This document shows positions 1 to 64,000 of a stretch of DNA of 64,000 nucleotides, piece by piece. The translations under genes were made by a program, and so were the position numbers. Source of the DNA: a virus; IMG/VR virus record IMGVR_UViG_3300046333_000120; one strand, 5' to 3'. Within the stretch, counting starts at the first letter, position 1; every line of letters starts with the position of its first letter. Under the pieces are notes generated by a model, which searched no databases, was not told where the DNA came from, and was given only the letters and a program-made list of their open reading frames with translations.

Positions 1-1166
1 AAGGAGATCAAGGTTTCCAAGGTACTATTGGAGTACAAGGTCTTAAAGGAGATCAAGGTTTCCAAGGTAATCAAGGTCTTAAAGGAGATCAAGGTTTCCA
101 AGGTACTATTGGAGTACAAGGTCTTAAAGGAGATCAAGGTTTCCAAGGTAATATTGGAGCACAAGGTAATATTGGAGCACAGGGTAATATTGGAGCACAG
201 GGTACACAAGGAATTGGTTACGTATTAAGTTCATCAACATCAACTGGTATTTCTATTGCATCTAAAACATTAGTGGTAGATAAATCAACTGCCAATTCTG
301 CATATAATGTTGGAGATAGAGTTCGTATCACACCTACTCTTGCAACAACATCAGGTATGTTTGGTATAATTACAACATATTCAAGTACTAACTTAACAGT
401 TTCAGTCGATACCGTGATAGGAAGTGGATCTTATTCAAGTTGGACTATATCTATTATAGGTCTAACTGGAGCACAAGGAGCAACTGGAGCACAAGGAGCA
501 ACTGGAGCACAGGGTATTGTTGGAGCGCAGGGTATTGTTGGAGCGCAGGGTGACAGAGGTTTTCAAGGTTTCACTGGAGCACAAGGAGCAACTGGAGTAC
601 AAGGAGCCATTGGAGCACAAGGTAATGTTGGAGCACAGGGTGCCATTGGAGCACAAGGTGCGACGGGTACTGGAACACAAGGACTTCGAGGTTTCCAAGG
701 TTTCCAAGGTACAACTGGACCACAAGGTGTTATTGGAGTACAAGGTACACAAGGAGCTGGAATTCCATTAGATAATTTAACAATAACATATTCATTAGGG
801 GTAGGTACACCTGCATCTGGATTAACGGGAGATATTAGAGCAACAGGAGATATCACTGCATATTATTCTTCTGATAAACGATTAAAAACAGACATTGTTA
901 ATATTGAAAATGCATTAGAAAAAATAATGCAAGTTGGAGGTTATAACTTTAATTGGATTAATATGCCAAATATACATGGACATGTTGGCGCAGATATTGG
1001 AGTAATTGCACAAGAAATTGAAGCTATTTTACCTGATATTGTAACGACAAGACATACTGGATATAAGGCAGTTCAATATGAAAAACTTGTAGCATTATTA
1101 ATTGAAGGTATTAAAGCACAACAAGTTCAAATAGATGCATTAAACAAAAGAATAGATAATTTGTAA
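1..1166 (+). CDS. Collagen-like tail fibre with C-terminal intramolecular chaperone (peptidase S74-like); 5' truncated by the window
   Basis: Frame is open from position 3 (GDQGFQGTIGVQ...) through 1166; G-X-Y triplets; C-terminal SDKRLK...IGVIAQEIE...YKAVQYEKLVALLIEGIK motif. Confidence 0.88.
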   Translation, partial: GDQGFQGTIGVQGLKGDQGFQGNQGLKGDQGFQGTIGVQGLKGDQGFQGNIGAQGNIGAQGNIGAQGTQGIGYVLSSSTSTGISIASKTLVVDKSTANSAYNVGDRVRITPTLATTSGMFGIITTYSSTNLTVSVDTVIGSGSYSSWTISIIGLTGAQGATGAQGATGAQGIVGAQGIVGAQGDRGFQGFTGAQGATGVQGAIGAQGNVGAQGAIGAQGATGTGTQGLRGFQGFQGTTGPQGVIGVQGTQGAGIPLDNLTITYSLGVGTPASGLTGDIRATGDITAYYSSDKRLKTDIVNIENALEKIMQVGGYNFNWINMPNIHGHVGADIGVIAQEIEAILPDIVTTRHTGYKAVQYEKLVALLIEGIKAQQVQIDALNKRIDNL

Positions 1167-1186
1167 AAACTTATAAGTTTTATTTT

Positions 1187-1213
1187 AAAGGCTCCTATAT
1201 AGGGGCCTTTTTT
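1187..1213 (+). terminator. Intrinsic terminator
   Basis: aaaggctcct-atat-aggggcc followed by a T-run. Confidence 0.75.
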
Positions 1214-1229
1214 ATGTAATTTAGTTGGG

Positions 1230-1256
1230 AAACATTTAGTAAAACCACAGTATAAT
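1230..1256 (+). promoter_or_regulatory. Class II promoter AAAC-N17-TATAAT (representative of 10 copies)
   Basis: Exact 17-nt spacing, with the second box at 1251, 4011, 16459, 16815, 18813, 31139, 34189, 39973, 44732 and on the minus strand at 13299-13294. Confidence 0.7.
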
Positions 1257-1260
1257 ATGT

Positions 1261-2235
1261 ATGGAAAATGAAATGACTATTGAAAATAATCCTAAATTTT
1301 GGGTATCTAATCAAATAGGATATAGTGATTGGCCTGATTTTGGTGATGGAAATAATATCAAGCATAATAAGAATCATAAAATCGCATGTGTTTATCAGAT
1401 ATGGGGTACTGAGGGGTATATACCATATCTATATCATTCAATAATAAGTCAAATAATGTACACTGATATTGAGGAAATGGCCGATATTTTTATATTCACA
1501 GATCCTGCGCGATATGTATACACTAGTTGGTTATTTAGAAATATATTAGGACCTGATAGTATTATTGAAGTAGATTCTACTAATGCTATTAAATATATGA
1601 TACCATGCCAACCTATCTTACAGAATTATGAAATTATATCATTTATCGATGCAGATATGTTTTTTTGGTCTCCAATTACTAAAAAATATCCTTTCTATAC
1701 TAATATCGAAAGGTATATTAAAGAAAATACAAATACAATTTTATTGTTAGGAATGGATCCAACACCTGCATCAAAGGTATTATATGATAGAAAAGATACA
1801 TTATGCCCTAATATATCAAATGATAATTATATCAAATTATTAACGGATGGGAGTGGAATGTCTATGGAAGATTATGCTGATTGGATGTTAAACGATAAAT
1901 GGAAGATGAGTGGTATATTCATATATGATAATCATATATTTAAGGATCCCGAATATTATAAATATGCGATGATGCATACCGAAATTGGACAGTTATGTGA
2001 TGAAACCGTATGGAATAGCTGGATAAAGGCAAAACAAATAGAAACATTGGATGTTTCTTTAGGAATTCCATATTATTATTCATTAGAGCTAGACGACACT
2101 ATAAATACATACATAGAAGAAAATCCTAATCTGTATATGTTGCATCCTATTGTAGGGGATAGGGTAATAAATAAGCATGCTGTTGAATTATTAAATAAAA
2201 TCAAACAAGATTTTAAAGAATATGGGAAGAAGTAA
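1261..2235 (+). CDS. Hypothetical protein, probable GT-A glycosyltransferase
   Basis: ISFIDADMFF DxD motif, late CDE motif, glycosyltransferase neighbourhood. Confidence 0.45.
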   Translation: MENEMTIENNPKFWVSNQIGYSDWPDFGDGNNIKHNKNHKIACVYQIWGTEGYIPYLYHSIISQIMYTDIEEMADIFIFTDPARYVYTSWLFRNILGPDSIIEVDSTNAIKYMIPCQPILQNYEIISFIDADMFFWSPITKKYPFYTNIERYIKENTNTILLLGMDPTPASKVLYDRKDTLCPNISNDNYIKLLTDGSGMSMEDYADWMLNDKWKMSGIFIYDNHIFKDPEYYKYAMMHTEIGQLCDETVWNSWIKAKQIETLDVSLGIPYYYSLELDDTINTYIEENPNLYMLHPIVGDRVINKHAVELLNKIKQDFKEYGKK

Positions 2236-2869
2236 ATATGATGGATTAACATCTAAAATTGCTAGTGAAATACTTAATAAATGGATAAGTGAAAAATCTA
2301 AAAAAGTATCTTTCGCATTTTTAAATATAAATAGAAAAGATCTTGAATTTGATGTACATTCTAGTTTATCTATAATATGTGATAAAACAATAGGATTTGA
2401 AGTACTTGATTCCACAGGTGCAGATGGCAGAGATTTTGATGATGATGGACTATCTCAAACACCATTCATTATAATAGATTTTGCAGTAAATGAAGAATTA
2501 TTACCAAAATATTGGAGTGAAATATATTTTTATTTATGTGATGTAATTCGACATGAAATTGAACATATCACACAAGAGGGTGGAGTTATTCCAAACTATA
2601 AAAATGGTAAACCAGCAGATGACGATAGCCTACAACGAGAATTAATTAAAACCAAATTATTACCAACATGGAATTATTATTTGTTACCAAAGGAAATTGA
2701 CGCGAATTTACAAGGATTAAGATTAGAAGCAAAGAAACGTCGTAAGCCATTTATTAAAATAATTAATAAGTATTTGGATTTACAAGAATTAGAAAATACA
2801 CATCGAAATATAATTTTCGAGAGATGGAGAAGTAGGGCAAAACAAATCGGAGGAATTCCAAAATTTTAA
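2222..2869 (+). CDS. Hypothetical protein with HExxH zinc-metallopeptidase-like motif
   Basis: VIRHEIEHITQ ... YYLLPKEIDA. Confidence 0.5.
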   Translation: MGRSKYDGLTSKIASEILNKWISEKSKKVSFAFLNINRKDLEFDVHSSLSIICDKTIGFEVLDSTGADGRDFDDDGLSQTPFIIIDFAVNEELLPKYWSEIYFYLCDVIRHEIEHITQEGGVIPNYKNGKPADDDSLQRELIKTKLLPTWNYYLLPKEIDANLQGLRLEAKKRRKPFIKIINKYLDLQELENTHRNIIFERWRSRAKQIGGIPKF

Positions 2870-2875
2870 AAAAAA

Positions 2876-3796
2876 ATGCAAACATTTGATAAAATATATA
2901 TTATTAATTTAAGTAGTAATGCAGAAAGAAAAAACCATATTACAAATGAATTAAATGGAATCGGTTGGAAAAATTATGAATTTATTGATGCAGTTAATGG
3001 TGCTGAACTTAATACGATTGCTGAATTGGTTGACACAGGAATATTATCTGATACATTTATAGATCCAAATGGTTTATTAACTAAAAATATTATAGCCTGT
3101 GCATATTCACATAAGATTGCATATCGACGATTTTTAGATGATGGATACAATACTTGTTTAATTTTAGAAGATGATGCAACTATTACACCAATCGGATATA
3201 AATTTTTATTAAATAATTTACATAAAAATATAAAAATCGAATTAGAAAAAATCGATTGGGATATTTTTGTATGGGGATTAGTAGGTGATAACATTCCGAA
3301 TTATGGACATGTCCCTGGAAGTAATATTTTAGTTGAATATAAGAAATATAGTCCAGATTGGGCAGGACACGCATACCAAATAAATAGAAAAGGAGCTCAA
3401 AAATTACTAGATAATAATACTCCTATACGATTTGCAGCGGATGTAAATTTAGAAACTGCAAATTGTAACATATTTGCGACATATTTTACATTGATTGCGC
3501 AAACTGTAGGAAATTTCACTAAATTTGCATCCGATAATTTAATGGAATCATTTAAAAACACAATACACCAGGATCTATTTAATTCAGATACACTTGGCGC
3601 ATTTGCCGATAAATCTCCAATGAGTGGGCATACATCCCATGACATATACTTTAGTGCAGATCGTTCAATAAGATATGAATCTAGAAAATATATGTGTAAT
3701 ATTTCCAAAGATATCGATATTAAATCAGTTAGTTGGAAAACGTTTAAGGATGATGAAGGAACTGAATGTAAAAATTGGTGTTATATTGGTTTTTAA
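2876..3796 (+). CDS. Glycosyltransferase family 25
   Basis: IYIINL...ERK, FIDAVNG, CAYSH, LILEDDA, HAYQINRKGAQKLL motifs. Confidence 0.85.
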   Translation: MQTFDKIYIINLSSNAERKNHITNELNGIGWKNYEFIDAVNGAELNTIAELVDTGILSDTFIDPNGLLTKNIIACAYSHKIAYRRFLDDGYNTCLILEDDATITPIGYKFLLNNLHKNIKIELEKIDWDIFVWGLVGDNIPNYGHVPGSNILVEYKKYSPDWAGHAYQINRKGAQKLLDNNTPIRFAADVNLETANCNIFATYFTLIAQTVGNFTKFASDNLMESFKNTIHQDLFNSDTLGAFADKSPMSGHTSHDIYFSADRSIRYESRKYMCNISKDIDIKSVSWKTFKDDEGTECKNWCYIGF

Positions 3797-3814
3797 TTTA
3801 AAATAAAATAAAAC

Positions 3815-3982
3815 ATGTTATTAGATAGCGTTAAATATATAGTCGCCATAGGTACATCATTCACACATGGGGGCGGTCATGCCGAAGGCACAGATACTAT
3901 CAAAATATTAAATAAGTATGAAAATAACATTCCAAGTACACAAGAAGAATGTGTATGGGCATCTTTTTTAAAAATTAATTAA
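3815..3982 (+). pseudogene. 55-aa truncated SGNH/GDSL-hydrolase-like fragment
   Basis: MLLDSVKYIVAIGTSFTHGGG...VWASFLKIN*; block-I-like motif only; not in the ORF track. Confidence 0.45.
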
Positions 3983-4021
3983 ATTATAAAAACTTTTAGC
4001 ATATTTAATATATAATAAAAT

Positions 4022-4573
4022 ATGGTAAAAGAAAAATACACTACAGACCGAATCCTAATTTTTGACATTGATGATACTATTGCCATCACTGCTGCAAAAA
4101 TTGTTGTCACCGATTCAAAGACAGGAGAACTCTTTGAATTAACACCCGAAGAATTTAATAGTTATGAAAAGAATCCAAATCATATTGTTAATTTCGATCA
4201 ATTTAGATCTTTAGAAATTATGAAGGCTGGTCGTTTAATCGATAAGTACTTTAATATTCTTAAAAAGAATTATAACAGTGGTATTGCGATTGGTATTATT
4301 ACAGCACGAGATAATCAAAATATGATTTATGAATGGTTAAGATACCATGTAGGATTCCATATCGATAAGAAATTGATTTGGGCAGTTAATGATCAGGCAC
4401 ACGGATTAACAGGAACAATACAGGAAAGAAAACAGGAGGCGATGCGATGGTTCATTGAACATGGCTATACTGATATTACATTCTTTGATGATGATAAACA
4501 TAACATAAAATTAATTAATCAATTGGGAAAAGAATTAAATATTCCAATAAAAACCCACTTAGCAAAAAAATAA
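4022..4573 (+). CDS. HAD-superfamily phosphatase
   Basis: IFDIDDT motif I, ITAR motif II, FFDDD motif IV. Confidence 0.75.
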   Translation: MVKEKYTTDRILIFDIDDTIAITAAKIVVTDSKTGELFELTPEEFNSYEKNPNHIVNFDQFRSLEIMKAGRLIDKYFNILKKNYNSGIAIGIITARDNQNMIYEWLRYHVGFHIDKKLIWAVNDQAHGLTGTIQERKQEAMRWFIEHGYTDITFFDDDKHNIKLINQLGKELNIPIKTHLAKK

Positions 4574-4576
4574 TAT

Positions 4577-5659
4577 ATGAGCAATCCAAAGAAAACAAAA
4601 TCTATTTTAACATTAGTAGAAGAAGTTACTACACCTGGAATGATGCATAATAATTTATATTTGATACAAAGATTAGTTGATAAAGGAAAATTGAAAGATT
4701 ATCAAAGATTTATTATGCAATTTCCAAATGGACAATTGGCAGCAATGTTACTTAAATATTTTGAAAGCTTAACTGAAGATGATGTGGATGTATTAGTTGC
4801 CGCGATATATTCATTAGAAGATCCAACTCAATTATCTAATGTATATTACGCAGATAGAACCAACGTATGGGGTAGAATGTTTGATATGCAAGTTAGAGGA
4901 TCAGGAAAGGGAGAAGTAATAATTGCATGGCTAATAAAGGATGCATGTATACAGGGAGGTACAGAATCATTTGACGTATTAATTGGAGATAAAAAATATG
5001 AGGTTAAAGATTGGTCAAATCAAAAAAATTCATCAATATTAACCGGTGTAAAATCAAAGGTTTCTAATTTTGAATTTTGGAGAGAGATAGTAGATACAAT
5101 TAGAAGATTAGATAAATTAAGTGGATATTCAACTACACCTAAATTTAATTTTAAAAATTACTTCGATGATGGAGTATGCGATTTGGTAGATATTATTCTG
5201 GAAAGACAGCGCATGATACTATCAGGTGAATTCAATACAACAGATATTAAAAACTTTAAGAAATTCTATCAAAAGATAAATTCTATCAATAGTGAAATAT
5301 TAGGATATACCAATGTGATTTTTAGAGGACCTAATCAGATTCCAATAGAATTAAGTATTAATCCAATACAACTGAATGATATTTTAAATGAATCAATACT
5401 GGCACAAAGGTCAAGCGAAGATAACACCTTTATTTATATCTTAACAGAACTACGTAGATTAAAATATGTAAGAAATCCTGATGAATTATATAATGATATG
5501 CAATCTGCTGTAAATAAAATAGTGGAAGGAATTATGTATATTGTATATAGAGAAAATCAAATTAATATAACAAACGATTTTGTGCCACATGCAGTAAGCA
5601 TATCAAGCTTAAGATTTCTTGAAAAAAGCATAGCCAACCGACATATAATTGATATATAA
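4577..5659 (+). CDS. Hypothetical protein, possible PD-(D/E)xK nuclease fold
   Basis: GKGE...FDVLIGDKKYEVK. Confidence 0.4.
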   Translation: MSNPKKTKSILTLVEEVTTPGMMHNNLYLIQRLVDKGKLKDYQRFIMQFPNGQLAAMLLKYFESLTEDDVDVLVAAIYSLEDPTQLSNVYYADRTNVWGRMFDMQVRGSGKGEVIIAWLIKDACIQGGTESFDVLIGDKKYEVKDWSNQKNSSILTGVKSKVSNFEFWREIVDTIRRLDKLSGYSTTPKFNFKNYFDDGVCDLVDIILERQRMILSGEFNTTDIKNFKKFYQKINSINSEILGYTNVIFRGPNQIPIELSINPIQLNDILNESILAQRSSEDNTFIYILTELRRLKYVRNPDELYNDMQSAVNKIVEGIMYIVYRENQINITNDFVPHAVSISSLRFLEKSIANRHIIDI

Positions 5660-5843
5660 ATATAAATTATATGTAAGTATATGAATCAATCTGAATGGAA
5701 TACGTATATTGATACTGGATTTGTTCCTCAATATTTTATAAAGGAAATAGTTGATGGTATTAAAAATGGTAAGGATTTAAACATTAAACACCTACAGGTT
5801 TATATGACACATGGCAAAATAATAGAAATATATCTAAATAAAA

Positions 5844-6629
5844 ATGATGAAAAAAATTAAATTATTCGAGGAATTTCTTAATGAAGTTCGAGGAAAACAC
5901 AACACGGATCCAGAAGAAATAGTAGATGATATTAATTCTAGGGTTAATTTTGGTAGCGCTGCAATTAAGGACACTAAAGACGGGCCTTCAATTGTTATCT
6001 ATCTTGACAAAAAATCAGAAAGACATGGCGAAATTGTAAAGGAGCTTGAAAAAACATATAATGATGCTATCAAGTATATTCAAAGCAGTTCAAGTAAGGA
6101 TATTGTTGTGTTTAAAATTAATGAGGCATATGTTAATGAAGTTAAAATAGAAGATACTGAAATAACTGGAACTATTTCTGAATTTTATGAGCTGCAGATG
6201 CAAATTTTACAATTACAGTCTGAATTAAAGCAAAAACAGGCACAATTTAAACAATTCGATGCAAATATTCAGCCGATTATCGATGGTATGAAAGATACTG
6301 GAGATAAGTTAGGTGTAACTGAAAAATATGTGGTAAAAGTTTCGCGATTTGGATATGAAAGAACAACTGCATCATATAAAGATGCATTTGAATTAGCATT
6401 ATCGAAGGTCAATGGAGCCACTCAAAAAATATTAAATGAGGCTTTAGTCGCATCTGAAAAGGTTAGTGCAGTTTCGCATTCATACACGATAGACCAAATG
6501 AATGAGGCAAATATCTTTCAAAAAATAATGTCTACTATCAAAGATGTTGCATCTAAATTTGTTAGTATGTTTAAAAAGGAATCTAAAAACATTGATGCAG
6601 CAAATGACGATCTTAAAAAACTAGTATAA
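5844..6629 (+). CDS. Hypothetical protein with N-terminal MKKIKLFEEFLNE tag (putative internal head protein)
   Basis: Shared N-terminal motif; coiled coil. Confidence 0.55.
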   Translation: MMKKIKLFEEFLNEVRGKHNTDPEEIVDDINSRVNFGSAAIKDTKDGPSIVIYLDKKSERHGEIVKELEKTYNDAIKYIQSSSSKDIVVFKINEAYVNEVKIEDTEITGTISEFYELQMQILQLQSELKQKQAQFKQFDANIQPIIDGMKDTGDKLGVTEKYVVKVSRFGYERTTASYKDAFELALSKVNGATQKILNEALVASEKVSAVSHSYTIDQMNEANIFQKIMSTIKDVASKFVSMFKKESKNIDAANDDLKKLV

Positions 6630-7180
6630 TGAAAAAAATTAAACTATACGAAGAATTTATGAGTGATTTAGTAAATGAGAAGAAAACAACATACGATTAC
6701 GGTTGTGCAATGATATACTTTGAGTTTCCGGAAATGGAAAGCTTACATAAGCAAATAGACAAAGAAGATGTCTTTGTGGATCCTAATGATTCTACATTTG
6801 GATTAGAAACTGAACCACATTGTACTTTATTGTATGGATTACACGCTGATGTTGCAGTAAATACTATTAAAAAGATAGTAGATGGATTTGATTTTGGGGA
6901 ATGTACGATTGAAGGAGCTTCACTTTTTGAAAATGAAAAATTTGATGTACTTAAATTTGATGTAACTGGAAGTGGATTACATGATTGTAATGCTGCATTA
7001 GTAAAATTACCACACACTACTGATTATCCTAACTACCATCCTCACATGACAATAGCATACCTAAAAAATGGTATGGGTAAAAAGTATGTAGATTTATTAG
7101 GAACTGAAAAAAGAACCTTAAAACCATCCTATATAGTTTATAGTCAACCTGATGGTACTAAATCTAAAATAGATTTATAG
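6629..7180 (+). CDS. 2H phosphoesterase, Acb1/T4 gp57B-like, with MKKIKLYEEF tag
   Basis: Two HxT motifs: PHCTLLY and YHPHMTIAY. Confidence 0.8.
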   Translation: MKKIKLYEEFMSDLVNEKKTTYDYGCAMIYFEFPEMESLHKQIDKEDVFVDPNDSTFGLETEPHCTLLYGLHADVAVNTIKKIVDGFDFGECTIEGASLFENEKFDVLKFDVTGSGLHDCNAALVKLPHTTDYPNYHPHMTIAYLKNGMGKKYVDLLGTEKRTLKPSYIVYSQPDGTKSKIDL

Positions 7181-7205
7181 ATATATAAAATAAATAGAAA
7201 TTTCA

Positions 7206-8258
7206 ATGAAAAAAATAAAGTTATTTGAAGAATTTATAAGTGAATCTAAAGGATTAGAATTAGTACATGCATATGATAAAGATGGTACTATGTATGGTAC
7301 TGGAGAATTAATTAAAAAACAAGGTTCAAAATCTTTAATTAGATTTGATGGTGAAACTGAAAAATGGTTTGATAGTAAAGATGTTAAATTAGTAGAGTCT
7401 AATGAAATAGATGAAGCAACAACATCTTGGGCTAAAATGATGAAAGGTGTTAAAGATGGTGGTTCTGGACCATGGTCTTTAATTGCGATTGAAAATAATA
7501 AAGTAGTATCTCAGAAAATAGACATCAAAACTAAAGATATATTGCCTGCTCATTTCGAAGCATTGCGTAAAGAATACCCTAAAGCAAAGATTCATATTGA
7601 AGATGCAGGTGGTATCGTAGTTTGGAATGAAGCATTTAAACAATTCTTAATTGAATCAAAGGAAATGTTTCCAAATGAAATTATCGGAAACGATCAAATC
7701 CTCTTTAAGAAAGAATGGGAGAAAATGAATGGTGGCAAACTTGCTGCTAAATATAACCAATACTATAAAGGTTATGATATTGATTTTGGTGGCCATATAT
7801 TTAATACAGTTGATCAGTTAGAAAAGTACATTAAGGCTACAGAGCTTTCAAACAACCAATACCAAAAATATAAATATATGCCAGAAATTCCAATTAAAGA
7901 ATCTGTTGTAAATGAAGAAGAGGCGTATAAAGTAACTAAGAATACTTATAGAGATTATGATAGTTTAAATATTACACAATATGATAGTATTCAATTCAAA
8001 CAAGATGGTAAAAAATGGATAGTTAGAGTTGTTACTTGTCATGATAACGTAGATAAAAGTGCTCTTCAAAAACTAGGATTTGGCAATTCCGGAGATACTC
8101 GATATGGTGGAATTAGTACCTTTACTAAAAATGCTAATTGGCATGATTTAGAACTAAACAAAAAACAATTTGATGAATTGGTTAAAATAGTAGATGCTGG
8201 ATGGGCATCTCATGCCAAGGCTTTTGCTGATTTTTACAAAAATAGACAGGCAGATTAA
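7206..8258 (+). CDS. Modular hypothetical protein with MKKIKLFEEFISE tag
   Basis: Shared N-terminal motif; short modules separated by xxE linkers. Confidence 0.55.
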   Translation: MKKIKLFEEFISESKGLELVHAYDKDGTMYGTGELIKKQGSKSLIRFDGETEKWFDSKDVKLVESNEIDEATTSWAKMMKGVKDGGSGPWSLIAIENNKVVSQKIDIKTKDILPAHFEALRKEYPKAKIHIEDAGGIVVWNEAFKQFLIESKEMFPNEIIGNDQILFKKEWEKMNGGKLAAKYNQYYKGYDIDFGGHIFNTVDQLEKYIKATELSNNQYQKYKYMPEIPIKESVVNEEEAYKVTKNTYRDYDSLNITQYDSIQFKQDGKKWIVRVVTCHDNVDKSALQKLGFGNSGDTRYGGISTFTKNANWHDLELNKKQFDELVKIVDAGWASHAKAFADFYKNRQAD

Positions 8259-8260
8259 TC

Positions 8261-8548
8261 ATGAAACATATAAAACTATACGAAGACTTTGTTAACGAAG
8301 CATCGAATGGAGATAAATTAATTAAACATTTTACAGAAGAAACCGGAATTTCTCCATGGAATAAAGTAACTTTAAAAAGTGAATCTGGAACATGGACAGT
8401 ATCAAGAATTTGGTGTCCATCTGATAATGGAGGTATGAATCCTGGATTACACATTGAATTAACTAAAGGTAATTCTAGAGAACACTTTCAAGTTATGGAT
8501 GATAATGGAGCTTTAACAGAATTTGGTAAAGAAATCACAAAGAAATAA
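8261..8548 (+). CDS. Hypothetical protein with MKHIKLYEDFVNE tag
   Basis: Shared N-terminal motif. Confidence 0.55.
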   Translation: MKHIKLYEDFVNEASNGDKLIKHFTEETGISPWNKVTLKSESGTWTVSRIWCPSDNGGMNPGLHIELTKGNSREHFQVMDDNGALTEFGKEITKK

Positions 8549-8799
8549 TGAAAACAGTAAAACTATATGAAGAATTCATCAATGAAGAAGATACTAGAGA
8601 TACCCTTACTGAACTACGCGAAATGTCTTTAGGTCAACTTGAAAGAATCGCAGATTATGCAAATATGATTAAAGATCGTATGAATAAAGGAGAAACCCTA
8701 GAATCATGGATGTTTTCTCAATTAACAATATCTTTAGAAAACTTAAACGCAATCCATGATGCAATGGACGGTAATGATAAAAACCCAAACGATAATTAA
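8548..8799 (+). CDS. Hypothetical protein with MKTVKLYEEFINE tag
   Basis: Shared N-terminal motif. Confidence 0.55.
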   Translation: MKTVKLYEEFINEEDTRDTLTELREMSLGQLERIADYANMIKDRMNKGETLESWMFSQLTISLENLNAIHDAMDGNDKNPNDN

Positions 8800-8801
8800 C
8801 T

Positions 8802-9023
8802 ATGAAAAAAGTAATCTTAACAATTTTATTACTATCAACATTTGGATGTGCAACTATATTCCATAATGGACCAATTACAGAATATCAAAGAACCAAACCC
8901 TTAACAGGAGAAGCACCTAGAAAGATAAAGGTATTACCGCTAGTAGCAGATGTAATCCTATTCTGGCCAGCAACTATTGTAGATTTTGCTTCCGGAGCTA
9001 TCTATTTACCAAAAGAAAAATAA
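8802..9023 (+). CDS. Small predicted lipoprotein
   Basis: MKKVILTILLLSTFG-C lipobox; hydrophobic C-terminal segment. Confidence 0.65.
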   Translation: MKKVILTILLLSTFGCATIFHNGPITEYQRTKPLTGEAPRKIKVLPLVADVILFWPATIVDFASGAIYLPKEK

Positions 9024-9042
9024 GTAGATTACATATATAAGG

Positions 9043-9071
9043 AAAGGGACCCCCAACAAGGTCCCTTTTTT
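9043..9071 (+). terminator. Intrinsic terminator
   Basis: aaagggacc...ggtcccttttt. Confidence 0.75.
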
Positions 9072-9545
9072 AGCACCCCTAATCCTTCTGGCATGCCGCC
9101 ACAAATCCCAAATCCACCACATATAATTACAAATACTTAAGTCTTCTTAAACCCCCATGCAATCCCAAAATCATTGCTACCCCCAAGGTCCCGAGTCGAC
9201 GAAACCCCACCCCCCACCATACAATAAATAATAATCTAAATAAAGAAATAAACCAGAAGCTATAAGAACTAAATAACATACTAGATATAGATAATAAGAA
9301 AACAAGTATAAGTAATCCCGTTATCCCCCCAGTACCAGTTCTTTATATCCCCATACCCCTTATAACCCTGTAAGTATTAAAGATCTCTCAGCTCCTACAC
9401 CCGTACACGGGTAGAGGTCCCTAGGTCACCAGTTCAAGCATTCTTTATTTTAAAGGGATATATACGTGCACTCTAAGTCTCAAGGCCCCTAAGCCCTCTA
9501 ATGATATTAAGTAATATAGATATAAAGAAATCTATTAAATATAGA

Positions 9546-9700
9546 GTCCAAGGGTACCAAAGCAAAGTCCAAGGGTACCAAAGCAAAGTCCAAGGGTACC
9601 AAAGCAAAGTCCAAGGGTACCAAAGCAAAGTCCAAGGGTACCAAAGCAAAGTCCAAGGGTACCAAAGCAAAGTCCAAGGGTACCAAAGCAAAGTCCAAGG
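9546..9700. repeat. Perfect 21-bp tandem repeat GTCCAAGGGTACCAAAGCAAA, 7 copies plus 8 nt
   Basis: Units start at 9546, 9567, 9588, 9609, 9630, 9651, 9672, with a partial unit at 9693. Confidence 0.97.
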
Positions 9701-9897
9701 TCCCTACTTAAACCTCTCGCACAATTATCTCACCCCACGGGACCCCGCCGCCTGCATGCCGCCTACCCTCCGGACGCCAAAAAACCCCGCAAGCATGCTC
9801 TGTAGCACCGGCCAGCAGGGTGGCAAGGGTTTCATGGCTCTTCTGTGATTTTCTTAGAAAAGCCGACCAGACCCTAATTTGAAATTGTTAATAACTT

Positions 9898-10098
9898 TTA
9901 CGATTGTAGGTACACTGTATGCCAGGAGTCGAATCCCTCTGAGGTACTTGACCAGTCGAATCCAACTCGTAAAATATCTTTTAGGTTTTGGAATCGTGTT
10001 TGAGCTATATCTAGATCTTGTCTTAGATATTTTGCAATTTGCGTTCTTAGATCTGGTGCTACTGTATCTAGTATAGATTGGATAGTTTTAGTTTGCAT
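9898..10098 (-). CDS. Hypothetical protein
   Basis: 66-aa ORF with an A-rich leader, in an operon after 10105-10368. Confidence 0.6.
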   Translation of the reverse strand: MQTKTIQSILDTVAPDLRTQIAKYLRQDLDIAQTRFQNLKDILRVGFDWSSTSEGFDSWHTVYLQS

Positions 10099-10104
10099 GG
10101 TATA

Positions 10105-10368
10105 TTATTTAGGATTAGTTGAAAGGTTTGCACCTGCTAGGTATAGGTTTGTAATCATGAACATTAGGGGGTTTTTACCCTTTTTGCTTGATATACTGTT
10201 TTTCCATTTTGTTCGTGTCTCAGGGGAAGCATATGTATTGGTGCTTTCGATGATTTCCAAGAAGGTGCTGCGTAGTGCTTCTTCTGTAAGGGTTTGCATT
10301 TTACCGATTAGGCTTTCTACCTGTGCAGTAATTGAGCGTTCTGTAATTGATAAGTCGATGTGTGCCAT
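10105..10368 (-). CDS. Hypothetical protein
   Basis: ORF directly downstream of a class I promoter. Confidence 0.7.
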   Translation of the reverse strand: MAHIDLSITERSITAQVESLIGKMQTLTEEALRSTFLEIIESTNTYASPETRTKWKNSISSKKGKNPLMFMITNLYLAGANLSTNPK

Positions 10369-10377
10369 GGTGTTGTT

Positions 10378-10400
10378 GTTTTAATTATAATGTAAATATA
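10378..10400 (-). promoter_or_regulatory. Class I (host-sigma-like early) promoter TA(G/T)ATTTACATTATAATTAAAAC
   Basis: Conserved ~23-mer with 8 copies in the window; resembles the Bacteroidota TAnnTTTG -7 element. Confidence 0.75.
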
Positions 10401-10542
10401 ACTATAATATTTGAACCATGAAAATTTATTTGCAATTATTTTTAAAAAGATTATGGGAACACTGACCAGTAGAGAAACCAATAGGGTCACGAAGAAACAC
10501 CACATAACTTCAATGACCCTAGGGGGTTATAATTAAAACGGG

Positions 10543-11652
10543 TTATAGTTCCACAACTTGAGTTTTTAATTCTTCTGGTATGCTGTCCTTGTCAAAACCA
10601 AATAGTTTATCGAATGAATTTGATTCGTTATCTAGGGATTTGCGTTCTTCGGCTAGGATATCATCGTTGAAAAGGTCTCTGGCATATCTGGCTTCGTCGA
10701 ATGTTACTCCTCCATTTAGGTCAAAGAATAGTTTTTTGTTTACATCACCACCTCGATTCTTAGAGAATTCCATATAGCGACGGCCAGAATTTTCATTACC
10801 TTCCCAGTCAAGGTGCATCATTGCAGTTGCCATGTGTTTTAGTTTATTAGAACCAACAAATACTCCACCTTTAGATAATTGTAAAATCGTTACAAATGTA
10901 GTATGTTTAGATAGGATGTTATTTGCCTTGTTGTGATTGTCCATTAGATCTAGGAACCATTTCTCGGTTTTACCACGGGTCATTCCGCAAGCTTCTTTGA
11001 CTGTGTCATTTACTTCTGTGTAGGAATCGGTTAAGATAACGTCCCATCCTTGTGCAACTACTGATTCGATTACTGATTTTGGGCAATCTTCTGTGTAGTC
11101 TCCTAAGAATAGGATTGGTAATTGTCCCCAGTGAGGAAAACGTTTTAGGTAACGAGCCATATCGATTTGATTCATTTCTGCTGAGATGAATAGGACCTTC
11201 TTGCCACCTGCTTGTAACTTAGATAATAGTTCAAGTAGCACTGTAGTTTTACCTATACCAGGGGCTCCTGCTGCCATGACGTTAGTGCCTGGTAGGAAAC
11301 CACCTTCAGATGATACGAATTTATCGAATACAGTATCTGTAGCTAATGGAACAAAAAGACTTTCATCTATATTTAGGTCATCTAATTTGGTTAGAGTAAT
11401 TGGTCCAACGGCTTTAGATACTTTAGGTTCTTGTACTTGTTTAGGTTGTATACCTCCACCATATGCATTATGATAATCTTTAGAAGAATTAAAGTGACCT
11501 TGCTCGTTTATATTAACAAGTCTATTAGATTCTAATCCTTGAATCCATTCGTATTTAGGGTGATCCTCCTTGATTACTACGGTATGATCTTGGTCAATAG
11601 CGCGAAGTTCGAAGATGTCATTTAATTTGTGGAATGTGTAAGATACTTTCAT
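10543..11652 (-). CDS. RadA/Sms-like RecA-superfamily ATPase
   Basis: Walker A GAPGIGKTT, LFISAEM, ILTDS, GSNKLKH, FSKNRGG. Confidence 0.75.
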   Translation of the reverse strand: MKVSYTFHKLNDIFELRAIDQDHTVVIKEDHPKYEWIQGLESNRLVNINEQGHFNSSKDYHNAYGGGIQPKQVQEPKVSKAVGPITLTKLDDLNIDESLFVPLATDTVFDKFVSSEGGFLPGTNVMAAGAPGIGKTTVLLELLSKLQAGGKKVLFISAEMNQIDMARYLKRFPHWGQLPILFLGDYTEDCPKSVIESVVAQGWDVILTDSYTEVNDTVKEACGMTRGKTEKWFLDLMDNHNKANNILSKHTTFVTILQLSKGGVFVGSNKLKHMATAMMHLDWEGNENSGRRYMEFSKNRGGDVNKKLFFDLNGGVTFDEARYARDLFNDDILAEERKSLDNESNSFDKLFGFDKDSIPEELKTQVVEL

Positions 11653-11660
11653 AATGTGGT

Positions 11661-11683
11661 GTTTTAATTATAATGTAAATCTA
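11661..11683 (-). promoter_or_regulatory. Class I promoter
   Basis: Exact copy of the conserved motif. Confidence 0.75.
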
Positions 11684-11742
11684 ACTATTATTTGTGATAC
11701 ATGAAAACTTTTGGGATATTATTTTCAAGAAGTTATTAACAA

Positions 11743-11958
11743 TTACTTTTTGTATTTTGTGTATAACATCTGAATCATCCAACATAAGGCTGCACCATTC
11801 AAGATGATAATAAGAGCATTTTCAGGTTGAGTTAGTATATAGTGCAATATGTTACATGATGCTAAGATAACACTTGAAACTATTAGGTATGCTAGCGCAC
11901 TGAATGCCATGAATCCTACTAAACCAAGAGTTGCCATTTTTAAAGATCTACGTGTCAT
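11743..11958 (-). CDS. Small membrane protein
   Basis: Two hydrophobic segments; class I promoter at 11968-11990. Confidence 0.6.
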   Translation of the reverse strand: MTRRSLKMATLGLVGFMAFSALAYLIVSSVILASCNILHYILTQPENALIIILNGAALCWMIQMLYTKYKK

Positions 11959-12050
11959 AATTTGTTTGTTTTTAATTATAAGTAAATCTAATCAATATTG
12001 GTGATATATGAAAATTTAAAGTGTTAAAACTTTGTTAAAATTTAAGAAGT

Positions 12051-12075
12051 AAAAAGACCCCCATATAGGGGGTCT
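12051..12075 (-). terminator. Intrinsic terminator (minus strand)
   Basis: Minus strand reads agaccccc-tatat-gggggtcttttt. Confidence 0.75.
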
Positions 12076-12136
12076 GAAATGGATTTAAAACCTGAGTCTT
12101 CTGCTGTCTAGAATTTATGCTGCTCTGTTTATAATC

Positions 12137-13276
12137 CTAGTTTAATAATGAACCTGTTCGAACTAATTCTCTACCACCAAAGATATCTGGCATTGTGTTC
12201 TCGTGGTCAAATGATTTTTTACCGAATAGGTTACCAGATTTAACCATCAAATCTGATGCATTATAATCTTGCATATTAGTATCTATAATACCAGCTGCAT
12301 GCGTTGCGAAGTGAGTTACACCATTAACAACATCCCATACAGAAGTATTTGATTTTGCATGTTTTAATTGATCTGTACTTAATGTATCAAATCCTGCTTT
12401 GTAAAAAGCATTCATGTTTTCTGCTAGAGGCAACCAGTTATCTGAACGTTCACCTGCGAATGGAGAAATAAGATTATGTGCAAATTGTAATTCATGTAAA
12501 GATGCAGGTGTGTTATGTGCTGCTCTTACACGTTCTGCAAATCCAGTAGGTGCAAAGTTATTTTTACGTAATTCATTTAAGTTTTCAAAGAATTTCTCCA
12601 TTGAACCCTGATCTAATGAATTAAGAGTATATGATTCTTGAGCAAATGCAGTGGTCATTCCATTAGTACACCATTGACGATTAACATATGGAAGAACTTG
12701 GAAACCATCTTTAGGTGAATTTTGAAAAGTAACACCACCTGTAAATACCTCATCGCTTAAACCTTTAACTGCGAAGTTTGCATTAGGGTTAAATGCATTG
12801 ATAGTTACAATACCTGTTCCTGGATCTACTGACCAATTGGAAACACTCATTCCGTTATTATCTATAATATTTTCAGCAACTCCCATAAATTGGGAATTTG
12901 AAATACCGAATTGATCTTTCTTAGTGATAGCAACAACATACTTGGTAAGTGGGTTAAGTACCAATGTTACTTCTGAAAGTTTACCACTATTAGAAGACAT
13001 TGCATTTTTCATTGTATTAATGAATTGTGATTTAGCTTCTTTAGTAAATAGGGTTTCGAATTTCTGTGCGAATGCTTGTGACATTCCTAATAGGCCAAGT
13101 AAATTTTTAAATGCTGATTTCGTAACAGCTATACGGGATCCATTATATTCAATAGTTTCAGCGTCAATAATATTGATATCACGGAAATGTACAACTTTAC
13201 GTAGATTCTGTGCTTCTAACGTATTTACTTTTTTACGATCGATAACTTGACTTGATAATGTTTGAATTGTTGCCAT
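12137..13276 (-). CDS. DUF932-like protein
   Basis: RQWCTNGM and SVWDVVNGVTHFATH motifs typical of DUF932. Confidence 0.65.
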   Translation of the reverse strand: MATIQTLSSQVIDRKKVNTLEAQNLRKVVHFRDINIIDAETIEYNGSRIAVTKSAFKNLLGLLGMSQAFAQKFETLFTKEAKSQFINTMKNAMSSNSGKLSEVTLVLNPLTKYVVAITKKDQFGISNSQFMGVAENIIDNNGMSVSNWSVDPGTGIVTINAFNPNANFAVKGLSDEVFTGGVTFQNSPKDGFQVLPYVNRQWCTNGMTTAFAQESYTLNSLDQGSMEKFFENLNELRKNNFAPTGFAERVRAAHNTPASLHELQFAHNLISPFAGERSDNWLPLAENMNAFYKAGFDTLSTDQLKHAKSNTSVWDVVNGVTHFATHAAGIIDTNMQDYNASDLMVKSGNLFGKKSFDHENTMPDIFGGRELVRTGSLLN

Positions 13277-13328
13277 AATTGTTTTTGTTTATATTTATAT
13301 GATTAATAAAAAAAATGTTTCAGTATTA

Positions 13329-13451
13329 TTAAGAATTAATTGCTTTACATACCCATGATTGAGATACTTTAAGTCTATCAGCAATAATAGATGTAGTTAA
13401 GTTATCATTGAAGAATAAGTCCTTTGCGATTTGTGTTTTTGTAAGTTTCAT
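13329..13451 (-). CDS. 40-aa helix-turn-helix protein (not in ORF track)
   Basis: MKLTKTQIAKDLFFNDNLTTSIIADRLKVSQSWVCKAINS; directly behind the class I promoter at 13461-13483. Confidence 0.7.
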   Translation of the reverse strand: MKLTKTQIAKDLFFNDNLTTSIIADRLKVSQSWVCKAINS

Positions 13452-13599
13452 AATTTGTTTGTTTTAATTATAATGTAAATCTAACTATAATAGATGATCC
13501 GTGAAAACTTTTTTACAACTATTTTCAAAAAAAGTTGTTAACACTCCTTTGTTAATAACTTTATGGCGGGTTGATTCATTATGTCGCGGAAATTGATTA

Positions 13600-13740
13600 A
13601 TTTTATATGATGCCCCTTGGTTAGGGAATATTTTAACATTTATGTATGGGGGAGTCTACTCTTCCCCCTAGCAAGGATAGGGACGCCCATGTCGAATCTT
13701 CCGATTCTTCGTCTTTCGACCCGTTATGTCATTTTGTTAT
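13600..13740 (-). ncRNA. Candidate structured small RNA
   Basis: Follows a TATATTTG promoter-like site at ~13751-13758; only a 7-aa ORF; two GNRA-capped hairpins and a GC-rich stem. Confidence 0.35.
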
Positions 13741-13870
13741 TTTCCATATACAAATATAACTATAATACTTGAAATAAAAAAACATTGGCCTAATTATTTT
13801 CAATAAGATATGAACATTGAATTGTTAATAACTTTGTCCTATTATATTTTCACGGATCACAGAAAATGAT

Positions 13871-13893
13871 TAGATTTACATTATAATTAAAAC
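13871..13893 (+). promoter_or_regulatory. Class I promoter
   Basis: tagatttacattataattaaaac. Confidence 0.75.
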
Positions 13894-13902
13894 AAACAAA
13901 TT

Positions 13903-14361
13903 ATGACAAATTTAGTAAACACCACAAGCATCAACACCGTAAACTATTTAAAAGATTATAGTACAGGTAAATTTAGATTTATTGCAAAATGTAGAGCAGG
14001 TTTTATGACAGTATCAGATGCAAGAGAATTTGACAATGCACATTATATCCAATATCCTGAATCGTTATTAACTGCATATAAGAAAGGTGCTATCCAAACT
14101 ATTGAATTCTGCCCAGATGGAGGTGAATATTACTTAACAGTATTTGCAAAGAAAGGAAACAAAATAGTTCTAATAGATGAAACTATCTTGGCAAATCTAA
14201 CAGTAGGAACAATTAATCAGTTATGGTCTAATACTAACCTATACAATCAATCACAATATACCGCAGTCAACGCCAAAACATGGGCAGATTTGGCATATGT
14301 TCGTAAAGATGCTACAGTAACTGATTCCAATAGAGAACCCGTTATCCTAGAGAACCTCTAA
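13903..14361 (+). CDS. Hypothetical protein
   Basis: ORF behind a class I promoter. Confidence 0.7.
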   Translation: MTNLVNTTSINTVNYLKDYSTGKFRFIAKCRAGFMTVSDAREFDNAHYIQYPESLLTAYKKGAIQTIEFCPDGGEYYLTVFAKKGNKIVLIDETILANLTVGTINQLWSNTNLYNQSQYTAVNAKTWADLAYVRKDATVTDSNREPVILENL

Positions 14362-14397
14362 TATATAGATTATAAACTAACATTAAAATATTTAACT

Positions 14398-14532
14398 ATG
14401 GCAGCGAATACCTTACAAACATCTAAAGAGCTTCAACAACAAATCCTAAAAACAAAAACCGAAGAGCCTCATAACTACAAAAAGATTCAAAGGTTACAAC
14501 AGTTATTGGATAAAATCGCAACTGACAAATAA
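14398..14532 (+). CDS. 44-aa hypothetical protein (not in ORF track)
   Basis: MAANTLQTSKELQQQILK...IATDK*; TAATG overlap with the next gene. Confidence 0.55.
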   Translation: MAANTLQTSKELQQQILKTKTEEPHNYKKIQRLQQLLDKIATDK

Positions 14533-15221
14533 TGAAGTATACTGGGGTAAATTTCTCACTGGCAGATAAAATAAATTCTGCTAAAACACAGACTACTGCT
14601 AGGAATAACACATCAGATGTTCCTGCTAGGGTTAATCCATCTCCAGGCGATCCATCTATGTCAGTAGATACTTCTAATATAGATAATGCAGGCACAAATA
14701 TCAGTCAACAGCAAAATACAGCAACAGATACAACCTCGCCGGCCAAATCCCGTGAAGTAGCTAATAAAGCAAAGGACTTAGAATATCAAAAGCCACTAGA
14801 TGCAACATATCCACGAGAAGCTGATCCTGGCAAAGTTATTCCAACACCTAAATCTAAAGGATTTGCCCAAAGACTACTAGATGCACAAATGGCTAATAAC
14901 CTAATAGATACTAATAGACCTCAGCCAAATACTAGAACTGCAGAATATCCTAAAGAACAGGGTACCAATATTAACAAACCTCAACCCGAGGATAATACGC
15001 CCACAAGACCTAACCCAGGAGTATTTGACCCAAGTGGTATAAGTACTATAAACCCTAAAGGTCCCTCAGGGGACCTTCTAGGGAACATCCCTGGAGGCGC
15101 TCCTGGGACAACCCCTGAGGGCTCCCTAGGGCCTTTATATACCGCTCCTGGTCAATATAAGGCACCTAACACCCCTAAGGGATTTACCGCCCCTAAGCTT
15201 AACTTACCTAAATTCAAATAA
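14532..15221 (+). CDS. Pro/Asn/Thr-rich, probably disordered hypothetical protein
   Basis: Low-complexity composition; translationally coupled start. Confidence 0.6.
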   Translation: MKYTGVNFSLADKINSAKTQTTARNNTSDVPARVNPSPGDPSMSVDTSNIDNAGTNISQQQNTATDTTSPAKSREVANKAKDLEYQKPLDATYPREADPGKVIPTPKSKGFAQRLLDAQMANNLIDTNRPQPNTRTAEYPKEQGTNINKPQPEDNTPTRPNPGVFDPSGISTINPKGPSGDLLGNIPGGAPGTTPEGSLGPLYTAPGQYKAPNTPKGFTAPKLNLPKFK

Positions 15222-15229
15222 TAGACCCA

Positions 15230-15380
15230 TAGGCCTACACGACCCTATGCACTATAGACCTTATAGGGTACCCTAGAGGCAACAGTAGGCGCCTACGGAC
15301 CCTAGGGCCTTCTAGCACCGGATAGGGCAATATAGCCAGTTTGCCACCTACACCCACTACAAGCCTATAGGCCATATGGC
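15230..15380. repeat. Cluster of perfect 8-12 bp palindromes
   Basis: TAGGCCTA 15230, TAGGGTACCCTA 15264, GTAGGCGCCTAC 15285, CCCTAGGG 15300, GCCTATAGGC 15363, GCCATATGGC 15371. Confidence 0.9.
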
Positions 15381-16480
15381 ACATGGTGGTGAGCGTAGAG
15401 CGCATAGAGAGTATAGAGTACATAGAGAGTATAGAGCCAAAGGCACAATCGAAGACTTTGAAGTTGAAAGCGCAAATTGACTAGGATTTTAAGGGTTGAG
15501 AGTAAGAGATGCATAGGTTTCTATTCATCTACTAATAATTAGCAATATAGCGATCGACCTTCCTATAAGTCTACCAATAGTCTCAGTCCAGAGATCCTGT
15601 CACCTCAACCCATGCAGGCCTCAGTGTCTCTCTAAGGTCATCAAATCCCTTGAGAATGTGTCAACATACCCTCAGACGTTTCTCCATCTTACACACCCCT
15701 AGAAAAGTCAAAGTACCCGGATGAAAAAAATACCCCGGGGGAAATGGCCGGCCACTTACGTACATTGGAAGAAACTATAAGAACTATAAGTACTAAAACA
15801 ACACAGATATTGCCACAGATATTGACCTCTAGTGTACCTCAGAGTAAATGTGAAAAATATTATAAAAAAGTTTCACAGATTCTGAAACAAACGGGAGTAC
15901 TGGCAATATAACTTAAGTCTTTAAGCCTGAGGGAAGACCAAGAGGACAGATTGCAGGTTCTTTGAGGTCTCATAGTACTGGAGAGATTTTAAGGTCTCAC
16001 TTAATATAGAGTCTCCATTTAAAAAATACACCCTAAAAATAGGTGACTACCAGAATGAGGCGGAGGGTGGTTGTTGTTGTAAGGACTAATAGTATTTAAA
16101 ATAAATCAAAATCCTGTTATTAGTATAAGACTATAATTAATAAAGAACGATATTTATATAGATCTAGATATACTAGTAAGTAATCACATAAATATGGAAA
16201 ATTATTTAAAGTATCATTACAATGTGGCAAGTACGGGTGTCGTTGCAAGGTGGCCTGGATATTTTGGGGAATTACCCCTGAGGAACATGTTATTTCTCCG
16301 GGGGTTCTGAGGCCAGGGCCCCTATTATTATAGAAAAAAATGAGTTTTTTGATGTTGATAAATTAAATTTTCCCACACCTATTAAAGATGGAAGATCTAT
16401 GAGAAATAACTTGGAAATTATCTAAAAAAAATAGATGAAACAAATACTAATAAGCTAATATAAATTACAAATAATCTAAT

Positions 16481-16687
16481 ATGTGGAAGACAAAAGAAAT
16501 AACTAGACCAAACGGAACTAAAAAAAGACTAATGATTTGCCAAAATTCAAAACCCAGCGAAAGCAAATGGGCAGATTTTGCCCCAGAGGGTGGTGTTTGT
16601 GAAAATTGGAGTGAAGTTGCACATAATACTACTGCATCTTTATGTCATGAATGTACTGGTAGATCTGTGGGAGGAATGAAAGTATAG
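16481..16687 (+). CDS. Small Cys-rich (possible Zn-binding) protein
   Basis: C..C..CxxC; class II promoter upstream. Confidence 0.6.
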   Translation: MWKTKEITRPNGTKKRLMICQNSKPSESKWADFAPEGGVCENWSEVAHNTTASLCHECTGRSVGGMKV

Positions 16688-16740
16688 AGATATATAGATT
16701 AATATATGATTTTGTTTTGAACCAATGCTTTTTCTATTAC

Positions 16741-16769
16741 AAGCTACCTTTAATCGGGTAGCTTTTTTT
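16741..16769 (+). terminator. Intrinsic terminator
   Basis: aagctacc...ggtagcttttttt. Confidence 0.75.
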
Positions 16770-16838
16770 ATTAGAATAAATAGAATATAGAGGAAACAAA
16801 ATCATTTTTTTCAATACAAATATTATAAATAATAAAAT

Positions 16839-18809
16839 ATGTCTAAGAAAACAAATACACCTTTCATTGATCAGTTCGGAGAAGATTTAACTAAAATGGC
16901 AAGCGAGGGCAAATTAGATCCTATTATTGGTAGGGAAAAGGAAGTTTATCGTATATGTCAAATTCTTTCAAGGAGAAAGAAGAATAATCCAATTATTTTA
17001 GGAGATCCTGGTGTTGGTAAAACTGCATTAGTAGAAGCAATTGCACAGCGAATTGTAAATAAGCAGGTTGCAATGACTCTTCTTAATAAGAGAATTGTTT
17101 CACTTAATATTTCAAATATAGTTGCGGGAACGAAATATCGTGGTGAATTTGAGGAACGCATGAAAAACATAGTAGATGAATTAAAAGAAAATAGAGATGT
17201 TATTGTCTTTATTGATGAAATTCATACTATTGTTGGTGCAGGGGGAGTTAGTGGATCTTTAGATGCTAGTAATATATTAAAACCAGCATTAGCAAGAGGA
17301 CAAGTACAATGTATAGGTGCTACAACATTGGATGAGTATAGAGAAAATATTGAAAAGGATGGTGCACTTACCCGAAGATTTCAAGAAGTTTTCATAGATC
17401 CACCATCAATTGAAGATACTATTGAAATTCTTAATAGAATTAAACCTAATTATGAAGATTATCATGCAGTATCATATAGTGATGATGCAATCAAAGCATG
17501 TGTTACTTTATCAGAAAGATATATTACACAAAGAGAATTGCCAGATAAAGCAATTGACATAATGGATGAGGCAGGTGCAAAGGTACATTTAAAGGAAGTT
17601 AAAATGCCAGAGAGTATTAAAGAACTTGAAATTGAGGCTGAAACATATAAAGCATCTAAATTAGTTGCTGTTGAACAACAGGACTATGAGAAGGCTGGTA
17701 AATTTAGAGATTTAGAATTAGCAAAGAAAGAAGAAATCCAAAATTCAACGAAAGAATGGGAAATTTCTTTACGTGATAATAAAAAACAGGTAACATACGA
17801 AGATATTGCTGAAACTATTTCGCAAACAACTGGAATTCCAATTACAAGAATGACTGATGATGAAAATAGAATCATTGTTGAAATGGAAAAGGAATTAAAA
17901 TCCATGATTATTGGACAAGATCTTGCAGTTGAAGGACTTTGTAGAGTTATTAAAAGAAGTAGAACTGGAGTAAGTTCATCTAAAAAACCAATCGGATCAT
18001 TCATGTTTATTGGACCTACTGGAGTTGGTAAAACAGAAACAGTTAAAGCTTTAACAGAATATTATTTTGGAAGTGAAGATGCATTGATTAGGATTGATAT
18101 GTCTGAATATCAAGAAAAATTTAATGTTAGTAGACTTATTGGTTCTCCTCCAGGATATGTTGGATATGAAGAAGGTGGTCAATTAACAGAACAGGTTCGT
18201 CGTAAACCATATTCTGTTGTATTATTTGATGAAGTTGAAAAAGCCCATCCAGATATTTTTAATACTTTATTGCAAGTATTAGATGAAGGTAGATTAACTG
18301 ATACTTCAGGTAGAATTATTGATTTTACAAATACTATCATTATTATGACTTCAAATATTGGAGCAAAACGTGTTGCTGAATTTGGTGCAGGAATTGGATT
18401 TAATAGTACAACGTCATCTGCTTCATATAAAATGGAAATGGAAACAGTTATTAGAAAAGAACTTAAAAATAAGTTTGCTCCTGAATTTTTAAATAGGTTA
18501 GACGATATTGTTTTATTTGATGGATTAAAACAAGAACATGTACTACAAATAGCCGATATTGAAATTAATAAAGTAATTGAAAGAATGGCTGCATTAGAAT
18601 ATTCGATTAAACTTGCAAAAACTGCAATGATTTTTTTAGCAGAAAAAGGATATGATTCACAATATGGTGCTAGACCATTAAAAAGAGCTGTACAATCATA
18701 TGTTGAAGATTTATTGGCAGATTCTATCATTACAGGCCAAGTCGTTAAAGGTTCTAAAGTATATACCATCTCACATAAAAAAGGAGATGAGAAACTTTCT
18801 ATAAAGTAA
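16839..18809 (+). CDS. clpC: ClpC-type AAA+ unfoldase lacking the N-terminal domain
   Basis: Two Walker A motifs (GDPGVGKT, GPTGVGKT), short UVR-type M-domain AVEQQDYEKAGKFRD, GIGF ClpP-docking loop; starts just before LDPIIGR. Confidence 0.9.
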   Translation: MSKKTNTPFIDQFGEDLTKMASEGKLDPIIGREKEVYRICQILSRRKKNNPIILGDPGVGKTALVEAIAQRIVNKQVAMTLLNKRIVSLNISNIVAGTKYRGEFEERMKNIVDELKENRDVIVFIDEIHTIVGAGGVSGSLDASNILKPALARGQVQCIGATTLDEYRENIEKDGALTRRFQEVFIDPPSIEDTIEILNRIKPNYEDYHAVSYSDDAIKACVTLSERYITQRELPDKAIDIMDEAGAKVHLKEVKMPESIKELEIEAETYKASKLVAVEQQDYEKAGKFRDLELAKKEEIQNSTKEWEISLRDNKKQVTYEDIAETISQTTGIPITRMTDDENRIIVEMEKELKSMIIGQDLAVEGLCRVIKRSRTGVSSSKKPIGSFMFIGPTGVGKTETVKALTEYYFGSEDALIRIDMSEYQEKFNVSRLIGSPPGYVGYEEGGQLTEQVRRKPYSVVLFDEVEKAHPDIFNTLLQVLDEGRLTDTSGRIIDFTNTIIIMTSNIGAKRVAEFGAGIGFNSTTSSASYKMEMETVIRKELKNKFAPEFLNRLDDIVLFDGLKQEHVLQIADIEINKVIERMAALEYSIKLAKTAMIFLAEKGYDSQYGARPLKRAVQSYVEDLLADSIITGQVVKGSKVYTISHKKGDEKLSIK

Positions 18810-18847
18810 TAGTATAATATTAAAATAATAACATAATAATATAATAT

Positions 18848-19702
18848 ATGAATAGCTTTTCAAAAGTTTTCAAACAGATAATATCAGATATTAAAGTAAA
18901 TGGAAAGGTCTCTAAACCAAGAGACCTAGAAGTTTCAGAATTAATGTATAATGGATACGCAGTAGATCCTACTCAACCTATTGCAAATTTTAATAATAGA
19001 GAATTCAATTGGAAATACTTTGCCGGAGAATTAGTATGGTATTTAAATAAAGATACTAATATAGATTATATCAATCAATTTTCAGGATTTTGGAAAGGTA
19101 TTACAAATCCAGGTACAAATGAAATTAATTCTAATTATGGTTCTCTTCTTTTTGGTGAACAACTTCAATGGGTAGTTGATTCACTTAAAAAAGATAAAAA
19201 CACAAGACAGGCAATTGCTTTCTTGAATCAACCTAAATACCAATTTGAAGGTAATAAAGATTTTGTATGCACTATGTATCTTAACTTTTCAATTAGAGAA
19301 GATAAATTAGATATGAAAGTACAAATGAGATCCAATGATATTTTTTATGGTCTTACGTTTGATGCACCATTCTTTGCAGTTGTACATCAACATGTTTATC
19401 TTTGGTTAAAATCAACATATCCCGAATTATCATTAGGTACATATTACCATTTTGCAGATAATATTCATTTTTATGAAAGACATTATGAACTTGCTGAAAA
19501 AATAGTAAATGAAACTTTACACCTGGATCAATATACTATGAAATTAAATACTCCACTATTTAATATTGAAAAAGGTAATATGATAATAACAGATCATGGT
19601 ATTAAGATGATACATAATATTAATAAAGGTATTGAAATGGATGCTAACAAAGATTATTATAATAACTTATTAGTAGAATACCTTAATATAAAAAGAGTAT
19701 GA
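18848..19702 (+). CDS. Thymidylate-synthase-fold enzyme, dCMP hydroxymethylase-like
   Basis: Catalytic Cys (DFVCT), MRSND..G..FD, NIHFY. Confidence 0.75.
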   Translation: MNSFSKVFKQIISDIKVNGKVSKPRDLEVSELMYNGYAVDPTQPIANFNNREFNWKYFAGELVWYLNKDTNIDYINQFSGFWKGITNPGTNEINSNYGSLLFGEQLQWVVDSLKKDKNTRQAIAFLNQPKYQFEGNKDFVCTMYLNFSIREDKLDMKVQMRSNDIFYGLTFDAPFFAVVHQHVYLWLKSTYPELSLGTYYHFADNIHFYERHYELAEKIVNETLHLDQYTMKLNTPLFNIEKGNMIITDHGIKMIHNINKGIEMDANKDYYNNLLVEYLNIKRV

Positions 19703-19995
19703 TTAAACAAATGAGTAAAATTCCAGAATTTTATATAGAAGGAGAAAACGCAAGTACTGTTCATAATACATATGAATTTCATAATAGAATTATCGAATTA
19801 ATTGAAACTAATTTAAGTGGAGAATCTAAGGAAACCACTCTATGTCATTTAATATCGGAAGATGGCACGGTGATGACAGCAGATCTACCAAGGAATGCAT
19901 ATAAGCAATCAATATTAAAAAGCTTAGAATTCTATATAGAAAAAGAGAATTATGAGATGTGTACACGAATTAAAAATTTAATAGAACAATTATAA
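19699..19995 (+). CDS. Small protein with C-terminal UVR-like motif
   Basis: YIEKENYEMCTRIKNLIEQL; immediately upstream of clpP. Confidence 0.65.
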   Translation: MIKQMSKIPEFYIEGENASTVHNTYEFHNRIIELIETNLSGESKETTLCHLISEDGTVMTADLPRNAYKQSILKSLEFYIEKENYEMCTRIKNLIEQL

Positions 19996-19997
19996 AA

Positions 19998-20675
19998 ATG
20001 AATTACGGAAAAGAATTTGAAAAATACGCGATGAGCGACCATGGAATTAGTTCTATTAATATGCACTATGCTAAAAAACAATTAGAAAATGCATTGACTC
20101 CTTATATTTTAGAGGAGAGAGAATTACGAGCAACCCAGATGGATATTTTTTCAAGATTAATGATGGATAGATTATTATGGGTAGCAGGTCCTGTGAATGA
20201 CAATATGTCTACTATAGTACAGGCTCAATTAATGTTCTTAGATTCTTCGGATGATAGGGATATTACAATGCATATTGATTCAGGAGGAGGAAGTGTAAAA
20301 TCCGGACTTTCGATGGTTGACGTTATGGAATATATTAAATCTGATATACGTACAGTCAACACGGGAATAGCAGCCTCTATGGGTTCTGTTTTATTAGGAG
20401 CAGGAACTAAGGGTAAGAGAAGTTCTTTAAGGCACTCTACCGCTATGTTACATCAATCTTCAGGAGGATTTAGTGGAAATATTCAAGATGCTGAAATCGA
20501 TTGGGCAGAATGGCAAAAAGTTAACAAAGAATTATTTACTCTTTTAGGAAAATATTGTGGTAAAAAGCCTGAGCAGGTTATGAAAGATGCTACTAGGGAT
20601 TTATGGTTGAATGCAGAAGAAGCGTTAAAGTATGGAATTATAGATGAGATTATAATATCAAAAAAAATAATATAA
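19998..20675 (+). CDS. clpP: ATP-dependent Clp protease proteolytic subunit
   Basis: DIFSRLMMDR, AASMGS (Ser), LHQ (His), RDLWL (Asp). Confidence 0.95.
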   Translation: MNYGKEFEKYAMSDHGISSINMHYAKKQLENALTPYILEERELRATQMDIFSRLMMDRLLWVAGPVNDNMSTIVQAQLMFLDSSDDRDITMHIDSGGGSVKSGLSMVDVMEYIKSDIRTVNTGIAASMGSVLLGAGTKGKRSSLRHSTAMLHQSSGGFSGNIQDAEIDWAEWQKVNKELFTLLGKYCGKKPEQVMKDATRDLWLNAEEALKYGIIDEIIISKKII

Positions 20676-20684
20676 TAACATAAT

Positions 20685-20882
20685 ATGAGAATACATTTCT
20701 ATATACACATAGAGGAATTAGAATATCTTAATAAGATATTACATAGTAAAATGGAAGCTCAAGAATATCGAGTTTCCATTTCTCCTATGTATTTTGAAAA
20801 CTCATACTTAGTAGATATATCATATGAAGATTTTGTAAGATTAAACGATAACTATCAATTTTCTACACTTATATCATTATAA
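20685..20882 (+). CDS. Hypothetical protein
   Basis: ORF in operon. Confidence 0.55.
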   Translation: MRIHFYIHIEELEYLNKILHSKMEAQEYRVSISPMYFENSYLVDISYEDFVRLNDNYQFSTLISL

Positions 20883-20907
20883 TATATTAATATAATACTA
20901 AAATAAT

Positions 20908-21222
20908 ATGACAAAAAGAGAAAAACAAAGAGACCTTTTTATTGAGTTAATTAACTATCAATTAAAAGACCATGGTGTAAAATATGAGGACGTTAAAGAA
21001 AATCCAGCGTGGTATATGGAATATCATACAACTCTAGAAAAAGAAAATGAATTTATAACATATTGTATTTCTAGAATTCAAGAAGTTTTAAAATTATCAA
21101 AGGCAAATGCTGAAAGGGAAGCAAGTTGGTTTATTCTACAATGGGGTCTTACTACTAAATATTCTCAAAATAATACTGAATCACAGAATATTCAACGAAA
21201 AATAAAAGATTCCGAACTATAA
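20908..21222 (+). CDS. Hypothetical protein
   Basis: ORF. Confidence 0.6.
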   Translation: MTKREKQRDLFIELINYQLKDHGVKYEDVKENPAWYMEYHTTLEKENEFITYCISRIQEVLKLSKANAEREASWFILQWGLTTKYSQNNTESQNIQRKIKDSEL

Positions 21223-21283
21223 GATTATGATAATATAATTCATTTTTATAATTTATTTCCATGTTAATTTTGATAAATATAGT

Positions 21284-21985
21284 ATGGAAATATTTGACAA
21301 ACATTGGCTTACAACTGGTCCATACGATTATGAATCAAAACACTACAAATTATTAGCTGCAATAAAGGAAATAGATTCTTTAGTTGCGGCTAAATCTTTA
21401 TATACTGCAATAAGTATTGTTGAACTAGAACTTGAAAAGTTATACAATATAAAATATAATAAAGATTCTATAGAATTAAAACATAGAAAAATTAAGGGCA
21501 TTGATATTGACAATATGGAATTATCATACGAGTTTCATGAAACTAACAAAGATTTACAAGTTATATATGATATATGTGATACTGCAATCGATTCATTAGA
21601 ACAAGCATATAGACATATTAGAGATAAATGGAGAACCTTTGAAACTAATTGTGAAATAACTGAAATTCCAGATAAAAAACCATTAAATACAATGGGATAT
21701 ATTATGTATATTGTCCCTAATTCCTCTATCATTAAAATTTATAAATATATCGAACCAACTAGTTTTAAAATAGATTGGAATAAATTCAAATTGACTGAGG
21801 TTTGTGAAATAAAAAATGAAATTAGAGAAATTGCAGTATTTATTGCTCACTCAGAGGCCAATACGAATGCATACCGTTTTTTTAGATTTGATGTAAAAAT
21901 TAAAACAGAACTTCCACCCTTTGACGAATGTATGCTTCCTCTTATGAAATATTGTATATTTAATAGAATCAAACATGGAATTTAG
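21284..21985 (+). CDS. Hypothetical protein
   Basis: ORF. Confidence 0.65.
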   Translation: MEIFDKHWLTTGPYDYESKHYKLLAAIKEIDSLVAAKSLYTAISIVELELEKLYNIKYNKDSIELKHRKIKGIDIDNMELSYEFHETNKDLQVIYDICDTAIDSLEQAYRHIRDKWRTFETNCEITEIPDKKPLNTMGYIMYIVPNSSIIKIYKYIEPTSFKIDWNKFKLTEVCEIKNEIREIAVFIAHSEANTNAYRFFRFDVKIKTELPPFDECMLPLMKYCIFNRIKHGI

Positions 21986-22016
21986 AATATATAAAATATA
22001 AAAATAATTTTTAAAA

Positions 22017-23237
22017 ATGGCATACGTTGTACAGGATGATATAATTGCAAGTATAGATTTAACATTTAATCTTAAACAAGGAGAATCTCAAATATATGAA
22101 ATAACGTTAGACCGTGATTTCATTGGAAACCAATTAAACGCAAGGGCAGTCACATCAATATCAGTTGGTATATTAAATTCATCGGGTAAAAAAGTACTTA
22201 TGTATAATAATCCAATGGTGCCAGGGGTTTCGGATACTCTTATATTTGCAGATGTTTCTGAAAATAAACCTGGAGTTATACGATTTGAAATTACATCTTC
22301 TCAATCTCTTTCAATTACAGGTGGACAATTAAATGCACAAGTTACTTTAGTTTTTTCTGATTTTTATCCAAATGCAAAAACATATATTATGCCATTATTA
22401 TTGTTAGGCCAAGTTATTGAGGCAGATCCTATCGATGGAGGTGGAGGAACAACGACTCCATCTACTGGGTTAGGAGCACCTTTATATACTATAGAGCATA
22501 TTGATGGTAACTATCCAAGTCAATATGGAAAAATGTCAATAAATTCACAAGATCCTACTCTAATTACCGAAATTACTTTTAGAAATTTAGATAAAAATGC
22601 AGTAAGAGCCACTATTCTTGAAAACTTTCTTGTTAATAGAATGGGAGCAGATCAAATTGATGGTATAATTACTTTATTCGATACAAATAATTCAAAATTT
22701 TATACTTTATATAAAATAATAGGATGGCAACGAGTTGATATTACAACAGGTAACGGAAATACAGATAATACAGATGGAATTAAAATTAGAGTTGTATTAG
22801 AAGGAATTTCAACAGGACCTGGCGTTTTAAAAACAAGATGGAATATGGGAGATAATGTTACATTCTCAATAGATACCCATGGTATTACAAAAAGTTCAAT
22901 TAAACCAACTGGAATATTAACGTTTGCCGATAAAAATAAAAAGGTAACGATTGCAACTAATGGAAATAATTCCCCAACAGGCGCACATATTAGTTATTCT
23001 CCATACTATGATTCTTACGTTATAGTGGAAATCAATGGAATTAGTATAGATCTTGGAAATAATAGTAAAAATGCAACTGCATATTTTTCAGGAAATAATG
23101 GATTAACCGCTGTTCAAATTGAATCAATACGAGAAGGAGACCAATTAATTTGGAATGGAGATATTGCAGGATATGAATTAGAATTAGGCGATGAGATAAA
23201 CTTAATATATGAGGTTAATGTTGATGATTTAAGATAA
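22017..23237 (+). CDS. Putative virion structural protein
   Basis: Beta-rich; C-terminal domain paralogous to that of 28204-28962. Confidence 0.55.
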   Translation: MAYVVQDDIIASIDLTFNLKQGESQIYEITLDRDFIGNQLNARAVTSISVGILNSSGKKVLMYNNPMVPGVSDTLIFADVSENKPGVIRFEITSSQSLSITGGQLNAQVTLVFSDFYPNAKTYIMPLLLLGQVIEADPIDGGGGTTTPSTGLGAPLYTIEHIDGNYPSQYGKMSINSQDPTLITEITFRNLDKNAVRATILENFLVNRMGADQIDGIITLFDTNNSKFYTLYKIIGWQRVDITTGNGNTDNTDGIKIRVVLEGISTGPGVLKTRWNMGDNVTFSIDTHGITKSSIKPTGILTFADKNKKVTIATNGNNSPTGAHISYSPYYDSYVIVEINGISIDLGNNSKNATAYFSGNNGLTAVQIESIREGDQLIWNGDIAGYELELGDEINLIYEVNVDDLR

Positions 23238-23404
23238 TTTAAAAATTGATTTTTTTAATTTTTTATTTAAAAATAATCATATAATATATCAAAATCAATA
23301 AAATCATATAAAATCATATTAATATATAATACAGTTACAAACAATTATGCGAGTAACTCCATGGACAATAAAGTTTATGGGCCTAAAAAAATTATATATT
23401 ATAA

Positions 23405-25432
23405 ATGGCACAAATTCGTTCAAAACAAATTGCAGACTTTTTATCATCAGTAAACTGGGCTTCTGTTAACTCTACAGACATTGCAAACGCAGCTGACATT
23501 AAAGCATTAGTATCTTCTGAGATCGCTGCAGTAAATGGAGACAACACTGAATTATCAAATGGTTTAGCACAAGAAATTATCGATAGAGCAGCTGGTGATG
23601 CAACTTTATCTACTGACATTCTTGCAGAGTACACTAGAGCTACTAACGCGGAAGATAACATCAACATGGGTTTATCGTTTACTATGACTACTATCTTTGA
23701 TGAAACCAGTAGAGCATTTACAGCTGAAGGTGTTTTATCTACTGACATTCTTGCAGAGTACAATAGAGCATCTTTAGTTGAAACTGGTTTATCTGCTGAA
23801 ATCGTTGCTGAAATCGGTGCAGTAAGAGAAGAAATGAATGGTTTAGAAACAACATTAGAGTTAGCTGATTCTAATTTAGACGCAAAAATCACTACTGAAA
23901 AAGGTAGAATCGATGCAATCTTATTAGCATCTGATGCTGACAAAGATTCATTCGCTGAAATCGTTTCTTTAATTAATGGTGTTGATACCACTAACGACAA
24001 TGCATTCGCAGGATATGTATTATCTAACAATGCATCAGTTGATTCATTAGAAGTAGCTATCACTGGAGACTTTAATTCTATCGACACTAGATCTTTAGAT
24101 TTAGAAAATGCTTTAGCTGCTGAAATATCTGCAACTAATGCAGATGTTACTTCTATCGATTTAGCGATCGCTGCTGAACATTCTCATCACACTGCTGCTG
24201 AAGTTTCTTTAGAAAACGCTTTAACTGCTGAAATCTCTGCAACTAATTCTGACTTCGTAAGAGTTGAAGCTGCTTATGCTGCTGCAGATTCTATTGAAAA
24301 AGTTAGAGCTGAAGCTGCTGAAGAAGTATTAACTGATAATTTATCTGCTTTATCTACTGAAGTTGTTAATGAAGTTGCTTCTATCGATACAAGATTAGGT
24401 TCAGTTTCTGGAGATTTAGTTTCTTCAGTTGATTCATTAGAAGTTGCTTTAACTGCTGAAATCTCAGTTACTAATTCTGACTTCGTAGTTGTTAACTCAT
24501 CTATTGATTCATTAGAGGTTGCTTTAACTGCTGAAATTGATGCAACTGATGCTGACTTCGTAGTTGTTAACTCATCTATTGATTCATTAGAAGTTGCTTT
24601 AACTGCTGAAATCTCTGCAACTAATTCTGATTTTACTTCAGTTAATACTAGAGTTTCTACTGAAGAAGCTAGAGTTGACGCTATCTTATTAGCTTCTTCT
24701 GCTGATAAAGATTCATTCGCTGAAATCGTTTCTTTAATCAACCAGGTTGATACTACTAATGACACTGTGTTTGCAGGATATGCTTTAGCTACAGATGCAT
24801 CTATTGATTCATTAGAATTAGCCATCGCCGGAGATTTTACTTCTATCGATACAAGAGCTACTAACTTAGAAACTGCTTTATCTGCTGAAATCTTAGCAAC
24901 AAACACTGACGTTACTTCATTAGAGACTTTAGTTTCTAATGAAATCGATGACATGACACAGTATGTTGGCGGTAATTTTGCTGCTTTAAATACTGCTGAT
25001 TTTATCGAAACAGCAAGAGCTATCGCAGCTGAAGGTTCATTATCTACTGACATTCTTGCAGAGTACAATAGAGCTACTAATGCTGAAAACGACATCAGCA
25101 TGAATGTCTTTATCGAAACAACAAGAGCTATCGCAGCTGAAGGTTCATTAGAAACTTCTATTGGTTCATTAGAAACTGCACATGATGCTAGATTAGATTC
25201 GTTAGAAGGCTACATTATGGAAGATGCTCAGGAATTAACTGAGAAATTCGTAGGTGCTGGTTATTCTTATACATTATCTAATAGTGTACAAGATGGTAAC
25301 AAATACCTAGTTAAAGCATATGTTAATGGAGTATTCGTTGAAGTTACTTCTGTAGTTGGTGCAATTGCAACAGTGTCTACATCTTACGCTATTGACGGTG
25401 ATGATAATGTAACTTTCACTTACCAATTCTAA
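23405..25432 (+). CDS. Acidic, repeat-rich coiled-coil fibre-like protein
   Basis: 25-aa repeats DSLEVALTAEI (75-nt period at 24431/24506/24581); duplicated RIDAILLAS.ADKDSFAEIV module; strong codon bias. Confidence 0.65.
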   Translation: MAQIRSKQIADFLSSVNWASVNSTDIANAADIKALVSSEIAAVNGDNTELSNGLAQEIIDRAAGDATLSTDILAEYTRATNAEDNINMGLSFTMTTIFDETSRAFTAEGVLSTDILAEYNRASLVETGLSAEIVAEIGAVREEMNGLETTLELADSNLDAKITTEKGRIDAILLASDADKDSFAEIVSLINGVDTTNDNAFAGYVLSNNASVDSLEVAITGDFNSIDTRSLDLENALAAEISATNADVTSIDLAIAAEHSHHTAAEVSLENALTAEISATNSDFVRVEAAYAAADSIEKVRAEAAEEVLTDNLSALSTEVVNEVASIDTRLGSVSGDLVSSVDSLEVALTAEISVTNSDFVVVNSSIDSLEVALTAEIDATDADFVVVNSSIDSLEVALTAEISATNSDFTSVNTRVSTEEARVDAILLASSADKDSFAEIVSLINQVDTTNDTVFAGYALATDASIDSLELAIAGDFTSIDTRATNLETALSAEILATNTDVTSLETLVSNEIDDMTQYVGGNFAALNTADFIETARAIAAEGSLSTDILAEYNRATNAENDISMNVFIETTRAIAAEGSLETSIGSLETAHDARLDSLEGYIMEDAQELTEKFVGAGYSYTLSNSVQDGNKYLVKAYVNGVFVEVTSVVGAIATVSTSYAIDGDDNVTFTYQF

Positions 25433-25457
25433 TAAGATCCTAGATTTTATTCTGAAT

Positions 25458-25485
25458 AAAGGGTCTCTTCGGAGACCCTTTTTTT
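25458..25485 (+). terminator. Intrinsic terminator with UUCG loop
   Basis: gggtctc-ttcg-gagaccc-ttttttt. Confidence 0.88.
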
Positions 25486-25519
25486 ATAAACAAATATATA
25501 AATAAAATAAATACTTTTC

Positions 25520-26716
25520 ATGAAAATAGGAATCACCATCGGTCTGACAAAGGAAAATGAATCACTTTGGATTAATGGAATTAAACTAAATGCATTATAT
25601 TTAGCAAACACTCTATTAAATATAGGAGAACATGATGTGTGGATTTTAGACACATCTGATAAAGTCGAAGATCTTACTAAAGTGCAATGGGACACTACTA
25701 AATTCCCAATATATAAATTTAAAGAAAAATTTAAAGAAATAGATTTACTTATAACATTAGGTACATCAATACCTGAAAATTGGTCTAATGCAATAAAAAC
25801 TGCAAATCCAAATGCTAAAATAGTAAAGTACCAATGTGGTAATAACTATGTGGTAGATATGGAAAGAGTTTTATTTGGAGATCCAGATGCAGAAGGGATT
25901 CCATCTTGGGATAAAGGACATGATGCAACATGGACAATACCCCAACAAGAATATCACAATAAAGAATATTTTCAATTAATATATAGACAAAATCCAGAGG
26001 ATGTTAAAATAGTTCCATTTGTATGGGATCCTATGTTTATTGATAGAAATAGTGAAACGCTTAAATCGCTTGGCAAAAAACATCCACAGTACATACCTAA
26101 ACCGGCTTCCGAAAAGAAAATTTCAGTAATGGAACCAAATTTAAATGTGGTAAAATATGCACTTATACCTATAATGATTACTGAGGCTTTTTTTAGAAAA
26201 CTTGGAGAAAATTCATTTAAACAATTATATGTAGGAAGTGGTAATAAATTATTAAAAAATAAATATTTTCTGGGAATGATTAAAAACCTAGATATAGTAA
26301 ATAGAAAAAATCCACTTATTAAATTTGTGCCAAGGTATCCAGTAACTACATTCCTTGCAGAGGAAACTGATATAGTATTAGCACACCAATGGGGAAATCC
26401 ATTAAATTATTCATATTTAGATGCTATTCATTTTGGGTACCCAGTAGTACATAATGCAGATTTTATAAAAGATGCTGGATATTATTATAAGGACTTTTCA
26501 ATATTCGGAGGAATGGAACAATTAGATCTTGCAATAAATCAACATGACAATAAAATAGAGGAATACAAAGAAAGGAATAAAAAAGTATTAGATAGATACC
26601 TATCAACTAATCCTGATGTTGTAGATACATATAGAAAATTAATAGAGAATTTATGGGATCCTAATAAACATAAATTATCATACAAATATAACTGGAAAAC
26701 AAATACATATAAATAA
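25520..26716 (+). CDS. DUF2827-family protein (glycosyltransferase-like)
   Basis: MKIGITI...WINGI, MEPNLNVVK, HQWGNPLNYSY. Confidence 0.7.
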   Translation: MKIGITIGLTKENESLWINGIKLNALYLANTLLNIGEHDVWILDTSDKVEDLTKVQWDTTKFPIYKFKEKFKEIDLLITLGTSIPENWSNAIKTANPNAKIVKYQCGNNYVVDMERVLFGDPDAEGIPSWDKGHDATWTIPQQEYHNKEYFQLIYRQNPEDVKIVPFVWDPMFIDRNSETLKSLGKKHPQYIPKPASEKKISVMEPNLNVVKYALIPIMITEAFFRKLGENSFKQLYVGSGNKLLKNKYFLGMIKNLDIVNRKNPLIKFVPRYPVTTFLAEETDIVLAHQWGNPLNYSYLDAIHFGYPVVHNADFIKDAGYYYKDFSIFGGMEQLDLAINQHDNKIEEYKERNKKVLDRYLSTNPDVVDTYRKLIENLWDPNKHKLSYKYNWKTNTYK

Positions 26717-27483
26717 TGAGTGAATTATCAAATTTAATGGAATCAATCGATAAACAAAAAATATCGATAATAATGCAGTCTTATCTTGGAGATTATCCAG
26801 GTTCTAGAACCGACTCTATATCTAAATTTAGAAGAGCAGTTAAAAGTTTTCAAAATCAACTATATAAAAATTGCGAATTGATTATAGTATCAGATGGTTG
26901 TACCAAAACACACCAGATTTACACTAGAGAATTCAAAAATGATCCTTCAATTAAATTTATATTTGTGGATAAAGATACGCCAAACATGTATGAATTAAAC
27001 AAGGATGGGCATAAATATTATAGAGGATTTCCAAGAAGAGTTGGTGTTGGCGCTGCCACAGGTTCTTTAATAACATATATGGATTCTGATGATTTCTTAT
27101 TACCTGAATTCACATTAACTTTATTACTTACGTATAATATGAACACTGAATTAGAATGGTGGATCAACACCGAATGGTATGATAATGAAAAGGCAGAATG
27201 GGAAGATAGCCCTGTAATTTTCGGAAGTAATCATACTGAAGATATTGAAATAGAAGGTCTTTCCGGAAAATGGACAAAAACATCAATAAAACCAGGCATG
27301 GCAGTTTTAAGTCCATGGTTATTAATGCATAAAGCAACCTGCACCACCAAATGGAGAGATGTAATTGGAAATAGTGAAGACTCTGATTTTAATAAGAGAC
27401 TTAGAATGGATTATAAAAATGGAACTACACTTAATAAACCAATATATGCAAGATGTCATTATAGAGATGTATGGGATATTTAA
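26716..27483 (+). CDS. Glycosyltransferase family 2
   Basis: ISIIM, ELIIVSDG, YMDSDD, SED motifs. Confidence 0.8.
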   Translation: MSELSNLMESIDKQKISIIMQSYLGDYPGSRTDSISKFRRAVKSFQNQLYKNCELIIVSDGCTKTHQIYTREFKNDPSIKFIFVDKDTPNMYELNKDGHKYYRGFPRRVGVGAATGSLITYMDSDDFLLPEFTLTLLLTYNMNTELEWWINTEWYDNEKAEWEDSPVIFGSNHTEDIEIEGLSGKWTKTSIKPGMAVLSPWLLMHKATCTTKWRDVIGNSEDSDFNKRLRMDYKNGTTLNKPIYARCHYRDVWDI

Positions 27484-28067
27484 TCTTTATTTAATGATTT
27501 TTTAAATATATCAGCACAAATGGCGAGATATTCTTTTTTAGAATCCTCGTCATTTTTTATATACCATGAATATGCCATTGAGTTTTCATATCTTGCAATA
27601 TCTCCTTTAATAATAGAAATATTTTCAGATATATTATTAATCTCGTCAATTCCTAATTCATCAAATTCAATATCTAATTCCATTGCAAGTTTAAGTAACA
27701 TTCCCCAATCATGATTGGTATTTGCATCATTTAAATCTTCGTATGCTTTTTTAAGAAATTTAGTTTCACTTAAATTAATATCTCCTAACTTATCCGGATG
27801 ACATTTTACTGCAATCTTTCTAAATAACTTTTTAAATTTAGGGTCATCGTTGTTAGTTATTTCTGAAATTTCCGTATCTTCTTCTTTTATTTCAATGTTA
27901 ACTTGAACTTGATTCTTTGGAGCAAGAGCTTCAACTGCTTCTGGATCTGATGCAAGAAGCGCATTTCTAAACTCTCCCTCAGCAACATTTGAAATTTCTT
28001 TAACATCATCTAGGGTTTCATTTAGATAATTATAGTCTCTAATAAGTTTCTTTAATATAGGATTCAT
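27480..28067 (-). CDS. J-domain-containing protein
   Basis: KKLFRKIAVKCHPDK (HPD motif). Confidence 0.7.
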   Translation of the reverse strand: MNPILKKLIRDYNYLNETLDDVKEISNVAEGEFRNALLASDPEAVEALAPKNQVQVNIEIKEEDTEISEITNNDDPKFKKLFRKIAVKCHPDKLGDINLSETKFLKKAYEDLNDANTNHDWGMLLKLAMELDIEFDELGIDEINNISENISIIKGDIARYENSMAYSWYIKNDEDSKKEYLAICADIFKKSLNKD

Positions 28068-28203
28068 GTAGTATTTATTCTAATTATATTAATATATTCT
28101 TGTAAATAATATATAGCATATAGATATATTATGAATATATAGTATTGAGTAAGATTAAATAAATAATCTTTTTATAGAAAAAACAAAAAAAAAATAAAAA
28201 TCT

Positions 28204-28962
28204 ATGTCACAAATTAAAATCAAGCAGGTTGAAGGTTTACAAGCTGTATTGGATGCAATTGGTGTCGGGTTACAATCTGGATCTTTAAAGTCTACATATA
28301 CGCAAATTGCCCATGGCTTTTCTGCAGGAAGTGTAGTTGCTTTCTTAAATGGATCCTGGGTTTTAGCAGATGCATCATCAGCAGAGAAACTAGGTAGACT
28401 AGTTGTTGAAAGTGTAACCACCGATACATTTGTTGGAGTACAAATTGGTAATATTGAAATTATAGGATGGGGTCTTACACCTGGAAAATTCTATATGGTT
28501 GATGAAACTGGAAATGGAACAGTAGTTGAACATTTATCTCCATCGATACCTAATTTCAAGTATAGTAATCCAGTTATGCAAGCCTTAACTACAAATAAAG
28601 CCCAAGTTCTTCCATGGAGACCAAGTCTAGGAGCCACTCCACTTGCGCAAGGACAAGAATATACCCAAACTGCGCAATCAGCATATACCAGTGGAAATGG
28701 TTCAAATACTGGAATTTTCTTGGATTATACTCCATTCGCAGATTCAACTGTACAGGTATACATTAATGGTATTGCAGTAACAGAATCTTATGGAAATAAA
28801 GATGGTGAAGCATATTTTTCAAATGACAATGGAATAACAGCAGCAGCAATTCCAGAATTAATAGCAGGATCTAAATTATATTGGAATCCAAGTAATGCAG
28901 GTTATGAAATAGGTAATGGAGATACGCTTGATTTAGTATATGAAAAAAGTTCATTAGATTAA
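28204..28962 (+). CDS. Putative virion structural protein
   Basis: N-terminus similar to 23405, C-terminus similar to 22017. Confidence 0.55.
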   Translation: MSQIKIKQVEGLQAVLDAIGVGLQSGSLKSTYTQIAHGFSAGSVVAFLNGSWVLADASSAEKLGRLVVESVTTDTFVGVQIGNIEIIGWGLTPGKFYMVDETGNGTVVEHLSPSIPNFKYSNPVMQALTTNKAQVLPWRPSLGATPLAQGQEYTQTAQSAYTSGNGSNTGIFLDYTPFADSTVQVYINGIAVTESYGNKDGEAYFSNDNGITAAAIPELIAGSKLYWNPSNAGYEIGNGDTLDLVYEKSSLD

Positions 28963-28990
28963 TAAAATAAAACAAAAAAAATAAAAAAAT

Positions 28991-30625
28991 ATGTCAATTA
29001 CACCGTACATTTCTACCTCGGGTCCACAGGGGTTTAAAGGTTTTCAAGGTTTTCAAGGTATTATCGGCGATCAAGGAGGAACTGGTTCGCAGGGATATCA
29101 AGGTCAAATAGGTATGCAAGGAGACCAAGGTTTTCAAGGTCTTAAAGGAGATCAAGGAGAATTAGGATTTCAAGGAATAAGTGGAACCAGTATAACTGGA
29201 GCACAAGGTTTCCAAGGTAATCAAGGTTTCCAAGGTAATCAAGGTCTTAAAGGAGATCAAGGTATTGTAGGTACAACTGGTAATACTGGAGCACAGGGTA
29301 ATCAAGGTTTCCAAGGTAATCAAGGTTTTAAAGGAGATCAAGGTTTCCAAGGTAATCAAGGTCTTAAAGGAGATCAAGGTATTATAGGTACAACTGGAGC
29401 ACAAGGTAATCAAGGTTTCAAAGGAGATCAAGGTTTCCAAGGTAATCAAGGTATTGTAGGTACACCTGGAGCACAAGGTATTGTAGGTACAACTGGTAAT
29501 ACTGGAGCACAGGGTAATCAAGGTTTCCAAGGTATTGTAGGTACAACTGGAGCACAGGGTTTCCAAGGTAATCAAGGTATTGTAGGTACAACTGGTAATA
29601 CTGGAGCACAAGGTTTCCAAGGTAATCAAGGTCTTAAAGGAGATCAAGGTATTGTAGGTACAACTGGAGCACAAGGTTTCCAAGGTAATCAAGGTATTGT
29701 AGGTACAACTGGAGCACAAGGTTTCCAAGGTAATCAAGGTATTGTAGGTACAACTGGAGCACAAGGTTTCCAAGGTAATCAAGGAACAACTGGAGCACAA
29801 GGTTCTGTTGGATCTCAAGGTTCAGTTGGAGCACAAGGTGCAACTGGTTCTACGTCGTACACAGCAGGAACCGCAAACTTTTTAAATACAAACACGCAAT
29901 TAACATACGGCGCAAGTGGTTTAAATTATTTTAATTTAGCAAGTGCCGCAGGATCTAATCCTGCATTAAATCAAACGCCTACAAACGACTGGTACCATAT
30001 CACACGATACAACCATGCAAACTCAGCGGGTTATTATGCAGATTTAGCAATTGGTATGACAACTGCAGGTACTGAAATGTGGGTAAGAAGAATTTCAGGC
30101 GGAAGTGGAACTGCATGGACAAGAATGATAGACACTAATAATATAGGATCTCAGTCTGTAAATTATGCATCTACTATAGGAATTAATTATAACAACGATT
30201 CCGCTTCAACGTATCAAATGTTATGGGGTTCTGGAAACTCTGTATATGGTACTGCAGGAATTTACTGTAACCCATCAACCGATACTCTATATTGTACAGG
30301 TGATGTTATTGCAGCAGCTGCCTCTGATAGAAGATTAAAGGATAATATTAAACCTATTGAAAATCCTTTAATTAAAATATCTAAAATTGGAGGTTATACA
30401 TTTGATTGGAATGATAAACAAGAAGTTTATACCGGAAATGACATTGGAGTTATTGCACAAGAAATTGAAGAAGTGCTTCCACAACTAGTAGAAACTAGAA
30501 AAAATGGATATAAGGCAGTTAAATATGATAAGATTGTTGCATTATTAATAGAAGGTATAAAAGAACAACAAAAACAGATCGATGTATTAACATCAGAAAT
30601 CGAAATATTAAAAATAAATAAATAA
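28991..30625 (+). CDS. Collagen-like tail fibre with C-terminal S74-like chaperone
   Basis: Long G-X-Y region (GFQGNQ, GIVGTT, GLKGDQ); SDRRLKDNI...GVIAQEIE. Confidence 0.88.
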   Translation: MSITPYISTSGPQGFKGFQGFQGIIGDQGGTGSQGYQGQIGMQGDQGFQGLKGDQGELGFQGISGTSITGAQGFQGNQGFQGNQGLKGDQGIVGTTGNTGAQGNQGFQGNQGFKGDQGFQGNQGLKGDQGIIGTTGAQGNQGFKGDQGFQGNQGIVGTPGAQGIVGTTGNTGAQGNQGFQGIVGTTGAQGFQGNQGIVGTTGNTGAQGFQGNQGLKGDQGIVGTTGAQGFQGNQGIVGTTGAQGFQGNQGIVGTTGAQGFQGNQGTTGAQGSVGSQGSVGAQGATGSTSYTAGTANFLNTNTQLTYGASGLNYFNLASAAGSNPALNQTPTNDWYHITRYNHANSAGYYADLAIGMTTAGTEMWVRRISGGSGTAWTRMIDTNNIGSQSVNYASTIGINYNNDSASTYQMLWGSGNSVYGTAGIYCNPSTDTLYCTGDVIAAAASDRRLKDNIKPIENPLIKISKIGGYTFDWNDKQEVYTGNDIGVIAQEIEEVLPQLVETRKNGYKAVKYDKIVALLIEGIKEQQKQIDVLTSEIEILKINK

Positions 30626-30629
30626 AGAT

Positions 30630-31040
30630 ATGAATATCAAATATGAATTCACAAATTTAGATTTAAAGGCAGCTCCTTCTATGGATGGTATGGAAATGGT
30701 AATTACCAGAGTATATTACACATATAGAGCAACCGATATCGATTCTAATATATACGCAGATTATGAAGATTTTCATAATTTTGAATTATCATCTAATTCA
30801 CAATTTATGCAGTTTGAAACGCTAACTAAAAATGATATAATAGGATGGTTAGAGGCAAGTGTAGATACTCTACCAATTCGACCTGTATTATCAAATAGAG
30901 TAGAAGACTACGTAACTTCAAAATATGTTTCGGTAAAGTCTCCATGGGATTCTGACGTAGTTGAGTCTAATTCTACATTAGTTGAACCGGAAGTTACAGC
31001 AGCTGAACCTGAAGTTACAACAACTGAACCAATAGTCTAG
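30630..31040 (+). CDS. Putative fibre-associated protein
   Basis: FMQFETLTKNDIIGW...PW motif common after phage fibre genes. Confidence 0.5.
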   Translation: MNIKYEFTNLDLKAAPSMDGMEMVITRVYYTYRATDIDSNIYADYEDFHNFELSSNSQFMQFETLTKNDIIGWLEASVDTLPIRPVLSNRVEDYVTSKYVSVKSPWDSDVVESNSTLVEPEVTAAEPEVTTTEPIV

Positions 31041-31060
31041 ATACAATATGTTTATTAATT

Positions 31061-31089
31061 AAGGGACCCTTTATTGGGTCCCTTTTTTT
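31061..31089 (+). terminator. Intrinsic terminator
   Basis: aagggaccc...gggtcccttttttt. Confidence 0.8.
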
Positions 31090-31148
31090 GTGATATATAA
31101 TCATATAATATAATAATAAACTAATTTAATATTAACAATATAATAATC

Positions 31149-32102
31149 ATGGCAGACATTATATCACACTCGACATCTTTACCCAATATACGAATGTATA
31201 TTGATTTTGTAGAAAAAAAAGAATCTACTTATAATTTAATAGGATGGATTGTTGCAACAAATGGTAAAATTACAAATATTAAACTATCAAATTCTAAACC
31301 ATCTAATCTTTCTTCGGAATTTATAGATAGAGTAGATGTTAATGCGCTTTATCCAAATTTAAAGGATGTTGCTATTGAATTTAGAATTTCTATTAGCGAA
31401 CTTGATACATTTGAAAATATTATAGTTTCTGTGTTAGATAATAACACTAATGAAATTATAGATTATGAAATAAATTCTTTCGCAAAATGGATAGCATACT
31501 ATTCTGGATTTTCAAATGATGATAAAGGACTAATTGTTGTCGATAACTTTTATTCAAATCCTGATTTTGTCAGAGAATGGGCAATGAATGAAATTAAGTT
31601 TTCTCCATCTGCATATCATAAAGGAGAAAGAGCAATTAATCGTTTTTCTATTAGTGGAACAAAGGAAAAACTAGAAAAAATAATAGGAAAACCAATATAC
31701 AATTGGAATTATGATGCATACGCAAATGGAATATTTCAATTTTGTACAGCAGATCAACCTATTGTATATCATGTGGATAATCAAACATACGCTGGAATTG
31801 TATTTTTAACACCAGACGCACCGGCATCTACTGGAACTGCATTCTACAGAAGTAAAGTAACTGGAGATTATAGATTTGATGATGAGAAAAGACAAACTAT
31901 AAATTATGTTAGAGCATTCCAAGGAAAGAGTGCAGAAATGAATTTTTATGATGGAACAAATTTTGAAAAAATAGATGAAGTAGGAAACATATATAATCGA
32001 TTAGTACTTTTTGATGCAAAGAATATCCATGCAGCAACTCAGTATTTTGGAGATAAAATAGATAACTCTAGATTTTTTCATATGTTTTTCTTTGATGTAT
32101 AA
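31149..32102 (+). CDS. 2OG-Fe(II) oxygenase-like (DUF6445-type) protein
   Basis: IVVDNFY.NPD, HVD, YNRLVLFD...IHAA, distal R. Confidence 0.7.
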   Translation: MADIISHSTSLPNIRMYIDFVEKKESTYNLIGWIVATNGKITNIKLSNSKPSNLSSEFIDRVDVNALYPNLKDVAIEFRISISELDTFENIIVSVLDNNTNEIIDYEINSFAKWIAYYSGFSNDDKGLIVVDNFYSNPDFVREWAMNEIKFSPSAYHKGERAINRFSISGTKEKLEKIIGKPIYNWNYDAYANGIFQFCTADQPIVYHVDNQTYAGIVFLTPDAPASTGTAFYRSKVTGDYRFDDEKRQTINYVRAFQGKSAEMNFYDGTNFEKIDEVGNIYNRLVLFDAKNIHAATQYFGDKIDNSRFFHMFFFDV

Positions 32103-32119
32103 TAACTTAATATAATAAT

Positions 32120-33955
32120 ATGAAAATTAATATAATCACTAGATGTACTAGATTAGGTAATATCGAACAGGTTAAGGAATCAGTATTTAGTAATTTAACA
32201 AAAAATACAATAGTTGAATGGCATATTGTATTTGACACAGCTTCGCTTAAAGATATTGATGCTGAATTATTAAATAGATTAGATGGTGAAAATACTAAAC
32301 TTCACTTTATGAAAGGAGATGGATGGGGTTTAAGTCAATTAAATGGTCTTATTAAACAACTAGATGGATGGGTATATCATGTTGATGATGACAACATAGT
32401 ACATCCTAATTTCTATGAAAGAATAGAAAAAGAGATTGAAAGTAATAAAGATGCAAAGGTTCTTATATTTTCACAATATGTTGGAGGAAAGGATTTTTCA
32501 AGACTTGATATCAGAGAAGCTAAACATGAAAATGTTGCAGTTTCTAAAATAGATTTAGCACAATGGTTAATTCATTCAAGTCTACATATTGACTATGAAT
32601 ATGGATCTGGTTATATAGCAGATGGACAATTTATATCTAATTTATATGAAAAAGAATCTAAGCATTTTGCATTTATTCCAGATATATTATGTCATTATAA
32701 CTTCTTAGAAAAGAAATCATCAGCAAATGTTCCAAAAATATTATATATAGGAAAAGATGAACCTTTATTAAAATCATTAAAGGTATTGGAATATGAGGCA
32801 GATAATTTAAATATTAAATATTTAAAGTCTGATGAAAATATTCCAATGGTTCTTGCACAATTTAAACCAGATTGTATTATTACAAGAGGAGATTCATGGA
32901 GAAATTTCGAAGTATTAGCAAGTATGCCAGCACAATTTCGAAGAAAATGGATTAATATACCTGAAGAAGAAAGCACAGAAGTAGTTGGTCAATCAGCATA
33001 CCAATGTGCAATGAATACCATGATAGAACCTAATTCATTAGAAGATTCTGAAATGATTTCGTATACAACTCCAATTTATAATACAAAGGAAAAATTGTAT
33101 GAAACATATGAATCATTAAGGCAACAAACATATATGAATTGGGAATGGGTGCTTGTGAATGATTCAACAGATGGAGGTAAAACATTAAAGATCGCAGAAG
33201 ATATTGCAGCACATGATCCTCGTGTTAAAGTGTATGACTTTAGAGAGAAGAGTGGTGGAAATATAGGCGAAGTTAAATGGAGAGCTAATAGTATGGCTAA
33301 AGGATTTATTCTTGCCGAATTAGACCATGATGATTTATTAGTGCCATGGTGTACTGAAGATTTATATAAAGCGGCAAAGAAACATCCGGAAGCTGGATTC
33401 TTTTTTAATGACACACTAGAAGTTAATGAAAATTGGGAATATCAAACATATCCTGAAGGTTTTGCATTTTCATATGGATCTTATAGAGATGAAGAGTACA
33501 ATGGAAAAATGGTAAAGGTAGCAACTCAACACAATATTAATCCAAAAACAATTAGACATATAGTAGGAGTTCCTAACCATGTCAGAGCGTGGAGACGTTC
33601 TACTTATTTTGAAATCGGAGGGCATAATAGAAATCTTGCAATAGCAGATGATTACGAATTAATTGTAAGAACTTTTCTAAAAACGATAACATGTAAAATT
33701 CCTAAATTAGGATATGTTCAATTTTTATATAATAATGCAACTGGTCAAAATACACATGACTTAGCTAGAGCCGATATTCAACGAAGAGTAAGAACTATTA
33801 GCTATTATTATAATGAACAAATCAATGAAAGATTTGAAGAACTTGGATTAAAGGATTGGGCATATGAAGAAAATCCAAACGCACCATTAAATACAAGACC
33901 AAGATTCGGTGAAGAGGAAATGGCAGCAAATATTGTTTATACTGAAAATGAATAA
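32120..33955 (+). CDS. Multi-domain glycosyltransferase family 2
   Basis: VDDDN and ELDHDD DxD motifs; WEWVLVNDS; ADDYEL. Confidence 0.85.
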   Translation: MKINIITRCTRLGNIEQVKESVFSNLTKNTIVEWHIVFDTASLKDIDAELLNRLDGENTKLHFMKGDGWGLSQLNGLIKQLDGWVYHVDDDNIVHPNFYERIEKEIESNKDAKVLIFSQYVGGKDFSRLDIREAKHENVAVSKIDLAQWLIHSSLHIDYEYGSGYIADGQFISNLYEKESKHFAFIPDILCHYNFLEKKSSANVPKILYIGKDEPLLKSLKVLEYEADNLNIKYLKSDENIPMVLAQFKPDCIITRGDSWRNFEVLASMPAQFRRKWINIPEEESTEVVGQSAYQCAMNTMIEPNSLEDSEMISYTTPIYNTKEKLYETYESLRQQTYMNWEWVLVNDSTDGGKTLKIAEDIAAHDPRVKVYDFREKSGGNIGEVKWRANSMAKGFILAELDHDDLLVPWCTEDLYKAAKKHPEAGFFFNDTLEVNENWEYQTYPEGFAFSYGSYRDEEYNGKMVKVATQHNINPKTIRHIVGVPNHVRAWRRSTYFEIGGHNRNLAIADDYELIVRTFLKTITCKIPKLGYVQFLYNNATGQNTHDLARADIQRRVRTISYYYNEQINERFEELGLKDWAYEENPNAPLNTRPRFGEEEMAANIVYTENE

Positions 33956-34169
33956 TACATTTGTTAAAATATGGGTTCATAATATGGAAGTTGATCGAAT
34001 GGTTGACTTCCTACTTGAGCGTATTGAAGATGCTCCCACTTATTTTATATGCGAAACATATCTTCCAGAATCAATTACCGGTGGATGGATTGAATTATCC
34101 ATAACATTTAAAAGATATTTAAAACTCAGACAAACACGCGATTATACAGATTTCATATCTACTAAATAA
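33948..34169 (+). CDS. Hypothetical protein
   Basis: ATG at 33948 preferred over the GTG at 33909. Confidence 0.5.
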   Translation: MNNTFVKIWVHNMEVDRMVDFLLERIEDAPTYFICETYLPESITGGWIELSITFKRYLKLRQTRDYTDFISTK

Positions 34170-34199
34170 ACTTTTTTGAATATTCACATATAATATTAT

Positions 34200-34436
34200 A
34201 TGGCAAAAATCAAAAAACCTTTAGAAATTTATGTTGTTAAACCAATCATTGGTGAAAGATACCATTTTAGATTTGCAGGTACACTTATGTATGGACCTAT
34301 TATATCTTTATGTGATAGTTTAACAAAGTTACATGGGCATGCATGTTATTGGTTCACATGCGATAAAGAAGGTATAAAGTCATGTAAATATCCAGTATCT
34401 ATTTATAATATTTCTAAAAAATCAGAAGATGTATAG
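34200..34436 (+). CDS. Hypothetical protein
   Basis: ORF behind a class II promoter. Confidence 0.6.
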   Translation: MAKIKKPLEIYVVKPIIGERYHFRFAGTLMYGPIISLCDSLTKLHGHACYWFTCDKEGIKSCKYPVSIYNISKKSEDV

Positions 34437-35151
34437 CGTATCAAATTTAAAATCAATGTTATTTATTGACATTGAAACAGTTTCAGAATTTAAATATTAT
34501 AGTGAGTTTTGTGAAAACAGACCAGGTGCAATAATTCATTGGATAAAGAAAGCAGATAATTATCGAAGAACTGAAATTGATTGTGCAGAACTAAGTGATG
34601 CAGATCTTTATTTAAAAAATGCAGCATTACATCCTGAGTTTGCAAAAATAATTGTAGTTTCAATTGGTCAAATTCAGTTTGATGAAAATGGAAATCCAAT
34701 TAATGATAAAATTAGATCATTTTATGGAGATGATGAGTCAGTTTTTTTACATGAATTCATGGGAACTATTCAAGCAATCTTTAATAAGAATTCAAATATT
34801 CAATTTGTTGGACATAATATTAAAAACTTTGATTTTCCTTTTCTAATTAAAAGATCAATAATCAAAGGCATTCAAGTACCTCATCAATTGCATCTACAAA
34901 ACAAAAAGCCATGGGAAAATTGTTTATTAGATACTTATGACATTTGGAAATTTGCGGGATGGGGTAGTGCATCACTTGATTTAATATGTGATACATTAAG
35001 TATTCCATCACCTAAATCTTTAATGAAAGGCGACGAAACTACTGAAGAATATTGGAATGGAAATCTAGAGAAAATAAAAACATATTGTGAAGCTGACGTT
35101 AAATCAACAATGAATGTTATGCTTAAATTCTCATATAAATCTATAATTTAA
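34429..35151 (+). CDS. PolB-like 3'-5' exonuclease (DnaQ superfamily)
   Basis: FIDIET, GHNIKNFDFPF, YCEADV. Confidence 0.85.
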   Translation: MYSVSNLKSMLFIDIETVSEFKYYSEFCENRPGAIIHWIKKADNYRRTEIDCAELSDADLYLKNAALHPEFAKIIVVSIGQIQFDENGNPINDKIRSFYGDDESVFLHEFMGTIQAIFNKNSNIQFVGHNIKNFDFPFLIKRSIIKGIQVPHQLHLQNKKPWENCLLDTYDIWKFAGWGSASLDLICDTLSIPSPKSLMKGDETTEEYWNGNLEKIKTYCEADVKSTMNVMLKFSYKSII

Positions 35152-35155
35152 GAAT

Positions 35156-35983
35156 ATGAAAGTATGGGCATACGTTACTGTTTGGAATGAGGAGAAGATG
35201 CTCCCATATTATTTAAGACACTATTCTCTATTTTGTGAAAGAATAATAGTATTAGATAATAAGTCAACAGACAGCACTCTAGACATTTGCAAGCAATGGC
35301 CAATGGTAGAAGTTAGGGAATTTGATACCAATGAAACATTTAATGATTATGTACATTTAGATTTAAAACATAAATGTATTGAAGAGTCTAAGGGAAATGC
35401 AGATTATATTATAATAAGTGATTGTGATGAATTTATATACCATCCTAATATTATTCAATTTTTACAAGAAAATAAATATCCAGTAATATTTCCGGCAGGT
35501 TTTCAAATGGTTTCACATTCATTTCCAACAGGAGAAGGACAAATATATGATGATATAAAAACTGGAGTTCCAGATCCATGGTATTCTAAACCTATTATTA
35601 TTAATCCAAATAAAATAGAATCTTTAATATGGATAGAGGGTTGCCATGAAATAGAATTATATTCTAAATTTGATGGAGAAATATTACATCCAGTTCCAAT
35701 TCAAATTAGACCAATAGGAGAATGGAATGGACATCCATGGGGAAGATGGAAGATGCAATTCGAAATACTAGATACCTATAATGATTTTCCGATAAAGTTA
35801 TTACATTATAAATTTATGGGTTCTGACTACGTTAAATCTAAATATGCACAATATGTTTTTAGAAATAGTAAACAAAACCAAGACGCTGGATTGGCAAATC
35901 ATTATAAGATTGCAATTGAAGGAAATAATATTGAAAATGAAATAAATACATTAATGAATAAAACTATTATAGTAAATTGTTAA
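35156..35983 (+). CDS. Glycosyltransferase family 2-like
   Basis: NEEKMLPYYLRHY, DNKSTD, DCDEF, LLHYK. Confidence 0.8.
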   Translation: MKVWAYVTVWNEEKMLPYYLRHYSLFCERIIVLDNKSTDSTLDICKQWPMVEVREFDTNETFNDYVHLDLKHKCIEESKGNADYIIISDCDEFIYHPNIIQFLQENKYPVIFPAGFQMVSHSFPTGEGQIYDDIKTGVPDPWYSKPIIINPNKIESLIWIEGCHEIELYSKFDGEILHPVPIQIRPIGEWNGHPWGRWKMQFEILDTYNDFPIKLLHYKFMGSDYVKSKYAQYVFRNSKQNQDAGLANHYKIAIEGNNIENEINTLMNKTIIVNC

Positions 35984-36056
35984 TAACTTTTATAAAATAA
36001 TTAGCCAAACATTTTTTTGTTTGGCTTTTTTAGTTATATTTACATTATAATTAAAA
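35979..36056 (+). promoter_or_regulatory. Terminator plus class I promoter cassette
   Basis: GTTAATAAC box, agccaaac/gtttggct hairpin with T-run, tatatttacattataattaaaa; near-identical to 40974-41054. Confidence 0.75.
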
Positions 36057-36069
36057 TAGATAAAAAAAC

Positions 36070-36354
36070 ATGGAAGACTTTGACCCTAATGAATTATTTG
36101 AAGAAAATAACGAAATTGAAACTATAAAAAAAGATGCACAAATGGAAGATGCACTGTATGCTTTGAAATTAAAACTTGCAAATGAAAACTATGAAATGAT
36201 AGTTGAGAAGGGAATCGATATTAAGTCCATGAGAAAAAATGGTCTAGATATTGATGCATTAGAAACAACGTTAAAGGTTATGTTAGATTTATTTATTGAA
36301 TTAGAGGAATATGAAAAATGTTCAAAGATTAAAGATGTTATTGAACAAATCTAA
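36070..36354 (+). CDS. Small protein with C-terminal UVR-like motif
   Basis: FIELEEYEKCSKIKDVIEQI. Confidence 0.65.
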   Translation: MEDFDPNELFEENNEIETIKKDAQMEDALYALKLKLANENYEMIVEKGIDIKSMRKNGLDIDALETTLKVMLDLFIELEEYEKCSKIKDVIEQI

Positions 36355-36384
36355 AATATATAATATATTAATAAATTAAATAAT

Positions 36385-36519
36385 ATGAACGAAGAATTAT
36401 TAAAACAAATCGCTGAAAGTCTTGTTAGAATTGCAATATGCATGGAAAATAAACAAGCAAGAGAAGTTGCTGAAAATAAAAAGAAGTTACAAGAATCTAA
36501 GAAATCATCTAGTAAATAA
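36385..36519 (+). CDS. 44-aa hypothetical protein (not in ORF track)
   Basis: MNEELLKQIAESLVRIAICMENK...SSK*. Confidence 0.55.
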   Translation: MNEELLKQIAESLVRIAICMENKQAREVAENKKKLQESKKSSSK

Positions 36520-36521
36520 AT

Positions 36522-37322
36522 ATGAATTACTACGAAACACTTAATGTTTCACAGGATGCATCGTCAGACGATATTAAAAAATCGTATAGGAGATTGGTAA
36601 AACAATACCATCCAGATAAAACAGGTGGAGATGATATTCAATTTAAAAAAATATCAGAAGCTTATGAAATTTTAGGAGATCCTGATAAGAGAAAGAAGCA
36701 TGATAGTAAAAATAATAAACATGCATCTGCATCCTATGGATTTAGCAATGAATGGGAAGATATTTTTAATAAATATGATTTTTCAAATATGTTTGACCAA
36801 TCATTTGGTGCTAATGCCAGAGGTAATGATGTTAGAGTCTCAATAAATATAACAATAGAGGAAAGCTATGAAGGAACAAGAAGATACATCGATGTCGGAA
36901 CTGGTGGATTTAATATTAATATACCTAAGGGAATTCCGAATGGCACGAAACTTAAAGTCAAAGAAAAAGGTCAAAGCCATCCAATTAACTCAAGCGCCAC
37001 AAGGGGAGATATAATATTAACAGTAAATGTTTTACATGATATTGATTTACTAGTGAATGGACATGACATCTTTATAGATTTATATCTAGATTGGATTGAT
37101 ATGCTACTTGGCGGTGAATTTGATGTAAAAACAAAGGTACATAATGTAAAAATTAAAGTGCCACAAGGTTCACATGATTCTAAAATACTTAGAGTTATTG
37201 GTAAAGGAATGCCAATATATAACTCAGATGGATTTGGTAATTTAATGGTTAAACTTAGAAACTTACCAATTAATTTAACAGAAGATCAAATAGAATTATT
37301 AAAAAAGATAAAAAGTTCGTGA
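36522..37322 (+). CDS. dnaJ: DnaJ/CbpA-type co-chaperone (no Zn finger)
   Basis: NYYETL...YHPDK J-domain plus DnaJ C-terminal domain. Confidence 0.88.
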   Translation: MNYYETLNVSQDASSDDIKKSYRRLVKQYHPDKTGGDDIQFKKISEAYEILGDPDKRKKHDSKNNKHASASYGFSNEWEDIFNKYDFSNMFDQSFGANARGNDVRVSINITIEESYEGTRRYIDVGTGGFNINIPKGIPNGTKLKVKEKGQSHPINSSATRGDIILTVNVLHDIDLLVNGHDIFIDLYLDWIDMLLGGEFDVKTKVHNVKIKVPQGSHDSKILRVIGKGMPIYNSDGFGNLMVKLRNLPINLTEDQIELLKKIKSS

Positions 37323-37573
37323 TGGATGAATTAGAAGAAAATGGATACGATGAAACGAAATTTATTAAAAAATTACAAGAATCCTCAAAGGACGAAATGA
37401 TGGATTTAATATATCATTCTATAGTAAATGAAAGAATGGGTGCTTTAAAACACAATGCACCTATCGAAGATAAAATAGAAGGAGTTCAAAAGATTTTAGA
37501 TTTTTTTAAAGAAAGAGAAGAATATGAAAAATGTATTGAACTTAAAAAAATAATAGATAAACTATCATGTTAA
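37319..37573 (+). CDS. Small protein with C-terminal UVR-like motif
   Basis: FKEREEYEKCIELKKIIDKL. Confidence 0.65.
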   Translation: MMDELEENGYDETKFIKKLQESSKDEMMDLIYHSIVNERMGALKHNAPIEDKIEGVQKILDFFKEREEYEKCIELKKIIDKLSC

Positions 37574-37746
37574 TATCAAATGTAGAAAATGGAAATATAG
37601 AAAAAGCACTTAAAAATCTTAAGCGTAAAGTTTTTTTAACCAAACAAACACAAGAACTTAAGGAAAGAAAGGAATTTGTAAAACCATCTATTAAAAAAAG
37701 AGAAATAATTACAAAGGCAAAATATATCCAACAAAATATAATATAA
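37567..37746 (+). CDS. rpsU: Ribosomal protein bS21 (not in ORF track)
   Basis: MLISNVENGNIEKALKNLKRKV...ELKERKEFVKPSIKKR...KAKYIQQ. Confidence 0.9.
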   Translation: MLISNVENGNIEKALKNLKRKVFLTKQTQELKERKEFVKPSIKKREIITKAKYIQQNII

Positions 37747-37845
37747 TAACATTTTTATCCCTGGGAATTAATTCATATATCCATCTAAATATATAATAAA
37801 GATAAAGTATATTAATACTTATTCTATTAAAAACAAACAATACAG

Positions 37846-38103
37846 ATGGAAGAAGTTACAAGAGATGAAAGAGACTCTTTAATGAGATCCAGCTACTACA
37901 TAATAACTAGAAATTTTACAAAAACCGTTAATAGGTTTATTGTATATCAAGATAGCAAAAATACAATAGATATTCCACATGGAATTGGACAAAGAAGTAT
38001 GTTCATCGATCTTCTTATAGAGTATTTTGTAGAGTTGGAAGAATATGAAAAATGTGATACACTAAAAAAGTTAAAAGAACTTGTCATTATGGCAGGTGAT
38101 TAA
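37846..38103 (+). CDS. Small protein with C-terminal UVR-like motif
   Basis: YFVELEEYEKCDTLKKLKELV. Confidence 0.65.
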   Translation: MEEVTRDERDSLMRSSYYIITRNFTKTVNRFIVYQDSKNTIDIPHGIGQRSMFIDLLIEYFVELEEYEKCDTLKKLKELVIMAGD

Positions 38104-38117
38104 ATATACTTAAATTT

Positions 38118-38825
38118 ATGCAAAAGAAGACTAGTTCAGAGCACACTCCTGCTATTAAAAGAATGTCGGTTAAAGAAGAAAACATTAAACATGTTAATTT
38201 ACGAGACAATCAAAGAGAATACGTCCAACAAATTTTAAAGAATCAAATCACATTTTGCTCAGGTCCTGCTGGAACCTCAAAAACATTTACAGCGTGCTAC
38301 ACTTCATTATTATTACTTGCTGAAAAGAAGGTAAAGAAGATTATTTTATGTAAACCTATACAGGAATCTGGAGAGAAATTAGGATTTTTACCTGGTGATA
38401 TTGCAGACAAAATAGATCCATATATGCAATCATATATTTCTAATTTTAAGAAAATTGTAGGCGATGAATTAACTGAAAGTTTAATTCACCATGGACTAAT
38501 CGAATTTAAACCACTTGCATTTATGCGAGGAGATACATTTGATGATGCGTTCATGATTTTAGATGAGGCACAAAATGCACAATGGCATGCATTAATTTTA
38601 TTCATAACAAGGATGGGTAAAAATTCAAAGGTATTAGTCACTGGAGATATTAGTCAATATGATATAGCTAAGGACAAAGTATCATTTCATAAGTTTATTA
38701 AAATTTTTAGTAAAGTACATGGGGTTGGAGTTCATGCATTCACATCAAAGGACATTGTAAGAGCTAAAATTCTGCAAGAAGTTGTAGACATTTATGATAA
38801 ATGGAAGGATGAAAATAATCTTTAA
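38118..38825 (+). CDS. phoH: PhoH-family ATPase
   Basis: GPAGTSKT, LGFLPGD, MRGDTF, LDEAQN, TGDISQ. Confidence 0.93.
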   Translation: MQKKTSSEHTPAIKRMSVKEENIKHVNLRDNQREYVQQILKNQITFCSGPAGTSKTFTACYTSLLLLAEKKVKKIILCKPIQESGEKLGFLPGDIADKIDPYMQSYISNFKKIVGDELTESLIHHGLIEFKPLAFMRGDTFDDAFMILDEAQNAQWHALILFITRMGKNSKVLVTGDISQYDIAKDKVSFHKFIKIFSKVHGVGVHAFTSKDIVRAKILQEVVDIYDKWKDENNL

Positions 38826-38944
38826 TATATAAATAAAACCAGCATAGAATGTTGAATTTGTAGTTATTTTCATAAAAAATTCTATGCTTGGCTTTTTTCA
38901 TAAATAAAAAGATATATAATATAACTACAAATATATCAACATTT

Positions 38945-39742
38945 ATGAAAAACTACAAATATTATTATGTGTATCGAATAACAAATAAGATTCATAATAA
39001 ACATTATTATGGATATCGATCTTCAAATACTATTCCAGGCTTAGATATTGGAATAAAATATCTATCTTCAAGTAGCGATAAAGATTTTATAAAAGACCAA
39101 ATTCAAAATCCACAGAATTATAAATATGTAATTGTGCGTATTTTTAACAATAGGGAAGATGCGCATAACCTAGAAATTAAATTACATGCACGATTTAACG
39201 TAGGCGCTAATCCATCATTTTATAATAAAGCAAAAGCAACTTCTTCTAAATTTTCAATAACCGGAACTACTTTATCTGAACAAACCAAGAAAAAAATGTC
39301 AGAATCACGTAAAGGAAGAATAGTTACACAGGAAACACGTAATAAAATATCTATTGCAAATAAGGGAACAACACATGATGCCAATTTTAGAGATGCTGTT
39401 AAAATGCGAATGCAAGGAAATTCACACCACACTGGTAAAAAGCACAATGATGCTTCTAAATTAAAAATTTCAGAATCTCTTAAAGGGAAACCTGCATGGA
39501 ATAAGGGACTAGACACTCCAGATTGTGTTAAATTAAAACAGTCATTGTCTAAATTAAATATGACACAAGAACAAAAAGATAAGATGCATTCTTGGAAAAA
39601 AGGTCGACCATTACCTGAAGAAACCAAACAAAAACTTAGAAAGCCTCAGACAAAAATAGAATGCCCTCATTGTAACAAAATTGGAGGTATATCTGCAATG
39701 AAACAGAACCATTTTGATAGATGCAAATATCAGAATGGGTAA
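38945..39742 (+). CDS. Free-standing GIY-YIG homing endonuclease with NUMOD3-type repeats and C-terminal CxxC
   Basis: YVYRITN...YYGYR, LSEQTKKKMSES, PAWNKG, CPHC; ATG at 38945. Confidence 0.85.
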   Translation: MKNYKYYYVYRITNKIHNKHYYGYRSSNTIPGLDIGIKYLSSSSDKDFIKDQIQNPQNYKYVIVRIFNNREDAHNLEIKLHARFNVGANPSFYNKAKATSSKFSITGTTLSEQTKKKMSESRKGRIVTQETRNKISIANKGTTHDANFRDAVKMRMQGNSHHTGKKHNDASKLKISESLKGKPAWNKGLDTPDCVKLKQSLSKLNMTQEQKDKMHSWKKGRPLPEETKQKLRKPQTKIECPHCNKIGGISAMKQNHFDRCKYQNG

Positions 39743-39949
39743 AAGTTCAAAAGTACTTGTTACTGGTGATATTAGTCAATACGATATTCCTAAAGCAAGC
39801 GCTGGATTATCTGGATTTATTCAATTAATGAAAGGAGTAAATGGAGTTGGGAACATATCTTTGGAAATAAAGATATTGTAAGAGCTAAAATTTTGCAAGA
39901 GGTTGTAGATCGATACGACAGATGGAGAATCGATAATCCTGAAAAATAA
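39732..39949 (+). pseudogene. Displaced, frameshifted duplicate of the phoH 3' end
   Basis: RMGKSSKVLVTGDISQYDI...NGVG / EHIFGNKDIVRAKILQEVVDRYDRW; 1-nt deletion near 39850. Confidence 0.85.
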
Positions 39950-39996
39950 AGAAACAATTTAGAATCCATCTATATAATATGTATAAAAATATATAG

Positions 39997-40629
39997 ATGG
40001 AAACTAGACAAATATTACTTAAGTCATCCTATACAGGAGACGAATCAATTGTAGAAATTGGACTTGACGAGGCAGGTCGAGGTGCTTTAGCTGGACCCGT
40101 TACTATATCAGCATGTATTATGCCATTTGGATTTGAACATCCTCTTATTAAAGATTCTAAACTTCTTAATGAACAACAGCGAAAAGATGCCAGAAGAATT
40201 GTATTAGATAATGCAATTGCATATAGTGTTGTTCATATTTATCCAAAACAAATTGAAACTACTAACATTCTAAGAGCCACACTACAAGGAATGAATGAAT
40301 GTTTGGTTAAAGTTAAAGAAAATAATAATTTTGATTTTATTTTAGTTGATGGAGATCAATTTCATGGATTTGATGGCATGCCATTTGAGACTATAATTGG
40401 TGGAGATAATAAATATATCTCAATTGCAGCTGCAAGCATTTTAGCTAAAACAGAAAGAGATGCATTAATGAAAGAGTTAGATATTAAAACTCCAGGATAT
40501 GGTTGGAATTCTAATAAAGGATATGGAACTGCACAACATATTAAAGCAATTAAAGAAATTGGTCCAAATGAAGTACATAGGCCAAGTTTTATATCTCATT
40601 TATTAACGGAAACAGGATCTTTATTTTGA
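39997..40629 (+). CDS. rnhB: Ribonuclease HII
   Basis: GLDEAGRGALAGPV, DSK, VDG, IAAASILAK, NKGYGT. Confidence 0.93.
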   Translation: METRQILLKSSYTGDESIVEIGLDEAGRGALAGPVTISACIMPFGFEHPLIKDSKLLNEQQRKDARRIVLDNAIAYSVVHIYPKQIETTNILRATLQGMNECLVKVKENNNFDFILVDGDQFHGFDGMPFETIIGGDNKYISIAAASILAKTERDALMKELDIKTPGYGWNSNKGYGTAQHIKAIKEIGPNEVHRPSFISHLLTETGSLF

Positions 40630-40970
40630 AAAACTTAATATATGGTTCATTATTATTTTTAATAGGACAATCTCTAATATGGTTCCAAACAAATGGTCAA
40701 TTTGTTTGGCCATGGTTTAAAAAACATCCAATCATAGTTGCGTTCATTGGAGGCTCTACGATTTCATACATGTTCATAGTTGCTACTGCATTTGTTGCAG
40801 AATATTATGATGGACAATTATGGCCAGGTAGATTTATTGGATTTACCACAGGTATGATTGCATTTTCATTCTTAACATACATGATAATGGATGAACCCTT
40901 AAATACTAAAACTATTATTTCATTAACGCTATCTTTCATATTAATATGTGTGCAGATATTCTGGAAATAA
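40626..40970 (+). CDS. Small 4-TM membrane protein (SMR/DMT-like)
   Basis: Four hydrophobic segments; TTG start. Confidence 0.55.
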   Translation: MKNLIYGSLLFLIGQSLIWFQTNGQFVWPWFKKHPIIVAFIGGSTISYMFIVATAFVAEYYDGQLWPGRFIGFTTGMIAFSFLTYMIMDEPLNTKTIISLTLSFILICVQIFWK

Positions 40971-40973
40971 ATT

Positions 40974-41054
40974 GTTAATAACTTTTTTGAAAATAAGTAG
41001 CCAAACATTTTTTTGTTTGGCTTTTTTTGATTAGATTTACATTATAATTAAAAC
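40974..41054 (+). promoter_or_regulatory. Terminator plus class I promoter cassette
   Basis: Near-identical to 35979-36056. Confidence 0.75.
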
Positions 41055-41076
41055 AAATAAACTTAAACACTACATT

Positions 41077-41343
41077 ATGAGTTACACGAATTTCGACAGA
41101 CACGCAAATATGAATGAAGACACTAGATTTGAAATCATGAGTCTTATCAAAGATGTTAGATATTCCGATATTGAAGATACGGAAATTACATTTAATTTAG
41201 AAAATATGTTATATGGTATGTTTGATGGATATTTATATGAAAATGTACAATTATATGCGCTAGAACTACCAAGTGACTTAGAAGAAAGAGTAATGAAAGT
41301 TTATGAAATTTGTAATGCATATCCTAAATTAAAACAAGAATAA
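41077..41343 (+). CDS. Hypothetical protein
   Basis: ORF behind a class I promoter. Confidence 0.65.
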   Translation: MSYTNFDRHANMNEDTRFEIMSLIKDVRYSDIEDTEITFNLENMLYGMFDGYLYENVQLYALELPSDLEERVMKVYEICNAYPKLKQE

Positions 41344-41345
41344 TT

Positions 41346-41729
41346 ATGAAAGTATCAAATATTAAATGTAATGGAATTGGACCAACTGCACTTGCAAAAG
41401 CATCAATGCCAACTATCCAAACTGCAGTGTCTTTGTTTAGAATGAGGTATACTAATGATGAAATATTAGAAAAAATGCCAATAAATCATAATTATTATTT
41501 TGGCACTCGTTTTAATGATAACAATGCTATTACTATTAGAATTTGCAGTGCGTTAGTTAGCGAATCAAAAATAGAATTAAGAAGTGCTGATCCAGATCTA
41601 ATCGAAGGATATATTAAAACATTTATAGACTCATTAAAAGGATCTGAAATGGATGAATTAATAATAGATGGTATGCGAGATTGTGCGGGAGCAGATCATT
41701 GGTATACATTTGAAAAAGAATGGGAGTAA
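41346..41729 (+). CDS. Hypothetical protein
   Basis: ORF. Confidence 0.6.
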   Translation: MKVSNIKCNGIGPTALAKASMPTIQTAVSLFRMRYTNDEILEKMPINHNYYFGTRFNDNNAITIRICSALVSESKIELRSADPDLIEGYIKTFIDSLKGSEMDELIIDGMRDCAGADHWYTFEKEWE

Positions 41730-41734
41730 TATAG

Positions 41735-41965
41735 ATGTTATCATTTCAAGAAAGAAAGGAAAGAATTATTAATACGTCACATATTGTATTAATTGATGAC
41801 TCTGCTGTGCATATTGTTGACTCAGTTGAACAAATAGGTTCAATCATATTTGTTAATGTAGGTAATGGCCTTTTATTTCAAGATACTATGGTATTAACAC
41901 TAGAAGAAGCAGGCATAGCTTCTAAAATAATTTTAAACATTAAAAAATATTTAGATATAAAATAG
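41735..41965 (+). CDS. Hypothetical protein
   Basis: ORF. Confidence 0.55.
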   Translation: MLSFQERKERIINTSHIVLIDDSAVHIVDSVEQIGSIIFVNVGNGLLFQDTMVLTLEEAGIASKIILNIKKYLDIK

Positions 41966-41966
41966 T

Positions 41967-42887
41967 ATGGGAGCAAATTATGGTTACTGTTGTATCAATT
42001 TAACATTGGACAAACAAAAGGGAATTAAGATAGGTAGAAGTATGATTAAAAAAACCTTTCAAGCAAAGGGTATTAAATATGCAGGTGAGTTGGCCGAAGC
42101 CAACCTCAGGGATATGATTGAAATTCTTAAATGGAATAATGCAAATGGAATTACAATGTACCGTATGTCCTCTAGTATGTTTCCATGGAATTCAGAATAT
42201 GACATTGAAGAATTACCTAACTATAATACAATCAAATCCTTATTGAAAACTGCAGGTAATTATGCAACTAAGGTGGGTCAAAGACTTACATTCCATCCAG
42301 GTCCTTTCAATATTCTTGCAAGTCCAACACCAAAGGTTGTTAACGATGCAATATGGGAATTAACCCAACATGGAAAGGTATTGGATTTAATGGGCTTACC
42401 AAGAACTCATTATGCTGCAATGAATATCCACGTAGGTGGAACTTATGGAGATAAGGAATCTGCAATTTCTAGATTTGCAGAAAATTTTAAACTACTTCCG
42501 GAATGTGCAAGTTCAAGACTTGTTTTGGAAAATGACGATAAACCAAGTCAGTATGGTGTAAGAGATCTTTACGAGATTTATAAACTATGTGGAACTCCAA
42601 TTACATTTGACTTCTTTCACCATTTTTGTTACGAGGATTCTATGCCAGAAAAGGAAGCATTAGAATTATGTGCTAATACATGGCCAAATGACATTAGACA
42701 ATTATGTCACTATTCATCTTCTAAGAAACTACACGAGGATAACACAGTAATCCTAAGAGCACATGCAGATTATCTATATGAATTTATTGAAACCTATGGA
42801 ATGGACTTAGATATTGAAATAGAGGCCAAGGCAAAGGAACTTGCTCTTATTAAGTACCATAAAGAATTTTCAATGATATATAGTTAA
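41967..42887 (+). CDS. uvsE: UV damage endonuclease
   Basis: GYCCIN, YRMSS, RLTFHPG, LENDD, FDFFHH, AHAD, EAKAKE. Confidence 0.92.
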   Translation: MGANYGYCCINLTLDKQKGIKIGRSMIKKTFQAKGIKYAGELAEANLRDMIEILKWNNANGITMYRMSSSMFPWNSEYDIEELPNYNTIKSLLKTAGNYATKVGQRLTFHPGPFNILASPTPKVVNDAIWELTQHGKVLDLMGLPRTHYAAMNIHVGGTYGDKESAISRFAENFKLLPECASSRLVLENDDKPSQYGVRDLYEIYKLCGTPITFDFFHHFCYEDSMPEKEALELCANTWPNDIRQLCHYSSSKKLHEDNTVILRAHADYLYEFIETYGMDLDIEIEAKAKELALIKYHKEFSMIYS

Positions 42888-43411
42888 TGAATATATTTGA
42901 ATCAGAAGATACGTATAATGATTATCCAGTAGCTGCAAAGACCAATGCAAAAAAGGCGATTGAATGGAAAGAAAAGTATGGTAGAGATGAGGTAACTGCT
43001 GGAACTGCAGTTGGTTGGACTCGAGCACATCAATTAGCAAATGGAGAAAATCTATCAGCAGAAACAGTTGCTCGAATGTCATCATTTAATAGACATAGAA
43101 AAAATTCTAAAATTGCAACCGAATTTAAAAATGAACCATGGAAAGATAATGGATATGTTGCATGGTTAATTTGGGGTGGAGATGAAGGCATTGATTGGGC
43201 CATGGATAAAATGAAACAAATAAAAAAAGAAAGCAAATCTACAATGAAACATGTTAAATTATTTGAAGAGTTTTTAGAAGAAAAGAAAGGCCTATGGGAC
43301 AATGTATGGGCTAAAAGAAAAAGAGGTGAAGCTCCTGCAAAACCAGGAGATGAAGATTATCCAGACGAGGATGCATGGGATAGTGCACAGGGTAAAAAGA
43401 AATCTGAATAA
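42887..43411 (+). CDS. Hypothetical phage protein with an internal MKHVKLFEEFLEE tag
   Basis: GWTRAHQLA...AWLIWGGD domain plus a tagged C-terminal module. Confidence 0.6.
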   Translation: MNIFESEDTYNDYPVAAKTNAKKAIEWKEKYGRDEVTAGTAVGWTRAHQLANGENLSAETVARMSSFNRHRKNSKIATEFKNEPWKDNGYVAWLIWGGDEGIDWAMDKMKQIKKESKSTMKHVKLFEEFLEEKKGLWDNVWAKRKRGEAPAKPGDEDYPDEDAWDSAQGKKKSE

Positions 43412-43869
43412 TGAAGTACATTAAGTTATTCGAAGAATTTTCAATCAATCAAATAACATGTGATACCTGTAAATGGAAATGGAGACTTGAAGATGGCGGA
43501 GATGATATGTATATTTGCCATAAATGCGGACATAATAACACGCCAATTCTTGGAGAATCATATATTCTTAAAGAACTTGAACCTAAATTCAATGTTATAT
43601 TAGATTTATATGATAATGGTAAATTCTTAGAATTAACTAGAATTGTTATTCCTAAAGAGGATAGAGGAAATGGAGTAGGTTCTGAGGTTATGGATAAAAT
43701 CAATGAGTATGCAGATCAAAAGGGTCTTAAAATATATTTGACTCCATCTAAAGATTTTGGTGCAACTTCAACCTCACGATTAGAAAAGTTTTACAAACAA
43801 CATGGGTTTATAAAGAATATTGATAAAAGCGAAACACGAAACACAATGGTACGTTTTCCTAGGAAATGA
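43411..43869 (+). CDS. GNAT acetyltransferase with N-terminal tag and Zn-ribbon
   Basis: MKYIKLFEEF; CxxC..CxxC; RGNGVGS acetyl-CoA motif; FYKQHGF. Confidence 0.75.
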   Translation: MKYIKLFEEFSINQITCDTCKWKWRLEDGGDDMYICHKCGHNNTPILGESYILKELEPKFNVILDLYDNGKFLELTRIVIPKEDRGNGVGSEVMDKINEYADQKGLKIYLTPSKDFGATSTSRLEKFYKQHGFIKNIDKSETRNTMVRFPRK

Positions 43870-44183
43870 AAACAAAGATAGATCAGTCACATATAGATGA
43901 CTTTATTGCTAGTTTCAAAAAATTTATTAGTGCATTAAAAAATGAAGGCGTTGAAACACAAAATGCATTTAAATTATTATACAGTCATGTATTGTCTAAG
44001 AAAAAAATGAGTAATACTGAAAAGGATTTAGTAGGAAACCAAATGCGTAATGTTTTAAAAACAATAGGACTTACTGCTATTGCAATTATGCCAGGAGGTG
44101 TTATTGTTGCTATATTAATAAAAGCTCTTAAACTTCAAAAACATATACTTCCATCTAGTTTTGAATATATGAATAAAAACTAA
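43866..44183 (+). CDS. Hypothetical protein
   Basis: ORF with a hydrophobic AIMPGG segment. Confidence 0.55.
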   Translation: MKTKIDQSHIDDFIASFKKFISALKNEGVETQNAFKLLYSHVLSKKKMSNTEKDLVGNQMRNVLKTIGLTAIAIMPGGVIVAILIKALKLQKHILPSSFEYMNKN

Positions 44184-44224
44184 GATATATAAATTTGAAA
44201 TAATCATATAAAAAAAAAATCAAT

Positions 44225-44701
44225 ATGGCAAATATTAAATCATTTGAAGCCTTTGTTAACGAAATGGACAGAGCAGAGGAAATAGAAACTAAATTAAATG
44301 CAGTTGGAGAACCTGATGAAAAGGATGTAGAAGAAACTGAAGAAGAAGCTGAAGAAGTCCAAGAAGCTGAAGGAGTTACTCCAATTGGAATTAAAGAACC
44401 TGATGCAAACAAACAAAAGCTTCCAGTATATGCAATGCTAGAAAAATGTTATGAAGAAGTTATCGATGAAGCCAAAGTATGGGAATCTGATGCGCATGAC
44501 GATCATACGATAGAAACATATATGGCTGAAAATTCTGCATTAGTTGCAAAAATGGCAGTAGAAGCACTTACTGAAATGAAAGGTGATATGCAAACTGAAG
44601 CATTTGAAGCATGTTTAAATAAAATGTCAGAGGCTTATGCTAAAAAAATAAATGAGTGTAAAGACACTAAGGATGCAATAGATGCAGAGGATGTAGCATA
44701 A
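44225..44701 (+). CDS. Acidic hypothetical protein with MANIKSFEAFVNE tag
   Basis: Variant of the shared N-terminal motif. Confidence 0.55.
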   Translation: MANIKSFEAFVNEMDRAEEIETKLNAVGEPDEKDVEETEEEAEEVQEAEGVTPIGIKEPDANKQKLPVYAMLEKCYEEVIDEAKVWESDAHDDHTIETYMAENSALVAKMAVEALTEMKGDMQTEAFEACLNKMSEAYAKKINECKDTKDAIDAEDVA

Positions 44702-44761
44702 CACAAAATTAAACTAAATAAAATGTCTATATATAATACTAAACATATATAGACTTTTTTT

Positions 44762-45283
44762 ATGCCTAAAATTCCGATTGAAATTATATACATGCAAGTT
44801 GCATATCAATTTGCAAAACTTAGTTATGCTAGTCGCCGAAAGGTTGGATGCGTTATCGTAAAGGAGAATCAAGTTATATCCTTTGGATATAATGGTACCC
44901 CTAAAGGATTTAATAATGACTGTGAGGAGATTAATATAGAAACCCAGTATTATGAAAATCCAGATGCTGCAATTATATTAGAGGAAGATTATGGGTTTTC
45001 ATGCAGCAATGGGTGTTGTACCAAAGAAACACAAATCACAAAGAGAGAAGTATTACACGCCGAATCAAACGCAATAATGAAAGTTGCAAAATCAACAATG
45101 AATTGTGATGGAGCTACGTTATATACAACCACATGCCCATGCTTCGATTGCGCAAAGTTAATTATACAGGCAGGAATTAGTAAAGTGTATTACACTGAAG
45201 ATTATAGAGATATGAGTGGTGTTGAATTATTACATACTGCAAATATTATTGTTGAACAAGTAAATGCATGGAATGAGTTTTAA
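44762..45283 (+). CDS. dCMP deaminase
   Basis: GYNGTP, HAESNAI, PCFDC. Confidence 0.9.
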   Translation: MPKIPIEIIYMQVAYQFAKLSYASRRKVGCVIVKENQVISFGYNGTPKGFNNDCEEINIETQYYENPDAAIILEEDYGFSCSNGCCTKETQITKREVLHAESNAIMKVAKSTMNCDGATLYTTTCPCFDCAKLIIQAGISKVYYTEDYRDMSGVELLHTANIIVEQVNAWNEF

Positions 45284-45476
45284 TAAACTAATAGTACCTG
45301 AAATTGAAGTACTTACAACTTTCTTAAAGGAAAATGGAAGCACTTTATTTTATATGAAATATGTAAAAAAAATAGATGTAATGATGGGAGACTGCGATGG
45401 AATTGATTTTATAGAAGATTTCGAAAATAAGTACTATGATACAGAAGATGATACAGAATTTCATTCATTGGATTAA
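45264..45476 (+). CDS. Hypothetical protein
   Basis: ORF; start may be the second ATG. Confidence 0.5.
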   Translation: MHGMSFNKLIVPEIEVLTTFLKENGSTLFYMKYVKKIDVMMGDCDGIDFIEDFENKYYDTEDDTEFHSLD

Positions 45477-46047
45477 TAAACAATTTTATAAAAAGGAATA
45501 TAATTATGAAAATACACAAATAATGGAAGTAGTGAAAGAAGCAGTTAAAAAATATCAATGGAAAAAAGGTGAAAACTTTGGGAAAGTTGTCGAAGTCTTA
45601 GAACAAGATGATAAATTTACAAAATTTACAGATGGTTCTCAGATATTTAATAATGTTATTAATGAATTTTTAGAAGAAGTAATTGGAGATAAATTACCAT
45701 TTCCAGGTGCAGATTCATTAAATATGTTAGCGATGGGTGAAATACAACCTAATGTTAAAAAAATTACAACTAAAACAAAACAAGAACCTATTATAGAAAT
45801 TTCTCCACTAGAAGAATTAGTTGGTAAACTTTCTAAAAAGAATATTGAACCATTAGAGACGGTTATTAATTTAAATATACCTAATAGGCAAATATTTAAT
45901 ATGTTAATTGAATCAGCGGATGAGGATAGAGATAATTTAATTGAAACAATTGCTAAAGTAGCTGTCTCACAAATAGAGATAAATAAATTGCAAGAATATT
46001 TAAAAGAAGAAGTAACAACATTTATTAATAAGTACTATAATGAGTAA
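45436..46047 (+). CDS. Hypothetical protein
   Basis: ORF. Confidence 0.6.
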   Translation: MIQKMIQNFIHWINKQFYKKEYNYENTQIMEVVKEAVKKYQWKKGENFGKVVEVLEQDDKFTKFTDGSQIFNNVINEFLEEVIGDKLPFPGADSLNMLAMGEIQPNVKKITTKTKQEPIIEISPLEELVGKLSKKNIEPLETVINLNIPNRQIFNMLIESADEDRDNLIETIAKVAVSQIEINKLQEYLKEEVTTFINKYYNE

Positions 46048-46432
46048 AGGAACATCACCGTCGAGAAAACAAACAAGGTCCCAATTTGGATCAATGGGTT
46101 ATTTAAAAGTTAAAAATATGTTTGGCAGATTTTCTGAAGAAGGGCAGGCCTGGTATGATAAAATGGCTGAAAATGGAAAAGCAGTCCATGACGCAAATAC
46201 TAATAGAACATTAGATAATATCGAAAACCAATTACAAACTAAACTAAATTCTGTAAAAGAAGTATGGATTGAAATGGGGCACAATGATTCAGAAATCAAA
46301 TTATTAGAAGAGGCATATTTATTGACAAATATTAAAAATAAAGAAACTCTTAAACAAGATAAAAAGGAAGTCAAAAGACTTATAAAAGAAGCCAAAGAAT
46401 CTTTAAATTCTAGATTAGATGCAAACAGTTAA
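46040..46432 (+). CDS. Hypothetical protein
   Basis: ORF. Confidence 0.6.
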   Translation: MSKGTSPSRKQTRSQFGSMGYLKVKNMFGRFSEEGQAWYDKMAENGKAVHDANTNRTLDNIENQLQTKLNSVKEVWIEMGHNDSEIKLLEEAYLLTNIKNKETLKQDKKEVKRLIKEAKESLNSRLDANS

Positions 46433-46724
46433 AATAACATTAGCGGACAATGGGGTTATTAAAACCGTATTAGATGATAATATTAATTCTGCTGGAGAAA
46501 GTTTCGAATCAACTACGATTTATGATTTTGATAATAAGGAAAGTAAAATTAAATTTATCAACGAATTATGTGTTGACATTGGATTATCCTTTGGAAATTC
46601 AAAGAATAAAAAACAAATAAAAATTATCGAAGATTGGGGAGTTGATTATATACCCAGTGATTCCGAGAAATTAGAAAAAATAGATAGACTTAAAATTCAA
46701 TTAAAGAAATTAAGTGTATCATAA
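46419..46724 (+). CDS. Hypothetical protein
   Basis: ORF. Confidence 0.6.
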   Translation: MQTVKITLADNGVIKTVLDDNINSAGESFESTTIYDFDNKESKIKFINELCVDIGLSFGNSKNKKQIKIIEDWGVDYIPSDSEKLEKIDRLKIQLKKLSVS

Positions 46725-46733
46725 CAATAATTA

Positions 46734-47138
46734 ATGAATAATTTAACAATTGAGTGTGTATGGTGTCCATCAAGACGTGAATTTAATAAGTTTATAAAAG
46801 AAATAGATAAAGTGTCAACTAAGGTAATTGACTATGCATCTATTAAAAGTAAACTTATTAAAGCAGATCCTTATGGACAAGAACCAAGTGACTCAGTTAT
46901 TGGATTAACCATAGTAAACGAAATTACGCGACATGTTCATGCATCAAATATGAATGTTAATCGCGTAATTTACTTATTTAAGAATCTTGAATATGATGTT
47001 GCTATTAATTTTACAAATTTAATAGAATCAAAATCAGAAAGAGAAACAACAATCATATTAACTGTTATACATAATAATGTAAAGGTAGATACTCGACTAA
47101 ACGATTTATTTCATCAAGTTAATATTATTAAAACATGA
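46734..47138 (+). CDS. Hypothetical protein
   Basis: ORF. Confidence 0.6.
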   Translation: MNNLTIECVWCPSRREFNKFIKEIDKVSTKVIDYASIKSKLIKADPYGQEPSDSVIGLTIVNEITRHVHASNMNVNRVIYLFKNLEYDVAINFTNLIESKSERETTIILTVIHNNVKVDTRLNDLFHQVNIIKT

Positions 47139-47722
47139 TTAGACATAAGCTTTTCTCAAAGGGGGAATCAATCCATGTTCTTATTTCCAATAATAGATAT
47201 AACAATATAGTATTTCCAGTAAAGGCAATTATCCATGACGTAGAGTTTAATGATAAAATGCCAAGATATCAAATTCGAATCACAAAATTTTATGATGAAT
47301 TAGATTTCTTAAAACGATATATGTTTGATATGAAATTTGATAGAAACTTTAATGGTGTTTTAACATCATTTAGAATATCTAGACAAAAATTTTCAAATGT
47401 AAAGGATTTTCAGAATTATATAGATTCTAAATGGGAAACATATCTTGTTGTTGTAGATTCTGTGATGTGTGTTAGAACATACAATGAAATAAATGAATTA
47501 TATAATAATATACAGGATTTCTTTATTGAAAAAACAATAAAAGATTTATATGAACTTTCTACTCGAAACACTTATTCGAATGGTTCATATTATTACGGTA
47601 GTAAAGGTATATTCGAGGCGCATATCAAGAAATTCCTAGGAGATAGGGCAGGTGCATCCAAAGATTATTTTGAAAAATTACTGTTTAGACCTAGGACTAT
47701 TGATCTGGATAATCTAGAGTAA
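47135..47722 (+). CDS. Hypothetical protein
   Basis: ORF. Confidence 0.6.
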   Translation: MIRHKLFSKGESIHVLISNNRYNNIVFPVKAIIHDVEFNDKMPRYQIRITKFYDELDFLKRYMFDMKFDRNFNGVLTSFRISRQKFSNVKDFQNYIDSKWETYLVVVDSVMCVRTYNEINELYNNIQDFFIEKTIKDLYELSTRNTYSNGSYYYGSKGIFEAHIKKFLGDRAGASKDYFEKLLFRPRTIDLDNLE

Positions 47723-47735
47723 CTTTGGTTTAATA

Positions 47736-47746
47736 GATATATAATA
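47736..47746 (+). promoter_or_regulatory. Class III (late-type) promoter ATATATAA (representative)
   Basis: (G/A)ATATATA(A/G) lies shortly upstream of many structural genes (e.g. 7206, 22017, 44225, 47768, 51594, 53584, 57398, 59554). Confidence 0.5.
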
Positions 47747-47767
47747 AAATAAATATATCTAATAAAA

Positions 47768-49567
47768 ATGTCAGATACAACCAAGGGTTATTATGATAAA
47801 ATAAAGGAATCTATTTCCAATAAATCTAAAGAGGGATTTGAATATGCAAATAAATCAAGTTTAGGTAAAGGATTTATAAGTGCAATCAAAAGTGTAACAG
47901 GATATGATCCTTTAGGAACTGATGGCGCTAATCCAAATGGTGTGCATACTGGTGTTAGGAGAGGTGGTATTAGAATTAAAAGTAATGGTACACCTGATCA
48001 AACTAAAAATCGTGCTAAATCATCGGATGAACCATTTACAATAATATCTTCATCAAACTCTAAATACTATACTAAAGAATACGATTCTGAGAAATATAAA
48101 TCTACACAAGCAGGTAGTGAAGGTAAAGTCATTACAGTAGGCCCTAGACCATATTCTATTTTTAATAGCTATTCATTAGTTAATTATAGAGGTAATCCAT
48201 TGGATCTTAGTGTTAATGGATATGAAGCTGCAAGTGGAAAATATTCTAAGATAGATCCTTTAAGTTTAATTAATCCAACCGCCTCTAAGATTATAGAAAT
48301 GACAGGAAAGATTAAAGGCAACCTGGGATATAGATATAATTATTCTGATTTTGCACTAACTAAATATTTTGGAAAAATTCCAAATAATATGCTTATAACT
48401 TTAAGAAGGTTTGCATATCCATGTGCTGATGACATTATTACACCTAAGGCGTTATCTGCAGATGGTAAAACTATGGAAGCAATTGGACAACCCGATATTG
48501 CCAGAGCAGTAACCTGGTTAGGAGAAGCTCCTGGAAATTCAATGGGAGATATATTAAAGTTTAATCATGGATTTGGATGGAATGACGCAGAAGCTCAAGT
48601 TCAAACATTACAATCTAAAAAAGGAGCAGCAAGCGGAAGCTTTGGGAATATAGTTAATAGTAATAAATTTTTATCTGCTGCTGCAAACGCAGCAGCAGGA
48701 AAGGATGCTGTTTCTGCGAATGCAACTAAACAAAATGCAGGATATGACGCATTTTCAGATACGTATCCTAATCATGTTTTTGGTCCATTGAATGTTATTA
48801 AAAATACACTGGTAAGAGAACAAGGACTTAAATTTTCTCAGGAATTTACTCTTAAATTTGAATACGAACTTAAAAGTTTTGAAGGAGTTAATCCAAAGGT
48901 AATGATGTTAGATCAGCTATCAAATATTCTTGCGCTTACGTATAACAATGCACCATTTTGGGGAGGAAGTGTTAGATATATTAGTGATGGATCTGTTGCT
49001 AAACCATTGGGTGATTTAGCAAAACTTAGATCTGGTGACTATGGAGGGTTCATGGGATCCATTATTTCTGATATGGGAAATTTATTTAAAGGTGTTGCAA
49101 ACCCTGATAATTGGAAAAATTTAGCAAACAATAAACTATTAAATAATTTAATTGGTGGAAGTTTAATGGAAATGTTTAATACACCACAAGGAGGTCAAGC
49201 AGCGGCGGCCCTTTTAACAGGAGATCCTACTGGGCAATGGCATGTTACCGTTGGAAATCCATTAAATCCCATAATGGTTGTAGGTAATTTGGCAATGACA
49301 GATTGTGAAATTAATTTTGAAGGAGCTACTGCTCTTCAAGATTTTCCAGAAAAAATGGTAGTAGTTATTAAATTAAAACCAGCAAGACCTAGGGACAAGG
49401 CTGAAATTGAATCGATGTTTAATGCAGGTAGAGGAAGATTCTATGTTCAACCTGACGATGTGGCAGACATTAATGATACAGTGGATGTTAGTGCATACGG
49501 AAATAAAGATGGCAAAAGAACTGCTAGCGAATTTGTGAATGTATTTAGAAAAATAAGTAATGGATAA
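47768..49567 (+). CDS. Putative baseplate/tail structural protein
   Basis: Position upstream of the gp53-like gene; tube-initiator-like C-terminal region. Confidence 0.5.
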   Translation: MSDTTKGYYDKIKESISNKSKEGFEYANKSSLGKGFISAIKSVTGYDPLGTDGANPNGVHTGVRRGGIRIKSNGTPDQTKNRAKSSDEPFTIISSSNSKYYTKEYDSEKYKSTQAGSEGKVITVGPRPYSIFNSYSLVNYRGNPLDLSVNGYEAASGKYSKIDPLSLINPTASKIIEMTGKIKGNLGYRYNYSDFALTKYFGKIPNNMLITLRRFAYPCADDIITPKALSADGKTMEAIGQPDIARAVTWLGEAPGNSMGDILKFNHGFGWNDAEAQVQTLQSKKGAASGSFGNIVNSNKFLSAAANAAAGKDAVSANATKQNAGYDAFSDTYPNHVFGPLNVIKNTLVREQGLKFSQEFTLKFEYELKSFEGVNPKVMMLDQLSNILALTYNNAPFWGGSVRYISDGSVAKPLGDLAKLRSGDYGGFMGSIISDMGNLFKGVANPDNWKNLANNKLLNNLIGGSLMEMFNTPQGGQAAAALLTGDPTGQWHVTVGNPLNPIMVVGNLAMTDCEINFEGATALQDFPEKMVVVIKLKPARPRDKAEIESMFNAGRGRFYVQPDDVADINDTVDVSAYGNKDGKRTASEFVNVFRKISNG

Positions 49568-50076
49568 TGAAATTTAGCACATTAGAACTAAAACCATTTT
49601 CAATAGATGGAAGTAAAATAATATTAACAACACCTACTGTTGTTTTTGCAGGCGATACTAATATAATTGCAGAACATATTATAACAGAGGATCAGATAAG
49701 TAGAATGGATTTAATATCTTTAAAGTATTATACCGATGCTAACTATGTTGATTTTATTTTAAAATGGAATAATATATCAAATCCTTTTATATTGAATATA
49801 GGGGATGTGATTGAAATTCCATATCATAAATCTGTTTTGAAAACTGTTATTCCAGTTAAAATATTACAAACATCTACTGAAAGTGCATTTAATGCTTCTA
49901 TTCGTAATCAATTCATTGACACTAAAAGATTACCTATTAAAGACGTTAAAAGAATTGAATATTTACAAAGAAAGGCAGCTCAAAAGACAAATGGATCTAA
50001 ACAAATATTACCACCTAATATATTAAAAGAAGGTGAAAATCATATATCAATCGGGAACGGTACAATAATTATTTAA
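49567..50076 (+). CDS. Baseplate wedge protein, T4 gp53-like (LysM-like)
   Basis: RMDLISLKYY...ILKWNNISNPF..NIGDVIEIP. Confidence 0.75.
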   Translation: MKFSTLELKPFSIDGSKIILTTPTVVFAGDTNIIAEHIITEDQISRMDLISLKYYTDANYVDFILKWNNISNPFILNIGDVIEIPYHKSVLKTVIPVKILQTSTESAFNASIRNQFIDTKRLPIKDVKRIEYLQRKAAQKTNGSKQILPPNILKEGENHISIGNGTIII

Positions 50077-50079
50077 TAA

Positions 50080-51555
50080 ATGGCATCAATAGACAATCAT
50101 ATATTAACGATAACAGAACCTACTATTAAATTAGATAAAATTGAATTTGCATCGATGGGCGAAGGCGAAGGAAATGATAACGCTAATTTATCTAAAGGTC
50201 TAAATTTGGTTATATCAATTAATAGATATATGTTTAATATGGAAAATATTAAAAGTATGTTAGTTGATTGTATGGGAATTTTACCTACAATAGATTTAGT
50301 ACTTATAGATACTAATGGACAGTTTAGCGTTGATACATTTCCACGTGATGGTGATGTAATAAATCTTAGAATAGGTTCACTTGACAAAAAAACATACAAG
50401 GATATTAGAATGGATTTCGATATTGTAAATGTTGAAACTCCACAACAAGGAGCTGATGTAAAGGGTGGTAAGTATATTTTTACAGGAAGACTTAAAGTGC
50501 CTGGTTTATACTCAGAGGATTGTAAATCGTATGGGAAAGGAACCTCATTAGACCATATAGAATCCATTGCAAACGATTTAAAATTAGGGGTGGCAACTAA
50601 TATCGATTCCGCCGATGATGAGATGAATCTAGTAATACCATTTAATTCAATGTATGATACACTAGAAGATCTTGTAAGGCACTCTTACATCGATGAAGAT
50701 AGTTTTCAAGCGTTTTGTATAGATCAATATTATTATGTTAATTATGTTAATTTAAATAAATTATTTGATTCTGAAGAAACATTGGAGGATGCTATTTTAG
50801 CATATGGTCCAGATTTTACAGATATGCCATCTGCAAATATTAAAGATGATGCCATAAATCAAGCTAAATTACCTCTTGTTTTTTCAAATCATATGAGAGA
50901 TCAAGGTACTAATAGATTTATATCTTCGCAATCCCTTAAAAATAGATCAGGCGCATCTGCAAAAAAGAATGGTTATAAAAGAGTTTTACAATATTATGAA
51001 AATGATTCTGAAGAGGGATTAGTTTCACACTATATTGAACCTCTTGCTAGTAAAAATATGAAAGATATCGATGAACCTATGAAAGGTAGGAGAGATGAGG
51101 ATCGATATAAAAATGAGATTAAATATAAGTATGTTGGAAGAAAATCAGGAGACCCTGAAACTTCAAATGTGCATCTTAACTATGAATATGCTGCGATTGC
51201 TAACGCACAAAATATTGATGAGGTTAAAAAAATGTCATTAGATATAGAATTACCAACGTTTAATCCGGCAATACACAAATATCATAAAATCCCTGTATTT
51301 ATTTATAATAATGATAATGATAGAATGTTAGCTGGAAAACAAATAAATGACGCAAAAGATAAAGGAGGATTTGATACAACAAAGATTGTCGATTCAAATA
51401 TAGGAAATCCGGCAGTTTACGTCATTGATGAATTTTTAAGTGGATATTACATAGTAGGAGGAATTCAATATATCTATAAGGCGGGTAACGCATCAGTTTC
51501 ACAAAAGGTAAATTTACTTAGAAGAGAGTGGCCAAGTAGAATAAATAATATTTAG
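50080..51555 (+). CDS. Putative baseplate hub protein
   Basis: Synteny with gp53 and gp5; LSGYYIV..I.Y..LLRREW C-terminus. Confidence 0.55.
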   Translation: MASIDNHILTITEPTIKLDKIEFASMGEGEGNDNANLSKGLNLVISINRYMFNMENIKSMLVDCMGILPTIDLVLIDTNGQFSVDTFPRDGDVINLRIGSLDKKTYKDIRMDFDIVNVETPQQGADVKGGKYIFTGRLKVPGLYSEDCKSYGKGTSLDHIESIANDLKLGVATNIDSADDEMNLVIPFNSMYDTLEDLVRHSYIDEDSFQAFCIDQYYYVNYVNLNKLFDSEETLEDAILAYGPDFTDMPSANIKDDAINQAKLPLVFSNHMRDQGTNRFISSQSLKNRSGASAKKNGYKRVLQYYENDSEEGLVSHYIEPLASKNMKDIDEPMKGRRDEDRYKNEIKYKYVGRKSGDPETSNVHLNYEYAAIANAQNIDEVKKMSLDIELPTFNPAIHKYHKIPVFIYNNDNDRMLAGKQINDAKDKGGFDTTKIVDSNIGNPAVYVIDEFLSGYYIVGGIQYIYKAGNASVSQKVNLLRREWPSRINNI

Positions 51556-51593
51556 CAATTTTGCGCACCATAATAAAAAACAATATATAATGT

Positions 51594-52832
51594 ATGTCAG
51601 ATTTTAGAAACGTATCGGATTTTAGAAAAGGTTCATTTAAAAAATATCCATATCAGGATCCTACATACCTTTCATTTGCTATTCTATTTGATTGGTATAA
51701 CGCCGAAGAATCTCCACTGTTAGCAGGAAGCGGTGATATCACTAAACCCGATACATTAGGTCCAGCTGAATTATTCTTATATGAATTAGGAAACGCTGGA
51801 GGAGATTCTAGTCAATATTATAAAAATAAATTTGAGGATCTTATTAATTTTAAAAAAGCGCTTAAAACAATTAATGATGAAATGCCATGGTACTGGCAAT
51901 CACTAAAGGGGCTTGAAAGAGTTGTACAGCATGATCCTATGAATGCATATTTAGGAGGTGATGATGCTAAAATAGAAATAGAAACATTAGAATCTCTTAA
52001 TTTACCAATTGCAGGTTTAATGCATTTGTATCGTAGCGCGATTTTTGATGAAACAAAGTGGACATATATACTGCCAATTAATCTTAGAAAATTTAAAATG
52101 TATATTTATGTTACTGAGGTTAGAAGTATTCAAACAAATATTAGTACTAAAACAAATGGAATTCCTTCTAAATTAAATAAAGATGCTGTTAGTGGATTTC
52201 CCGGTAACTTTAAACCTACGATTGATTCACAAAATGAAAATGCTGGAATTATGGGATCTTCCGGAAGACCATATTTCATGACAGGTTTAGGATATTGTGA
52301 ATTTGATATGACAACAGGTACTACTATTTTTGCAGATCTTTCTAAAAATCCAGAAATGGCAACAAATTCAATTACCTTAAAATACGAAACATTAGAAAAA
52401 GTTGAAGCAAGGGTACTTAATGGAATTATAGAGGAATCTGCATATGCAAAAAATAATGTATCTCCTTCACCTGATTCTGAATTTTTTGAAAATTCTGTTA
52501 AAACTCCATTACAATTAGCTAAAGAAAAAGCAACAGGAAGGATAGTTGATATTACAGGCAAAGGTATTGAGACTGCAAATAAATTAGTTGAAGATAAAAA
52601 AAGAGAAATTGAACAAGAAATTAGAACAAGGACTGTTAACCGAATTCCATCAATGGAAAATGTATTTTCAAACGTTGTTAGAAAAATAGATAATGCAACA
52701 GATGTTACTCAGCAAAAGAGAAATATAGGAAATGCAATACAGGCAAATGTTAATGGAAATGTAGTTGGGAGCACTCTTAAACAAGGATTAGATATTGCTG
52801 CTGTTAAAAACTTAGGAAATATATATAAATAA
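51594..52832 (+). CDS. Putative tail/baseplate structural protein
   Basis: Synteny. Confidence 0.45.
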   Translation: MSDFRNVSDFRKGSFKKYPYQDPTYLSFAILFDWYNAEESPLLAGSGDITKPDTLGPAELFLYELGNAGGDSSQYYKNKFEDLINFKKALKTINDEMPWYWQSLKGLERVVQHDPMNAYLGGDDAKIEIETLESLNLPIAGLMHLYRSAIFDETKWTYILPINLRKFKMYIYVTEVRSIQTNISTKTNGIPSKLNKDAVSGFPGNFKPTIDSQNENAGIMGSSGRPYFMTGLGYCEFDMTTGTTIFADLSKNPEMATNSITLKYETLEKVEARVLNGIIEESAYAKNNVSPSPDSEFFENSVKTPLQLAKEKATGRIVDITGKGIETANKLVEDKKREIEQEIRTRTVNRIPSMENVFSNVVRKIDNATDVTQQKRNIGNAIQANVNGNVVGSTLKQGLDIAAVKNLGNIYK

Positions 52833-53551
52833 TGGCAACTGATAAGGAATTAGATAAAGATAATATTAGAGAAACCCATTGGATTGGTGAGGTCGTAGAT
52901 AATAATGACCCTAAATTTCTAGGAAGATGCAGAGTAAAGGTATTTGGAAAATTTGATAAATTACCAAATGACTCAATTCCATGGGCAACTCCAATGAATA
53001 GAGACTTTGCAGGTTCTCATCATACTCCTAATTTAGGTACTATTGTTGCAGTTCGTTTTGACAATGGAAATATATACCACCCCGAATATTGGTTTCAAAT
53101 AAATCAAAGTAAATCGTTAAAGAAAGATATTCTAGATGCATCAGAGGCCGCACATAATGTAGTTTCATTAGTATATGACGAAGTAAGAAATATTAGAATC
53201 TATCACTCGCCTGAGGATGGACTTGTAATTACGAGAGGTAGTGGAGCTAAAGAAAGACCTTTAATTCAAATTGATGAAAAGGGTTATATTAAAATTTCAA
53301 CTACTGAAAAAATATTCCTAGACTCTGGAAATATATTTTTAAGTAATACAGGAGAAGGTTCAGAAGATGAAAAAGAACCTGCAGTTAGAGGAGTTTCATT
53401 AGAAAAATGGCTAAATAAATTATTGGATGATTATCAAAAGCACATACATCCTACACCTACTGGACCTTCTGGTCCACCATCAACCCCGACTCCTATGACT
53501 ATTTCAAGTTTAAAGAGTAAACATATTGATTACCAACAAAAGGGAAAATAA
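52832..53551 (+). CDS. Baseplate central spike, gp5/gpV-like OB-fold
   Basis: GEVVDNNDPKFLGRCRVKV...PWA; C-terminal HIH motif. Confidence 0.82.
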   Translation: MATDKELDKDNIRETHWIGEVVDNNDPKFLGRCRVKVFGKFDKLPNDSIPWATPMNRDFAGSHHTPNLGTIVAVRFDNGNIYHPEYWFQINQSKSLKKDILDASEAAHNVVSLVYDEVRNIRIYHSPEDGLVITRGSGAKERPLIQIDEKGYIKISTTEKIFLDSGNIFLSNTGEGSEDEKEPAVRGVSLEKWLNKLLDDYQKHIHPTPTGPSGPPSTPTPMTISSLKSKHIDYQQKGK

Positions 53552-53583
53552 TAAGAATATATAACTTATTAAAATAATAAGAC

Positions 53584-55209
53584 ATGCCTGCACAGTGGCC
53601 AACATTCATATATAATCTTTCAAATAAACTGAACAGTAGAAATTCTACTGGCCCAGACAATATTGGTATGTTTGTTGCTAATGAATATTTCAACGCTGTT
53701 AAAACTTCACAAACACTATTTGGTAATATACATAAATCTGGTCAAAAATCAATATTAGAAGAAGGATTTAAAAAAGCCTTTAATATGTTGTATAATTCAA
53801 AGGAACCTACTCTAATTGATAAATTTGGAAATGAATTATATGATGATATGTTTGAAATATTTCCAGAAATAGATATAAAGAATGATCCATTCTGTGACAT
53901 GGAAAGCTGGCTCATTGAAAACAAGGATACAATCGAACCTTTTATGTTTTATCAATTTTTTCCATCAACATGCCCTATTGAACCTCCTATTGATGCTAAT
54001 GTATTTGGAGAAATAGATATAACATTAGAAAATCTATCTGAAGTTATTACAAATACTCAACGTAATGAAGTTATCATGAAGGTTACAGGGGGTGACGGAG
54101 AAGCACCATACATAATTACATATAAACTAAATGGAGTTGTATTTAATACTACCACTGATTCACAGAGTGTATCAAGGGTTAGAATACCAACAGAACCTGG
54201 ATTTTACGAATATGTGTTTGAAAGCGCTATAGATTCTACTGGAAAAATAGAATTAAAAAATGTTAATCAAAAGGCTTCAATAGAAATAAAACCAGATGAA
54301 GTTCCTCGTATTATTATAGTTGATCAAAAACCAGAGAGACAGATTGTAGAAGATATGAATGAAGCCGCACGATTGAATTATGTTGCTAATAGAATTTTAA
54401 TGCAAAATGATGGAAGTGAATTCTTTAGAAGATGGATTGAAAATATAGATATTAATAGTTCTGACCCTTTTCTTAGGATGGTAAAGGAACGTGTGTTGAA
54501 TAATATGGCTTCCGGAATATCGTTTAATCGTAATCTAAGAGATAACTTTTTTCAAGAGGAATATAAATTGCATACTAAACAGTTACCAAAATGGCTTACG
54601 GTTGAATTTATAATAAGATATGTGTATGAACCTTCTAGAAATAAGTATCTAAGTTTATCTGATTACAAAAAGTCAACTGGAGATTTTATAGGAGCTTTTT
54701 ATACTAAATATAAAAAGAAGGCAGATAAAGATGCGTTAGAGGTTAAACAAAATAGATATAAGATAGAGCAGGAACGATTCAATGAATTGAAAAGAAGATG
54801 GATTTTAGAAATTTCAGAAAAAGAAAAAGAAAAAGAAGAGAATATAGATGAAAATGACGCTTATTTTGTCATGGCAGATTGCATTGTAAAATATTGGATG
54901 TCTACTGGTCCTGCCCCATTTAGCAAGGCTCCTCCTATTCCTCCGTGTAATATTCCAGATCCTGGAGTTTTTTTACCAATATCATACGGTAGTACTCGTA
55001 CTTTAGCAAATGACTTAAGAAAGGCATGGAATTCTGGTAAAAGATTTGAATTAGATTATTTAAATAGACCTGCCTCAAAAATAGTTGCAACGGCGGTTGC
55101 AGTATCATGTGCTAGACACTTATTAAAATTAAAATTCACATATATCGGTAAATTAACAATTGGAACTGCAACATCACCCATGGTGGGATTTAGTAAACTT
55201 GCATTCTAA
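53584..55209 (+). CDS. Putative structural protein
   Basis: Synteny; Ig-like VTGGDGEAPY segment. Confidence 0.45.
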   Translation: MPAQWPTFIYNLSNKLNSRNSTGPDNIGMFVANEYFNAVKTSQTLFGNIHKSGQKSILEEGFKKAFNMLYNSKEPTLIDKFGNELYDDMFEIFPEIDIKNDPFCDMESWLIENKDTIEPFMFYQFFPSTCPIEPPIDANVFGEIDITLENLSEVITNTQRNEVIMKVTGGDGEAPYIITYKLNGVVFNTTTDSQSVSRVRIPTEPGFYEYVFESAIDSTGKIELKNVNQKASIEIKPDEVPRIIIVDQKPERQIVEDMNEAARLNYVANRILMQNDGSEFFRRWIENIDINSSDPFLRMVKERVLNNMASGISFNRNLRDNFFQEEYKLHTKQLPKWLTVEFIIRYVYEPSRNKYLSLSDYKKSTGDFIGAFYTKYKKKADKDALEVKQNRYKIEQERFNELKRRWILEISEKEKEKEENIDENDAYFVMADCIVKYWMSTGPAPFSKAPPIPPCNIPDPGVFLPISYGSTRTLANDLRKAWNSGKRFELDYLNRPASKIVATAVAVSCARHLLKLKFTYIGKLTIGTATSPMVGFSKLAF

Positions 55210-55259
55210 AAAAACATATATATAACATAATAAATTATTAATACTTAAAAACAAAAAAA

Positions 55260-56450
55260 ATGTCAAAAACACAGTTAGTAACAGAAGGAATTATTGGATT
55301 TGATTGGGATGCACATTTAGCAGATTGTCCATCATCATATAAAAGACCAAATTCACATGTAAAAACAAATGATGGTCACAAAGTTTATTCTAGAGAACCT
55401 TATGCTCAAGAACTTTATGATTTAATGGAAAACTCATTTTCACAAACGCCACATGTATTTGCTGTAAATGTTGGAGAAACATATACTGGTAAAGTATATT
55501 CAGTTGATACTGAATGGGCATCTATTGACGTAGGTCATAGAGAAATGGTATATGTGAATATGTCCAGAGAATCAGATATTTCAAAATCAAAATTAGTACC
55601 AGGTACTGAAGTATCTGTTGAAATTACAGGAGATAGAAATATTAAAGGGTTTGTTATTGGATCTGTTGAAGCTGGAATTAAAGCGGCAATTCTTAGAGAA
55701 ATTTTAGCATCAATCGAAGGTGGAAACACCGCGTATATTGGAACAGTAACTGGAATGATTCCAAACGGTGGATATTTCGTAAATGTGCAAGGTGTGGATT
55801 GTTTTATGCCAGGTTCACTTGCAGGAATTAATAAACTTGCGGAATTTGAGTCTATTCTAAATACACAAATGTATGTTGTTCCTATGAGTTATTCTCCTGA
55901 AAGAGGAACTGTAATTGTTTCGCATAGAAAATATTTACAAGCAATGATTCCTAGTAGAGTAGAAGAACTTAGAAATAATATTGGAGAAACAAAAACAGGT
56001 AATGTTACTGGTTCTGCTAAATATGGTGTATTTGTTGAGTTTGATGGATGTTTAACTGGAATGATTCATGCAAATGATTTAACATCAGAAATGGCCAAGA
56101 AACATAAGTCTAGAGAAATACTGCCTGGTGATGAAATTGAATTTAAAGTTAAAGAAATTATTAGTGATACTAAAATTACTTTAACCCAATTAGAGTATGC
56201 TGAAACAGTAGATCCATGGAAAGAAATTGCAGGAAAATATAAATCATTTCCAACAGAAGTACAAGGTTCTATTAAGTCAGTTAAAGACTATGGAGTATTT
56301 GTTGATATTGGAGATGGAATTGTAGGGTTATTACATGTATCTGAATTACCAGAAGGAATGGAAGTTGAATCTCTTACTAAAAATAGTCCAATTACAGTAC
56401 AAGTTACACGAATTGATATTGACACACGAAAAGTTTTCTTAAAACTATAG
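55260..56450 (+). CDS. rpsA: Ribosomal protein bS1-like (four S1 domains)
   Basis: CFMPGS, YGVFVEF..LTGMIH, DPW, YGVFVDIGDGIVGLLHVSEL. Confidence 0.82.
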   Translation: MSKTQLVTEGIIGFDWDAHLADCPSSYKRPNSHVKTNDGHKVYSREPYAQELYDLMENSFSQTPHVFAVNVGETYTGKVYSVDTEWASIDVGHREMVYVNMSRESDISKSKLVPGTEVSVEITGDRNIKGFVIGSVEAGIKAAILREILASIEGGNTAYIGTVTGMIPNGGYFVNVQGVDCFMPGSLAGINKLAEFESILNTQMYVVPMSYSPERGTVIVSHRKYLQAMIPSRVEELRNNIGETKTGNVTGSAKYGVFVEFDGCLTGMIHANDLTSEMAKKHKSREILPGDEIEFKVKEIISDTKITLTQLEYAETVDPWKEIAGKYKSFPTEVQGSIKSVKDYGVFVDIGDGIVGLLHVSELPEGMEVESLTKNSPITVQVTRIDIDTRKVFLKL

Positions 56451-56452
56451 TA

Positions 56453-56533
56453 GTTAACAACTTTTTTTAAAATAATTAACCCGAGATTTTTTAGTCTCGG
56501 GTTTTTTGTTTATATTTACATTATAATTAAAAC
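56453..56533 (+). promoter_or_regulatory. Terminator plus class I promoter cassette
   Basis: aacccgaga/tctcgggtt hairpin with T-run, then tatatttacattataattaaaac. Confidence 0.75.
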
Positions 56534-56546
56534 AAATATATAATAT

Positions 56547-57350
56547 ATGAACAAGCTTAAGACATACTCTCAATTTTTAAACGAATCAAAACAAAATAAT
56601 ATAGTTAATGTTATTTTAGATGCACTAGAACCTACTATTGTTGAAATGGTATCTTCTACTGAAAAATGGTTTGTTGAAACATTTAAACAAGAATTTACTA
56701 AGTATGATAGAGAAATGGCAAGGCTTAATCTAATTTTTGATATGGTAAAAGCTATCGAAACATATACTCTTCCAACAGATTCGTTGATTTCATTGAATGT
56801 TAGTAAAAGTGCTAAAGGAAATATTCAAATAGATGCCCAAATTCAAAGAGGAGAAACTACTTATAGTTTTTTAACAGAAGCAATTTATACAGGAGGACAT
56901 AATATCCAAGTACTTCATTATAGATATATTGTTAAAACTAATCTTCCAAAAAATGGAGCTACTGAAATTACTAAAGAGTATGCCGACAAAATTAAGAAAA
57001 TGTCAAAGCTTGAAAAGTTAAATAAAGAAATAAATAGCTACACTATACGTATTAAAAATGCTGAAGAAAAGGTTGAAACTAATTCTAAAGTAACGGATGA
57101 AGAAATATTAAAAATCTTAAAATCTAGAGAAGATTGGAAAGAATCTCCAACATGGGAAGAGATAATCCGAAGAGATGCTGCTAAAAATTATAATAACGAT
57201 GAAGCGCACTACTACCAAGAACAAGAAAGATATTTAAATTCTAGAATAGAACACTGGAAATATCTAAATGTAAATTCAAATAAATCATGGTTAGTAGGAG
57301 CAGCAAAGGAACTTAAAAAACTACAATCTAAATTAGATTCATTGGTATAA
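56547..57350 (+). CDS. Hypothetical protein with MNKLKTYSQFLNE tag
   Basis: N-terminus close to the T4 capsid-targeting sequence MKTYQEFIAE. Confidence 0.6.
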   Translation: MNKLKTYSQFLNESKQNNIVNVILDALEPTIVEMVSSTEKWFVETFKQEFTKYDREMARLNLIFDMVKAIETYTLPTDSLISLNVSKSAKGNIQIDAQIQRGETTYSFLTEAIYTGGHNIQVLHYRYIVKTNLPKNGATEITKEYADKIKKMSKLEKLNKEINSYTIRIKNAEEKVETNSKVTDEEILKILKSREDWKESPTWEEIIRRDAAKNYNNDEAHYYQEQERYLNSRIEHWKYLNVNSNKSWLVGAAKELKKLQSKLDSLV

Positions 57351-57397
57351 TTATTTACTAAGATATATAACTTAATAAGTAATATATCTATACAGTA

Positions 57398-58690
57398 ATG
57401 AATAATCTAAATGATGCAAATATTTTACAGAATGCTTTAGTAGGTGTTGAATTTGAATTTTATTCAAATTTATCAGCTGAAGAAACTGCAGATCAAATTG
57501 CAAAAATGCTTGGCAAAAAAATTCACGTTGAGAAGAAAGCGCATAGCGATTTTGAAGTAACTCGGGATGAATTTAAAATAGAACCTGATATGTCAGGTGG
57601 CGCTAAACTATTAGAATTAGTTACAGGTGCACTTCCTTACTTTGCTGCAAGATTAATGATAATTAAAGTATGTGATTGGATTGAAAAGAATGGATATACA
57701 AATGATCGTTCATCAATTCACTTAAATCTTTCTTTTGATAAATCTAAGATAGAGAATAAATATAGAATCTCTAAAATGAATACTCTTAAATTCATTTTAG
57801 ATTTTAATGAAGAGCAGGTGTTTAAATTCTTTCCAAAGAGAGAAAATTCAGCATATGCAAAATCAATTAAATTTGTTTTACCTAAAGAAGATACTTATTT
57901 CTTTGATGGTAAATATATCAATCAACAAAACTTTATATTTCCAGATACTAAATATTATGGTATCAATTTCGAAAAGAGACATAAAAATTATCTTGAATTT
58001 AGATATGTTGGCGGTGCAGATTGGGAAAAGAAAACAACTACAATTTTACATCTAGTCGATAGTTTTTTATTACAAGTATGGAAATCAACTGAAAATACTG
58101 AATTCTCAGGATTAAATGCAATCGAACTTAAAAAAATAATTTCTAAAAATCAAAGAATAATTGATGCAAGAAAGAATTGGAAAACAATACAAGATAATTG
58201 GAATGATGTTAAATTTACAGTTGATTTAAAGGATGATCCTAAAGTAGTAGATCTTTATTGGCCTAGTGTTAAAGAACGTGTTATGAAATTATTTACGCAT
58301 GGTACTTTAACAAAAGGACATGTCAATTACGATTCAGACAGTGGCAGAATTCAAGTAGCTAATGGTAAATTAGAGTACTGTGTAGATTTACATGGATATG
58401 AATTTATTGGTTGTTTCTTAAGAGGAGAATTTTCAGAATGTGATATGTATGGATGTGATATACATGGATCTGATATACACTACTGTAATTTCTATTCAAG
58501 TACTCAAATAAATTCAAGTAAATTAGATTCATCATATGTGCATGGTTCATGCGTTACGTCAGATTGCTATGTATATGGAAAAGGAATATTTAAAGGTACT
58601 ATGAATGGCGGTATTTTTAGAGAAGGTAGTTATGATAAAAAACTTGCAAAATTTAATGATGTTGAAATCATTAAATATAAATTAATATAA
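57398..58690 (+). CDS. Putative amidoligase (COOH-NH2 ligase) with C-terminal beta-helix-like repeats
   Basis: VGVEFEF, EPD.S...ELVT, SSIHLN, KYYGINF, LEFR. Confidence 0.72.
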   Translation: MNNLNDANILQNALVGVEFEFYSNLSAEETADQIAKMLGKKIHVEKKAHSDFEVTRDEFKIEPDMSGGAKLLELVTGALPYFAARLMIIKVCDWIEKNGYTNDRSSIHLNLSFDKSKIENKYRISKMNTLKFILDFNEEQVFKFFPKRENSAYAKSIKFVLPKEDTYFFDGKYINQQNFIFPDTKYYGINFEKRHKNYLEFRYVGGADWEKKTTTILHLVDSFLLQVWKSTENTEFSGLNAIELKKIISKNQRIIDARKNWKTIQDNWNDVKFTVDLKDDPKVVDLYWPSVKERVMKLFTHGTLTKGHVNYDSDSGRIQVANGKLEYCVDLHGYEFIGCFLRGEFSECDMYGCDIHGSDIHYCNFYSSTQINSSKLDSSYVHGSCVTSDCYVYGKGIFKGTMNGGIFREGSYDKKLAKFNDVEIIKYKLI

Positions 58691-58706
58691 AAATAGAAAC
58701 AATATA

Positions 58707-59537
58707 ATGAGCGATATAATTATAGGAAATAATGATTTATTAAATGATCCAACATGGGGAAGTGATTGTTTTAATAACTTTGTTAACGAATTAGCAGATG
58801 AAATTACAGGTTCTTGTATGATTCCAATGAATCTTCCAAGAAAGGAAGTACAAAACATAGTATTGCGTGCTAAAAAATGGTTTTATAAAAATTATGAGTA
58901 CTCTGTTAGAGAGAATTTCATGGTTTTACCTGTAGAATTATTTGACTCTACCCACTTTAAAAGCAAAAGAAGTTTTACTTTACCTAAAATGGATTCAATT
59001 ACTGGAGGAAATGAAGTTTATTCAGTGTATGGATTATTTGAAGTTGGTGCAAACTGGGGAGGATCTATGGACATTAACTTTACTCAAGGAGATTTTTCTA
59101 TTGAAAGAATGTTAATGAGTGGAATGAGTGGTGGTTCTAGAACAGCTGATGCCGCAGAAAATTTACAATATTATGTAATTAATCAAAGTTTCTTTGATCT
59201 TGCCAGACAAATTATTCAAAATCCAATAGGATATCATTATAATCAATTAACACATGAATTAAGATTTACTGGAGAAACTCCGAAGAAAAATGTTATTCTT
59301 AATGTATATGAAACTATTCCAGAATGTGCATTATTTGATGATGAAATTTTCTTTAGATATTGCGCTGCAAAAATTAAAATTTCTTTAGGACAAAAATTAT
59401 CTATTTTTGGTTTTTCTCTTCCTGGAAATATTGAAGTAAATTCGGATGCTATTAAAGGATTAGGAGAAGATGAATTAGATAAAGTAATTGAAGAAATAAA
59501 AGGTGATGAAGGCGTAGATTGGATGATGCATTCTTAA
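58707..59537 (+). CDS. Neck protein, T4 gp13-like
   Basis: FRYCAAKIK..LG..L..F...LPGNIEVN motif. Confidence 0.65.
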   Translation: MSDIIIGNNDLLNDPTWGSDCFNNFVNELADEITGSCMIPMNLPRKEVQNIVLRAKKWFYKNYEYSVRENFMVLPVELFDSTHFKSKRSFTLPKMDSITGGNEVYSVYGLFEVGANWGGSMDINFTQGDFSIERMLMSGMSGGSRTADAAENLQYYVINQSFFDLARQIIQNPIGYHYNQLTHELRFTGETPKKNVILNVYETIPECALFDDEIFFRYCAAKIKISLGQKLSIFGFSLPGNIEVNSDAIKGLGEDELDKVIEEIKGDEGVDWMMHS

Positions 59538-59553
59538 ACAAATATATAATACT

Positions 59554-59907
59554 ATGGAACTATATATAAAAACTTTAGGAGATCCTAATTATCGTGATGA
59601 TCAGATGCAATCTGACGAGGAAATCCTAATGATGTTAACTCAAATTGAAACGCTTGTATTTACAAATAAAGGCGAAGTAATGGGAGATCCGGAATTTGGA
59701 TTAAACTTAGAAGATTATGTATATTCATTCATGTATAACGATGATATGTTAAGAGGAGTAGTAAATAATGCAATAATACAGTATATTCCATTATCTTCAA
59801 AGTATCCTGTGAGTGTTACTGTAGAATATACAACACAATCAGATAGAAACGCAGTCTACATAGATATTACAATTGATAATAAATATGGAATAGGACTGTA
59901 TATATAA
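59554..59907 (+). CDS. Baseplate wedge protein gp25-like
   Basis: TNKGEVMGDPEFGLNL. Confidence 0.82.
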   Translation: MELYIKTLGDPNYRDDQMQSDEEILMMLTQIETLVFTNKGEVMGDPEFGLNLEDYVYSFMYNDDMLRGVVNNAIIQYIPLSSKYPVSVTVEYTTQSDRNAVYIDITIDNKYGIGLYI

Positions 59908-59919
59908 AATATAAAAAAG

Positions 59920-61740
59920 ATGGCAGAATTAAAATTTTTATCAACCGCTAGAATAAAAACTAGCGAAATGTTAGCAGATACTAGAACTTATATCAGTAGA
60001 TTATACGGTAGAAGCGGTGAATTATTTACAAAAGCTTCTCCATTCTCTCAAATATTGGAAGTATTAGCCGAGCTTTCCAATTTAATATTCTTTTATATAG
60101 AGGATGCCACTGTTGAACAAAACATATTAACAGCACAAAATAATGAATCAATATATGGACTTGCAAGATTAGCAGGTCATGACGCATTTCGAGGAAGTTC
60201 TGCAATTGGAGAAATAAAAATAAGATTAAATACAAGCGCATTTAATGAAATTACAGGAGATGCTATTAATATTCCAGCAAATACCATTATTAAGGCACGT
60301 AAAAATAGTCTACCATACTTATTAAAAACAAATAATGATCAGTTTAGAATTGAAAAAAGTAATCCAGAATATTTGTATATTCCAATAATACAAGGAGAAA
60401 TACAAAATCAAACAGTTACAGGAACTGGTGAAAAATTACAATCATTTAATCTTATTATTAAAAAGAATACTGATCACCATTCTGTCAAGTTAAGTGTAAA
60501 TAGTGAACCATGGACAAAATATGATTCTCTATACGATATGAAATATGGTACTAAAGGATATATTGTTAAAACAGGAATTACAGGAGGTTTAGATATTTAT
60601 TTTGGAAACGGTTCATTTGGAATGATTCCAGTTTCAGGTGCAACTATTAATGTCGAATATATGATAACCTCAGGAAGCAAAGGTAATTTAACAGGTTCTA
60701 AAGATCTTAATTTTACATTTGAAACTGAAGGATATGATTCTTTAGGAAACTCATATAACTTAAATAAATTATTGGAATCTTCATTTACAACTGCTCCTGT
60801 GATGGGAACAGATCCAGAATCAATTGAACTTACTAAATTAATAGCACCGATGCAGAGTCACTCTTTTGTTTTAGCAACACCAGAGCATTATGAAGCATTT
60901 CTTTCAAGATATGGTATGTTTTCATATTTAGATGCATATAACACAACTGAAGATGGTTATCTAGATGATGATAATGTAATATATTTATTTATGTTACCTG
61001 ATACTGCTAAAAAACTTTCTAAAAATAATGATTATTTTAATCTTAATAGAGAAGAATTTTTCTTTTCTGAAGATGAAATAAATGGAATACTATCTAATAT
61101 AGAAAAATCTGGACAACAGATGGTTACAACTGAAGTAAAGGTGGTTAATCCTAGTGTCCAACTTTTTAGAATGGATATTAAGGTTAGGTATTTCGAAGGA
61201 TATGATAAAGCAAATTTATATACGGCCATACGTTCAAAAATTTCAGACTATTTAATTAATATTACGAGAAGAGATCGTTTACCAAAATCAGATATTATTG
61301 CGTTATTAGAAGGTGTTGATGGAATAGATTCAGTGAATGTTCGATTTGTTTCTGAAGCAGAAGAAACTGCTAGAAGAAATGGATATTATACAAGTGAAAC
61401 TATCACAGTTACTCCAAGCACACCCGTACTTGAAGATATTGGTAATGGAAATTCCAAATATGTTTTTTTTAAGAGAACAGTTACAAAAACAACGGTTAAC
61501 TTCGAAAAAGGAGCTGCTCTTCCTGAAAATGTAATTAATTTAGATTCCTTTGGAGATATTCTTTTAGATAAAGAAGAAGTTGCATTATTTAGAGGTGGAT
61601 GGCAAGATAGAGGAGGAGTAACGATATTAGATGATGCGAAGATGGGAGAAATGGCTGCACTTTCAATTTATTTTGATGAACCTGCAGTTCCAAATACAAT
61701 ATTTAGTCGAGTACAATCACAAAATAGAAAAGCACTGTAA
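59920..61740 (+). CDS. Baseplate wedge protein gp6/baseplate-J-like
   Basis: SIYGLARLAG, IYFGNG.FG..P, G.DPESIE motifs. Confidence 0.8.
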   Translation: MAELKFLSTARIKTSEMLADTRTYISRLYGRSGELFTKASPFSQILEVLAELSNLIFFYIEDATVEQNILTAQNNESIYGLARLAGHDAFRGSSAIGEIKIRLNTSAFNEITGDAINIPANTIIKARKNSLPYLLKTNNDQFRIEKSNPEYLYIPIIQGEIQNQTVTGTGEKLQSFNLIIKKNTDHHSVKLSVNSEPWTKYDSLYDMKYGTKGYIVKTGITGGLDIYFGNGSFGMIPVSGATINVEYMITSGSKGNLTGSKDLNFTFETEGYDSLGNSYNLNKLLESSFTTAPVMGTDPESIELTKLIAPMQSHSFVLATPEHYEAFLSRYGMFSYLDAYNTTEDGYLDDDNVIYLFMLPDTAKKLSKNNDYFNLNREEFFFSEDEINGILSNIEKSGQQMVTTEVKVVNPSVQLFRMDIKVRYFEGYDKANLYTAIRSKISDYLINITRRDRLPKSDIIALLEGVDGIDSVNVRFVSEAEETARRNGYYTSETITVTPSTPVLEDIGNGNSKYVFFKRTVTKTTVNFEKGAALPENVINLDSFGDILLDKEEVALFRGGWQDRGGVTILDDAKMGEMAALSIYFDEPAVPNTIFSRVQSQNRKAL

Positions 61741-62009
61741 TGGATTTATTAAGTAATTTATTTAAAGTTCGTAAGGTTAAATTATATGATATTAAATTAT
61801 CAGTGATGGATGATAGAAAAAATGTTGGAAATAATTATAGATCTAATATTTTGATTAATTCAATTTCACAGTACATTCAAAGAAATGATGCAGTAAATGA
61901 TTTCGTAATTATGATACAACATGTTATCGCAGATTTCGTAGATTCAGTTACATATTTAAAATCATATAAGTCTTTTACACTTAAAAAAGGAGACAAAAAA
62001 GTTAAATAA
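61740..62009 (+). CDS. Hypothetical protein
   Basis: ORF coupled to the gp6-like gene. Confidence 0.55.
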   Translation: MDLLSNLFKVRKVKLYDIKLSVMDDRKNVGNNYRSNILINSISQYIQRNDAVNDFVIMIQHVIADFVDSVTYLKSYKSFTLKKGDKKVK

Positions 62010-62011
62010 TA

Positions 62012-64000
62012 ATGGCATATAATAAATTAAGATTCTTTGATAGTGAATCAAACGACCTAAACCTTCTATATAATTCAGAAACGAATATATGGGAAGGTAT
62101 TTGTTATTTACCAAAGGTTTCAACAGGTCTTTATGAAACTCTTACAATTTATATATTAGAGGAAGTTCAAGGTCAATTAGGAAATACTAAGTATATTACA
62201 CCAATTGCAGAAAATGCAAATCCTACTTCATTTAAATTTAAATTCTTTAATGGATACGAATTTAGTGAAGATATTTTCATGTATGGGGCTGAAAATATAG
62301 GTGGTAATTTAGAGATTAAAAAAATCGAGGAACAAAACTTTGATTTATTAGATGCAACCTTAAGTATAGGAATAAATTCAGATGGATTTAAAATAATTGG
62401 AGGAAACCTTCCATTATCGCCGATGAAATGTAACATTGCTCTTATGAGTAATATTGACAACTATCATACCAGACTTCTCGATATTACTGAAATTACAGAT
62501 GGAGTTGAAACCCTAGTGGCAACCATCAGAATTTACGGAGAAACTGAAGAAGAAGATGAAAGACTTGCAGTCCTATTATCAAACATAGGAATGACTCTTA
62601 CTCCAGAAGATTATATGATACTTAAAGATGCAGACATTAAGGAGTTATCTCCTGACTGGTTGTTAATGAATCAAAAGCGTAAAGAATTACTTTTACAAGC
62701 AAGTACTATTAAACCGTTTGTAGGAACATATAAGGCTCTATTAAATGCAATAGATTTTTTCGGTTATGACAAAATAACTCTTAAAGAATATTGGTTAAAT
62801 ATCAATGAACAGTCTGAAAATTTTGGAAAATTAAAGGCTGTTGCTATTCCAAATCAAGAGGTTACTGGATTTTTAGCAGATAAAAATAAAGGACATGAAC
62901 TTCCAAGTTCAAATCTTAAAAAGACGAGTAGGTTTTCATTAGTCTATAGATTAAATGAAACAGATGGTGGTGTAGATGAATGGGATATCCCAACAGTTAA
63001 GGAGTCTATTGACTATTCACCTGATGAAGTATTGATTAAATTATATGGATTAAAAAATAAATTACAAAAGACTTTTTTACCTTTACATGCTAAGATAGTA
63101 GATATTACAGGAGAAGGAGATTACTTCTCTCAATTTAATTTAAATACATGGAATAATCAACATTCTATAAAGGTTCAAAACGCAGGAGTCGATGTTACAT
63201 TTCATAGATTACCTGAGAAAAGACAGGTATTTATTGAAGATCTTAGAAAAGTAGATTATAGACTTACAGGAATTGATCAAGATTTTAATTCTTTAGATGA
63301 TACTGATAGAGAAGAAATAGCGCAATCAATTAATAATTTTTATAGTGATTATTATAATAATGATCTATCTACCTTTAATACATTGACTGGTATACCTGTA
63401 GGTTGTCCTATTGTATTAAGTGCAGATTCATTTATACATATGTGGGATTCAGCTGAATTCACATGGATGGATGCAAATGACACAGGTAATCATTTATTGA
63501 CATGGAACAATTGGTGGAAACAGGGAGTCTATGAAATGGAATGGATAGTAAAAGGACCTAATAATTATTTAAAAACATTTAGAGGTGGTGTAGGTTATTG
63601 GGATAATGCTGGAATATTTCATCCAGAGTATCAACAATTTCCATTAGTATTACCATTTGCTGGAATGTATTCAATAGAACTTGCACTATTTGATTTATAT
63701 AATGTAAGAAGTTCATGGAGAGAAGAGAATTATTTTGAAGTAAAAAATAAAAATGTTGAAGTATATGGATTATTTCAAAGAATGCTTCCTAAGTTAAGTT
63801 GGAATCAATATAAATATTCATATGATAATGCAGGTAGTGACTGGGATTGGGCTAGAGAAAATACAGCGAATGTAGATAGTATTATTGCAACATATTATCT
63901 AACACTGGATAGAGCAAATTATGTGCATGACAGCGATGATGGAGAGGAATTCTCAACAGTTAGAAGATACTTAGATAGTACTACTCCAACTGGATTTAAT
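62012..64000 (+). CDS. Large baseplate wedge protein (gp7-like), 3' truncated by the window; not in ORF track
   Basis: ATG at 62012, frame read as open to the window end; KPFVGTYKALLNAIDFFGY motif. Confidence 0.6.
   Translation, partial: MAYNKLRFFDSESNDLNLLYNSETNIWEGICYLPKVSTGLYETLTIYILEEVQGQLGNTKYITPIAENANPTSFKFKFFNGYEFSEDIFMYGAENIGGNLEIKKIEEQNFDLLDATLSIGINSDGFKIIGGNLPLSPMKCNIALMSNIDNYHTRLLDITEITDGVETLVATIRIYGETEEEDERLAVLLSNIGMTLTPEDYMILKDADIKELSPDWLLMNQKRKELLLQASTIKPFVGTYKALLNAIDFFGYDKITLKEYWLNINEQSENFGKLKAVAIPNQEVTGFLADKNKGHELPSSNLKKTSRFSLVYRLNETDGGVDEWDIPTVKESIDYSPDEVLIKLYGLKNKLQKTFLPLHAKIVDITGEGDYFSQFNLNTWNNQHSIKVQNAGVDVTFHRLPEKRQVFIEDLRKVDYRLTGIDQDFNSLDDTDREEIAQSINNFYSDYYNNDLSTFNTLTGIPVGCPIVLSADSFIHMWDSAEFTWMDANDTGNHLLTWNNWWKQGVYEMEWIVKGPNNYLKTFRGGVGYWDNAGIFHPEYQQFPLVLPFAGMYSIELALFDLYNVRSSWREENYFEVKNKNVEVYGLFQRMLPKLSWNQYKYSYDNAGSDWDWARENTANVDSIIATYYLTLDRANYVHDSDDGEEFSTVRRYLDSTTPTGFN

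Follow-up and report, generated by a model that had tools for sequence, protein, structure and literature searches.

The best-known leader of the kind considered here is the capsid-targeting sequence (CTS) of phage T4, whose internal proteins IPII and IPIII start with MKTYQEFIAE (read from NC_000866). Residues 4 and 7 of this peptide serve targeting and residues 8 and 10 processing, and the T4 protease gp21 cleaves after L/I-x-E (PMC9026906). The hypervariable internal-protein loci of T-even phages, on which PMC3012670 and PMC9026906 cite work, retain the CTS alone. Two further systems are more distant. In phage P1, DarB, one of the Dar anti-restriction proteins, carries an N-terminal packaging signal, which is enough to bring a counter-defence protein, or a reporter in its place, inside the capsid (PMC9024508). 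The giant phages SPN3US and phiKZ have propeptide-bearing ejection and inner-body proteins (PMC5694885, PMC7411985), many head-internal proteins being cut after Glu by the prohead protease and ejected into the host. When we searched the literature for large-scale use of capsid-targeting leaders, only the work on T4, P1 and SPN3US was found, and a full-text search for the motif described below found nothing.

The DNA analysed here is a stretch of 64,000 nucleotides (IMG/VR record IMGVR_UViG_3300046333_000120, hereafter the window) of an uncultured giant T4-like phage, in which several proteins share a 13-residue N-terminal tag. Like the T4 CTS, it is a leader (10–19 residues in both cases) on unrelated proteins, with an aromatic residue, a Phe three residues on, an aliphatic residue, any residue and Glu. 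F/Y7, F10, I/L/V11 and E13 of the tag thus coincide with the T4 functional residues at the same spacing; in the copy at 43411, however, the last two are missing, and with them the [ILV]-x-E at positions 11–13. Conservation ends at Glu13, where the tag closes an [ILV]-x-E site of the type cut by the T4 protease gp21. Intermediate leaders exist, for example MTYAEFIAE in G001, a relative with a complete genome, and MKTIKDFITE in homologues of a tagged 2H enzyme. The portal, capsid and protease genes of the tag-bearing clade are of T4 type. The tag differs from the T4 sequence in being three residues longer (MKxIKL...) and in occurring on ~7% of genes (9 in the window, ~24 in G001) against three to four. 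T4 internal proteins are basic, whereas the mature cargo here is acidic to neutral (pI 4.2–8.3) and includes enzymes. In the present clade the protease is joined to the scaffold. A tag of 13 residues is too little sequence to establish that it and the T4 leader descend from one ancestor.

With the T-even internal-protein loci the tagged genes share tandem, fast-changing arrays in which the leader alone is common, an arrangement for which an arms-race role against host defences has been proposed. However, the present set is far larger, and it differs in host group (probably Bacteroidota) and in cargo families (2H phosphoesterase, Tad3, GNAT and kinases). The Dar proteins lack a consensus signal and show no sequence likeness to the tag, and P1 is not T4-like; in SPN3US and phiKZ the propeptides are long and varied, and a single portable short tag has not been defined there.

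Tagged genes in the window

A preliminary description of this DNA had counted nine proteins with a common tag and proposed a motif scan. Run as a six-frame scan of the window together with a listing of N-termini, the scan recovered K-x-[IV]-K-L-[FY]-E-[ED]-F, the motif in its strict form, in seven places (5847, 6629, 7206, 8261, 8548, 43244 and 43411), whereas the remaining two copies, at 44225 (MANIKSFEAFVNE) and 56547 (MNKLKTYSQFLNE), are divergent. The tally is therefore seven strict and two weak copies rather than nine equals. The consensus of the seven strict ORFs is M-K-x-[IV]-K-L-[FY]-E-[ED]-F, and six of the seven copies are N-terminal; the internal one, already recognised as such, is confirmed at 43244, from residue 120 onward of ORF 42887–43411. 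The back-translated degenerate pattern ATGAARNNNRTHAARYTNTWYGARGARTTY matched six times in the window and not once in 100 dinucleotide-preserving shuffles. The earlier claim that the tag is followed by otherwise unrelated sequence holds, since the nine bodies have no significant mutual similarity once the tag is removed. In the DNA encoding the tag, synonymous sites differ among copies and the DNA upstream is not conserved; because these synonymous sites vary, selection acts on the peptide. The tag is a portable N-terminal module, at the peptide level, on unrelated proteins. The tagged genes and the promoter-like motifs ahead of them are the following.

5651–5659, plus strand: promoter-like motif GATATATAA, heading the unit 5681–7180
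5844–6629, plus strand: tagged gene 1, 261 aa; real start probably 5847, giving MKKIKLFEEFLNE followed by VRG; function of the body unassigned
6629–7180, plus strand: tagged gene 2, 183 aa; tag and LVNE precede a 2H phosphoesterase body, Acb1-like or LigT-like, in which both HxT motifs are present
7180–7188, plus strand: promoter-like motif GATATATAA, heading the unit 7206–9023
7206–8258, plus strand: tagged gene 3, 350 aa; second junction, I-D-E followed by ATTSW, ~70 residues in
8261–8548, plus strand: tagged gene 4, 95 aa; MKHIKLYEDFVNE followed by A; 83% identity to a tagged gene of G001
8548–8799, plus strand: tagged gene 5, 83 aa; MKTVKLYEEFINE followed by E
42875–42883, plus strand: promoter-like motif GATATATAG, heading 42887–44183
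42887–43411, plus strand: ORF with internal tag; untagged 'DTYNDYP' domain, tag at 43244–43282 (MKHVKLFEEFLEE), then 'GLWDNVWAKRKRG' domain
43411–43869, plus strand: tagged zinc-ribbon and GNAT acetyltransferase, 152 aa
44184–44192, plus strand: promoter-like motif GATATATAA, heading 44225
44225–44701, plus strand: very acidic protein with the divergent tag MANIKSFEAFVNE followed by M
56535–56543, plus strand: promoter-like motif AATATATAA, heading 56547
56547–57350, plus strand: conserved 267-aa protein inside the baseplate gene block, with the divergent tag MNKLKTYSQFLNE followed by S

Called from 5844, gene 1 would begin MMKK... For gene 3, a relative has the tag joined straight onto ATTSW. 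ORF 42887–43411 gives the impression of two cassettes fused together. On its sense strand the window has 28 copies of the promoter-like motif [AG]ATATATA[AG], on the antisense strand two; the motif heads all five tagged units as well as baseplate genes, and in G001 the genes for sheath, capsid, protease and portal. It is no proof of late timing, because it also lies upstream of non-structural genes.

The tag, the head genes and the cargo in related phages

We compared 120 distinct tagged ORFs from viral contigs, found with a search pattern that left positions 11–13 free. Position 11 was I, V or L in 68% of them, position 12 N in 43% and position 13 E in 70% (Glu13 being absent from ~30% of all tags), with no conservation beyond position 13; [ILVM]-x-E closed at position 13 in 64%, compared with ~2% at control positions. 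Among 1.84 billion representative proteins, 139 of the best 150 matches had the tag at the protein start. In G001, 22 N-termini scored >13 bits for the tag; the top score among 67,419 internal positions was 10.2 bits. Within the cargo bodies, [ILVM]-x-E is only weakly depleted (O/E 1.01–1.07 versus 1.15, p = 0.034), an effect too small to count in favour of cleavage. No cultured phage carrying the tag was found: it is absent from the cultured relatives Tenacibaculum phage PTm1 and Flavobacterium phage MaF61, MA9V-2 has a single internal chance match, and megablast of the tagged region against cultured phages returned no match.

The relative G001 (256 kb) matches 71 ORFs of the window in the same order and has about 24 tagged genes. 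The window itself does not extend to the head module of its phage; in G001, the head genes include one for a portal of T4 type, one for a Gp23 capsid protein and one for an S77 prohead protease whose catalytic His and Ser motifs are conserved. An S77 protease was present in 10/10 tag-bearing contigs of at least 120 kb, an association that may do no more than reflect the common ancestry of these phages. In five of five large contigs a small acidic tagged protein lies between portal and protease, the position held in T4 by gp67 and gp68. The G001 protease is joined to a scaffold part and belongs to a family of >3,700 members. The tag resembles a repeat unit of this scaffold: the core [FYW]xx[FYW][ILVM]xE, a looser pattern written after the scaffold repeats had been seen, occurs at 24 N-termini in G001 and six times within the scaffold region of its protease-scaffold protein, the other 71,481 residues together having 12 occurrences (P ~1e-9). 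Each of 38 protease-scaffold homologues has 6–9 such units; the G001 scaffold has 6–8 recurrences of the core, its repeat region covering roughly residues 200–350. A class-specific PSSM of the tag did not pick out the scaffold repeats, which the looser core pattern alone does, and no 'beads-on-a-string' polyprotein with repeated ES-V-x-NE linkers was found in G001. The acidic G001 orthologue of the protein at 44225 has a 51-aa segment in common with the scaffold (61% identity, E 4e-12).

The cargo families comprise an Acb1-like 2H phosphoesterase and GNAT in the window, Tad3 and a Zeta-like kinase in relatives, and ankyrin proteins. Orthologues of the 2H phosphoesterase carry at least eight different leaders across phage lineages. 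Of 119 homologues, 118 have a leader that terminates in [ILVM]-x-E, its Glu lying 3–4 residues ahead of the conserved 2H body in 106 cases. An AlphaFold2 model of the G001 orthologue gave pLDDT <50 for tag residues 1–14 and >90 for the body. Both HxT motifs are invariant. The window gene (6629–7180) matches PF13563 over the cut-off (32.5 bits); its score for PF23474, a test for the Acb1 family, is 23.1 bits, under the cut-off of 27, and the model resembles many 2H enzymes including Acb1 (TM 0.45–0.6). Given the T4-type key residues and cutting site of the tag, it is probable that the phage pre-packs varied protein cargo, likely with anti-immunity enzymes among it.

Proposed head loading and alternative roles of the tag

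The reading of the tag as a capsid-targeting sequence of T4 type, put forward in the preliminary description, is partly supported, as the N-terminal position of the tag, its key residues, its [ILV]-x-E end, the head genes of the relative with a tagged gene among them, the resemblance to the scaffold repeats and the promoter-like motifs in common with structural genes all fit it. We consider it reasonably probable that M-K-x-[IV]-K-L-[FY]-E-E-F-[ILV]-N-E is a lineage-specific version of that sequence, its cargo being loaded into the head, cut and, at a further remove, injected. The tagged proteins would be produced together with the structural proteins, and the amphipathic tag would co-assemble, through its aromatic residues 7 and 10, with the prohead scaffold core, which in this clade would be formed by small acidic core proteins together with the S77 protease's long extension at its C-terminus. 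Cleavage by the prohead protease after Glu13 ([ILV]-x-E) would then release the cargo inside the head. In a less supported step, the cargo would exit with the DNA at infection and be active at once, part of it in counter-defence (the 2H phosphoesterase/Acb1-like protein and GNAT, with Tad3 and the Zeta-like kinase in relatives).

A first alternative accepts the prohead and the cut but takes the proteins for internal head or scaffold parts, or for zymogens activated in the head, instead of injected effectors. The acidic tagged protein between portal and protease does look like a core or scaffold component, the scaffold segment in the orthologue of 44225 points the same way, and in T4, gp67, gp68 and part of the core do not leave the head, where they either stay or undergo degradation (PMC9026906). 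However, many cargo bodies (Acb1-like, Tad3, GNAT, Zeta-like kinase and ankyrin proteins) belong to families with established roles in countering host immunity or in host takeover, and such enzymes and binders have no obvious use inside a capsid. We regard this explanation as unlikely.

Somewhat less probable still is that the tag acts independently of the capsid, as a degron or adaptor-binding site for a phage ClpC-like unfoldase with ClpP, by which the lifetime of the proteins would be restricted or their unfolding controlled. Clp systems do have N-terminal degrons, and the window encodes a two-ring AAA+ protein of ClpA/B/C type (16839–18809) and ClpP (19998–20675), both conserved in G001. 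ClpP was present in 5/10 large tag-bearing contigs; because the remaining five are incomplete, this co-occurrence cannot separate the explanations. What a Clp signal does not predict is the conserved [ILV]-x-E end, an identical junction under at least eight different leaders, a tag that resembles both the T4 sequence and the scaffold repeats, or a tagged gene within the head module; T4, moreover, employs such a tag without a Clp of its own. We give as little credence to the idea that the tag is a general-purpose helix through which proteins interact with, or are localised to, a different partner, such as the membrane, the replication machinery or a target in the host, and that it resembles the T4 sequence by chance. 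The motif is short and amphipathic, and similar strings arise in ordinary proteins, such as the DNA ligase of locus L153, which begins MLQDLQQFVNES, but the strict N-terminal position, the sharp stop at Glu13, the scaffold likeness and the member within the head module all indicate the head. Finally, a tag without peptide function, acting at the DNA level to link gene cassettes during recombination or to signal the start of translation, would accord with the tandem arrays of tagged genes with shuffled domains and with the A-rich second codons common in AT-rich phages, but was rejected as the cause of the shared start and is scarcely credible given the free synonymous variation, the unconserved upstream DNA and the conservation at the amino-acid level, positions 11–13 included.

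Returning to the capsid-targeting reading, if the tag works as in T4, the loading of proteins into the head would not be a curiosity of T-even coliphages, and widespread environmental giant phages would possess a modular system for delivering proteins on a large scale. How capsid-targeting leaders are recognised is a question open even for T4, and the resemblance of the leader to the scaffold repeat provides an idea about it that can be tested. A simple sequence rule would also become available for predicting virion-delivered proteins from metagenomes. More tentatively, we envisage as a possibility that an abundant uncultured clade of T4-like giants loads dozens of interchangeable proteins by means of lineage-matched leaders that mimic the scaffold, that anti-immunity cargo such as the Acb1-like phosphodiesterase and Tad3 arrives with the DNA before phage expression, and that cargo genes cross lineages by leader swap. 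Should the tag work as in T4, this would suggest that anti-defence proteins that degrade or sequester signals can be delivered ready-made.

A peptide shared by otherwise unrelated proteins

The window carries the following copies of the tag, a 13-residue N-terminal peptide (M-K-x-[IV]-K-L-[FY]-E-E-F-[ILV]-N-E):

5847, 6629, 7206, 8261, 8548, 43244 and 43411: strict motif M-K-x-[IV]-K-L-[FY]-E-[ED]-F (ORF listing and six-frame motif scan)
Gene 44225: divergent tag MANIKSFEAFVNE
Gene 56547: divergent tag MNKLKTYSQFLNE

The preliminary description had counted nine proteins with a common motif; seven of the nine copies are strict, and the two remaining genes carry only divergent versions. Its five consecutive genes opening with the motif were indeed seen between 5844 and 8799 (five of the seven strict copies), and its claim that otherwise unrelated sequence follows held as well: without the tag, the nine bodies had no significant similarity to each other. 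Written as a degenerate DNA pattern, the first ten residues matched six times in the window versus zero times in 100 shuffles. The copy at 43244 is internal, from residue 120 onward in the ORF at 42887-43411. The 350-aa tagged gene at 7206-8258 is called as two genes (248 and 104 aa) on a near-identical JGI contig (L154:2578-3598), which suggests a frameshift or stop variant within the population. The next gene after the tagged array (8802-9023) is untagged and starts with a lipoprotein-type signal (MKKVILTILLLSTFGC).

In G001, a complete relative of the window, a tag matrix scored 22 N-termini above 13 bits and four as borderline, while none of 67,419 internal positions exceeded the 10.2 of the top one. 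One borderline N-terminus, MTYAEFIAE (G001 855-1283, L128), is almost the T4 leader MKTYQEFIAE. Around 24 of the ~330 G001 genes are tagged; of the first 21 identified, 14 belong to one tandem array. A search of 1.84 billion representative proteins with the tag profile yielded at least 162 clusters at E ≤ 0.001, a minimum figure given the shortness of the motif; 139 of the best 150 matches start at residue 1. Internal copies sit at the junctions of fused cassettes with the Met retained, as in window ORF 42887-43411, and domain order varies by genome: A-tag-B in the window, tag-B-A, tag-A and tag-A-GNAT in one relative each, and A without tag in G001.

Likeness to the T4 leader and exchange of leaders

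MKTYQEFIAE is the start of both IPII and IPIII in the T4 record. Its residues 4 and 7 serve targeting and residues 8 and 10 processing, with gp21 cleaving after L/I-x-E (PMC9026906); the spacing is identical to that of F/Y7, F10, I/L/V11 and E13 in the window tag. Among 120 distinct tagged ORFs, positions 11-13, which the search pattern had left free, held I/V/L (68%), N (43%) and E (70%), with no conservation beyond 13, and an [ILVM]-x-E site of the T4-protease type had its last residue at position 13 in 64%, versus ~2% at control positions. For the tagged G001 2H phosphoesterase, AlphaFold2 gave a confident body (pLDDT >90) and left residues 1-14 unstructured (pLDDT <50), so the tag is an appendage outside the fold.

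The 2H phosphoesterase encoded by window gene 6629 has 1,154 homologues. Across the 119 best, one conserved point marks where the body begins, behind at least eight leader classes (MKxIKLFEEFxNE, MKxIKDYxxWLFES, MIKLxDLLxE, MKLxxxLxE, MIKxFxQFVNE, MKTIKDFITE, MxKxFKxFxxFLxE and ...KRMQxLAGIxxE). In 118 of these 119, [ILVM]-x-E closes the leader, with the Glu 3-4 residues ahead of the body in 106 of the 118; one homologue lacks a leader altogether. MIKLxDLL[KN]E is a second portable tag, found in at least 120 viral-contig stretches (119 of 126 copies N-terminal). The cargo families behind it are the same, and the T4-like phages that carry it (160-195 kb) all have an unfused S77 protease. Four of five such phages have a scaffold whose start (M..[DNQ]L[FY]K[ED]AIADAK) resembles their own leader, just as the T4 scaffold gp22 (MLKEQLIAEA) resembles the T4 leader. 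A constant protease-type junction beneath changing leaders would be expected of a head-targeting propeptide that is cleaved off; the rival readings do not predict it.

The phage group and its head genes

The window has ~30% G+C, with genes nearly all on the same strand. Its baseplate proteins give matches to wedge and hub families of the T4 type, and distant relatives occur among Flavobacteriia phages and huge uncultured phages. A tag-pattern scan of viral contigs matched at least 120 stretches, the motif being an ORF start in almost all. G001 (256,444 bp, terminal repeats, rated complete) matches 71 window ORFs in the same order at 25-83% identity, and encodes these head genes:

T4-type portal (Pfam Portal_T4, 8.5e-68)
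T4-type capsid protein (Pfam Gp23, 3.8e-43)
S77 (gp21-type) protease domain, opening a 604-aa protein (L124:103-1914; G001 51569-53383)

In this protease, ELDHP and ISSRA align with the motifs that hold the catalytic His and Ser in T4 gp21, and both are invariant in 38 homologues. S77 was found in all ten tag-bearing contigs of at least 120 kb; shorter ones are fragments rated ~30% complete. In the G001 clade, the protease is fused to a ~440-residue tail with 14-residue-periodic Y-x-x-[YH]-[ILV]-A-E repeats plus an acidic segment, so that it looks like a protease-scaffold fusion, a family with >3,700 members in public data.

Several observations connect the tag with the head. In five of five large contigs, a gene lying between portal and protease encodes a small acidic tagged protein; in T4 that interval holds the core proteins gp67 and gp68. 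A 51-residue segment (61% identity, E 4e-12) recurs in both the G001 orthologue of gene 44225 and the scaffold portion of the protease-scaffold protein. The core pattern [FYW]xx[FYW][ILVM]xE, formulated after the repeats had been seen, occurs at 24 N-termini in G001, and six times within the scaffold part versus 12 times in the remaining 71,481 residues (P ~1e-9), or eight versus nine with His permitted at the second aromatic position; each of 38 homologues has 6-9 units. The stricter tag matrix did not single out the scaffold repeats. The resemblance of leader and scaffold repeat is thus a good lead, not proof.

A promoter-like element, [AG]ATATATA[AG], shows a strong strand bias (28 sense versus 2 antisense in the window, 54 versus 1 in G001) and is intergenic, almost always just upstream of genes, usually 10-40 nt before the start codon. 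In the window it heads the baseplate genes and each of the five tagged transcription units, and in G001 it precedes sheath, capsid, protease-scaffold and portal genes. Some non-structural genes are likewise preceded by it; the element therefore shows shared regulation, not strictly late timing.

Other window features include:

8000-16000: raised G+C (0.36), flat GC skew
9545-9700: 7.4 perfect tandem copies of a 21-bp unit (AGTCCAAGGGTACCAAAGCAA), a possible iteron or origin-like element, located where genes are sparse and GC is higher, shortly behind the tagged array
10543-11652 and 12137-13276: two of the few minus-strand genes, both conserved in G001
25520-26716: DUF2827 protein
28991-30625: collagen-repeat protein with an S74 intramolecular chaperone domain at its end, probably a tail fibre
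32120-33955: family-2 glycosyltransferase
41967-42887: UvdE UV-damage endonuclease

Cargo and alternative readings

Gene 6629 encodes a 2H phosphoesterase in which both HxT motifs are present; it scores above the threshold for PF13563, the general 2H family, and below the one for Acb1, and its fold matches many 2H enzymes. A zinc-ribbon-GNAT protein is also tagged, and seven window cargo proteins have no assigned function. Among 112 tagged ORFs of relatives, we found:

Acb1/2H: 11
Tad3: 3 (best 4.8e-22, above cut-off)
GNAT: 3
ATP-grasp: 3
Zeta-toxin-like kinase: 1
Ankyrin protein: 1

T4 internal proteins are basic, whereas the mature parts of the window's tagged proteins are acidic to neutral.

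In its key residues and predicted function, the tag is probably a T4-type capsid-targeting leader. The tagged proteins may enter the head and stay uninjected. The tag could also be a degron or adaptor site, since the window encodes a ClpA/B/C-type two-ring AAA+ unfoldase, ClpC-like (16839-18809; AAA_2 4e-71, ClpB_D2-small), and a ClpP protease (19998-20675; 6e-56), both conserved in G001 and separated by a thymidylate synthase gene; this would, however, leave the Glu13 junction and the links to the head unexplained. ClpP occurs in five of ten large tag-bearing contigs, and the five without it are incomplete. A DNA-level explanation of the shared start is excluded, because codon choice varies among the copies and the DNA upstream of them is unrelated, so that the conserved object is the peptide.

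The concept of such a leader, here the capsid-targeting one, is known from T4, and reviews already propose that T4-like phages load varied proteins in this way (PMC9026906); our literature search found no paper describing such large-scale, swappable leaders in this phage group. What is new is the use of such leaders at this scale (~7% of genes) and in this phage group, a cargo that includes enzymes and anti-defence families, the exchange of leaders around a fixed protease junction, and the likeness between leader and scaffold repeat.

Follow-up and report, generated by a model that had tools for sequence, protein, structure and literature searches.

UVR-like hairpin proteins of a large phage family, one of them encoded in a transcription unit with an N-domain-less ClpC and ClpP

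ClpC unfoldases are normally controlled via their N-domain, through adaptors, phospho-arginine and antibacterial peptides. In the ClpC/ClpP proteases of B. subtilis and S. aureus that are activated by MecA, this adaptor requires the ClpC N-domain (PMC5699869). The M-domains make head-to-head contacts that involve F436, R443 and D444, and mutation of F436, which lies at the M-domain tip of S. aureus ClpC and controls its resting state, activates an engineered N-less ClpC (PMC5699869). Such a ΔN ClpC is active only once its M-domain has been released, and opening of the M-domain tip is sufficient to activate it (PMC5699869; PMC12583610). Small proteins have been connected with ClpC in two further settings. 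SPO1 gp53 is an adaptor-like phage protein that modulates the host ClpCP protease (PMC6873191). In plastids, five UVR-domain proteins are enriched on a CLPC1 trap and a UVR domain is also present in the adaptor CLPF, this domain standing beside differing other domains in CLPF, EXE1/2 and UVR2-4, which associate with CLPC1 (PMC8889267).

The window analysed here is the whole 64,000-nucleotide stretch of IMG/VR record IMGVR_UViG_3300046333_000120, from a large uncultured phage of a jumbo-phage clade; all the genes described below are on its plus strand. A ClpC-type double-ring AAA+ unfoldase of 656 aa is encoded at 16839–18809. The protein matches residues 155–798 of the 818-residue S. aureus ClpC from end to end (E 4e-223) and its match to the PHROG profile begins at profile position 168, and it thus lacks the N-domain of about 150 aa. 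Pfam recognizes AAA, AAA_lid_9, AAA_2 and ClpB_D2-small in the protein, and no match to Clp_N (PF02861); the latter was not found either in the six frames of five related contigs (at most 87% complete), and the ClpC ORFs of relatives are 659–695 aa long. Unlike that of the engineered ΔN ClpC, this loss of the N-domain is a natural one, and it is conserved in a whole phage clade.

The phage protein nevertheless has the two AAA+ modules and the short, single coiled-coil M-domain with a UVR motif that characterize the ClpC subfamily (class I Hsp100), and it groups with ClpC-type loci having short M-domains, like the MecA-activated and engineered ΔN enzymes. The M-domain is encoded at 17607–17843 (residues about 257–335); its UVR motif covers residues 257–296, as delimited by the S. 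aureus ClpC alignment and the hhalign range, and includes the motif AVEQQDYEKAGKFRD (residues 275–291). The UVR model PF02151 matches the M-domain of relatives' ClpC with 23–30 bits. By alignment, the tip residue Tyr283 (17685–17687) corresponds to F436 of S. aureus ClpC, and Arg290/Asp291 correspond to R443/D444, so that Tyr283 would be the phage counterpart of the residue controlling the resting state. In D2, the ClpP-docking loop is also kept, with an IGF tripeptide at 18393–18401 (residues 519–521, within GIGF at 518–521) that fits [IVL]-G-[FL] and aligns with A-G-F in the corresponding loop of the S. aureus protein.

The ClpP peptidase is encoded at 19998–20675 (225 aa; PF00574, E 6e-56; NCBIfam PRK14514). 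This ClpP has an N-terminal extension of about 31 aa, and its Ser-His-Asp triad is intact when aligned to solved ClpPs, with Ser in GIAASMG, His in MLHQ and Asp in TRDLW. An initial annotation of this DNA, made from the letters alone, had correctly described the ClpC as N-less but equipped with a UVR-type M-domain and the IGF loop, and the ClpP as intact; both the docking loop and the peptidase are as in the MecA-activated system. A MecA homologue was not detected in the phage. The gene directly 3' of clpC is not clpP but a thymidylate-synthase homologue (18848–19702; PF00303, E 6e-20; phrog_160).

The same annotation had pointed to a common motif near the C-termini of four small proteins, which are called here A to D, and this is borne out: a scan of the six reading frames gives exactly four matches to E[EN]YE[KM]C, which start at 19945, 36304, 37517 and 38038, each 10–15 residues before the end of a small ORF. 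Protein A (19699–19995; 98 aa; motif ENYEMC) is encoded by a gene whose start overlaps the stop of the thyA-like gene and whose end lies 2 nt before clpP, to which, given the position of the latter, it is indeed adjacent. Protein B (36070–36354; 94 aa) has its hairpin module at residues 57–94 and is the first gene past a terminator at 36003–36026. Protein C (37322–37573; 83 aa) follows a DnaJ-type co-chaperone gene (36522–37322; J domain, PF00226, E 3e-22; DnaJ_C, PF01556, E 1e-26; also recognized by NCBIfam), in whose product a zinc-finger region is covered by no match of Pfam or NCBIfam. C had been given a start at 37319; its true start, the ATG at 37322, shares sequence with the stop codon of DnaJ, and its orthologues start with MDELEE. 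Protein D (37846–38103; 85 aa) belongs to the most widespread group and is separated from C by a gene for a 59-aa homologue of ribosomal protein bS21 (37567–37746; PF01165, E 7e-11). A 44-aa ORF (36385–36519) lies between the B and DnaJ genes.

The four proteins are paralogues in one large, phage-specific family. It has more than 610 close homologues and forms 290 clusters at 50% identity, and five related contigs searched whole contain 3–5 copies per genome. Y-E-x-C is present in nearly all of 148 representatives among the matches listed. In an alignment of 146 sequences, the Cys and one Glu are invariant, and the Tyr and the second Glu are at least 90% conserved. Outside the near-invariant E-E-Y-E-K-C tip the paralogues are 20–25% identical, and their final residues differ (IEQL, IEQI, KLSC and MAGD). 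Their N-termini had been taken to be unrelated, which does not hold for A and D, aligned by hhalign across 46 columns; B and C have about 33 columns in common with the other copies. Searches of Pfam and NCBIfam with the four proteins gave no match to known ClpC adaptor families (MecA, McsB/McsA, ClpS, MdfA), and a PHROGs search gave no adaptor family, only B matching, weakly, a DNA-polymerase family (E 0.0085).

The family domain, of about 75 aa, consists of a helix, a beta-hairpin and a helix-helix part, ending in a divergent UVR hairpin with Y-E-x-C at its tip. The AF2 models of D (pLDDT 91.5; H6-22, H24-29, E31-35, E40-43, H49-63, H67-82) and A (pLDDT 87.6; hairpin helices H65-81 and H85-97) are confident and have one architecture, in which the motif is placed at the tip of a helix-loop-helix of about 35 residues with an aromatic at the tip (pLDDT 89–97 over the hairpin block). 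In both models the hairpin is packed against the N-terminal helix, and is therefore not a free tail. The tip Tyr is aligned with S. aureus ClpC F436.

That this shared element is a UVR-like hairpin, as had been proposed, is supported. The copies of the window themselves remain below the PF02151 gathering score of 21.5 bits, with no match even at E 10, nor do any of 62 close homologues match at E ≤10. At E ≤1, 7 of the 146 family representatives match, and one of them (P0227) reaches 23.6 bits, exactly over its own hairpin. In a six-frame PF02151 search of the five relatives, ClpC and one other ORF are the only matches. When the hairpin module is compared by hhalign with the 656-column ClpC profile, its single match is the M-domain (257–296; 37 columns, in register), with an E-value of 0.027, a probability of just 1.8% and a score that is reached by 8 of 300 column shuffles. 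Comparison with an atlas leads to viral clusters that carry UVR in part; at the level of structure, residues 43–85 align to such a partly UVR-carrying cluster with an rmsd of 2.4 Å over 43 residues. The hairpin resembles the UVR motif found at the C-terminus of UvrB, in UvrC and in the M-domain of ClpC in its length of about 35 aa, its helix-loop-helix form and its aromatic tip; it would also share, in register, the core [DE][FY]E.[small][small]..[RK][DN], and some members pass or come near the Pfam model. It differs in having an invariant Cys where the AA pair has its first Ala, mostly K-[DNK] for R-D, Y/F in helix 1 where UVR has Ala, and a larger domain in which it is embedded. The plastid proteins, in contrast, carry canonical UVR domains, in a eukaryotic organelle where CLPC1 keeps its N-domain (PMC8889267).

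This hairpin is most likely a protein-docking surface, and the copy most likely to pair with the tip of the ClpC M-domain is A. A terminator at 16741–16764 precedes clpC, and no terminator-like site was found on the plus strand from there to 21300; A has no upstream intergenic DNA and keeps its place inside the clpC-clpP unit throughout the clade. Where ClpC is 76–85% identical, an A-type gene follows it at a distance of about 1 kb, and in contig L013 it lies directly 5' of clpP. We infer, as a possibility that we put forward tentatively, that among these phage-specific hairpin paralogues A, co-transcribed with N-less ClpC and ClpP, binds ClpC and activates it via the M-domain tip. A would offer a mimic of this tip, with its Tyr for F436 and its Lys for R443, and would in this way turn on a ClpC that is unable to use N-domain adaptors, perhaps directing it as well.

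A complex predicted for ClpC residues 1–345 with A scored 0.39, the best of three controls scoring 0.00. Of 80 solved complexes, 58 reach the mark used for such predictions, as do 2 of 110 mismatched pairs; these counts hold only roughly, because our own alignments were used. At scores of 0.60 or less, only 7 of the 80 solved complexes reach it, as do both of the mismatches that passed, and the score of A falls in this range, in which most passes are false ones. The runs had 100% contact agreement and a partner pLDDT of at least 80, and no interface was reported. The model of a complex with phage ClpC that the initial annotation had called for is weakly in favour of A.

The other three copies show no specific tie to clpC. 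B, the 44-aa ORF, DnaJ, C and bS21 are contiguous behind one terminator, without any plus-strand terminator-like site downstream of 36026 up to 38900, and C, which like A has no upstream intergenic DNA, is translationally coupled to DnaJ. The four proteins may regulate the protease and chaperone genes of this phage, a link that is weakly supported. For C, a role in the service of DnaJ is the more probable one. An alternative that we regard as rather unlikely is that each protein is a small subunit specific for its neighbour and binds the product of the adjacent gene: A that of ClpP or ClpC, C that of DnaJ, others that of a primase-helicase. The hairpin would then be a structural core or self-association element instead of a shared ClpC-docking tag, and C might modulate the zinc-finger-less DnaJ in a manner merely analogous to the modulation of CbpA by E. 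coli CbpM. Such a role is suggested by the overlap of the C and DnaJ genes and by the persistence of the DnaJ-then-EEYEKC order where DnaJ is only 33–35% identical. Other members lie between primase-helicase and SNF2 helicase genes or adjoin a holin-like gene, that is, in replication and lysis contexts, or are found in phages without ClpC, and the hairpin of A and D is part of a compact bundle. It is at odds, however, with a tip common to paralogues of such low identity, which suggests one ligand rather than many, and Pfam shows no similarity to CbpM or MerR-type families.

The distribution of the family bears on whether the partner is phage ClpC at all. An N-less ClpC is present in 26 of 48 D-bearing contigs; of the 9 D-bearing contigs with a completeness of 59% or more, 8 have one. 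Inside one clade, co-occurrence cannot be separated from shared ancestry. Conversely, in the huge phage LR745206, which has an N-less ClpC, no family member was found, and a member is present and ClpC absent in a 59-kb phage (98% complete) and in two phages that are 78–79% complete. A non-phage partner must therefore exist in those phages. A further reading, which seems unlikely, is that EEYEKC hairpins in general, as mimics of the ClpC M-domain tip, cap the M-domain and open the resting state of N-less ClpC, a host ClpC-type machine being hijacked where the phage has none. On this reading the invariant Cys, at i to i+4 spacing from a conserved Glu, may contribute a contact that depends on metal or redox state.

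Quite improbable is the related idea that the proteins are host-directed UVR mimics, for which phage ClpC would be incidental: they would target, for example, the M-domain of host ClpC or ClpB, McsA, UvrB or UvrC, and deregulate host proteolysis or block excision repair. Besides the ClpC-less phages, it draws on the resemblance of the EEYEKC tip to the M-domain tip and on the toxicity in cells of activated ClpC M-domain mutants (PMC5699869). The conserved place of A in the phage clpC-clpP unit favours a phage partner, at least for A. SPO1 gp53 is a precedent, likewise a small protein of a phage for which reprogramming of a ClpC protease, that of the host, has been proposed (PMC6873191). No sequence relationship of the EEYEKC proteins to gp53 was found. 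SPO1 is not known to carry a ClpC of its own.

The initial annotation itself had favoured four interchangeable adaptors, docked on the phage ClpC M-domain and delivering different substrates at different infection stages, their genes lying under three putative promoter classes. The common tail with variable N-terminal sequence and the weak complex prediction for A are in line with it, as are RATATATA-type motifs before the 44-aa ORF, C and D; none is found before B. Yet the four genes are distributed over about three co-directional units, A having no promoter space of its own and sharing its unit with ClpC and ClpP, and this arrangement speaks against staged expression, just as the ties of the single copies to different neighbours speak against interchangeability. 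The replication and lysis contexts of other members and the 98%-complete phage without ClpC count against the scheme as well, the latter being one half of what the annotation itself had named as refuting it. The N-terminal parts, which were to carry the substrates, belong in A and D to the same small fold as the hairpin, leaving little room for a separate substrate-binding head. We consider this scheme very doubtful. That the proteins are substrates of phage ClpCP with a C-terminal degron is scarcely credible: an N-less ClpC with opened M-domain takes C-terminal ssrA-type degrons via its pore (PMC12583610), but the conserved part here is a folded hairpin short of the end, followed by unlike last residues.

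A phage clade that has dispensed with the N-domain and kept a repressive M-domain is a natural experiment on ClpC switching without N-domain ligands, and protein A, the hairpin protein co-transcribed with this ClpC, offers a tangible candidate for in vitro tests. If mimicry of the M-domain tip is true, it would provide an N-domain-independent route to activate and programme ClpC. Finally, the viral family marked out by the EEYEKC domain is very large and unannotated, and its ligand, once found, would annotate thousands of hypothetical phage genes.

Exactly four occurrences of the motif E[EN]YE[KM]C are found in the six frames of the window, each close to the C-terminal end of an ORF on the + strand, as the initial annotation had claimed for its four small proteins: A (19699-19995), B (36070-36354), C (37322-37573, the true ATG of which overlaps the DnaJ stop codon) and D (37846-38103). 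Each represents a separate orthologue group in metagenomes. They belong to a viral protein family, here called the EEYEKC family, for which a profile search gives more than 610 matches and an exhaustive one 290 clusters at 50% identity, Y-E-x-C being retained in nearly all representatives listed. LANENYEM in B, considered as a second, internal-repeat motif, has no hhalign support. In profile comparisons, 23-34 C-terminal columns are common between groups, and the alignment of A with D reaches 46 columns. The AF2 models of A and D (pLDDT 87.6 and 91.5, respectively) agree in their layout: a helix comes first, then a beta-hairpin and finally a helix-loop-helix, the motif falling in the loop and at the beginning of the final helix. 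The N-termini are thus not all unrelated, contrary to what had been proposed: judged from these models, A and D are paralogues along their whole length, each consisting of the same small domain. In a group of metagenomic proteins of 200-250 aa (P0126-P0143), a DUF3846-like N-terminal domain is fused to the C-terminal EEYEKC domain, in which EEYEKC is invariant throughout. The contigs carrying these fusions are only 13-24% complete, so that the absence of ClpC from them is uninformative; contig G020, which is 35% complete, has a stand-alone 93-aa member instead.

Comparisons of the hairpin with the UVR motif point in two directions. PF02151 has no match in A-D at E up to 1, nor in any of 62 close homologues at E up to 10, and in a six-frame search of five relatives nothing matches it apart from the M-domain of ClpC (23-30 bits) and a single 251-aa ORF. 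In a set of 146 diverse representatives of the family, however, it matches 7 at E up to 1, and one of them, P0227, reaches 23.6 bits precisely over the hairpin, the curated cut-off being 21.5. When the 38-column module is aligned by hhalign to a profile of the whole ClpC-type protein derived from 33 sequences, it matches once, at residues 257-296 of the M-domain, in register across 37 columns, with an E of 0.027 and a score that 8 of 300 shuffles of the columns also attain. Viral clusters in which 24-32% of members have PF02151 come up, as leads only, in each of two Atlas searches, one using language-model features and the other shape; the structural match spans residues 43-85. Comparison of the family-alignment profile with PDB sequences gives chance-level matches only, and for model D Foldseek has no PDB match within an E of 0.001; PipX and an entry for McsA/McsB emerge at noise level only. 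The best Z of a wide VIA-align search, 6.6, is to generic helical bundles, including BAG domains, and lies within the noise of helical proteins, so that no fold is assigned. Compared with UVR, an invariant Cys stands at the position of the first Ala, and K-[DNK] mostly at that of R-D. We conclude that the family hairpin is a divergent UVR-type motif which, in the window, is not a Pfam-level member. It is very probable that these proteins make up a large phage family whose hairpin is a divergent UVR. In the related genome G001, a 251-aa protein (L094:844-1599) ends with the canonical UVR motif LHAVADENFERAAELRDAIAKNL and, at 28 bits, exceeds the PF02151 cut-off; besides the EEYEKC family, the clade thus also has a protein with a variable body and a canonical UVR tail.

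The ClpC of the window (16839-18809, + strand, 656 aa) aligns over its full length to residues 155-798 of the 818 of S. aureus ClpC (E 4e-223). It comprises two AAA+ modules together with the AAA lid and the D2-small domain. The N-domain (about 150 residues) is absent, the PHROG match starting at profile position 168, and the protein retains a GIGF loop as well as the motif AVEQQDYEKAGKFRD of the M-domain; these last points bear out the earlier description. ClpC ORFs of relatives are 659-695 aa long, and a six-frame search for Clp_N gives no match in five related contigs, when 10 of 14 control genomes are matched. An N-less ClpC, 54% identical, is also encoded by a 701-aa ORF of an unrelated phage, the uncultured, 635-kb LR745206 (L178:2884-4989), indicating that loss of the N-domain recurs among phage ClpCs. 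A T4-late-like TATAAATA (16824-16831) lies 8 nt upstream of the clpC ATG, just past a terminator (16741-16764). In the relative G005 (L085), clpC is in two pieces (63273-64556 and 66106-66876) separated by about 1.5 kb, both matching residues 398-430; the arrangement suggests that a mobile element was inserted and the junction duplicated, resembling the phoH case of the window. In G008, another relative, clpC consists of two ORFs overlapping near residue 490. The gene directly 3' of clpC (18848-19702) is a homologue of thymidylate synthase (thyA-like) and not clpP. ClpP itself (19998-20675) is intact, as stated earlier, with Ser, His and Asp in place; it has an N-terminal extension of about 31 aa, spanned by the profile of its best match, NCBIfam PRK14514.

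The window is AT-rich (GC about 30%), with nearly all genes on the + strand, and no tRNAs are found in it. The longest related IMG/VR contigs are 234 kb at an estimated completeness of 87%, which points to a jumbo-phage clade of about 270 kb. Among isolated phages, a nucleotide search gives no close relative of the window, and nucleotide and tblastn searches give no relative of D. Isolated-phage matches to ClpC are mostly short, unannotated, phage-named records (several Listeria, Enterococcus and Staphylococcus), which may be bacterial instead of phage DNA.

The initial annotation had proposed four interchangeable adaptors acting at different infection stages. Its observations are largely right, and its interpretation is partly supported. 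Only A, among the four, is linked to clpC and clpP. C is translationally coupled to a DnaJ-type gene (36522-37322; J domain and DnaJ_C), which has EEYEKC genes on both sides and is followed by bS21; the DnaJ-then-EEYEKC pairing is kept in contigs even when DnaJ identity falls to 33-35%. Matches to the window DnaJ leave the zinc-finger region uncovered, a type II, CbpA/Sis1-like layout. Other family members lie between a primase-helicase and a SNF2-type helicase, or adjoin a holin-like gene. Staging is weakly founded as well: one terminator is followed by B, a 44-aa ORF, DnaJ, C and bS21 without a further terminator, RATATATA-like motifs lie at 36355, 37214 and 37788, and A and C have no intergenic DNA upstream, a layout that leaves room for about three units at most instead of four stages. 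Scans of the window for sigma-70-type promoters do no better than on shuffled sequence and so speak neither for nor against the proposed promoter classes. Four interchangeable, temporally staged adaptors are most improbable. Between a 233-aa gene and a 611-aa glycosyltransferase-like gene, the window has an eight-gene block (22017-32102) including a collagen-like tail-fibre gene (28991-30625); these two genes are adjacent in G001 (L013), indicating that the block is a variable insertion pushing the ClpCP and DnaJ clusters apart.

N-less ClpC is found in 26 of 48 D-bearing contigs, and in 8 of the 9 of those at least 59% complete, co-occurrence within this single clade being confounded by shared ancestry. 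Against the full adaptor model stand three ClpC-less phages, a 59-kb one that is an estimated 98% complete and two that are 78-79% complete, which have one family member each (E about 1e-8). No member is found in LR745206 beside its N-less ClpC; an empty answer of this kind is weak evidence, although each positive-control contig yielded 3-5 members by the same search. A phage ClpC is therefore not something that the module must have as its partner. In the 59-kb phage (IMGVR_UViG_3300024581_000623), the 78-aa EEYEKC-family gene (L198:5950-6186) overlaps the end of an 805-aa primase-helicase (BT4734-like, PriCT, DUF5906) and has a SNF2/ResIII helicase downstream.

Gene arrangement ties A to clpC and clpP. 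A overlaps the thyA-like stop and ends 2 nt before clpP, and no terminator-like sites are found between clpC, thyA, A and clpP. In contigs with a ClpC of 76-85% identity, an A-type gene follows ClpC at a distance of about 1 kb, and in L013 it lies directly before clpP; in G001, ClpC, ThyA, A and ClpP, then B, DnaJ, C, D and PhoH, all lie within 11 kb. Prediction of a complex of ClpC 1-345 with A, using author-built alignments, weakly supports the proposed contact: the score is 0.39 (best of three controls 0.00), with full agreement of runs and a partner pLDDT of at least 80 and with no interface given. Of 80 solved complexes, 58 pass the mark, as do 2 of 110 mismatches, but those that pass with scores up to 0.60 are only 7 solved complexes and both of these mismatches.

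The S. aureus enzyme suggests what such a contact could do. Its inactive resting state is held by head-to-head contacts via F436, R443 and D444 of the M-domain tip; Delta-N ClpC has no proteolytic activity, and gains a GFP-ssrA activity equal to that of MecA-activated ClpC upon F436A, R443A or M-domain deletion, MecA itself requiring the N-domain (PMC5699869, PMC12583610). F436 corresponds to the Tyr of DYEKAG in phage ClpC by alignment, and to the Tyr of EEYEKC in the hhalign register. As the natural N-less ClpC keeps the matching Tyr283, Arg290 and Asp291, it would need, if it behaves like S. aureus ClpC, a factor opening its M-domain contacts, and by this analogy a mimic of the tip is a reasonable candidate for that role. 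A precedent exists in plastids, where five UVR-domain proteins are enriched in a CLPC1 trap and the adaptor CLPF has a UVR domain (PMC8889267). We tentatively propose, as a possibility somewhat short of even, that A docks on the M-domain tip and would regulate the N-less ClpC.
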